From Candidatus Altimarinota bacterium (GTDB taxonomy: Bacteria > Patescibacteriota > Gracilibacteria > BD1-5 > UBA6164), in assembly GCA_027062145.1 (NCBI GenBank), contig JAMOTX010000050.1:1-34688 (forward strand): a DNA stretch of 34,688 bases. Reading direction: 5' to 3'. Each line of letters starts with the position of its first letter. Positions within the stretch are counted from its first letter, which is position 1. Below the pieces are notes generated by a model. It searched no databases. It had not been told where the DNA came from and saw nothing but the letters and a program-made list of their open reading frames with translations. Below are positions 1 to 34,688 of this stretch, piece by piece. Both the position numbers and the translations under genes were made by a program.

Positions 1-90
1 TTATATAGTAGGTATATTTACATATCACTTGTAATTCATAAACTCTTTTCTAACCTCTTTCATTAGAGAATACCATAAAAAATATTAATT

Positions 91-131
91 AAAAAAAGCT
101 AGAAGAAAATTATTTTCTTCTAGCTTTTTTT
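91..131. terminator. bidirectional terminator hairpin
   Basis: A7-gctagaagaaaa (98-109)-tta-ttttcttctagc (113-124)-T7. The TAA of the PH-domain gene (110-112) is the loop. Confidence 0.7.
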
Positions 132-661
132 GTTTTATATTTAGCTATATTATCAGTATGTCAGTTTAGTTTTATATAATCTAAAACTCTTCATAAATAG
201 TTTGCAATATCAGAGTGTCATTTTACTCATCTGAAATATATATTTGAATGTTCATCAGTTCACTGAATCATTATATTTCAGTATCAAAATATTGAATCAT
301 AAAAATTTCTTCTAGTTGTTGTTGCTTTAACGTCAGTTAGCTTTAATTCCTTTCTATGTTGTGTAAATATACCACTTCTAACAAGTTTTAATACTCTTCT
401 TGTAGTTATTATTATCCATGTATTAGAATATTGTCTTTTAAGATATATAAATAGTATTAATAGAGTAAAAATTGATATTATAGTAGATACTATATATGAA
501 TCTAAAAAATATTTTATACTAATAAATAATATAGCACTCAATATAATGTATACTATAAAAAGATGAGATTTTCTTATTAAAAAATGAATTATATTTTCAT
601 GTTGTTTTAATAATAATTTTTCATCAGAATATTGTCATTCAAATTGTTTTTTATCTTTCAT
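110..661 (-). CDS. membrane protein with bacterial PH (bPH_2 / YdbS-YdbT-like) domain, 183 aa under table 25
   Basis: ATG at 661. Two hydrophobic helices are followed by WIIITTRRVLKLVRSGIFTQHRKELKLTDV, typical of bacterial PH domains. The ORF-track end at 284-286 is TGA. Reading it as Gly continues in frame as DSIF-G-YGNIMIQGTDEHSNIYFRGV to TAA at 110-112. Confidence 0.7.
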
Positions 662-2480
662 ATTTATTTTTAAGTTCTTCTAAATTTATTTCAAAAATTA
701 CAGGTCTTCAGTGAGGACATGTTGCTGAATAATCTATGACAGAATCATTTAATAATTTATTCATTTCAAATAAACTTAATTTATGTCAAAATTTTATAGC
801 TGATCTACAAGCCGTGTAAGCAAATATTTTATTTTTTATTTCTTCTAAAGTAGTTGATTTAGAAAAATTTCAGCTAGATATATCTTCTATAATTCATAGA
901 AAAATATTTCATATATTATCCTTTTTGATAAAATCAGGGATTCAATTAATAATAATATTATTTCAAGGCATGATTTCAAAATCAAAACCGATGTCTAAAA
1001 AGCTTGTATTATTATTATTTAATATATCTGATTCTTTAGGGGTTAATGATATATTTTCAGCTATTAATAATCATTGAATATTATGTACATAATCATTGTT
1101 TATTAATTTTTCATATATTATTCTTTCTGCTAATGCATGTTGATCTAAAAATTTAATTCACTCTTGAGTTTCTACTATTATGTACGAATTATGTGATTGT
1201 CATATTATTTTTCATAATGGTGTATCATGTAAATCAGTAGATTTTTCTAATTCATTATTTTCCTCATATGTAGATCAATTATCTAACATTGATTTAGAGG
1301 AATCTAATGTATTATTTATTTGAGTTTGATTTATATTTGGAGCTTTATCTGTATATGGAGAGTATGCTTTAAATTTAGTTCACGAACCAGTATATCAATT
1401 TTTATGTACTGGTGCTGGAATATTTTCTCTTAAATTTTTAATACTATAATTATTATTTAAATTATCAGATAATTTAGGAGTAGTAATAAGAGTAACTTTA
1501 TTTAAGGAATCTTGAATAGAATGATAAATTGCTCTAAATATGTTTTGTTCAGATGCAAACCTTACTTCTAGTTTTCTTGGATGAACATTTACATCTACTT
1601 GAGTTGGATCCACATTTAGGTTTAAAACATAACCAGGATTCATAGAATGAGGGATAAATCTATTGTAAGCATCGTTAATTGCTTTCATAATAAGAGGGGA
1701 TTTAATAACCCTTTTATTTACAAATAAACATTGTCTATTTTTACTAGGAAAACTGATTTTAGGATCAGAAATATATCAGTTTATATCTATTCAATTCATC
1801 TCAAAATTGATTTCTAATAAATTTTCTGAAAAATCTGATCAATATATATTATAAATTCTTGTTTTTAAATTTTCACCTTTTGAATATTTAAATATTTTTT
1901 TTGAATCGGATATAAATTCAAACCCTATATTTGGATATGATAATGCAATTTGTTGTAAAAATACAAATATATGATTATATTCTGTCCTTGCTTTTTTTAA
2001 GTAATTTAATCTTGCAGGTGTATTATAAAATAGATTTTCAACTATTATCTTAGTTCATGTTTCACATGCAAAAGTCTCAATATCTTGAGAAATTCATCAT
2101 AGTATTTCTAATTTATTTCAATAATCTTCGTTCATATTTTTAGATATTATTTCCATATCAGAAACTGATGAAATAGCAGAAATAGCCTCTCATCTAAATC
2201 AAAACGTCATTATATTATATAAATCTTCTAAGTTTTTTATCTTACTTGTAGAGTATTTTTCTATTACAAGAGGTAAATCTTCTTTTTCAATTCATTCACC
2301 ATTATCAGATATAATGATTTTATCTATTCATCAATTTTCTATTTCTACTGATATAGAATCAGCTCACGCATCAATACTATTTTCTATTAGTTCTTTTACT
2401 ATTGAAATAGGTCTTTCTACTACTTCTCAGGCTGCAATTTGATTTGCTAAATTTTTATCTAATTTAATTATTTTAGACAT
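651..2480 (-). CDS. mutL: DNA mismatch repair protein MutL, 609 aa
   Basis: N-terminus is [43 protein letters not shown] (GHKL ATPase motifs). The middle fragment contains VDVNVHPRKLEVRF. The C-terminus is SATCPH-G-RPVIFEI. All three parts are in one frame (1830 nt). It overlaps the next gene by 11 nt. Confidence 0.93.
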
Positions 2481-2536
2481 TAGGAGTTTTTATAAATTAT
2501 TTATAAAATTTTAGCTATTATGTTAAAAAAGTAAAT

Positions 2537-2572
2537 AAAAAAGATTAATTGAAATTTCAATTAATCTTTTTT
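2537..2572. terminator. terminator, perfect 18+18 palindrome
   Basis: aaaaaagattaattgaaa|tttcaattaatctttttt. It contains the TAA of the 75-aa gene (2561-2563). Confidence 0.7.
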
Positions 2573-2788
2573 ATTTAAAGTTTCTGATACTTTTGATTTA
2601 ATCATTTCAGGAATGTTTGCATATGCCTGAATTATACTTTTAACTTTGTTATACATTTCTACTACTTCCATTATTGGTCATAATATTTTTAGTACTCTTA
2701 TTAGTACAACTATTAATAATGTTCAAATTATAGAAGAGAATACTATTAATACTAAGTATAATATTTCAATTATTGTTAATGTAACCAT
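2561..2788 (-). CDS. small membrane protein, 75 aa, unknown function
   Basis: ATG at 2788. Sequence is MVTLTIIEILYLVLIVFSSII-G-TLLIVVLIRVLKIL-G-PIMEVVEMYNKV..., one long hydrophobic N-terminal segment. TAA at 2561-2563 lies inside the terminator hairpin. Its start lies 17 nt downstream of the stop of the preceding CDS. Confidence 0.55.
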
Positions 2789-2804
2789 AATTTTTGTTTA
2801 ATTT

Positions 2805-3305
2805 TTAAGCGTCGTCTATTAATTTATTTATATCTAAATCGAAAGATTTTACAAGTTTTAATATATTTTCAGTACCTTCAATATTTTTATAAACTTTTTC
2901 TTCTTGAAAAACTACCATACAAGGTAATTTTTTTTCATCTATATTATAATCTTTTAATTTGATATTTTCGATTTTCGATTTAGCTAATTTAACAGATATA
3001 TTTTGAGTAAAAGCTTTTGTAGCCATTACAGGTAAAATATACAAAGCTTTTATAAAAAAATCTGATCATTCTTCCGCAAAAATAATTATAGATTTATGCT
3101 TATATTCTTTTTCTATTCAAGTTTCTTTATTTTTAAACTTTGTAGTAGCTGATTTTTTAATGATAACTTCTAATTCTTCTTTTTTATCTATAGTGAGACC
3201 AGAATTAGTTAATTTTCAAGCACTATACTCTATAGCTTTCTGAGTTTGTTCAGAGGCTTTTTCTTTTAATTTAAGAGCTTTTTCTTTTAGTTCTTTAAAA
3301 TCCAT
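2805..3305 (-). CDS. hypothetical protein, 166 aa; C-terminal half looks thioredoxin-fold-like but has no CxxC
   Basis: This extends ORF-track 2805..3044 through three TGA codons to ATG at 3305. The pattern HKSIIIFAEE-G-SDFFIKAL...LPCMVVFQEEKVYKNIEG resembles a thioredoxin fold with the CxxC position occupied by GSDF. The function call is weak. Confidence 0.6.
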
Positions 3306-3369
3306 TTTAATTAATTAATTAATATATATTTATATTTTACTATATATTATATTTTTTTGCAAAAAAGAT

Positions 3370-3397
3370 TTGCATTTTGTTACATTATTCATATGAT
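3370..3397 (+). promoter_or_regulatory. candidate sigma70-type promoter for rplS (TTGCAT-16-TATGAT)
   Basis: TTGCAT at 3370-3375 and TATGAT at 3392-3397. AT-rich background makes chance matches likely. Confidence 0.3.
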
Positions 3398-3442
3398 ATG
3401 GCCAATTCCAAAAAAGGAAATTTATTTTTAAAACAAATTATT

Positions 3443-3805
3443 ATGTCAAATTCTGCAATAATAAAAATTGTACAAGAAGGGTTTTTACAAGAAGGTAGAG
3501 AACAAATTAAAACTGGTATGGAAGTTGAGGTTCACCAAATTATTAAAGAAGGTTCTAAAGAAAGAATTCAAAAATTTAAAGGTTTAGTAATTAAAACAGC
3601 TGGTAAATCTGCTTTAGAAAATACTATGACTGTTAGAAGAAAAATTGGTGCCTTTGGTGTTGAAAAAGTATTTGCTATACATTCTCCAACTATTAAACAA
3701 ATTGATATTATTAGACAATTTAAAGTTAGAAGAAAATCTATTAAATTTATTAGAGATCTTACTGGTAAAGCTGCTAGACTTAAAGAAGTTAAAAAAGCAA
3801 AATAA
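3443..3805 (+). CDS. rplS: 50S ribosomal protein L19
   Basis: Contains EGSKERIQKFKGLVIKTAG...TVRRKIGAFGVEKVFAIHSPTIKQIDIIRQFKVRRKSIKFIRDLTGKAARLKE. The start is set at ATG 3443, giving 120 aa. The in-frame upstream starts at 3377 and 3398 would add an uncharacteristic extension and overlap the putative -10 element. Confidence 0.88.
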   Translation: MSNSAIIKIVQEGFLQEGREQIKTGMEVEVHQIIKEGSKERIQKFKGLVIKTAGKSALENTMTVRRKIGAFGVEKVFAIHSPTIKQIDIIRQFKVRRKSIKFIRDLTGKAARLKEVKKAK

Positions 3806-3813
3806 TTGATTTT

Positions 3814-3841
3814 AAAAAACCTCCGATTTAGGAGGTTTTTT
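3814..3841 (+). terminator. rho-independent terminator after rplS
   Basis: Stem aaaaacctcc (3815-3824) pairs with ggaggttttt (3831-3840), with loop gattta and a T-run. Confidence 0.8.
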
Positions 3842-3901
3842 CTTTTCAAAAAGTATTTTTTGAATATAATCTTTAGCAATTAATTAACAAATAATATAAA
3901 T

Positions 3902-5356
3902 ATGAATTTTAAAGATTTAAGTTTAGAAGAAATAATAAATAAATTGAACTCTAAAGAGGTAACAAAAGAGGAAGTTTTTGATTATTTTCAAAGTAGAATT
4001 GAAAAATATGATGATAAAATCAAATCATATAATTTTATAAATAAAAAAGGATTAAATTCTATAGATTGAAAATTAGCTTGAGTACCAATTGCTGTAAAAG
4101 ATATTTTTTGTGAAAAATGAGTAGTTACTACTTGTGCGTCAAATATGTTAAAAGATTTTGTACCACCTTATGATTCTGCTGTTATTGAAAATTTAAAAGA
4201 TGCTTGAATGAGTAGTCTTTGAAAAGTAAATATGGATGAATTTGCAATGGGTTCTACAAGTGAATCTTCGGTTATTCATACTACAACAAATCCATGGGGA
4301 ACTGATAGAATTCCAGGTGGTTCAAGCTGAGGTTCAGCTGCTTGTGTTGCAGCTTGATTAGCTCCTGCAGCACTTTGAACTGATACTGGGTGAAGTATTA
4401 GACAGCCTGCATCTATGTGTGGTATAGTTTGATTTAAACCAAGTTATGGTAGAAATAGTAGATATTGAACTATGGCTATGGCTTCAAGTTTAGATTGTCC
4501 ATGAACACTTACAAAAACTGTAAAAGATTCAGCAATTTTATATAATATTATGAATGGTTATGATGAAAGAGAAAGTACTTCGTTACCAGGAAAAGATATT
4601 ATTGATGATAAAATTTGGGAAACAAAAAATTTAAAATGAATGAAAATAGGTATTCCAAAAGAATATTTTGAAGAATGATTAGATAAATGAGTAAAAGCTA
4701 GAATTGATGAAGCAGTTGAAAAAATGAAAGAATTATGAGCTGAAATAAAAGAGGTATCTCTTCCTATGACAAAATATGCAATTGCTACTTATTATATAAT
4801 TATGCCTGCAGAAGTATCTACTAATCTTTCTAGATATGATGGTATAAGGTTTGGTCATAATTCTGATAAATCATATGAAAGTACAGATGAATTATTTATG
4901 AACAATAGAGAAGAATGATTTGGTGATGAAGCTAAAAGAAGAATAGTTTTATGAAGTTATGTATTATCTGCTTGATATTATGATGCTTATTTTAAAAAAG
5001 CTACTCAAGTAAGAACTCTTATTATAGAAGATTTTAATAAAGTTTTTGAAGAAGTAGATGCTATTATTTCTCCTGTTGCACCAACTGTTGCTTGGAAAAC
5101 ATGAGAAAAAATAAATGATCCAGTTAAAATGTATTTATCTGATGCATATACTATTCCTGCTTCTTTAGCTTGATTGCCATGAATATCAGTTCCATGTGGT
5201 TTCGCTGAGAGTGATGATGAAAATAAAGAATTACTACCAGTTTGATTACAAATATTAACTAGTAGATTAGAAGAACAAAAACTATTTGAAATAGCTAATG
5301 TTTATGAACAAGCTACTAAATTTTGAATTAAATGTCCAAAATGATTTGAAGATTAA
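3902..5356 (+). CDS. gatA: Glu-tRNA(Gln)/Asp-tRNA(Asn) amidotransferase subunit A, 484 aa
   Basis: [41 protein letters not shown]; amidase signature GGSS-G-GSAA with TGA at 4328-4330; [22 protein letters not shown]. The N- and C-termini are in one frame (1455 nt). Confidence 0.9.
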
Positions 5357-5370
5357 GCTTCAATTTGACA

Positions 5371-5412
5371 AAATAATTACTAATATGTTAAAATATTAGT
5401 AATTATTTTTTT
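5371..5412 (+). terminator. rho-independent terminator after gatA
   Basis: A 16-bp stem, aaataattactaatat (5371-5386) pairing with atattagtaattattt (5392-5407), followed by a T-run. Confidence 0.7.
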
Positions 5413-5424
5413 ATAAATAAAATT

Positions 5425-6516
5425 ATGCCACTTATTGAATGAATTGCTGAACCACAAATGTGAGATAAGGAAAAAATAGATCAAGATAATTTAGACTATT
5501 CTAAACCTCTTAATAAACCATTAGATGAAACAAAAGATGAATTAAAATCATTATTTTGAGATTTTTCAAAAGAAAAAAAAGATCCTCTTTCTGATATGAA
5601 TGAAAAACAAGTTTCTGAAGATGAATTAGATTCTTTATTAAATCTGGATGAAGAATCTATTATTGATAAAAATCATGTAAATATAGATGATTTTTCAGAT
5701 ACGCCTACTGAAGAAGATTATATGAATAATCAAAAACAATTAGAAATAAAAACTTCAAAAGAATTTCCTCTAGTTAAAACTTTCTTGAGTGAAAGAAATA
5801 TAAATGAGGATTCTTTATCTTTAAATAAAGATTGAAAAATTGATGTAAATGCTATTGAATGACTAGGTTATGAAGATAAAGAAATGTTGACATGATTATT
5901 AGTAAATATCGAGTGAGATAATAGAGATCAAAACAGAATAGATTTTTCTACAAATATTAAAAATATTCAAGAATTTAGTGAATATGATTTAACATTTTGA
6001 GATCAATGATTTGATAATGGTGTTTTAAATAGGATTTGAGGAAATTATATTGATATTCCTGATGCATCATGAAAAATAGATGTAACAAAAAATATTTCTA
6101 CTTCAATTGAAATTACTAAAAATGAAATTTTAAAAGAGGCTAAAAATGTTAAACCTGATTCTCAAACTTATAAGACAGCAATTGCTAATATTGAATCATG
6201 AAATTTACAAAAACAATTAGAATGAATAAATAGCTTATATTATTTAGCATTTTCATCTGAAGGTAAACTATGAGCTAAAGAGTCTTTAAGTATTCATAAA
6301 AATAAAAGAAAAAAAGAATTAATAAATGATGCTAATGTATTAGAAGATAAAATTCAAATTGCTTTAAATAATAATGATCAAAAAGAATTAAAAAAATTAG
6401 ATATTCAAAAAGATGTTATTATTTTCGAAGTAGAAGAATTAGTAAAATGAGATATTTTTGAATCAGGTGAATTAGATAAAATGGAGGAAAATTTAGAAAA
6501 AGAAAAACAAGATTAG
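5425..6516 (+). CDS. acidic hypothetical protein, 363 aa
   Basis: ATG at 5425. It is in frame with ORF-track 5596..5835 and open through many TGA codons to TAG at 6514-6516. The sequence is D/E-rich, has a repeated GKIDV motif and a K/E-rich C-terminus. I recognise no family. Confidence 0.7.
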
Positions 6517-6533
6517 TCTTGTTTTTCTTTTTT
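6501..6533. terminator. bidirectional terminator shared by convergent genes
   Basis: Stem agaaaaacaaga (6501-6512) pairs with tcttgtttttct (6517-6528), with loop ttag. Both convergent stop codons lie in the loop. Confidence 0.7.
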
Positions 6534-7988
6534 ATTGAACCATAAAATAATAAATATTAATATTATAAAATATAAAATTTCATAATGAGTTTTATATATT
6601 CATGGATTCAATTTAATCAAAGCCCAATTTAAATTTCAAAAGAAATGTACAACTAATATATCCCATTTTAGGAAAATCCGTGTTATATAACCTATAATAA
6701 TTCATCATAATGGATAGACAAAATGGACAATAACACTTATAAAACCAAAAATCATTGCTAAGGGAATAGTCCAAGTAACTGCTATGTTACTAAAGGGAGC
6801 TAATATAGACACTTGACCAAAACTAAATACCATAATTGGTAAAGTAAATATTAATGCTGATAAAGTTAATGTGAATGCAGTTTTTATTTCCAGTAAATTT
6901 GGTAAGAAATAAAATATTTTTTCAAAGAATTTTTGGCTATAAATTATTCATAAAACTGCTAAAAAACTTAAATGTAGTGAAATATCATAATTGAGACTTA
7001 AAGGTGAATAAATAACCATCAAGGTTATTGTAAATATTATTATTGATAATATATTTCACTTTCTTCATGAAATTAAAATATAATATCATAAAAGTCACAT
7101 AATTGAAGCTCTAATAACTGGTGCTGTATCACCTACTAAAATAGTAAAAAAAGCTATAAAAAGAGTGATAATTATAGTTTTTAACCATATAGGGAGGTAC
7201 TGTAAGAAAAAAGTTATAAATATTATTAAAATTGTAATATTAAATCATGAAACAGCTATAAAATGAGTTAATCAAGAATTATTAAAATCTTTTTTTAAAT
7301 TATCAGGAAGGGATTCTCTTGCTCAAAGAAGTATTCATCATAAAAATATTGCTTCTTCTTTAGGGTATATTTCATAAATTGAGCTAAGAAATTTTTGCCT
7401 AAATTTAATAATTATCTTTTCTATTATATTTGGTTCATTTATTCATAAAATAGTTAACTTATATGAGTCAGCACTAAAATAAATATTTTTAGATAACATA
7501 AAGTATTTATAATTAAATCATTCAAAGCTTTTTATAGGATTTATTTTAGTTATAATATTTAATAGTGTTCATTTATTTATTTTTTTATCTAGAGTTATTA
7601 ATAATAAAATATTAGTTTTAATTTTTTTATCTCATAACTTAATTAATTTTCATATATATTGAATTTTACCATTAGTTATTTTATTTACTCACTTTATTTC
7701 TATGTTCATTGATATTATATTGTTGTAGTATTTAGTTAATATTTTTTCGTTATCTTGAATGTTGGAATAATTATTATTTGAAATTAATATTCATAAAACA
7801 AAAGAAAGTATTATAAAAATAAATAATTTAATAAATTTCTTTTTTAGTAAAAAATATCACAAAAAAAGCACTACTAAAATTAGTAGTACTAGGAGTGATG
7901 TAAAAATATTATTTATTAGATTATTAGTGAATATTCATATTAAAAAAAATATTCAACTATATATAAATATAATGTATTTAGGTGTCAT
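6513..7988 (-). CDS. comEC: ComEC/Rec2-family competence (DNA internalisation) membrane protein, 491 aa, no C-terminal metallo-beta-lactamase domain
   Basis: Competence-domain pattern: TILVGDTAPVIRASIM-G-LL...ISLHLSFLAVL-G-II...TLSALIFTLPIMVFSFGQVSILAPFSNIAVTWTIPL. Polytopic throughout. ATG at 7988 and TAA at 6513-6515 (1476 nt). Confidence 0.8.
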
Positions 7989-7991
7989 AAT

Positions 7992-8789
7992 TTAATTTAA
8001 AAATGTTTTTTCTTTAATTTCGCTAGATCTAAAAACTATAAATAATCTATATGAACAAAATATTATAAATATTATAGAAAAAATTTGTAATATATTTATT
8101 CTGATATATTCATTATCCCTAAATATATCATATTTTCAACTAAAAAATTCAAATATTAGAAATATAGAAGACATAATAATTAATCATATATAACCAATTA
8201 AACCTTTTATATGAACATACATAGAACTAATGTATGATACAGAGAATAATATAAAAAATATTATTGCATATATTATTGGTAGAGGAAATACAGGTACTTG
8301 AAAGGGAACAGGTGAAAAAGGATGATTATATAATATTTCTATTCAATAAAAAGTTTCTCTTCAATATACTTGTCCTCAAAATAATGATCAAATATATCAA
8401 ATAAATAATATAAAAAATAAAGAAATAGTTAATCCATCTATAAAATTAGTAATTCTTTCTCTTTTAATTCTAGTAATAGTAAATAGTACTGTTAAAAATC
8501 AGAAAATTGCTCAGGCTAGTGAAAAATTATAGTCACTCATTATAAAAAATTCAAAAGGATTTTTTATATATTTTAAATCGTGCCATTTTCATATTACATA
8601 AAATAGTCTTGAAAAGAAAAATACTCAAAGAAAAAACCATAAGATATTTTTTTTAAATATATTGTAATCATATCAAAATCTTACTTGTAGTTTTTTTAGC
8701 ATCCATAGAAATGCAAAAAAACAAACTGTAATAGTTAATCAAAATGTATATATTATAAATCAATTAACAGGTTCAAAAAATGGAAACAT
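7992..8789 (-). CDS. lgt: prolipoprotein diacylglyceryl transferase-like membrane protein, 265 aa
   Basis: Polytopic. FIDGLTISLFFILFI-G-YI-G-SLF-G-GQVY-G-RETFY-G-IEILYNHPF...VFPLPIIYA resembles the Lgt core (GRIGNF.NGE.YG...HP.QLYE). Its stop lies 3 nt upstream of the comEC start. Confidence 0.65.
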
Positions 8790-8852
8790 AGCTTTAAATT
8801 ACTATTAAATTATATTTATTTTATATTTTTAATGAAAAAAAGCAATGCTTTT

Positions 8853-9275
8853 TTAGGCAATGCTTTTTTTATTAGAAAAATGAATTTTATGTTCTCTATT
8901 TGATTCATATTCAGAATCTGAAGAATGTATTAAATTATAGAGTTTTGACGTTCATATATATTTTTTTCTCATTGATAGAGCTATTTTTCTAACGTTTTCT
9001 ATAGCTTGTTCTCAACTTATTGATAATATAATTGATACATCTGAACTAATATATTTTACCACACTATTAAATAATGGATGATCTTTTTTATCTGCATAAT
9101 GTTCTTTTGCAGTTTTTTCATCTATTATTGTTTTTTTTCTTTCAATAATTTTAAATCATTTTATTGATAATATTCTAAAAAATATTTTTTGAAATTCTTC
9201 TTTAGTTACTTTTATATTTTCATTTAATTCTGATTTGGGTATTGAAGGTTTTAATATTATTAATGTTTTTTCCAT
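8853..9275 (-). CDS. ndk: nucleoside diphosphate kinase, 140 aa
   Basis: MEKTLIILKPS...KEHYADKKDHPLFNSVVKYISSDVSIILSIS-G-EQAIENVRK...LYNLIHSSDSEYESNREHKIHF. NxxH(G/S)SD is the catalytic His motif. Confidence 0.85.
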
Positions 9276-9277
9276 AA

Positions 9278-9835
9278 TTATGCTCTATTTCTATATTCTT
9301 TAGTTCTTGTATCAATTACTAATTTATCTCATACCTTTACAAATAAAGGAACTTGAATAATTAATCCAGTAGTTAATGTAGCTGGCTTTTTACCACCTGT
9401 TGCAGTATCACCTTTTTCACCAGGTGGTGTTTCAGTTACTTCAAGAGTACATGTAGGTTCAAGATTAACATTAATGGGATTACCATTAAATTCTTGTAAT
9501 AATACTTTATCACCATCTTGTAAAAATAATTCAGCACCTCATAAAGCTTCTTTTAATAATTCAACTTGTTCAAAAGTAGTATTATTCATGAAATAATAAT
9601 TTGTACCATCATTATATAAATAATCATATTCTGTATTTGTTATGTCAGCAGGTGGGAATCTATCATGATCTGAAAATGTTTTTGGTATATTAGAACCAGT
9701 TAATAAATTTCTAGCTTTAATATTTATAATTGAACCTCATCTACCCATTACTTTTTGAGCATAACTCACTACTTCGTAAGGAGCATTATCCATTATAAAT
9801 TTTTTACCTACTTTTAGGTCACTTGCATTGTACAT
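9278..9835 (-). CDS. efp: elongation factor P, 185 aa
   Basis: MYNASDLKVGKKFIMDNAPYEVVSYAQKVMGR-G-GSIINIKARNLLTG...[51 protein letters not shown]. Confidence 0.93.
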
Positions 9836-9858
9836 ATTTATATATTTTAAAGATAAAA

Positions 9859-9902
9859 ATTACGAATTACGTATATATTATATAATACTCGTAATTCGTA
9901 AT
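9859..9902 (-). promoter_or_regulatory. 13-bp perfect inverted repeat (attacgaattacg / cgtaattcgtaat) between rny and efp; either an attenuator/terminator or an operator
   Basis: Arms at 9859-9871 and 9890-9902 with an 18-nt AT loop. On the minus strand it is followed by ttttatcttt and then the efp ATG 24 nt later. A TTGACA hexamer (minus strand, 9908-9903) abuts the repeat, and several -10-like hexamers sit in the loop. Confidence 0.45.
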
Positions 9903-9924
9903 TGTCAATTAGTTAATTTTGTAT

Positions 9925-11415
9925 TTATTTAGCAACTTCTATAACTCTCATTTCTCTGATTAAATTAACTTTAACTTCACCAGGATATGATAGTTTTTCT
10001 TGAATATGATCAGCAATATCTTTAGCTAATTCAGCAGCTTCAATATCTGAAATAGTTTTAGCATTTACAAATACTCTTATTTCTCTACCAGCTGATAAAG
10101 CATATGCTTTATCTACTCATGAAAAGCTTTGCACTAATGCTTCCATTTCTTGTACTCTTTTCAAGTAGTCTTCTATTACTTCTCTTCTAGCACCAGGTCT
10201 TACAGATGATATAGCATCGGCAACTTGAACAATAGCAGCTTCTAAAGAAATATTAAATTGTTCACCATGATGATTTTCAATCATATCAATAATTTTTGGA
10301 TCAAGTTTATATTTTCTAGCAAGTACTCAACCAATTTCTGGATGTGTTCATTCTAAATCTTGATCTAAAGCTTTACCTATATCATGTAACAATCAACCAA
10401 CTTTAACTATTTTAGGATCAGCTCATAATTCTTTAGCTAATGCTTCTGCAATTATTGCTGTTTCTTTTGAATGTTTAAGTATATTTTGACCATAACTAGT
10501 TCTAAATCTAAGTTTACCTATAACTGGGATTATTTCATCAGGAAGGTTTCTTATTCATAGTTCTTCAGTAATTTTTGTACCTAATTCTTTTAGTAATACA
10601 TCTGCTTCTGCTTCTGTGTTAGCAACAACTTCTTCAATTCTTGCTGGTTGAATTCTACCGTCTTCTATAAGTTTTTCTAATGATTTTTTAGCAATATATC
10701 TTCTATATAAATCAAATGCTGAAATAAATACAGTATCTGGTGTATCATCAATAATTAGTGCAACTCATGCTGATCTTTCAAAAGTAGTAATATTTCTACC
10801 TTCTTTACCGATAAGTTTACCTTTTATATCATCAGATGGAATAGGTATAAGAGTTGTAGTAACTTCACTAGTTACATCTCATGCATATTGTTGAATAGAT
10901 TTTAAAATAATATCTCTAGAAATTTCTTTCTTTTGATCTTCAATCTTTTTTCTATATTTTGTAATTACTTCAACTCAATCTTCAGAAAATTTATCTTTTA
11001 TTTGTTTTAAAAATATTTCTTTTGCTTCAGATTCAGTTAATTTAGATATTTCTGCTAATTTTCAATCAAGTTCAATTTTTTGATCTTCTAATTTTTCTCT
11101 TTGCTCTCTTAAATTATCTTCTCTTTGTATGATTTTATCTTGTTTTTCTTCAATTATTTCTAATCTAGTTTGAATTTTTTCTTCTCTTTCTAAAATTCTT
11201 TCTTCAATTTTTTCAGCTTTGTTAATTATTTCAAAACTTTCTTTTCTAGCTTCTTCTAGAACTTTTTCTTTTTTATTTTCTGCATCTTTTATAATTTTTT
11301 CTGATTTATCTCAGGCTTTATTTGTTTTTCTATTTTCCCATATGTAAAATAAAACTACAGATAATGACATTCAAAAAATTACTCAGGCAAGAATAAGTAA
11401 CATAGTATGACTCAT
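9925..11415 (-). CDS. rny: ribonuclease Y, 496 aa
   Basis: N-terminal TM helix ([26 protein letters not shown]) and a K/E-rich coiled coil. KH region ([11 protein letters not shown]) and HD region (LLHDIGKA...HHGE). C-terminus is [22 protein letters not shown]. Confidence 0.9.
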
Positions 11416-11735
11416 TTTTTGATATTTATTATATAAAATATATCAATATTTGATATATATCCTTAGTTATAAAGGAATTTTGATAATAAAATCAGTTTCT
11501 CTAAAAAGATATGTAAATACTTACATATATGTTTACAAATCAGGTTATGTTATGATTTATATTAGCTTTATAAAAATATCGTTGTCATATTTGATTATAA
11601 AACTAATTTGGAATGTCTTTTAAAGACTTAATTTTTTATAATTTACTATTAAGATAGTAATTTTGGTATCATTTTATTACTTATATTTATCTATATAAGT
11701 AATATTTATATTAAGGATTTTTGAGATAAAGCAAT

Positions 11736-11771
11736 AAAAAAACAATTACTAATATTAGTAATTGTTTTTTT
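11736..11771 (-). terminator. terminator downstream of fusA (palindrome flanked by A7/T7)
   Basis: aaaaaaa-caattactaat|attagtaattg-ttttttt. It shares 12-bp arms with the gatA terminator. Confidence 0.7.
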
Positions 11772-11788
11772 ATATTTTATAGAAAAGA

Positions 11789-13933
11789 TTAATCTTCATC
11801 TGGAAGAACAAAACCTCTATCTTCTCTGATTTTAGTAGCAACATTTGTTGGAACTTCATCGTAATGATCGAATTCCATAGCATATGTAGCTCTACCTTGA
11901 GATGCTGATCTTAAATCAGTCATATAACCAAACATTTCTGATAATGGAACGAAAGCAGTAATTATTTTAGCTTGCCCTCTATCACCCATTTCTTCAATTC
12001 TACCTCTTTTTGAATTAATTTGACCGATAACATCACCCATATATTCTTCAGGAGTATTAACTTCAACTTTCATTATTGGTTCAAGTAAAGCAGCTTGAGC
12101 TTTTCTACATGCTTCAGTAAATGCTTTACCAGCAGCTAATTTAAATGATAGTTCAGATGAATCAACTTCATGGAATGAACCAAAAGTTAATGTAGCTTTA
12201 ATATCAACCATAGGGTAACCAGCAACAAAACCTCTTGCATATGATTCAGTTAAACCTTTTTGTACACCTGGAATATATTCTTTAGGAATAGTACCACCAA
12301 CAATAGCGTTGATAAATTTATTAGTTGGTTTTTCTTTAAGTTCAGCTTTAATATCATCTTCATCCATTTCTTTATATGGTTCGAAAGTGATAACAACATG
12401 ACCATATTGACCTCTACCTCAAGTTTGTTTAGAAAATTTATGTTCAACTTTTTCAGCAACTTTTTTAAGTGTTTCTCTGTAAGATACTTGTGGTTCACCA
12501 ACATTACATTCTACAGCGAATTCTCTTCTCATTCTATCAACAATGATATCAAGATGAAGTTCACCCATACCAGAAATAATAGTTTGAGCAGATTCTGGAT
12601 CAGTAGCAACATTAAATGAAGGATCTTCTTCAGCTAATTTAGATAATGCCATACCCATTTTTTCTTGATCAGCTTTAGATTTAGGTTCAACTGAAATTGA
12701 AATAACTGGTTTTGGAAATTCTATAGATTCAACTAAGAATTTATCATTAATATCACATAAAGTATCACCAGTTTTAGTATTTTTAAGACCGATAATTGCA
12801 CCAATGTTACCAGCAGTTATTTCTTGAATTTCTACTCTATCATTTGCATGCATTTGTAATAATCTACCAACTCTTTCTTTAGTACCTGTAGTAGAATTAT
12901 AAATATATGTACCAGATTTAAGTGTTCAAGTATAAACTCTTGTAAATGTAAGTCTACCTACGAATGGATCAGTTGCTATTTTAAATGCAATAGCAGCTAA
13001 AGTAGAATCATTTGAAACTGGAATTTTTTTGAAATTTTCTTTAGTATCAACGTCTTTACAGTCAATCATTGCATCATTAACATCAATTGGAGAAGGTAAA
13101 TAATCAACAGCAGCATCAATAACCATTTGAACACCTATATTTTGAAGAGCAGATCCACAAACTACAGCATATAATTCATTATTACTTACAGCTTTTCTTA
13201 AACCTTTTTTAATTTCAGGAATTTCTAAAGTACCATTTTCAAAATAAATATCCATCAAAGCGTCATCTTGAGAGGCAACTTTTTCAACCATATCATCTCT
13301 TAATTCTTGACATCTATCTTTAATATCAGCTGGAATATCAATTTCAGTAATTTTTTCACCATCACTTCATTCAAAGTGGAAAGCTTTCATTTCTACAAGA
13401 TCAACGATCCCTTCGAAAGTTTCAGCAGCACCAATAGGATATTGAATAGCAACAACTTTATCTCATGCTAATCTTTTTTTGATAGTGTCAATAGACATTT
13501 CAAAATCACCACCCATTTTATCCATTTTATTTACAAAACAGATTCTAGGTACTTCATATTTATCAGCTTGTTTCCAAACAGTTTCAGATTGAGGTTCAAC
13601 TCATTGAGAACCATCAAATACAGCAACTCAACCATCAAGAACTCTAAGAGATCTTTCTACTTCAATTGTAAAATCCACATGACCTGGAGTATCAATAATA
13701 TTTATTTGATGATCTTTCCAGAAACAAGTAGTAGCTGCAGAAGTAATTGTAATACCTCTTTCTTGTTCTTGTTCCATCCAATCCATTGTACCTTCACCAT
13801 CATGAGTCTCACCAATTTTGTGAATTCTACCTGTATAGAATAAAATTCTTTCAGTAGCTGTAGTTTTACCAGCATCAATATGGGCAATAATACCAATATT
13901 TCTGATCTTATCTAAAGGAGTTACTTTAACCAT
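11789..13933 (-). CDS. fusA: elongation factor G, 714 aa
   Basis: Four ORF-track fragments (11789..12367, 12419..12853, 12926..13291, 13628..13933) are in one frame and joined by TGA codons. Motifs: [45 protein letters not shown]. Confidence 0.97.
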
Positions 13934-14054
13934 CTTAGTAATATTAAAATTTAAAAATATTTTTATAAAAAACGCAAATATAATCTATTTGTAAACTATC
14001 CCTACTTTAAAGGATAATTTAAGATAAATAGACTCCAATTTGGTTTGTGCGTGG

Positions 14055-14082
14055 ATTTTACTTATTAGTTATTATAAGTCAA
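14055..14082 (-). promoter_or_regulatory. candidate promoter for fusA (TTGACT-16-TAAAAT), implying a leader of about 115-120 nt
   Basis: On the minus strand, TTGACT is at 14082-14077 and TAAAAT at 14060-14055. Confidence 0.4.
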
Positions 14083-14120
14083 ATGTTTTTTGGCATGATA
14101 AAAGCATTTTTTAGTATAAA

Positions 14121-14148
14121 TTGACAAGAATATTATTTTTAGTATAAA
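14121..14148 (+). promoter_or_regulatory. candidate promoter for the HD-hydrolase gene (TTGACA-16-TATAAA)
   Basis: TTGACA at 14121-14126 and TATAAA at 14143-14148. The 13-nt repeat TTTTTAGTATAAA occurs at 14108-14120 and 14136-14148. Confidence 0.45.
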
Positions 14149-14179
14149 ATAAATACAATATTTGTTTAATTTGTTATTT

Positions 14180-15061
14180 ATGGAAGGAAAAGATTTATAT
14201 TCTGTTCAAAATTTTATAGATGTTCAAGAAATGAATGAACAAGAACAAAAGGGTATTGATAAGATGACTAATTTAGTTATAGATAATATATATAATTGAA
14301 AAATAGAGGATAATGAGGAATTTAGATCAACATATAGAAATATATGAACAGCTTATAATTTAATGAAACAAAAATTTTCTGAAGTTATAAGGGATGATTG
14401 AGAAAGGTATTTTGAACACTTAAGAGCCGTAACAAATATTATTTTAGATTTTATACCAGAACCAAATAAAGAAAAAGTATTAATTGCATTATTACATGAT
14501 TCTATTGAAGATACTAATATTGATTTTCATACTTTAGAAATATTATTTTGACCAAAAATAGCAATAGCTGTTGTATGACTAAGTAAAAAAGATTGGAAAT
14601 TATATATTACAGATGAAGAAACTAAAATCTTTTACTTTAATAAAAATCATTCTGATAAAACTATTAAAGAAAATGAGAATACAATATTAAAACCACTTTG
14701 AAAAGAAAGGAGGAATAAGGAATATTTTAGTCATTTAGAATCTTTTGATTCTATGTTAAATTATGTAAAAACTATTGTTAAAGAAGAAGATATAGAATGA
14801 CTTAACGAAAATGAAATAATAGAAATTACTAAAAATATTATTGATGTTAAATTAGCAGATAGAATTCATAATTTATCTACACAATGGGATGAAAACAATT
14901 TAGATAAAGTAAAAAGAAAAGTAGAAGAAACTAAAGATTACTTCCTTGATATTGCAAAAGAAACTAATTCTATAGTATATAAAAAATTAAAAACTTTAAT
15001 TTTAGATTTAGAAATTAAATTAGCAAATTTTTCTAATAAAGTAGATGAGATTATTATATAA
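14180..15061 (+). CDS. stand-alone RelA/SpoT-type HD-domain protein (putative (p)ppGpp hydrolase), 293 aa
   Basis: -G-ERYFEHLRAVTNIIL...ALLHDSIEDTNIDFHTLEILF-G-PKIAIAVV-G-LSK ... IIDVKLADRIHNLSTQ matches the SpoT hydrolase (HD_4) motifs. No synthetase domain is present. Confidence 0.8.
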
Positions 15062-15092
15062 AAAGATGTTTGAATTAATTCAAACATCTTTT
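15061..15092. terminator. bidirectional terminator, perfect 16+16 palindrome
   Basis: aaaagatgtttgaatt|aattcaaacatctttt. It is bracketed exactly by the convergent stops at 15059-15061 and 15092-15094. Confidence 0.75.
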
Positions 15093-15760
15093 TATATATT
15101 TTCAATTTCTAACTTATTAATACTTTTTTTAACTTCTGATAATATAAATTCACTAATATTTCTTGATTTTTTTTCAGTAATATTAATGTTTATCTCCCTC
15201 AGAAAGAAACTAAATACCTTATTTGTGTAGTTTAATAATAAAGTATCATCTTTTATTAATAACTGTTTTAATTTTTGTGTTTGAATACTTGAATATTCTA
15301 ACACGACACTATCAGTAATATCTTCAACCCAATAATTTATTCTATTTTGAATTGATTGATCAATATTATTATCATCAAATTCTGTAATTATTTTTTTAAT
15401 ATTATAATTAAAATTTATATTTTTTTTATTTGAAGTTTCTCTTATTTTTTCAGATATTTCTATATTTATTAATGATAATATTCATAGTATGAAATTAGAA
15501 GGATATCATAAATGAATTGCAGGGAAAAGAGTATCTAAAATAGTATCATATTTTTTATCTACAATAATTTTCACTAAAAAACCAGCCAGTAAGAAATCAT
15601 ATTTCTTGGCTTTTTTTTCATCTTTCCTAGTTTTTGCTACTTTAGCTCAAGCTTTTTTAGTGGATTCTTTATATTTTTCACTAGCATCTTTTGCTGATTC
15701 AGCTGAGTTTCATACTCATTCTGAGGAATCTATGTCTGGAGAATAATCTTCTATTCACAT
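15092..15760 (-). CDS. hypothetical protein, 222 aa
   Basis: This extends ORF-track 15092..15304 through TGA codons to ATG at 15760. An in-frame TAA lies 9 codons further upstream. The N-terminus is charged and low-complexity. No family recognised. Confidence 0.6.
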
Positions 15761-15826
15761 AGGCTTTTTATATAATTTATCTATTTACGGTATTAGTTTA
15801 TCATTTTTTATTGTTTTTTCAAAATA

Positions 15827-15854
15827 AAAAATAGAGTTTTAAAACTCTATTTTT
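15827..15854 (-). terminator. terminator after prmC (14+14 palindrome)
   Basis: aaaaatagagtttt|aaaactctattttt. The prmC TAA (15839-15841) sits on the dyad axis. Confidence 0.7.
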
Positions 15855-16690
15855 ATACATCTTTCAATATCTGAGTTATCTTTAAATATTTCAAATTTCA
15901 AATTAAGATTTTTAATATATTTTTCACTATAATCTTTTTGATCAAATCATATTTCTATAAATAAAGTTAATGAATTTAAATGTTTTATAGATTTAAGTTG
16001 ACTGCATTCTCTAATTAATTGTTCATATAATTCAAAACCAGTATTTTTTCATCCATACAATGCTAAAGCTGGTTCGAATTCCATTGTTTCATTATCAATA
16101 TTATCAAAATCTTCATTTTTTATATATGGAAGATTAGCTGTTATTACTATGTTTTTATTTAATTCATAATCATTATTTCATAGTAATTCACTTATTAAAT
16201 CAGAATTTATTTGTTTTATTTGTTTTGATAATCAATACTTTGTTATATTTTTTTCACTTATTTCTAAAGCATTTTCAGAAATATCTATTACATAACAATT
16301 ATTTATTTTATTAGTATTTTTTAATATTGATATAGGAATGCAACTGCTTCAAGTTCAAACATCAATTAAAGTTGTTCATTTATACTTTAAAAGAATTTCA
16401 ATTGCTTTATCTACCATCACTTCAGTATCGTCTCTTGGAATAAGAACTCTTGAATCTACATAAAAATCAAGAGAATAAAATTCAGCGTTATTTATTATAT
16501 ATTCTAAAGGTTCTCATTTTTCTAATCTTTTAAAAGATTTTTTTATTTCTTCTAAATAACTATCATTTATATCATTAAGTAAAAATAACTGACTTTTAGA
16601 TAAGCCAGTTATTTTTAATAATGTTAGATCTATCTTTCTTGTTTCTAACCTTGAATTTCTTCATAGTTTATATATTTCTGCTTTATTCAT
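15839..16690 (-). CDS. prmC: release-factor glutamine N5-methyltransferase (PrmC/HemK), 283 aa
   Basis: -G-EPLEYIINNAEFYSLDFYVDSRVLIPRDDTEVMV; LIDV-G-T-G-SSCI (SAM motif I); VITANLPYI (an NPPY variant); EPALALYG-G-KNTGFELY. Confidence 0.85.
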
Positions 16691-16703
16691 AATTTTATTA
16701 GTT

Positions 16704-16934
16704 TTATTTATTTTCTAATACTTCTAATGCTTTATTAACAGTTGTTTTAATACATATTTTAATAGTTTCGTGAGACATTTTTAAACTATTTGGATTATAA
16801 ACGTGTATATTAGAAATTATTTGACTTACTAATGATGTTAAATCTGCTTTATTATTTTCTTCGATTTGAGGGTATAATTCTTTAATAGTTCATAATATAT
16901 CTATTTCTTCTATTTCAATTTTTTCTATTGCCAT
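16704..16934 (-). CDS. hypothetical small protein, 76 aa
   Basis: ATG at 16934 and TAA at 16704-16706, with one TGA. Its stop lies 13 nt upstream of the prmC start. No family recognised. Confidence 0.5.
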
Positions 16935-16973
16935 ATTTATTTAAATTGTTTTATTAAGACAATTATATTAATT

Positions 16974-17004
16974 AAAAAAAACTAGAAGTCAAACTTCTAG
17001 TTTT
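16974..17004 (-). terminator. terminator after the ABC-2 permease gene
   Basis: Stem aaaactagaag (16978-16988) pairs with cttctagtttt (16994-17004). The permease TAG (16997-16999) is in the right arm. Confidence 0.7.
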
Positions 17005-17758
17005 CAAATTTCTTTTTATTGAATATAAGTATAGTAAAATATAGTATTATAGCTAAATAGACTAAAGAATAAAATGTATTATATAGGAAAAATTTATATG
17101 TAAATTCTGAATAACTTCATATTATATCTTTTATGTTCAGTGCTTCAAAAGGAGGGAATAATAATTGCAATATTTCAGAAAATTTTATTACAAAAACATC
17201 TTTACTTCTATTTGCCATGTCTAATAATATAGAATAGCTATGACTTAAAAAATATACACTTAGAGATATCAATATAGTTAATATATTAGACATAAATGTA
17301 GATAAAAAGAAAACAAGTGATAGCAATATTTCAAGTTTCAAATATGTAAATAATAATGAAAATGAAATTAATCTAGTTATTTCTATGTCTTTTAACAAAA
17401 GAACAGATAAAAATAAAATAGATTGTAACACTATAATTAAAAATATTGTTCATGAAAATCAGAAAAATTTACCTAATATAAATTCATACCTTTTAATTGG
17501 TTTACTTAATATTAGGAAAATTGTTTTTCATTCTATTTCATTAAATAAAAGTTGTGATCATACGAATAATACTGAAACTAGTCAGAAGATTTCTATCATA
17601 GCTAATCAAAAATCTACTATTATTTTATTGTCCTCTCAAATAGTTAATTGTCAAAGAGCTATTGAAAATATTATAAAAACAAATGCAAAAAATAGTATTA
17701 AATATAAAAATTTATTTCTTACTATTTCTTTAAATGTGTTTAATGCAATATTTAGCAT
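16997..17758 (-). CDS. ABC-2 type transporter permease (NosY-like), 253 aa
   Basis: MLNIALNTFKEIVRNKFLYLILFFAFVFIIFSIAL-G-QLTI-G-EDNKIIVDF-G-LAMIEIF-G-LVSVLFV-G-SQLLFNEIE-G-KTIFLILSKPIKRYEFILGKFF. This is the ABC2_membrane pattern with six hydrophobic segments. No ATPase gene is adjacent. Confidence 0.7.
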
Positions 17759-17767
17759 AATATTAAT

Positions 17768-18109
17768 TTAGTTAGTTAAATTTGTAAAATAATTTATTAA
17801 TTTAATTTTTTCTATTTTATTATTAGGAGAATCCGTTAGAAAAAATATTAATATTAACATTATAAATAATACTCATAATGTTATTATTCACAATTTAGGA
17901 TTTTTTATAATAAAATAAAAAAGCATTATTGATGTAAGGGATCAAACGTATATAGGAATAAAAATCGCATAATCATTTGGTATAAATATTCAAATAATAC
18001 TTAAAATTATTAGTGGAATTAATATTAAATTAAAAATCCATAAATATAATGTTTTCTTTTCTTTTTTAAGTAAATCAGCTAAAAAAATATATGTATTAAT
18101 ATTTTTCAT
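17768..18109 (-). CDS. small membrane protein, 113 aa
   Basis: ATG at 18109 and TAA at 17768-17770. Three hydrophobic segments. It is wedged 2 nt after fmt and 9 nt before the permease. Confidence 0.5.
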
Positions 18110-18111
18110 TT

Positions 18112-19044
18112 TTAAAATTTATAATCTAAAAATTCTTTATTTCAATTTATGAAAGAAAGTATATCCATACTCTTTTTTCATTCAAGTTTCACTTTTTTTA
18201 ATATTATTAAATTTTTATCTTTAGTGGCAATTCATATATTCTTTTTATCTAATTTTACAACAGAACCAATAGTAATATCACTTTCATTATTAATTATATC
18301 AATTTCTTCTAGGTTTAACTTTTTTCCATTATATAAAGTATATATTCCTGGCCAATCGTAATAAGCATTATATTTATTAAAAATATCTTTAGATAGATCG
18401 TTTTGAAAGTTTATTTCTCAATCTTCTTTTGATATTTTACTGCAATATGTTGCTTTTGATATATCTTGTTTTTTTGATTTAAGTGTTCAGCTAAGAATTC
18501 AATTTAATGTATCAATTAATAATTTAGGACCAATTTTTTCAAATTTTTCAAAAATATCCTTAGTTTTATCTGTTTTATCTATATTAATTTTTTTTATATC
18601 TAAAATATCTCATTCATCCATTCATTCAGACATATACATTATAGTTAATCATGTTTCATTATCTCAGTTTTTTATTGCTTCTTGTATAGGACTTGCTCAT
18701 CTGTATTCAGGTAATATTGAACCATGTATATTAATACATCAATATTTTGGTGCATTAAGTACTTCATTTGGAACTATTTTTCAATAGGCAACTACAACTA
18801 AAAAATCAAATCATTCTAATTCTTTAAAAAAATTAGTATTTGCTTTAAGTTTTTCAGGTTGCAATACTTTTATATTTTTTTCTTCAGCTAATAATTTAAC
18901 TGGTGTAGGTGTTATTATTTTTTTTCTTCAGATAGGCTTATCTGGTTGTGATACTACAAGTCAGACCTCTATATTTCATAATTCAAGTATTCACTGAAGA
19001 GTATTCTTAGAAAATTCTCATGTTCAAAAAAAAGCTATTTTCAT
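18112..19044 (-). CDS. fmt: methionyl-tRNA formyltransferase, 310 aa
   Basis: MKIAFF-G-T-G-EFS...VVSQPDKPI-G-RKK...VVVAY-G-KIVP...[37 protein letters not shown]. By my hand count there are 20 in-frame TGA against 5 GGN codons. Confidence 0.92.
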
Positions 19045-19047
19045 ATA

Positions 19048-19773
19048 TTATTTAGTTATTTTTATAAATTTTTCTTTTCAATTATTTTCAAAAAATAGAT
19101 ATATTTCATTACTATTTATTTCAGTAGTTATATCATTTTTATAAAACTTTTTATTTCATCATATATTCTTGATTATTAAGTTTTCTATACTTAAGGTTCA
19201 TGATTTATCTATTTTTGTATTTATCTTAATTATATTAAGATAATTATTTTTCTCTGGTTTTACATTATCATTTGAAAAATAATTTATTTTAATTTCATTT
19301 AATATTTCACCTGATAATGTTGCTTTTATTTTATAAAAAGGATCTGTATTAAAGCTAAATTCAAAATCTGTATTTGAATTATATTCTTTACTAGAAAATA
19401 ATTTTTGTTTTTTGAATATTTTAATAATACCTGTTCAAGAAGTAGTATTTGTTTTTATTATTCAGCTTCAAGTGTATGTATTTAAGTCAATATTTTGAGT
19501 ATATATATTATCAAATTTATTTAAATATACTATATATGCTCAGCTTTGAGTATTTGTATTAAATATTAGTTCATAATCAAAAATTTTATAATTTTTTACA
19601 TCTTTATCTAATTGCATTAAATTATTTTCAATTGTTTGAGTTCTTTGTTTTATTTGTTGATTTTTAATAAAATCTAAAAAATAAAAAACTGAAGAACTAG
19701 TTATAAGAGTAATAATAGAAATAACTATTATTAATTCAACTAATGTAAATGCTTTAAAAAGATTTTTTTTCAT
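19048..19773 (-). CDS. type IV pilin-like protein (prepilin N-terminal cleavage/methylation motif), 241 aa
   Basis: MKKNLFKA|FTLVELIIVISIITLITSS is a class III signal peptide with Glu at +5. Ala, not Gly, is at -1. The ORF continues past the TGA at 19540 to TAA at 19048-19050. The C-terminal domain is N/T/I-rich and has no Cys. Confidence 0.75.
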
Positions 19774-19775
19774 AT

Positions 19776-20828
19776 TTATTTTTTAATTAATGTTTCCACT
19801 ATTTTATTTAAAAATACAACAACAACAACTATTATAAAAAATACTATTATTTTTCATGTTTTATCTAAAAATAATGCTGTTAATCAAAATAAAAATGAAA
19901 GAGAATATACTAGTCATAATACTTTATTTTTATTTAATCATATTTTTAGTAATCTATGATGTAAATGTGTAAAATCTCATTCTAATGGATTTTTTTTATT
20001 TAATAACCTTTTTATTATTACATAAATAGCATCAACAGAATATATTCAAAAAACAACTAATACAGTAGCTATTTTTCATCATGCTATTATAGCTAAAGTA
20101 GCTAACATAAATCATAAAAACATTGTACCTGAATCTCACATAAGTATTTTTTCTTTTACATCAAACCACCAAAAAGGAATTATTATTCATACAAGAATAA
20201 TTGATATTCACATTATAAATTTAGCATTTTCTAATAGTAATACAGTTTCATCTCTATTAAATAGAATTATTCATAATAAAAATAATATAAAAAACGATAT
20301 AATAGATAATCAAGAAGTATTTCATTGAATTCAGTCTGTCCAATTTAATGCATTAAAAACAAATACGTACCATAAAATAGTAAAAAATAAAGGAATTAAA
20401 TATATAGTATGATTAAATAAATCTATATAATATGTTTCTAGATTGGCAATTCATCAAAATATATTACTTATGTATCATATTTTTATTGATGTAACTCAAA
20501 TAACTGCTCAAATTACTATTTGAAATAAAAGCCTTATTTTAGGACTTACATTTGCTCTATCATCTATATAACTTATTAAAGTTATTAAAAATCAGAAAAC
20601 CCAAATGAGTCAAAGTTTATAATTATAATCAATAAACAATGAGCTGATTATAAAAAATGAAATAAAAAATATTATTCCCATTGAATATGGAATTGGATTT
20701 CTTTTTAGTCAATATTTTTTAGGATTATCAAGAATTTTAAATTTATAAAAAAGCTTACTAAAACCTATTATTAATAGGAAAGAAGTAATTAATGAAAATC
20801 AGAATATTAAAATATATTGAAGTATCAT
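19776..20828 (-). CDS. glycosyltransferase family 4 polyprenyl-phosphate HexNAc-1-phosphate transferase (WecA/TagO-like), 350 aa
   Basis: SYIDDRANVSPKIRL; FNALNWTD-G-IQ-G-NTS-G-L; M-G-DSGTMFL-G-F; -G-DFTHLHHRLL. About 10 TM segments. Confidence 0.85.
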
Positions 20829-20934
20829 GTGAAAAATGTGTTTAATTAGTTTATTTAATAGTAATTTTAACTTTTTAAAAATCAAGAAAAAACTTATTTT
20901 TTTTCAAAAAAAAAGGGGTGAAAATTTTACTTTT

Positions 20935-21147
20935 CTACCTCTTAATAGAGATGGTTTCTTTATTAACCATTTCATTTACTTTGCCTTCGATGGCAATTTC
21001 ACCAGTATACTTACACTCTAAAATAATATAATATAATGGGACATCATCAATGTGCTTGTATTTTCCTGAACATTTAGTAAAACGCTTTATTCTATAGAAT
21101 CGTCCTTCCATTACAAAGCTTTTTCCTGTATTTTCGTCTTTTTTCAT
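20935..21147 (-). CDS. orphan small protein, 70 aa, with its own Shine-Dalgarno site and promoter-like elements
   Basis: aaAAGGAGAaaaaATG at 21147 and a true TAG stop at 20935-20937. It has no TGA codons (5 Gly, all GGN). Sequence: MKKDENTGKSFVMEGRFYRIKRFTKCSGKYKHIDDVPLYYIILECKYTGEIAIEGKVNEMVNKETISIKR. Confidence 0.6.
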   Translation of the reverse strand: MKKDENTGKSFVMEGRFYRIKRFTKCSGKYKHIDDVPLYYIILECKYTGEIAIEGKVNEMVNKETISIKR

Positions 21148-21185
21148 TTTTTCTCCTTTTTTGATTTTCTTAAAAATGAGAATTT

Positions 21186-21213
21186 ACTATAGTGATTTTA
21201 TATTCAAAGTCAA
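21186..21213 (-). promoter_or_regulatory. candidate promoter for the orphan ORF (TTGACT-16-TATAGT)
   Basis: On the minus strand, TTGACT is at 21213-21208 and TATAGT at 21191-21186, about 35 nt upstream of the Shine-Dalgarno site. Confidence 0.4.
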
Positions 21214-21238
21214 AATACAAAAAAATATTCTAAATTTT

Positions 21239-21916
21239 TTAAATATATTTTTTAATTAATTTTAAATAATATATAAAAACAGTAAGTGTTAATATGAAAA
21301 ATCCTAAAGCAATTCAGTCTAATGATCAATTATTAAAACTTATAATTACTCACCAAAGTGATCAACTAGTTAGAGCAAATATTCATATTATATTCAGCCA
21401 ATATTTTAAATTATCTTTTATACTAACAAGTCAGGTAGTTATAAATGAAAATCATATTGCTTGTAATATTGAATAAGATTGATAATTAAAATATTTTATA
21501 AATATTATAAATAAAAATATATTTAAAAAAACAAAAGTTGTTTCAGATAATATTTTAAAATCTTTTTTATAATTATAATATGTAAAAGCTTTAATTGCAG
21601 CTAATCAATAGGCTATTTGCCAAATTATATATTGAGATTGTCATAAGTAAATTAATCAATAAATTCATATTGTTAAAAATACTAAAGTACTAGAAAGTTG
21701 ATAAATACCTCAAATTTTATTATTTTTGTCTGTATAATTACTTTGCATTACCATTATTAATAAATTTCATATGAAATTAACTAAAAATAGTAATGTTATT
21801 TCAAAAATATTTCAATTTCATGTAAATCAAACAATAATTAATGCAAATATTAATAATATAGATATCCACCAATTTTTTCTTAAAAAACTTTTTAATTCTA
21901 TTAATAATTTATTCAT
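21239..21916 (-). CDS. polytopic membrane protein, 225 aa (possibly PnuC-like transporter; weak)
   Basis: I checked the frame codon by codon from the TAA at 21239-21241 up to 21721, and translated the rest to the ATG at 21916. It is open for 678 nt with more than 20 TGA codons and no TAA or TAG, which is improbable by chance in AT-rich DNA. Hydrophobic throughout, with short stretches such as TI-G-IY-G-LIYL-G-Q and ...KYWLNII-G-IF.... Confidence 0.7.
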
Positions 21917-21941
21917 TTTAGGTTATATTTATGTATATAAG

Positions 21942-21984
21942 AAAAAATAAAAGACACCATTATATTTTGTGTCTTTTATTTTTT
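21942..21984 (-). terminator. terminator after pheS
   Basis: Stem aaaagacac (21949-21957) pairs with gtgtctttt (21969-21977), with an 11-nt loop. A/T runs lie on both sides. Confidence 0.65.
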
Positions 21985-21986
21985 GA

Positions 21987-23054
<1,068 letters not shown>

Positions 23055-23083
23055 TTTTCTATTGTGATATTATATTTAATAGG

Positions 23084-23111
23084 ATTATAGGGAAAGAGGG
23101 GAATATTGCAA
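23084..23111 (-). promoter_or_regulatory. candidate promoter for pheS (TTGCAA-16-TATAAT)
   Basis: On the minus strand, TTGCAA is at 23111-23106 and TATAAT at 23089-23084. This leaves a leader of about 23 nt. Confidence 0.45.
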
Positions 23112-23223
23112 TGAAATATTTTGAAAAATATATAAATATGCTGTAGTTTTTATTTTTTGTTCTAAATTTTTATCCTATCTCCTACCTTTATATATATAGT
23201 ATTTAAAATATAAAAATTTTCTT

Positions 23224-23251
23224 TTGACAAATTATAACTATCTTATATAAT
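23224..23251 (+). promoter_or_regulatory. near-consensus promoter for the ribosomal protein operon (TTGACA-16-TATAAT)
   Basis: TTGACA at 23224-23229 and TATAAT at 23246-23251. Confidence 0.55.
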
Positions 23252-23364
23252 CACGTGGCTTTTAAGGAATTATCCGAAAAGTTTTTGAAGAGGTTAAGTT
23301 AGACGCCGTTCCATTGTGAAAGGTAGTTTAACCTCTAACTTTAATTTTGTAAACATATTTTTAT
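23252..23364 (+). promoter_or_regulatory. structured 5' leader of the rplC operon (two hairpins)
   Basis: Hairpin 1 spans 23259-23281 (ctttt..gga-atta-tcc..aaaag) and is followed by TTTTT. Hairpin 2 has a 9-bp stem, agaggttaa (23289-23297) pairing with ttaacctct (23328-23336), enclosing a comparatively GC-rich 30 nt. Confidence 0.4.
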
Positions 23365-23973
23365 ATGGCTTGAATTATAGCTACAAAGTTAGAAATGACT
23401 AGAGTGATAAAAGGAGACAGATTTGTCCCTGTTACACTTCTAAAAGTTCCAACTTTAAAAGTAGTATGATTTAAAACTCTTGAAAAAGATGGTTATAAGG
23501 CTATAATCGTTTGAGTTTTAAACAAAAAAGTTGAAGATTCTACTCTAGCTGAATGAAAAAGTACTTTAAATAAAAGTGATTTTTCTAAAATAGTAGAATT
23601 TCCAGTATCTGATGCAGATATTGAAAAATATAGCGCTTGAGACACTCTTTCATTAGATGTGTTAGAAGGTGATATCAAAGTATCTATTGAATGATTTTCT
23701 AAATGAAAATGATTTACAGGTGCAATGAAAAAACATAATTTCCATGGTGGTCCTGGTGGTCACGGTTCGAAATTTCATAGAGCTCTTGGTTCTATCGGTA
23801 ATAGAAAACCTACGAAAGTACATAAAGGGAAAAAGATGCATGGTCATCACGGTGATACTAAATTTACTGTTAAAAAAGTTCCAGTTGAACTAGTTAACAA
23901 AGAAATTGGTGTTGTTGGTGTTAGATGAGCTGTTCCTGGATGAAGAAATTCATTCGTAAATATTATTTTTTAG
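23365..23973 (+). CDS. rplC: 50S ribosomal protein L3, 202 aa
   Basis: MA-G-IIATKLEMTRVI...[54 protein letters not shown]. Confidence 0.95.
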
Positions 23974-23991
23974 TTATTAATACGTACTCTA

Positions 23992-24615
23992 ATGAAGACT
24001 AATTTATTCGATCAAAAAGGTAAATCAGTTTGAGAAATTGAACTAAGTGATTTAGTGTTTTGATTAGAACTTAATGAAGGACTTATTCACAGAGCTTTGG
24101 TATATCAACTAGCTAATAATAGAATGGTAGTTGCTCATACTAAAACAAGATGAGAAAGAAGAGGTTCAACAAGAAAGATTTATAGACAAAAAGGTACAGG
24201 TAGAGCTAGAATGGGTTCAAACAGATCTCCTATTAGGAAAAAAGGTTGAGTTGCATTCGGTCCTAGAAATACTGTAAACTTTACACTTTCTATGAATAAA
24301 AAAGAAAGAAGAAAAGCATTATTTAGTGTTTTATCTTCAAAACTAGCTAACAATGATTTAATCGTTTTAGATAAAATTGATTTCAAAGAAGCTAAAACAA
24401 AAAATATGGTAGAAGTTTTTACTAAACTACCTTATAATGAAAAAGTTTTATTAGCTATTCCAGCTAAAAATGAAATGATTGAAAAATCTGCTGCTAACAT
24501 ACCATATGTTAAAGCTATACTTGTAGATTATTTAAATATTAAAGATTTACTTAAATATAAAACATTAGTTTTATTAAAAGATTCTTTAGTTAATTTAGAT
24601 AAACTTACTAAATAA
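23992..24615 (+). CDS. rplD: 50S ribosomal protein L4, 207 aa
   Basis: [45 protein letters not shown]. Confidence 0.95.
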
Positions 24616-24637
24616 TTTACTCTAAAATATATAAAAT

Positions 24638-24934
24638 ATGAGAATTTTTAGAATTTTAAAAAAACCAATCACTACTGAAAAAACTTCAGTATTAGAGATG
24701 ACTAATAATACATATGTGTTTGAAGTTGATTCTAGTGCAACTAAAATTGATGTTAAAAAATCAGTTATGGAATTGTACAAAGTTGAGGTTGCTTCTGTTA
24801 ACACTTTACATACAAGAGAAAAATTTAAGTATGGAAAGAAGAGATGAATGCAATTAAGAAAAAGATCTACTAAAAAAGCTTATGTAACTTTAAAAGATGC
24901 AAAAGCTAAAATTGATTTTTCTGTTATAAAATAA
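24638..24934 (+). CDS. rplW: 50S ribosomal protein L23, 98 aa
   Basis: ILKKPITTEKTSVL...YVFEVDSSATKIDVKKSVMELYKVEV. It continues past the TGA at 24845 to TAA at 24932-24934. Confidence 0.93.
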
Positions 24935-24956
24935 TTATTTTTTAAAAATATTAACA

Positions 24957-25805
24957 GTGGGAATAAGAAAATTTAAACCTACCACTCCTGGTAGAAGATG
25001 AATGACAGTTAATACGTTTGAAGAAATTACTACTTCAACTCCGTATAAACCACTTACTATAAAATTAAAAAAACATTCAGGTAGATGAAATACTTGAAGA
25101 ATTACAGTAAGACACCAATGAGGTGGTCATGCACAAAGATATAGACTAGTTGATTTCTTCCAAGTTGATAAGAAAGGTATCGTAGCTAAAGTTGAAACTA
25201 TAGAATACGATCCATATAGATCAGCATGGATTTCACTAATCTGTTATAAAGATGGGGAAAGAAGATATGTTATTGCTAATACTGAAACTAAAGTTTGAGA
25301 TAAAGTAATTACTGATGATAAAACTCCACTTGAAACTGGTAATAGAATGTTAGTTGCTAACATTCCTACTGGATTACAAGTTTATAACTTAGAACTAATA
25401 GTTGGACATTGAGCTTCTACTATTAGATCTGCAGGTTCTTATGGTACAATCTTCTCACAAGAAGGTGAATACACTCAAATTAAGTTACCTTCAGGTGAAA
25501 TCAGATTAGTTAATAAGAAATGTTTCGCTACATTAGGTCAAGTATCTAACACTTACCATAACCAAGTTGTTATCGGTAAAGCAGGTAGATCTAGATGGAT
25601 GTGAATCAGACCAACTGTAAGATGAAAATCTATGAATCCAGTTGATCATCCACATGGTGGTTGAGAAGGAGCTTCACCAATTGGTATGAAAGCACCAAAA
25701 ACTCCATGGGGTATGCCAGCTTTAGGATACAAAACTAGAAAGAGAAAAAACACTACTTCTAAATGGATTTTAAAAGACAGAAAAGGTAAACTAATGAATA
25801 AATAG
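24957..25805 (+). CDS. rplB: 50S ribosomal protein L2, 282 aa (GTG start)
   Basis: (M)[14 protein letters not shown]-; [28 protein letters not shown], with TGA at 25602-25604 and 25662-25664. Confidence 0.96.
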
Positions 25806-25860
25806 TAAGAATTATTAATTTAATTCTTACTCTATAAACTATATAACATAAAACTAACTT

Positions 25861-26124
25861 ATGACAAGAAGTTTAAGAAAATGACCATTTATTGATGAAA
25901 GACTATTAAAAAAAGTTGTTACAATGAATGATTCATGAAAAAAAGGTGTAATTAAAACTTGGTCAAGAACATGTACTGTTATTCCTGAATTTGTTGGACA
26001 CACATTTGGTGTTCATAATGGGAAAGTACACACTCCAGTTTTTGTTACAGAAGATATGGTATGACATAAATTATGAGAATTTTCTATGACTAGAACATTC
26101 AGAGGTCATGCTTGAAAAAAATAG
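25861..26124 (+). CDS. rpsS: 30S ribosomal protein S19, 87 aa
   Basis: [16 protein letters not shown]...[42 protein letters not shown]. Confidence 0.95.
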
Positions 26125-26197
26125 GCCCACGAGTTAGATTTATCTAGCCATCCCTGAAAGACTGGGAAATAATTTATTATTATAGCCAAATTAGCTT

Positions 26198-26524
26198 ATG
26201 AAAGCATATTGAAAAAATATTAGAATTTCTCCAAAGAAATTAAGAGTTATTGCTGAAATTATTAGAGGACAAAATGTTTGAGAAGCGTTAAATTTCTTAA
26301 AATTTGCACCTAAAAAATGAGCAGATTTATTATATAAAATTTTAGCTTCTGCTATTGCAAATGCTGAAAATAATGACAATCAGAAAGCTGATACATTATA
26401 TATAAGTACTCTTATTATAAATAAATGAATTGTTTATAAAAGATGAAATGCAGTATCTAGAGGTAGATCTCATCCAATCTTAAAAAGAACTTCTAATATA
26501 AAATTAGAATTACAAGTAAAATAA
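26198..26524 (+). CDS. rplV: 50S ribosomal protein L22, 108 aa
   Basis: [52 protein letters not shown]. Confidence 0.94.
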
Positions 26525-26588
26525 TTACTGGAAGAATAACTCCAAGAAATTAGAGTTATTAATTATAATTATTAATTAATAAAAAAAA

Positions 26589-27221
26589 ATGGGACATAAA
26601 GTTAATCCAATAGCATTTAGAATACCATATATTAAAACATGGAAATCTACTTGGTATGAAGATAAAAAAACATATAAAGACTCTTTAGGACTAGATGTAA
26701 AAGCTAGAACTATATTATCGAAAGAATTAACTTGAATTCCTCTAGGGGATGTTCTAGTTGCAAGAAATTCTAATATGATTGAAATAGTTGTTTACACAGC
26801 TAAAGCATCATTAATTCTTGGTAAAACTTGAGAAAATAAAGAAAGATTACAAACTTTATTAACTAGAAAACTTTGAACAAGTGTTAGTTTAGAAATTAGA
26901 GATATTAAAAACCCTGATTTAAATGCTAAAATTGTTTGATTCAACGTAGCAAATCAAATAGAAAAAAGAATGCCTTATAAAAGAGCAATCAAACAAGCTA
27001 TTCAAAAAACTATGGAAAAAGGTGCTAAATGAATCAAAATCAAAGTTGGTTGAAGACTTAATTGAGCTGAAATCGCTAGAAAAGAAACATTTAAAGAAGG
27101 TAATATTCCTACACAAACAATTAGAGCTGACATAGATTATTGTACTGTTAGAGCTGAAACTGTTTATGGAACTATCGGACTTAAAGTATGGATCTATAAA
27201 GGAGACATTTATAAAAAATAA
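26589..27221 (+). CDS. rpsC: 30S ribosomal protein S3, 210 aa
   Basis: [12 protein letters not shown]...[58 protein letters not shown]. Confidence 0.95.
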
Positions 27222-27267
27222 AAAATTTGACAAACCAGATTTTTTTATATACTAATTGTACTAAAAA

Positions 27268-27672
27268 ATGTTACAACCAAAGAAAACTAAATATAGAAAA
27301 ACCTTTAGATGAAGATTAAAAGGGAAGGCTATTAAAGGATCTACTATTGCATTCGGTGATTACGCTATGAAATGTACTACTAGATGATTTATAACTTCTA
27401 GACAAATAGAATCTTCGAGAAGAGCTATGGTTAGAGCGCTTAAAAGATGAGGTAAAGTTTGGATAAGAATTTTTCCTGACAAAGCTTTTACTGCTAAACC
27501 ACTAGAAGTCCCAATGGGTTGAGGTAAATGATCTGTAGAAATGTATAGAGCTCCTGTAAAACCTGGTAGAGTGTTATTTGAAATAACATGAGTTACACCA
27601 GAAGTTGCAAGGGAAGCTTTTAGACTGGCTTCTTACAAATTGCCTGTTAAAACTAAAATAATAGTTGATTAA
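27268..27672 (+). CDS. rplP: 50S ribosomal protein L16, 134 aa
   Basis: MLQPKKTKYRKTFR-G-RLKGKA...[48 protein letters not shown]. Confidence 0.95.
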
Positions 27673-27683
27673 TCATTTTAAAA

Positions 27684-27908
27684 ATGAAAGAAATAAAAGA
27701 TTTAAAACTACAAGAATTAGGAAAACTTATAGAATTAGACGAGAAAGGTTTAAGAACTGAACTTACTAAATCATCAAGAGAATTATTTTCTTTAAGAATG
27801 AAAAAAGAAGTTGGTGAATTAAAACAAACTCATTTAATAAAAGCTTTAAGAAGATATATAGCACAAATTAATACTGTTGCTACTTCTAAAGGATTAAATA
27901 TAGGTTAA
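27684..27908 (+). CDS. rpmC: 50S ribosomal protein L29, 74 aa
   Basis: LRTELTKSSRELFSLRMKKEVGELKQTHLIKALRRYIAQINT. This is an intact standard-code ORF ending in TAA. Confidence 0.9.
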   Translation: MKEIKDLKLQELGKLIELDEKGLRTELTKSSRELFSLRMKKEVGELKQTHLIKALRRYIAQINTVATSKGLNIG

Positions 27909-27931
27909 TTATTTTTAATTAAACAAAGTTT

Positions 27932-28159
27932 ATGAGAACTAAAAAAGGTGTTGTTACAAGCAACAAAATGGATAAAACAGTTGTTGTGTCTGTACATACT
28001 TATAAAAGTGATTCTAAATATAAAAAAAGATTTAGAGTAACTAAAAAGTTTTATGCACATGATGAAGATAATACTTGCTCTATTTGAGATCAAGTATTAA
28101 TTAAAGAAACTAGACCAACTTCTAAATTAAAAAGATGGGATTTAGTTGAAAAAATATAG
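27932..28159 (+). CDS. rpsQ: 30S ribosomal protein S17, 75 aa
   Basis: [66 protein letters not shown]. Confidence 0.94.
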
Positions 28160-28189
28160 TTAATTTTAACTTTTAAGAATTGATATCTT

Positions 28190-28558
28190 ATGATACAAAC
28201 AGAATCAAGACTAGCTGTTACTGATAACTCTTGAGCTAAAGAAGTATTATGTATTAAAGTGCTTTGAGGTTCACATAGAAGATATGCTTCTATTTGAGAT
28301 ATTATCGTTTGTACTGTTAAAAAAGCTGCTCCAGATGGAGTAGTTAAAAAGAAAAAAGTAGTAAAAGCTGTAGTAGTTAGAACTTCTAAAGAAGTAAGAA
28401 GAAAAGATGGTTCATATGTTAGATTTGATGATAACGCTTGCGTAATTATTGATGATAATAATGCTCCAAAAGGAACTCGTATTTTTGGGCCTGTTGCAAG
28501 AGAATTAAAAGCAAAAGGTTTTCAAAAAATTATGAGTTTAGCTCCAGAAGTTTTATAA
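28190..28558 (+). CDS. rplN: 50S ribosomal protein L14, 122 aa
   Basis: [28 protein letters not shown]...[30 protein letters not shown]. Confidence 0.96.
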
Positions 28559-28575
28559 TTAATATTAATAAAATT

Positions 28576-28926
28576 ATGAAAATTAGAACTTGAGATAAAG
28601 TTATAGTTATGTCTGGTAAAGAAAAAGACAGAGGTCAAGAAGCCGAAGTTTTAAAAGTATTTACTGATACAAATAAAATCATTGTAAAATGAATTAATGT
28701 TGTAACTAGACATTTAAAAAAACAATGAACTACTCCTGGTCAAATTGTTAAATTGGAAAAAGCTATCGATGCATCTAATGTAATGTTAGTTTGTCCATTT
28801 ACAAAAAAAGGAACAAGAGTTTGATTTGTTAAAATTGAAGAAAAAGGAACAAGTAAAAAATTTAGATTTTCAAAAATTGCCTTAAAAGAAAATGGATGAG
28901 AAGCTAAAAAATATATTATAAAATAG
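28576..28926 (+). CDS. rplX: 50S ribosomal protein L24, 116 aa
   Basis: MKIRT-G-DKVIVMSGKEKDRGQEAEVLKVF...INVVTRHLKK. Confidence 0.92.
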
Positions 28927-28958
28927 TTTATAATTTACTTATATTATAAATATAAAAA

Positions 28959-29495
28959 ATGTTAAAAGAAAAATATTTAAAAGAAATGGTTCCAGCTCTA
29001 AAAGAAAAACTAGAAATTGCTAATATTATGGAAATTCCTAAATTAGAAAAAGTAGTTTTAAATATGTGAATTTGAACATATGTTAGATCTGGTAATAAAG
29101 ATTTCTCATCTTTACAAGAACACTTATCATTAATTGCAGGTCAAGCTTGTACTGTTAGATATGCTAAAAAAGCAATATCAAACTTTAAATTAAGAGCTGG
29201 TATGCCAGTTGGTTTAAGTGTTACTCTAAGAGGAGATGCTATGTACAATTTCTTAGAAAAACTTATCAATGTTGTTTTACCTAGAGTAAGAGATTTTAGA
29301 TGAGTTAGTAAAAAAGGATTTGATAATCAAGGTAATTATAATTTCGGTATTAAAGAACATTCTATATTTTTAGAAATTCCTCAAAACGATGTTATAAAAA
29401 ATCATGGTTTACAAATTACAGTTAAAACAACTGCTAAAAACAAAGAAGCTTGAAGAGAATTATTAACACAAATGGGATTCCCTTTTGCTAAATAA
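28959..29495 (+). CDS. rplE: 50S ribosomal protein L5, 178 aa
   Basis: [14 protein letters not shown]-...[49 protein letters not shown]. Confidence 0.95.
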
Positions 29496-29521
29496 AAGTT
29501 TACTTTAATAAGAACAAAAAA

Positions 29522-29746
29522 ATGGCTAGAAAGGCTAAAATTGCTAAAGCAAATAGATTAAAAAAGACATTTTTACAAGCTATTGCTGATGGTAGAAAAC
29601 CTAAAGAAGCTACAAAAGTATATAACTGTTGTAGTATCTGTGGTAGAACTAGATGATATCTTGGTAAATTTGATATTTGTAGAATTTGTTTTAGAGAAAA
29701 AGCTAATGCTTGAGAATTACCAGGTGTTAGAAAATCTAGTTGGTAA
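29522..29746 (+). CDS. rpsN: 30S ribosomal protein S14, zinc-ribbon (Cys4) form, 74 aa
   Basis: MARKAKIAKANR...[41 protein letters not shown]. Confidence 0.9.
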
Positions 29747-29788
29747 GAGAGAAATAGTTAAATAAATTTATTTATTAATTCATATGTT

Positions 29789-30184
29789 ATGATAATAGAT
29801 CCAATCGGAGATTTATTAACAAGAATTAGAAATGCATATATGGCTAGAATTATTGAAGTTAAACTTCCTTATTCTAAATTAAAAGCTGATATTGCAAAAA
29901 TTCTTAAGAAAAATAAATATATTGTTGATTTCGAAATTATTGACGAATGAAACAATAAAAAATCAATCGGGCTTACTTTAAATGACGTAAGAACTACTAA
30001 GTATGTTCCTACAATGTCAAGAATTAGTAAACCAGGTCAAAGAATCTATATCTGAGCAAAAGATATTAGAAAATCAAGAAATGGTCATGGTATCTATATT
30101 GTTTCAACTCCAAAAGGTGTTGTTACTGGGTACGAAGCTAGAAGTTTAAATGTTGGTGGTGAATTACTTTGCGAAGTATATTAA
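29789..30184 (+). CDS. rpsH: 30S ribosomal protein S8, 131 aa
   Basis: [19 protein letters not shown]...[38 protein letters not shown]. Confidence 0.95.
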
Positions 30185-30256
30185 TCATTTAATATTATAA
30201 ACGAGAAATGATTTATATATCATTGTTCCGATTTATATTAATAATTACAAGAAAAA

Positions 30257-30796
30257 ATGTCAAGAATTGGTAAAATGCCTATTGTAATACTAGAAAAAGT
30301 TGATGTAACTATAGTTGACAACAACATTAAAGTTAAAGGGCCATTATGAGAATTATCTTTTGATTTTTCATCAAAAGTGAAAGTTTCTAAAGAAGAAAAT
30401 TCTATAATTGTTACTCCAGTAGATGATTCTGCTAGTGCTTTATGGGGTACAACTAGATCAATTATTAATAACTTAGTTATTTGAGTTACTGAAGGTTACA
30501 AAAAAAGTTTAGAAATCATTTGAGTTGGTTATAAATTTGAAGTTTCTGGAGATAAACTTATATTAAGTATTGGTTTTTCACATAAAGTTAATGTCGCTAT
30601 TCCTGCAGGTTTAAAAGTTGCAATGGATGAGAAAGCTAAAAATATTATACATATTTCTGGTGTAGATAAACAACTTGTATGAGAATTTGCTTCTAAAATT
30701 AGAGCAAAAAAGAAACCAGAACCGTATAAAGGTAAATGAATCAAATATGTTTGAGAACATATTAAGAGAAAAGCCGGTAAAACAGGTTCTAAATAA
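30257..30796 (+). CDS. rplF: 50S ribosomal protein L6, 179 aa
   Basis: MSRIGKMPIVI...I-G-VTEGYKKSLEII-G-VGYKF...[25 protein letters not shown]. Confidence 0.95.
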
Positions 30797-30823
30797 AATA
30801 TTTAACTGATAATAATTGAAAAA

Positions 30824-31168
30824 ATGTTACAAAAAACATTAAAAAGATTAAGAAGAAAAAATAGAATCAGATCTAAAATAAGTTGAACTGCTAGTAGACC
30901 AAGATTAGCTGTATATAGAAGTAATAAAAACATCTATGCACAATTAATTGATGATAACTCTGGTGTAACATTAACTTCTTTTTCAGATTTAAAACTTGAT
31001 AACTCAGGTACTAAAACTGAAATGGCTACAAAAGTAGGTGAAGAAATGGCACAAAAAGTTTTAGACTTAAAAATAACTGAAATTCTATTTGATAGAGGTT
31101 GATTTGCTTACCACGGTAGAGTTAAAGCTTTAGCTGAAGGTATGAGAGCAAAAGGACTTAAATTTTAA
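30824..31168 (+). CDS. rplR: 50S ribosomal protein L18, 114 aa
   Basis: [31 protein letters not shown]...[26 protein letters not shown]. Confidence 0.95.
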
Positions 31169-31187
31169 TTAATTAATACTAATAAGT

Positions 31188-31664
31188 ATGGCTTTTTCTG
31201 GAAAAGACAATAGAAAATGATGAAAATTTCAAAAACCAAAAAAAGAGTTCAAAGAAGAATTACTTGCTATTGATAGAGTAACTAGAGTTACTTCATGAGG
31301 TAGACAATTAAGATTCAGAGCTGTTATGGTTATTTGAGATGGAAAAGGTAGAGTTGCATTAGGAACTTGAAAATCTTGGGAAGTAGTTGATGCAATTGCT
31401 AAATCAATAGCTGATGCTAAGAAAAATCTAACTAATGTTAGAATTGAAAAAGGTACTGTTCCTTATAATTTAGAAGCTAAATATAAAGCTGCTAAAATTA
31501 TGGTTCACCCTGCTTCAGAAGGTACATGAATTATTGCGGGTTGAGCTGCCAGAAAAGTATTGATGGTTGCTTGATATAAAGATATTCTTGCAAAAAGATA
31601 TGGTTCTTCTAACCTAATTAATAATGCAAGAGCTACAATAAAAGCTTTATCTTCATTTAAATAA
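31188..31664 (+). CDS. rpsE: 30S ribosomal protein S5, 158 aa
   Basis: [43 protein letters not shown]...PASEGT-G-IIAG-G-AARKVL. Confidence 0.95.
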
Positions 31665-31755
31665 TAAATAATATGTTGCTTTGGAACTTTAACTTGGAAT
31701 ATTTCTTAGTTAATTTCTAAAGTAACATTATATATATAAATAACCTTAATATTTT

Positions 31756-32211
31756 ATGTTATCTTTAACAAATTTAAAACCTAACAAAGGATCTAGAAAA
31801 ACTTTCAAGAGACTTGGTAGAGGTAATGGTTCAGGTAAATGAACTTATTGTGGTAGAGGTTGTAATGGTCAAAATTGTAGATCAGGTGGTTGAGTAGCTG
31901 CTTGGTTTGAATGAGGACAAACTCCTTTATTTAGAAGAATGCCTAAATTAAAAGGTTTCTCTAACGCAAAATTTAAAACTATTTATAATGTTATTAATAT
32001 TTCTGATTTAGCTAAATTAGCTGAAAAAGGTATTACAACTATAAATAAAGAAGTATTACTAGAAAATAATATAGTTAGAAGAAAAACTCTTCCAATTAAA
32101 TTATTAGGTCAAGGTGAATTAACTGCTAAAGTTACTGTTACTGTTGATAAAGCTTCTGCTATTGCTAAAGAAGCAATAGAAAAAGCTGGAGGTAAACTTG
32201 AAACTAAATAA
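31756..32211 (+). CDS. rplO: 50S ribosomal protein L15, 151 aa
   Basis: [56 protein letters not shown]. It is in frame with ORF-track 31939..32211. Confidence 0.95.
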
Positions 32212-32215
32212 TATT

Positions 32216-32258
32216 AAGAAAAACCCGTGCTTTTAAGTTTGGGTTTTTCTTTTTTTTA
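32216..32258 (+). terminator. rho-independent terminator between rplO and secY
   Basis: An 11-bp stem, aagaaaaaccc (32216-32226) pairing with gggtttttctt (32241-32251), with a 14-nt loop and a T-run. Confidence 0.7.
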
Positions 32259-32298
32259 TGTATAATATATTTAATTAATTTTATAAATATTTATAAAT

Positions 32299-33567
32299 AT
32301 GCTACATAGTATAAAATCGGTATTTGAAAATAAAAATATCAAAAAAAAGATTATAGCTACTCTACTTTTAGTGTTAGTTTATAAATTATTAGCAGTAATA
32401 CCAGTTTATGGTGTTGATACTTCTAAATTAGCTGCTATTATGGAAGCTAATAAAGGATTATCTTTTTTTAGTGCTTTAATGTGAGGTTGATTATCTAATT
32501 TTTCAATTATCTTAATGGGACTTTCTCCATACATTAATGCTATGATCATAATACAATTATTAGGAGTAATTGTTCCCAAAATTGGTGATTTACAAAAAGA
32601 AGGTGATGCAGGTCAAAGAAAAATTACAAAATATACTAGATGGTTAACTCTACCTTTAGCTTTTGTTCAATCATACTGAATGATTGTTTTAATGAATAGT
32701 TTAGCTTCAGGAACTATTATAGATATTTCTAATACTCAAACTGTATTAATGGCTATGACTATTATTACTGCTTGAACAATTTTCTTAATGTGGTTATGAG
32801 AAGTAATGACAGAAAATGGTATTTGAAATGGTATTAGTATAATTATTACTGCTTGAGTATTATCAGCAGTTCCAGGTTCTATTATGGGTCATATTTCATG
32901 AGGTGATTATCCTTTATTTGTATGATTGATAATTGCAACATTATTAATAATTTACGTTATTATTAAGTTTACTGAGGGTAATAGAAGAATTCCACTTATT
33001 TATACAAGAACAGGAAGAGAAGAAAAATCTTATTTTCCAATTAGAATAAATCAAGCAGGTATGATTCCAATTATCTTTGCAGTATCATTAGTTACATTTC
33101 CAGCTATTATTGGTCAAATTTTAACATGAGATGGCTCAGGTGCTACAGCTACTTCAATAGGTAATTTCTTATTGACTTACTTTAGTATGACTAATCCTTC
33201 TTGGTATTTCATTGCAGTATACTTTTTATTAGTATTAGGGTTTTCTTTCTTTTATGTATCTATTACATTTAATACAGAAAATGTTGCTGAAAGTATTCAA
33301 AAAAGAGGTGGTTATATTCCTGGTATTAGACCTGGTTCTGATACAGCAGATTATTTAACTAAAGTTTCAGATCATTTAAATTTATTTGGTGGTTGATTCT
33401 TAGCTTTAATTGCTGTATTGCCATATATTATGTCTAAATTCATGGGGCAATCAGTAGATTTTATTATCTCTGCTGCGTGATTAATAATTATAGTTTCTGT
33501 TATTCTTGATATAGTAAGAAAAACGGATGCTGAAATGAAAATGCAAGATTATAGTAAATTCAATTAA
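32299..33567 (+). CDS. secY: preprotein translocase subunit SecY, 422 aa
   Basis: FFSALM-G-G-G-LSNFSIILMGLSPYINAMIIIQLLGVIVPKIGDLQKEGDAGQRKITKYTRWLTLPLAFVQSY-G-M; INQAGMIPIIFA; IQKRGGYIPGIRPG. Four ORF-track fragments are in one frame. Confidence 0.96.
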
Positions 33568-33570
33568 TAT

Positions 33571-33605
33571 AAAAAAAAGAACTTCACATATGAAGTTCTT
33601 TTTTT
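33571..33605. terminator. bidirectional terminator between secY and def
   Basis: A8-gaacttca-cata-tgaagttc-T7. The def stop (33604-33606) overlaps the T-run. Confidence 0.75.
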
Positions 33606-34080
33606 ATTTTAAATAATCAATAAATAATTTTCCATTCACATGATCTATTTCATGTTGAACAATTCTTGCAGGTAATCATTCTAGAATTAGTGTTTTTTTA
33701 GTCTTTTTTTCGTCCTGATAGTTTAGTTTTATCTTTGTAGGTCTTTTTACCTCTCATTTAACTCAAGGTATAGATAAACATCATTCTGATTCGATATCAG
33801 TTTCTTTTCAAAATTCTAATATTTCAGGATTTAAAAGCATTATAGTTTTAAAACTTTCATCATCCCGGTCATTAAGCATACTTACAACTACTAATTTTAT
33901 ACCATGTCATATTTGAGGTGCAGCTAAACCTACTCATCAATTATCAGGATTTTTAATATACTTAATCATATTTTTACCTAACTTCACAGCTTGCTTAAAA
34001 TCTTTATCTAGTATTTTAGATGCTGGAGTTCTAAGTATTGGATTATTTTCTCAAGTTTCTATTTTAAACATTATTTTCAT
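33604..34080 (-). CDS. def: peptide deformylase, 158 aa
   Basis: -G-VGLAAPQI-G-; SE-G-CLSIP-G-VK-G-EV; VQHEIDHVNGKLFIDY. The alternative start at ATG 34071 would remove 3 aa. Confidence 0.92.
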
Positions 34081-34106
34081 TTAATATTAATTTTCTTTAT
34101 TATAAC

Positions 34107-34136
34107 AAAAAAGACTAGTTTGACTAGTCTTTTTTT
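34107..34136 (-). terminator. terminator after the Clp ATPase gene
   Basis: A 13-bp stem, aaaaaagactagt (34107-34119) pairing with actagtctttttt (34123-34135). The gene's TAG (34124-34126) is in the right arm. Confidence 0.7.
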
Positions 34137-34688
34137 ACTATTAAATTTCATTTGTTATCTATATCTAAAATGATACTATCTCAGCTATTTACTTCTCAAT
34201 TTAATAATTTAATTGATAATTGGTTATTTATAGTGTTTGTAATTGCTCTTTTTAATGGTCTTGCTCCAAATTCTGGATCATAACCTGTTTTTGCAATATA
34301 TTTTTTAAGTGCATCTGTAAATTCTACTTTTATTCATTTTACTTCTAATAATTTAGATACATCTTGTAATAATATATCGATAATTCAAACTATTACATTT
34401 TCATCAAGTTTATTAAATTTTACTATATCATCTATTCTATTTAAGAATTCTGGTCTAAAGAAAGTTTTTAAATTTTCTTCTTTAATATTAGAAGTCATAA
34501 TAATAATAGTATTTTTGAAATCTACAGTTCTTCATTTACTATCTGTTAACCTACCATCATCTAATACTTGTAAAAGAGTATTAAACACATCTGGATGAGC
34601 TTTTTCAACTTCGTCAAATAATATTACACTATACGGTTTTCTTCTAACAGCTTCTGTTAATTGACCCCCTTCTTCATGTCATACATAT
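34124..34688 (-). CDS. ClpB/ClpC-type AAA+ chaperone ATPase, C-terminal (D2) part; 5' end lies outside the window
   Basis: [67 protein letters not shown]...[12 protein letters not shown]...[15 protein letters not shown]. Confidence 0.9.

Follow-up and report, generated by a model that had tools for sequence, protein, structure and literature searches.

A genetic code in which UGA stands for glycine has been known since 2013. The same codon is captured in the AT-rich, reduced genomes that use NCBI table 4 (Mycoplasmatales, Entomoplasmatales and some insect endosymbionts), by a mechanism thought to be similar in kind, with a new tRNA of anticodon UCA and the loss of release factor 2 (RF2). The glycine code, table 25 or SR1/Gracilibacteria code, reportedly goes back to Campbell et al. 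2013 (PNAS 110:5540) and Rinke et al. 2013 (Nature 499:431). In BD1-5 proteomics, 97 peptides were unique to the reading of UGA as Gly, three to Trp and none to stop (Hanke et al. 2014, PMC4032931). Of 15 Gracilibacteria species analyzed with Codetta, 13 were assigned UGA as Gly, whereas the remaining two have RF2 and lack a tRNA-UCA; Codetta also predicted that CGA and CGG mean Trp in Absconditabacteria and that CGG means Trp in "some Gracilibacteria" (Shulgina & Eddy 2021, PMC8629427).

We analyzed a chromosome segment of 34.7 kb (positions 1..34688, hereafter the window), which has a GC content of 24.4% and carries 46 genes. The window shares with table 25 the reading of UGA as Gly and of UGG as Trp, termination at UAA and UAG only, and a low GC content. 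It differs in its two CGG codons, which behave like Trp codons instead of Arg codons, in the essentially unused remainder of the CGN box, and in having UGA as the majority glycine codon. From table 4 it differs in that the captured codon is Gly and not Trp and that the lineage is unrelated. As a whole, the window is almost certainly a Gracilibacteria (BD1-5) segment using table 25, with CGG very probably read as Trp. Because proteomics demonstrated table 25 for this lineage, UGA as Gly is here already known biology and not a new finding.

The closest relatives of the window are named Gracilibacteria metagenome-assembled genomes (MAGs) and complete genomes (CP042461.1, CP017714.1). Its SecY is 74-84% identical to that of named Gracilibacteria MAGs and genomes and at most 49% identical to that of standard-code Peregrinibacteria. 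Judged by these sequence relationships, the window comes from an uncultured member of the Gracilibacteria (BD1-5) with a very AT-rich genome. The initial annotation was correct in proposing an SR1/Gracilibacteria origin, which these relationships narrow to Gracilibacteria. An ENA contig (ERZ27262635:k141_113593), retrieved with the TGA-free L29 gene as query, is 100% identical to the window across the overlap. The 3.2 kb by which it extends past the window encode a Clp ATPase and part of a beta-CASP/RMMBL (RNase J-like) protein; they contain no tRNA or release factor gene. Independent assemblies of the window sequence, at 98-100% identity, were found in several samples.

The main consequence of the code concerns annotation. 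Under the default bacterial table (table 11), 11% of the window lies in ORFs of 100 aa or more, and none is longer than 192 aa. If TAA and TAG alone terminate, this share rises to 88%, and with TGA as Gly the window yields 46 ordinary genes; giving sense to TAA or TAG instead brings no such gain. The longest run that contains neither TAA nor TAG spans 731 codons, whereas shuffled sequence never exceeds 161, and the probability of 714 codons without either is about 1e-23. Default gene finding thus fails on the window because TGA, and probably CGG, are reassigned, and pipelines must change tables for such sequence or else report pseudogenes or "dark matter". As TAA/TAG-free antisense frames are common when TGA is sense, long spurious antisense ORFs also appear. 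We rejected one at 3385-3879(-) as an artefact, although it is longer than rplS, whose sense frame has family support, and likewise those at 25854-26189(-) and 28051-28638(-), where the sense genes rpsS, rplN and rplX are backed by family or orthologue matches.

All 46 delimited genes end in TAA (38) or TAG (8), and 44 of them contain in-frame TGA, 373 in total, so that the claims of the initial annotation that nearly every conserved gene is cut by TGA and that genes end only in TAA or TAG both hold. Short table 11 ORFs are what a standard-code region would show had it been pseudogenised or misassembled, the TGAs being true stops. However, of the three stop codons only TGA interrupts the genes, TAA and TAG being absent in frame; no frameshift occurs, homology continues straight across the TGAs, and these fall on conserved Gly columns. 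Essential ribosomal genes are affected as well and the independent assemblies agree, which leaves decay or misassembly an exceedingly remote prospect. The TGAs could also be selenocysteine codons, as TGA is in many bacteria, or programmed read-through sites. Yet they occupy Gly and not Cys/Sec columns in almost every gene, and an Rfam scan of the window gave no match at the gathering threshold, to SECIS or any other RNA element; the probability of such a reading is practically nil.

TGA in the window can be followed as a sense codon along the genes themselves, for which NCBIfam profiles were scanned with X-masked sequences, as table 11 sees stops. Full-length matches run across many TGAs in MutL, GatA, EF-G, RNase Y, Fmt, PrmC and EF-P. 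On the minus strand, mutL (651..2480; 28 TGA, 6 GGN) matches TIGR00585 over its full length with 449 bits, and its TGAs include IAA-TGA-EVVERP (2427-2429) and CPH-TGA-RP (708-710). When the MutL structures 9n2k and 7p8v are aligned, G stands at the TGA of [10 protein letters not shown]. On the plus strand, rplS (L19; 3398..3805; TIGR01024, 92.4 bits) is one of the two TGA-free genes and is followed by gatA (3902..5356; 25 TGA, 16 GGN; TIGR00132, 491 bits), whose GGSS-TGA-GSAA (4328-4330) reads GGSSGGSAA in the GatA structures 3h0l and 4wj3. A minus-strand series comprises a comEC-like membrane protein gene (6513..7988; 24 TGA, 1 CGG; TIGR00360), a stretch with lgt-like (14 TGA), ndk (3 TGA) and efp (3 TGA, 13 GGN) genes (7992..9835), rny for RNase Y (9925..11415; 13 TGA, 14 GGN; TIGR03319, 509 bits), and fusA for EF-G (11789..13933; 6 TGA, 50 GGN; TIGR00484, 1061 bits), which was also aligned with E. 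coli. TGA is avoided in fusA, a highly expressed gene. Further minus-strand genes are prmC (release-factor glutamine methyltransferase; 15839..16690; 9 TGA; TIGR03534), fmt (18112..19044; TIGR00460, 255 bits), and a stretch at 19048..23054 with a pilin-like gene (N_methyl), a Glycos_transf_4 gene (26 TGA), a membrane ORF (16 TGA) and pheS (12 TGA), supported in part by Pfam marks. For fmt we reproduced the earlier count of 20 TGA and 5 GGN, and 12 of the 20 TGA face Gly in E. coli Fmt.

A ribosomal-protein cluster (23365..33567, plus strand; 95 TGA), supported by E. coli orthologue matches and Pfam marks, has the order rplC-rplD-rplW-rplB-rpsS-rplV-rpsC-rplP-rpmC-rpsQ-rplN-rplX-rplE-rpsN-rpsH-rplF-rplR-rpsE-rplO-secY; rpsJ is absent upstream and rpmD (L30) is absent. 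It is followed on the minus strand by def (33604..34080; 9 TGA, 1 CGG) and the 3' part of a Clp-family AAA+ ATPase gene (34124..34688), which is 841 aa in full on the source contig. The six codons to which the initial annotation had pointed, namely those in mutL and gatA given above, two in rplB (25662-25664 and 25602-25604) and one in rpsS (25882-25884), are all TGA on the strand indicated and within the peptide contexts it gave, and the motifs it quoted for L14 (DNS-x-AK), L5 (NM-x-I-x), L6 (x-VGY), fusA (SQ-x-VEPQS) and def (E-x-CLS) are present.

To compare residues at TGA columns, we used E. coli K-12 orthologues (23 genes), 13 standard-code outgroup genomes and 66 recoded relatives. Opposite 121 aligned TGA codons, E. 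coli has Gly in 79, Ala in 13 and Trp in none; as controls, GGN in the window faces Gly in 76% and TGG faces Trp in 70% of cases. The outgroups, which have no in-frame TGA, show a Gly share of 69% at TGA columns and 74% at GGN columns, and at 91 TGA sites the majority residue is Gly in 59 and Trp in none. In distant homologues, the residue opposite is not Gly for around one third of TGA and about one quarter of GGN codons. When all 64 codons were checked against the outgroups, TGA was the only deviating one, with Gly in 57 of 61 conserved columns, all other codons with at least three conserved outgroup columns having their standard meaning. UGA is thus a sense codon that stands for Gly, and UGG stays Trp, as the initial annotation had claimed: TGA columns behave as GGN columns do in E. 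coli, in the 13 outgroups and in solved structures.

Table 4 organisms such as Mycoplasma, Spiroplasma and some insect endosymbionts, in which TGA means Trp, typically combine a very low GC content with in-frame TGA as well. Besides the complete lack of Trp at the TGA sites compared with E. coli and of Trp-majority sites in the outgroups, the relatives of the window are Gracilibacteria and not Mollicutes. In the outgroup columns the log-likelihood of Gly is about 990 units ahead of the next amino acid and that of Trp about 1360 units below Gly, and in the recoded relatives window TGA stands opposite TGA in 43% and GGN in 45% of cases, window GGN opposite TGA in 22% and window TGG opposite TGA in 0.8%, pooled counts and likelihoods that overstate the number of independent observations since relatives share ancestry. 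Window TGG stands opposite TGG in 88% of cases in the relatives. The column counts make a Mycoplasma-type code all but impossible for the window.

Another explanation could be that TGA has a dual meaning, being Gly within genes and a terminator for some genes or contexts. Stop codons with two meanings are known from some eukaryotes, and low-level UGA mistranslation was seen in BD1-5 proteomics (PMC4032931). In the window, homology continues beyond the last TGA in 23 of 23 genes with E. coli orthologues, and TAA or TAG follows 0-16 residues from the last aligned position; one additional TGA of rplX lies in a variable 16-residue tail. TGA is evenly distributed within genes and no more frequent near their 3' ends than elsewhere, and termination at TGA was seen in no gene. 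A dual role is consequently very unlikely, and UGA as Gly throughout is the reading that we retain.

Publications on the lineage suggest how UGA may be read in this organism: the codon would be recognized by a tRNA-Gly of anticodon UCA, and the loss of RF2 would leave no competitor at UGA. ARAGORN detected no tRNA of any kind in the window, and in 108 related loci it gave none whose anticodon is UCA or CCG. The window holds no release factor gene, its sole release-factor-related gene being prmC. TGA is the most used glycine codon of the window, with 373 occurrences against 358 GGN (51%), beside 53 TGG and 2 CGG. Among relatives its share of glycine codons ranges from 1% to 79% and tracks GC content, with higher use at lower GC and reduced use in translation-apparatus genes. 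This pattern fits an account in which AT mutational pressure after the reassignment may pull Gly codons from GGN to UGA, and the range is useful as a natural series in which the spread of a captured codon can be followed.

Hardly any codon of the CGN arginine box is used in the window: among 10,459 codons there are one CGT, two CGG and no CGC or CGA. Both CGG lie on the minus strand. That of the comEC-like gene (6678..6680, aa 437) is at a conserved Trp position, T-W-I-F-L-K-W-D, where 21 of 22 metagenomic relatives have TGG. The other, in def (33865..33867, aa 72), is at a conserved D-W-D-D/E position, and its column contains 20 CGG, 4 TGG and nothing else in 24 relatives. An Arg of E. coli near this codon (ENRDE versus NDRDD) was given no weight, the loop being variable and the alignment ambiguous. 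In low-GC relatives, CGG aligns with TGG or CGG, and once with AGA; CGA aligns messily there (CGA, AAA, CCT, CTA), probably through contamination by wrong-frame ORFs.

The window thus resembles the genomes for which Codetta predicts CGG as Trp in its low GC content, its nearly absent CGN codons and the location of its CGG on conserved Trp columns (2/2). It differs in that CGA is wholly unused, so that its meaning is unreadable there, and mid- and high-GC Gracilibacteria relatives (e.g. L002, L039) differ in keeping CGG and CGA at Arg columns. The two window codons make it likely that CGG was captured for Trp after the CGN arginine box had emptied. Since both sit where relatives have TGG, table 25, which the initial annotation applied to the whole window, stands for UGA as Gly and is probably incomplete for the source organism, whose actual code would be table 25 plus CGG as Trp. 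If so, table 25 mistranslates two Trp residues as Arg. To our knowledge, CGG as Trp has so far been a prediction without experimental demonstration, and the window and its relatives bring clean codon-level support to this still unverified prediction in Gracilibacteria.

CGG makes up about 3% of Trp codons, yet the def CGG is kept in 21 of 23 low-GC genomes in which adjacent synonymous sites are scrambled. It is conceivable, albeit doubtful, that selection on the codon itself holds it in place. One possible reason would be that CGG offers a Trp codon immune to misreading by a U34 tRNA-Gly(UCA); alternatively, it could act as a slow codon that tunes deformylase synthesis.

The GC content of the 34,688-bp window is 24.4%. 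When the window is read with translation table 11, the default bacterial table, the longest ORF is 192 aa long, and 11% of the sequence falls within ORFs of 100 aa or more; with TAA and TAG as the only stops, it holds 22 ORFs of at least 200 aa, the longest being 714 aa, and coverage rises to 88%. Taking TAA or TAG as sense gave no rescue of ORF coverage in the window comparable to that obtained with TGA as sense. Runs free of TAA and TAG extend up to 731 codons, versus a maximum of 161 in shuffles, and the probability of 714 codons without TAA and TAG by chance is about 1e-23. After removal of three antisense artefacts, we delimited 46 genes, 44 of which contain in-frame TGA (373 in total). 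As claimed in the initial annotation, every gene ends in TAA or TAG (38 and 8 genes, respectively), and none contains an internal TAA or TAG. The three artefacts, all on the minus strand (3385-3879, 25854-26189 and 28051-28638), lie opposite rplS, rpsS, and rplN and rplX. Such long antisense ORFs (111-195 aa) occur opposite real genes because TGA is sense in AT-rich DNA, and gene callers choosing the longest ORF wrongly take them here. Family scans of X-masked translations with NCBIfam and Pfam gave full-length matches spanning the TGAs uninterrupted, among them matches to MutL, L19, GatA, a ComEC-like protein, Lgt-like, Ndk, EF-P, RNase Y, EF-G, HD hydrolase, PrmC and Fmt.

The initial annotation had proposed that TGA is read as glycine, and not as tryptophan, throughout the window. 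The six codons it cited are each TGA, on the strand and in the peptide context it quoted, its further motifs from L14, L5, L6, fusA and def were found in the window, and its count for fmt (20 TGA and 5 GGN, the four standard glycine codons) is exact. The assignment itself is borne out by comparisons with E. coli, outgroups, structures and relatives, of which the first three are independent and concordant. In 23 genes aligned with their E. coli K-12 orthologues (locus L001), 121 aligned TGAs face 79 Gly, 13 Ala and no Trp; in the same orthologues, window GGN codons face Gly at 76%, with Ala second, and TGG codons face Trp at 70%. The outgroup comprised 13 genomes taken around secY from Peregrinibacteria/Peribacteria, Saccharibacteria and Paceibacterota; their aligned genes lack in-frame TGA, so these genomes use the standard code. 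Their Gly share is 69% at window TGA columns versus 74% at GGN columns and, at the 91 sites covered by four or more outgroup sequences, Gly is the majority residue 59 times and Trp never. Gly outscores the runner-up amino acid by about 990 log-likelihood units, a figure that overstates independence since the sequences are related. When all 64 codons were checked against the outgroups, TGA was the sole deviant among the codons with 3 or more conserved columns, with Gly at 57 of its 61. Finally, the GatA structures 3h0l and 4wj3 carry GGSSGGSAA opposite GGSS-TGA-GSAA of the window, and the MutL structures 9n2k and 7p8v align with IAA-TGA-EVVERP and carry G opposite its TGA.

Comparing codon swaps with 66 recoded relatives, that is, genomes with in-frame TGA, presupposes no particular code. 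Window TGA stands opposite TGA at 43% and GGN at 45%, and window GGN opposite TGA at 22%; window TGG stands opposite TGA at just 0.8%. TGA and GGN thus interchange while TGG and TGA do not, which makes TGA a synonym of GGN but not of TGG. In each of the 23 genes paired with an E. coli orthologue, homology persists past the last TGA, rplX having one further TGA within a variable 16-residue tail, and the TAA or TAG ending each of these genes lies 0-16 residues from the last aligned position. TGA is evenly distributed along genes and is not also a terminator. These results show that UGA is a sense codon for glycine, that UGG encodes tryptophan and that UAA and UAG are the only terminators.

TGA is the commonest glycine codon of the window, with 373 occurrences followed by GGT (270), GGA (60), GGG (16) and GGC (2), rplS being left out of these counts. 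Its share of glycine codons is 34% in translation-apparatus genes versus 72% in the remaining genes (Fisher p = 4e-25), the contrast being illustrated by fusA (11789-13933; 6 TGA, 50 GGN) and mutL (651-2480; 28 TGA, 6 GGN), and it is lower in genes of higher GC (rho = -0.81). Across the recoded relatives (L002-L077), this share ranges from about 1% in a lineage at 55-57% GC to 79% in genomes at 24% GC, and it follows locus GC with rho = -0.85; the few in-frame TGAs of the 55-57% GC lineage (L039, L041, L042, L049 and L050) are at Gly columns. Such a pattern fits AT pressure shifting glycine codons from GGN to TGA after codon capture. GGA is strongly under-represented next to GGT (60 vs 270), and CpG is strongly depleted over the whole window (151 CG dinucleotides vs about 514 expected by base composition).

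The UGA=Gly code was reportedly described in 2013, and it is included in the NCBI translation tables. It was proven by proteomics in 2014: for a BD1-5 bacterium, 97 peptides were unique to a database with UGA=Gly, against 3 for UGA=Trp and 0 for UGA=stop (Hanke et al. 2014, PMC4032931). UGA=Gly was also inferred for 13 Gracilibacteria species out of 15, and the other two have RF2 but no tRNA-UCA-Gly (Shulgina & Eddy 2021, PMC8629427). The organism of the window is unexceptional within the lineage that has this code, and the TGA=Gly finding is the correct recognition of an already known code. Judging from the literature on the lineage, UGA would be decoded by tRNA-Gly(UCA) and RF2 would be absent. 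The window contains no tRNA gene and no release-factor gene, and no tRNA with anticodon UCA was found in 108 related loci. The family scan did detect prmC, whose product methylates release factors.

Table 25, the Candidate Division SR1 and Gracilibacteria code given in the initial annotation, holds for TGA but is probably incomplete for this organism. The CGN arginine box is near-vacant: among 10,459 codons, CGG occurs twice, CGT once, and CGC and CGA never, while arginine is encoded by AGA (350) and AGG (21). Both CGG codons lie at tryptophan positions, encoded by TGG in relatives. One, codon 437 of the comEC-like gene (6678-6680, minus strand), sits within a conserved T-W-I-F-L-K-W-D motif; of 22 metagenomic relatives, 21 have TGG in this column and one has CGG. 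The other is codon 72 of def (33865-33867, minus strand), where 20 relatives have CGG, four have TGG and none has AGR or another CGN codon. TGG is found there in L008 and L005, which both rank among the four relatives closest to the window, and in L002 and L003, mid-GC Gracilibacteria that still have CGA and CGG at Arg columns. When the 1,876 ORFs of all loci were compared all against all, the CGG codons in the 41 low-GC genomes faced CGG 228 times and TGG 78 times in their peers; against mid- or high-GC Gracilibacteria, they faced TGG in 52 of 68 cases and AGA once. Examples are the Trp of the HPMGWDAFGLPAE motif (locus L032) and a SecY Trp (locus L057) that is TGG in 48 relatives. From these alignments, CGG probably encodes tryptophan in the organism of the window; the window holds only two such codons, and this limits the strength of the assignment. 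If so, table 25 would mistranslate both as arginine. The CGG sites agree with the Codetta prediction of CGG=Trp for some Gracilibacteria (Shulgina & Eddy 2021, PMC8629427), and the observation supports this existing computational prediction without establishing a new kind of code. Taken as a whole, the findings are of use for annotating the sequence correctly and as clean comparative support for the second reassignment. Usage of the CGN box differs sharply inside the class, CGA being unused in low-GC relatives. CGA is a major Arg codon in the mid-GC Gracilibacteria L002, L003, L009, L051 and L054 (for example, 111 CGA vs 70 AGA in L002).

The def CGG is kept in 21 of 23 low-GC genomes (e.g. 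L004, L011, L012, L014 and L016), although CGG overall accounts for just about 3% of Trp codons and the flanking codons vary freely at synonymous positions. Of 1,939 columns in which the amino acid is conserved, just 5 have a rare synonymous codon as the majority among low-GC relatives: the def CGG, rplN R97 (28478-28480, plus strand; the sole CGT of the window), rplP R115 (AGG, 27610-27612, plus strand), and comEC V421 and V424 (both GTC, 6726-6728 and 6717-6719, minus strand). This suggests that the def CGG may be under selection on the codon itself.

The lineage guessed in the initial annotation is confirmed, since the best SecY matches in a species-representative genome collection (74-84% identical) all come from MAGs or genomes of Gracilibacteria, the complete CP042461.1 and CP017714.1 among them. 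The ENA contig ERZ27262635:k141_113593 (41.9 kb) is 100% identical to the window over the 17 kb compared, a Logan contig is likewise 100% identical, and three more metagenome contigs are 98-99% identical. In-frame TGA occupies Gly columns in many GenBank records named 'uncultured Candidatus Peribacteria bacterium', which group with Gracilibacteria; such loci (L002, L005, L011, L016, L024, L028, L030 and others) are 67-90% identical to window proteins. The 'Candidatus Peribacteria' label on these recoded records looks wrong, as they behave as Gracilibacteria.

The ribosomal-protein cluster runs from rplC through secY (23365-33567, plus strand). No rpsJ (S10) was found upstream of rplC (23055-23364), where a diverging pheS stands instead, and no L30 gene in the 91-bp rpsE-rplO gap (31665-31755); there are reports of Candidate Phyla Radiation bacteria that lack L30. 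The cluster ends at secY, and def followed by a Clp ATPase gene, on the opposite strand (within 33568-34688), replaces adk-map-infA-rpmJ-rpsM and the rest. On the minus strand, genes for a pilin-like protein with an N-terminal methylation motif (19048-19773), a ComEC-like channel (6513-7988) and a Glycos_transf_4 protein (19776-20975) look like a DNA-uptake and surface gene set, similar to those of other Candidate Phyla Radiation bacteria.

Follow-up and report, generated by a model that had tools for sequence, protein, structure and literature searches.

The locus described here raises the question of how a 70-aa open reading frame (ORF) that is led by a strong Shine-Dalgarno (SD) site and contains no TGA codon came to lie in a bacterial genome where TGA encodes glycine. 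The window that we analysed, 34,688 bp in length, is a whole contig (C50) of a 986-kb genome bin (G000) made up of 158 contigs, with a completeness of 81%, a contamination of 1.64% and a GC content of 23%. In the 726 ORFs of at least 100 aa in this genome, glycine is encoded by 10,824 TGA and 5,050 GGN codons, TGA thus making up 68% of all glycine codons. The region is present in five public sequencing runs, all of DNA (no RNA run is listed), and four of the five are labelled hydrothermal vent metagenome. An initial annotation of the window had set two explanations of the ORF side by side, recent acquisition from a standard-code donor and a gene under special translational control.

The ORF was present as the initial annotation had claimed, with a TAG stop, no TGA and all five of its glycine codons of the GGN type (three GGA, one GGT and one GGC), and the non-coding DNA of about 100 nt reported on either side of it measured 91 nt upstream and 106 nt downstream (Table 1). 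Other attributes were upheld in part. The SD spacing of 5 nt holds for AAGGAG, whereas the full heptamer AAGGAGA, whose GGAG core lies at 21156-21153, is 4 nt from the ATG. The promoter ascribed to the ORF is there as a sequence, but in this AT-rich DNA promoter-like sites occur at the level expected from shuffling (33 observed versus 27.2 +/- 5.1 in shuffles), and the site therefore counts for little as evidence. Likewise, the excess of C- and G-ending codons is visible in a third-position GC content (GC3) of 0.286, the genome mean being 0.112 (SD 0.061), although values as high are found in 30 of 905 ORFs and, among those of up to 100 aa, in 29 of 181. The lack of TGA, offered as a mark of foreignness, means little in so short a gene; it is not significant because only five glycine codons are involved, and 11 of the 43 ORFs with exactly five such codons are similarly free of TGA. 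The description of the other genes as 2-10 nt apart approximates the operon just downstream of the cassette, where the gaps are 5-12 nt, but not the rest of the window, where they reach 376 nt. At the 3' end of the ORF there is an interrupted hairpin with a U-run, whose function as a terminator is a prediction, because it was missed by a scan for consensus terminators and the 3' region as a whole had no significant z-score. The window held nothing over threshold in Rfam (the two matches in the cassette, at E values of ~0.3, were far below their cut-offs), and no tRNA genes were found.

Table 1. Features of the cassette and its surroundings. Positions are those of the window unless a congener locus is named.
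Feature	Position	Strand	Basis or remark
Type IV pilin-like gene, after the GT4 gene	19048-19773	-	N-terminal methylation motif PF07963, at cut-off; syntenic in congeners
Glycos_transf_4 gene (GT4, MraY/WecA-type), downstream neighbour, native	19776..20828	-	PF00953, E 2.2e-23
Inserted cassette, 410 nt	20829..21238	-	Between stop of membrane-protein gene and ATG of GT4 gene; gap in alignment with three congeners
Terminator-like interrupted hairpin and U-run	20906..20943	-	11 pairs, 4 G-C, stop codon enclosed; centroid -7.4 kcal/mol
70-aa ORF	20935..21147	-	ATG 21147-21145, TAG stop 20937-20935, zero TGA; orphan family
Shine-Dalgarno AAGGAGA	21152..21158	-	4 nt from ATG; AAGGAG 5 nt from ATG
Promoter-like TTGACT-16-TATAGT	21186..21213	-	10/12 consensus matches
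Membrane-protein gene, 225 aa, upstream neighbour, native	21239..21916	-	16 TGA; orthologues in congeners
TGA-free ORF, ~79 aa	L010 1126-1365; L012 1127-1366	-	Congener loci
GTG frame, 95 aa, counterpart of the 79-aa ORF	L011 1124-1411	-	Congener locus

Comparison with related genomes showed what the locus looks like when the ORF is absent. In all seven congeners in which the locus is assembled (G010, G007, G002, G008, G004, G011 and G006), only 1-2 nt separate the two flanking genes, and we therefore interpret the entire 410-nt cassette as an insertion in the studied lineage. When the DNA was aligned with that of three congeners, the sequence was conserved as far as the membrane-protein stop codon, after which a single gap corresponds to the whole cassette. 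The gene order in congeners is membrane-protein gene, GT4 gene and pilin-like gene, with pheS before them wherever the upstream DNA is assembled, and orthologues of the membrane protein were identified in nine of 11 congeners, each with 9-19 TGA codons. The start of the GT4 gene was placed at the ATG at 20828, and an extended frame of 399 aa was ruled out, because the congener orthologues begin with MI(I/L)QYL. No orthologue of the 70-aa ORF was found at the same locus in these seven congeners, and no homologue of its product was detected in 40 relatives (best E 0.003) or in 400 genomes sampled from the class; the weak tblastn matches in the relatives (E 0.003-0.26) were inspected and dismissed as noise. 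Terminal repeats or target duplications at the cassette did not rise above AT-rich noise, and its surroundings are not those of a prophage, its neighbours being pheS, the membrane protein, the GT4 transferase and the pilin-like gene, all syntenic in congeners.

The empty junctions could also be explained by an ancestral gene that was retained here and lost from the other congeners. The congeners that could be checked number only seven and are distant, with 22-60% identity in the neighbouring membrane protein, which leaves such a history some room. However, it would need repeated precise deletions, each leaving a junction of 1-2 nt, and no remnant of the gene is visible in the congener alignment; its SD site and lack of TGA, moreover, fit the imported class of genes described below. 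We consider ancestral loss very unlikely and continue with insertion in the studied lineage. Because the congeners are this distant, with values of 57-60% identity in the neighbouring protein within that range, the "recent" acquisition of the initial annotation can be read only as acquisition after the split from them.

A further small gene was seen close by. Three congeners carry a TGA-free ORF of ~79 aa between pheS and the membrane-protein gene, on the opposite strand, which is absent from the studied genome and is preceded by GAGGAGA in L010 and G007. The presence of this ORF in congeners and its absence here imply that the neighbourhood of the locus gained small foreign genes more than once.

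The product of the ORF, a protein of 8.3 kDa with a pI of 9.3 and no hydrophobic segment, has very few relatives. A HMMER search over 1.84 billion representatives returned one, P0002, a protein of 73 aa that is 65% identical in an end-to-end alignment (E 1.6e-25). Two variants that are 93-94% identical, P0003 and P0004, come from other sources and are contained in the protein's own cluster, the only cluster returned by a word-index search. Another assembly encodes the identical 70-aa protein, on a contig of 41.9 kb, and the contig of the 73-aa homologue, up to 427 kb long, could itself be from a code-25 bacterium. Among the four sequences 45 positions are invariant, including C26, C45 and H32. 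These relatives bear directly on the suggestion that the ORF is spurious or arose de novo from intergenic DNA. An ORF of at least 70 aa occurred in 140 of 5,000 shuffles of the insert, and the searches yielded neither a family nor a confident fold, as might be expected of such an ORF. A homologue of the same length at 65% identity, with so many positions invariant across four sequences, speaks against that suggestion, as does the congener junction, which offers no intergenic DNA from which a gene could be born. We regard a spurious or de novo origin as extremely improbable and, judging by this conservation, take the ORF to be a real gene of an orphan family.

The statement in the initial annotation that the protein could not be recognised was borne out by the family searches and by structure prediction. 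There were no Pfam matches at E<=1, Ribosomal_S21 included, none in PADLOC and none in PHROGs at E<=0.1, the homologue reaching E 0.12 at best. Searches with tblastn of 50,697 phage records and of plasmid records gave no match, and no relative turned up when genome, viral and metagenome contigs were scanned. AlphaFold2 models had a pLDDT of 49 from the single sequence and 36 from the four sequences, neither giving a usable fold. Candidates that surfaced in these searches were rejected. A resemblance to PedC/BrcD in NCBIfam (E 0.056) scored 13 bits against a cut-off of 120 bits; small viral hypothetical proteins in the ESM Atlas (score 0.83) were at chance level by the tool's own control; a uS17-like OB-fold was proposed by PDB profile matches over 49 residues to the N-terminal regions of eukaryotic uS17 (E 0.1-0.16), and the native S17 gene of the genome lies at 27932-28159 in the window. 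Identity with bS21 (rpsU, PF01165) was dismissed on the Pfam result. The product is small and basic and is probably a beta-rich cytoplasmic protein.

Since the SD site is the most conspicuous attribute of the ORF, its rarity was assessed across the genome. ORFs of 100 aa or more provided 713 starts, and 37 of these (5.2%) have GGAG, GAGG or AGGA within 20 nt, compared with 905 of 20,000 random sites (4.5%). SD motifs are thus at background level and not common genome-wide, and the cassette ORF is the only one of the 47 ORFs called on the contig with a strong SD site at its start.

The comparison with the 3' tail of 16S rRNA was made with family relatives, no 16S gene being found in the studied bin, an assembly that is 81% complete. 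The tail GGACTATCTCCTTA is present in all nine family members that have a 16S gene, two of which are congeners, and all nine genes end in ...GGACUAUCUCCUUA. The AAGGAGA of the cassette is the exact 7-nt complement of the UCUCCUU in these tails. In one sister family the tail reads CCUCUUU (6 of 6), another is mixed (five UCUCCUU and three UCUCUUU), and the canonical CCUCCU occurs in none of the 23 readable 16S tails of the order (loci L020, L021 and L061-L083). These tails give the impression that the anti-SD is drifting in lineages where SD sites are hardly used. A bS21 gene was not found in the 81%-complete genome either, in agreement with passages of PMC9297842 that describe bS21 as often absent from these clades.

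An association between strong SD sites and freedom from TGA emerged when 905 non-overlapping ORFs of at least 50 aa were classified, a strong SD being defined as a hexamer within 20 nt of the start and a TGA-free ORF as one with zero TGA and at least four GGN glycine codons (n=57). Strong SD sites precede 22 of the 57 TGA-free ORFs but only three of 809 ORFs that contain TGA (odds ratio 169, Fisher p 2.5e-25), and the 4-mer SD core precedes 28 of 57 and 15 of 809, respectively. Of the 22 SD-led TGA-free genes, 14 are flanked by TGA-containing genes on their contig and eight are at contig edges. The GC3 of the other members of this class ranges from 0.04 to 0.29, mostly 0.06-0.20, and resembles that of native genes, implying either that the donors were equally AT-rich or that residence has been long. 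Members assigned by Pfam include an M17 aminopeptidase (no TGA, 34 GGN), an Orn/DAP decarboxylase (no TGA, 32 GGN), a SAICAR synthetase, an MscS-type channel and an EEP nuclease, while an RNase J-like enzyme and a Clp-type ATPase are among the TGA-free genes whose sole motif is of a weaker AAGGA type. Ten other small or unfamiliar SD-led TGA-free proteins had no PHROG match.

Two of these genes had counterparts in congeners that could be compared. The M17 aminopeptidase is just 29-35% identical to its counterparts in five congeners, each of which contains 12-27 TGA codons, and the RNase J-like gene follows the same pattern; over both genes, the TGA-rich congener counterparts are 25-39% identical. 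For a 379-aa member of the class no counterpart was found in the same five congeners. As judged from this divergence, the aminopeptidase and RNase J-like genes are best described as xenologues and not as fast-evolving native genes. The nearest relatives of the aminopeptidase are unnamed metagenomic proteins (82%, 67%, then 44-60% identical). Its nearest named relatives are mostly from Campylobacterota, at 32-38% identity, which is too distant for a donor to be named; sampled genomes of the class reached at most 38%, and a pattern scan for donors gave relatives of only 28-36% identity.

The SD-led TGA-free class is not an artefact of the studied bin, as the same class is present in two congeners. 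In samples of 280 kb from G010 and 100 kb from G007, taken from contigs of 79-159 kb, strong SD sites preceded 2 of 10 TGA-free versus 1 of 232 TGA-containing ORFs in G010 and 1 of 4 versus 0 of 82 in G007, and most of the remaining TGA-free ORFs in these samples have weaker GGAG-type motifs. The GAGGAGA-led ORF of ~79 aa near the cassette locus is one congener example of the class. This replication is also relevant to the possibility that the cassette is an assembly chimera, or a bin contaminant, with DNA from a co-occurring standard-code organism. The bin is fragmented (158 contigs) and has measurable contamination (1.64%), four of its contigs (C68, C88, C74 and C140) are largely TGA-free, and the class members at contig edges (8 of 22) could be accommodated by such an error. 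In contrast, the cassette lies within a single 34.7-kb contig, with native genes on both flanks and the insert placed exactly at an intergenic junction; the identical protein is found on the 41.9-kb contig of another assembly, with variants in two more assemblies; and the congener members of the class are inside their long contigs. An error of assembly or binning is, in our assessment, a highly improbable source of the cassette, for which we keep to biological insertion.

The explanation that gives most weight to the SD site itself is that the gene is native and under special SD-dependent translational control. SD-poor Bacteroidia keep a few SD-led genes, such as rpsU, which encodes bS21. The studied genome is SD-poor in the same way, yet its family has retained an anti-SD to which the cassette SD is a perfect 7-nt complement, and strong SD sites also precede three TGA-containing genes, as native control would allow. 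Both the cassette and the SD-led rpsU of Bacteroidia thus present a rare strong SD in an otherwise SD-less genome with a retained anti-SD. However, the cassette protein is not bS21 and is not conserved in the lineage, being missing at the junction in seven of seven congeners as well as from the 40 relatives and the 400 sampled genomes of the class, and it shows no sign of autoregulation. It matches no family, Ribosomal_S21 included, in a genome (81% complete) where no bS21 gene was found, and SD-led genes here are overwhelmingly TGA-free xenologues. Special translational control, the second explanation of the initial annotation, is therefore unsupported, and we judge it quite unlikely.

The first explanation fared better. 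Acquisition from a standard-code donor agrees both with the junction that is empty in all seven congeners and with the membership of the ORF in the SD-led TGA-free class, and horizontal acquisition of such a gene is a known kind of event. We assign a probability of roughly 0.7 to the reading that the cassette is a horizontally acquired, self-contained unit from a standard-code, SD-using source that was inserted after the split from the sampled congeners. Under this reading, the sigma-70-like promoter of the cassette would yield a short mRNA, whose AAGGAGA leader, complementary over seven bases to the UCUCCUU found in the 16S rRNA of the host's family, could pair with it and recruit ribosomes by a route that the native SD-less genes, with their A/U-rich leaders, would not use. 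With no TGA and a TAG stop, the frame gives one and the same product whether translated with code 11 or code 25. The hairpin and U-run would terminate the transcript, and the product may be, as a guess, an accessory protein of mobile-element origin.

An extension of this reading, which we offer as speculative and unlikely, is that the genus draws on a "bilingual" pool of cassettes without TGA codons, with TAA or TAG stops and with a strong SD matching UCUCC, the variant anti-SD of the lineage, these traits being kept by selection. Selection might act through continued shuttling of the genes between the code-25 cell and either standard-code bacteria or code-compatible phages. Alternatively, an SD site might be the sole way for an incoming gene to compete for ribosomes that are tuned to SD-less leaders.

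Several observations made in the course of these analyses concern TGA-free or SD-led genes more broadly. TAG stops are commoner in SD-led TGA-free genes (7 of 22) than in TGA-containing genes (92 of 809). An identical 16-nt string, AAAAGGAGAAAAAATG, occurs at three genes, at 21145-21160 in the window and at the starts at 2136(-) in C53 and 4263(-) in C98; the C53 gene (85 aa) contains a TGA codon. A 443-aa gene at C113:2407-3735(-) has 12 TGA codons and an AAGGAGT 5 nt from its start, which is three codons after a stop, and could be an older import that is now gaining TGA or a native SD-led gene. [quoted passage not shown] Six short contigs (C68, C88, C74, C140, C151 and C156) have a code-11 long-ORF ratio of 0.45-0.83, compared with approximately 0.2 or less for most contigs, and may be explained by foreign islands of larger size, by a mobile element or by contamination of the bin.

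A second kind of TGA-free ORF has no SD site and an A/T-rich leader. Examples are found at C40:6759-7451, C76:836-1201, C158:5980-6321, C13:6787-7050, C83:4510-4746, C25:1287-1502, C23:430-699 and C110:265-462 and, in the window, at 3398-3802 and 27684-27905. By their N-termini these are presumably ribosomal proteins, HU and cold-shock protein, and native, highly expressed genes seem to avoid TGA as a glycine codon.

In its architecture, the cassette is comparable to phage morons, which are autonomous units of promoter, gene and terminator located between two genes that are adjacent in relatives. The likeness extends to a promoter-like site of its own, a ribosome-binding site, a single ORF, a terminator-like hairpin, a differing GC3 and a position between genes that abut in relatives. 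Unlike a moron, the cassette lies in an operon of a bacterial chromosome and not in a prophage, and both its promoter and its terminator are predicted. TGA-free phages compatible with code 11 have been linked to Gracilibacteria in the passages of Liu et al. 2023 (PMC10746230) that deal with them. As described there, genes of such code-11/25 compatible phages, linked to Gracilibacteria and Absconditabacteria, have, like the cassette ORF, no in-frame TGA, a non-TGA stop and a link to a code-25 host, whereas the cassette is a single chromosomal unit between housekeeping-type genes for which no phage homology was found. The abstract and section 7 of that paper, and the wording of its main text, make no mention of ribosome-binding sites.

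Gene inflow into a related genome has been described by Moreira et al. [quoted passage not shown] On that account, both cases concern foreign genes entering a code-25 CPR genome that is otherwise losing genes, but those of V. lugosii were found by phylogeny, whereas the genes here were found by the combination of SD site and lack of TGA, orphans included. Passages of PMC9297842 and PMC6851277 do not describe this combination as a mark of chromosomal genes that were imported.

What deserves further work in these results is the genome-wide signature together with the variant anti-SD, the 70-aa gene itself being an ordinary orphan until it is given a function. Imported genes become recognisable from sequence by a strong SD and zero TGA, even where they are orphans without a phylogeny. 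The signature offers a count and a rough dating of gene inflow across the code boundary, with the single-step change from GGA to TGA serving as a clock, and it permits a search for donors in vent communities. Potentially, if the bilingual pool were real, recoding would amount to a leaky firewall whose entry ticket is readable, and the 70-aa protein would be a shuttling accessory gene. The retained but altered anti-SD of these SD-poor genomes represents a separate lead on the evolution of translation initiation in CPR bacteria.
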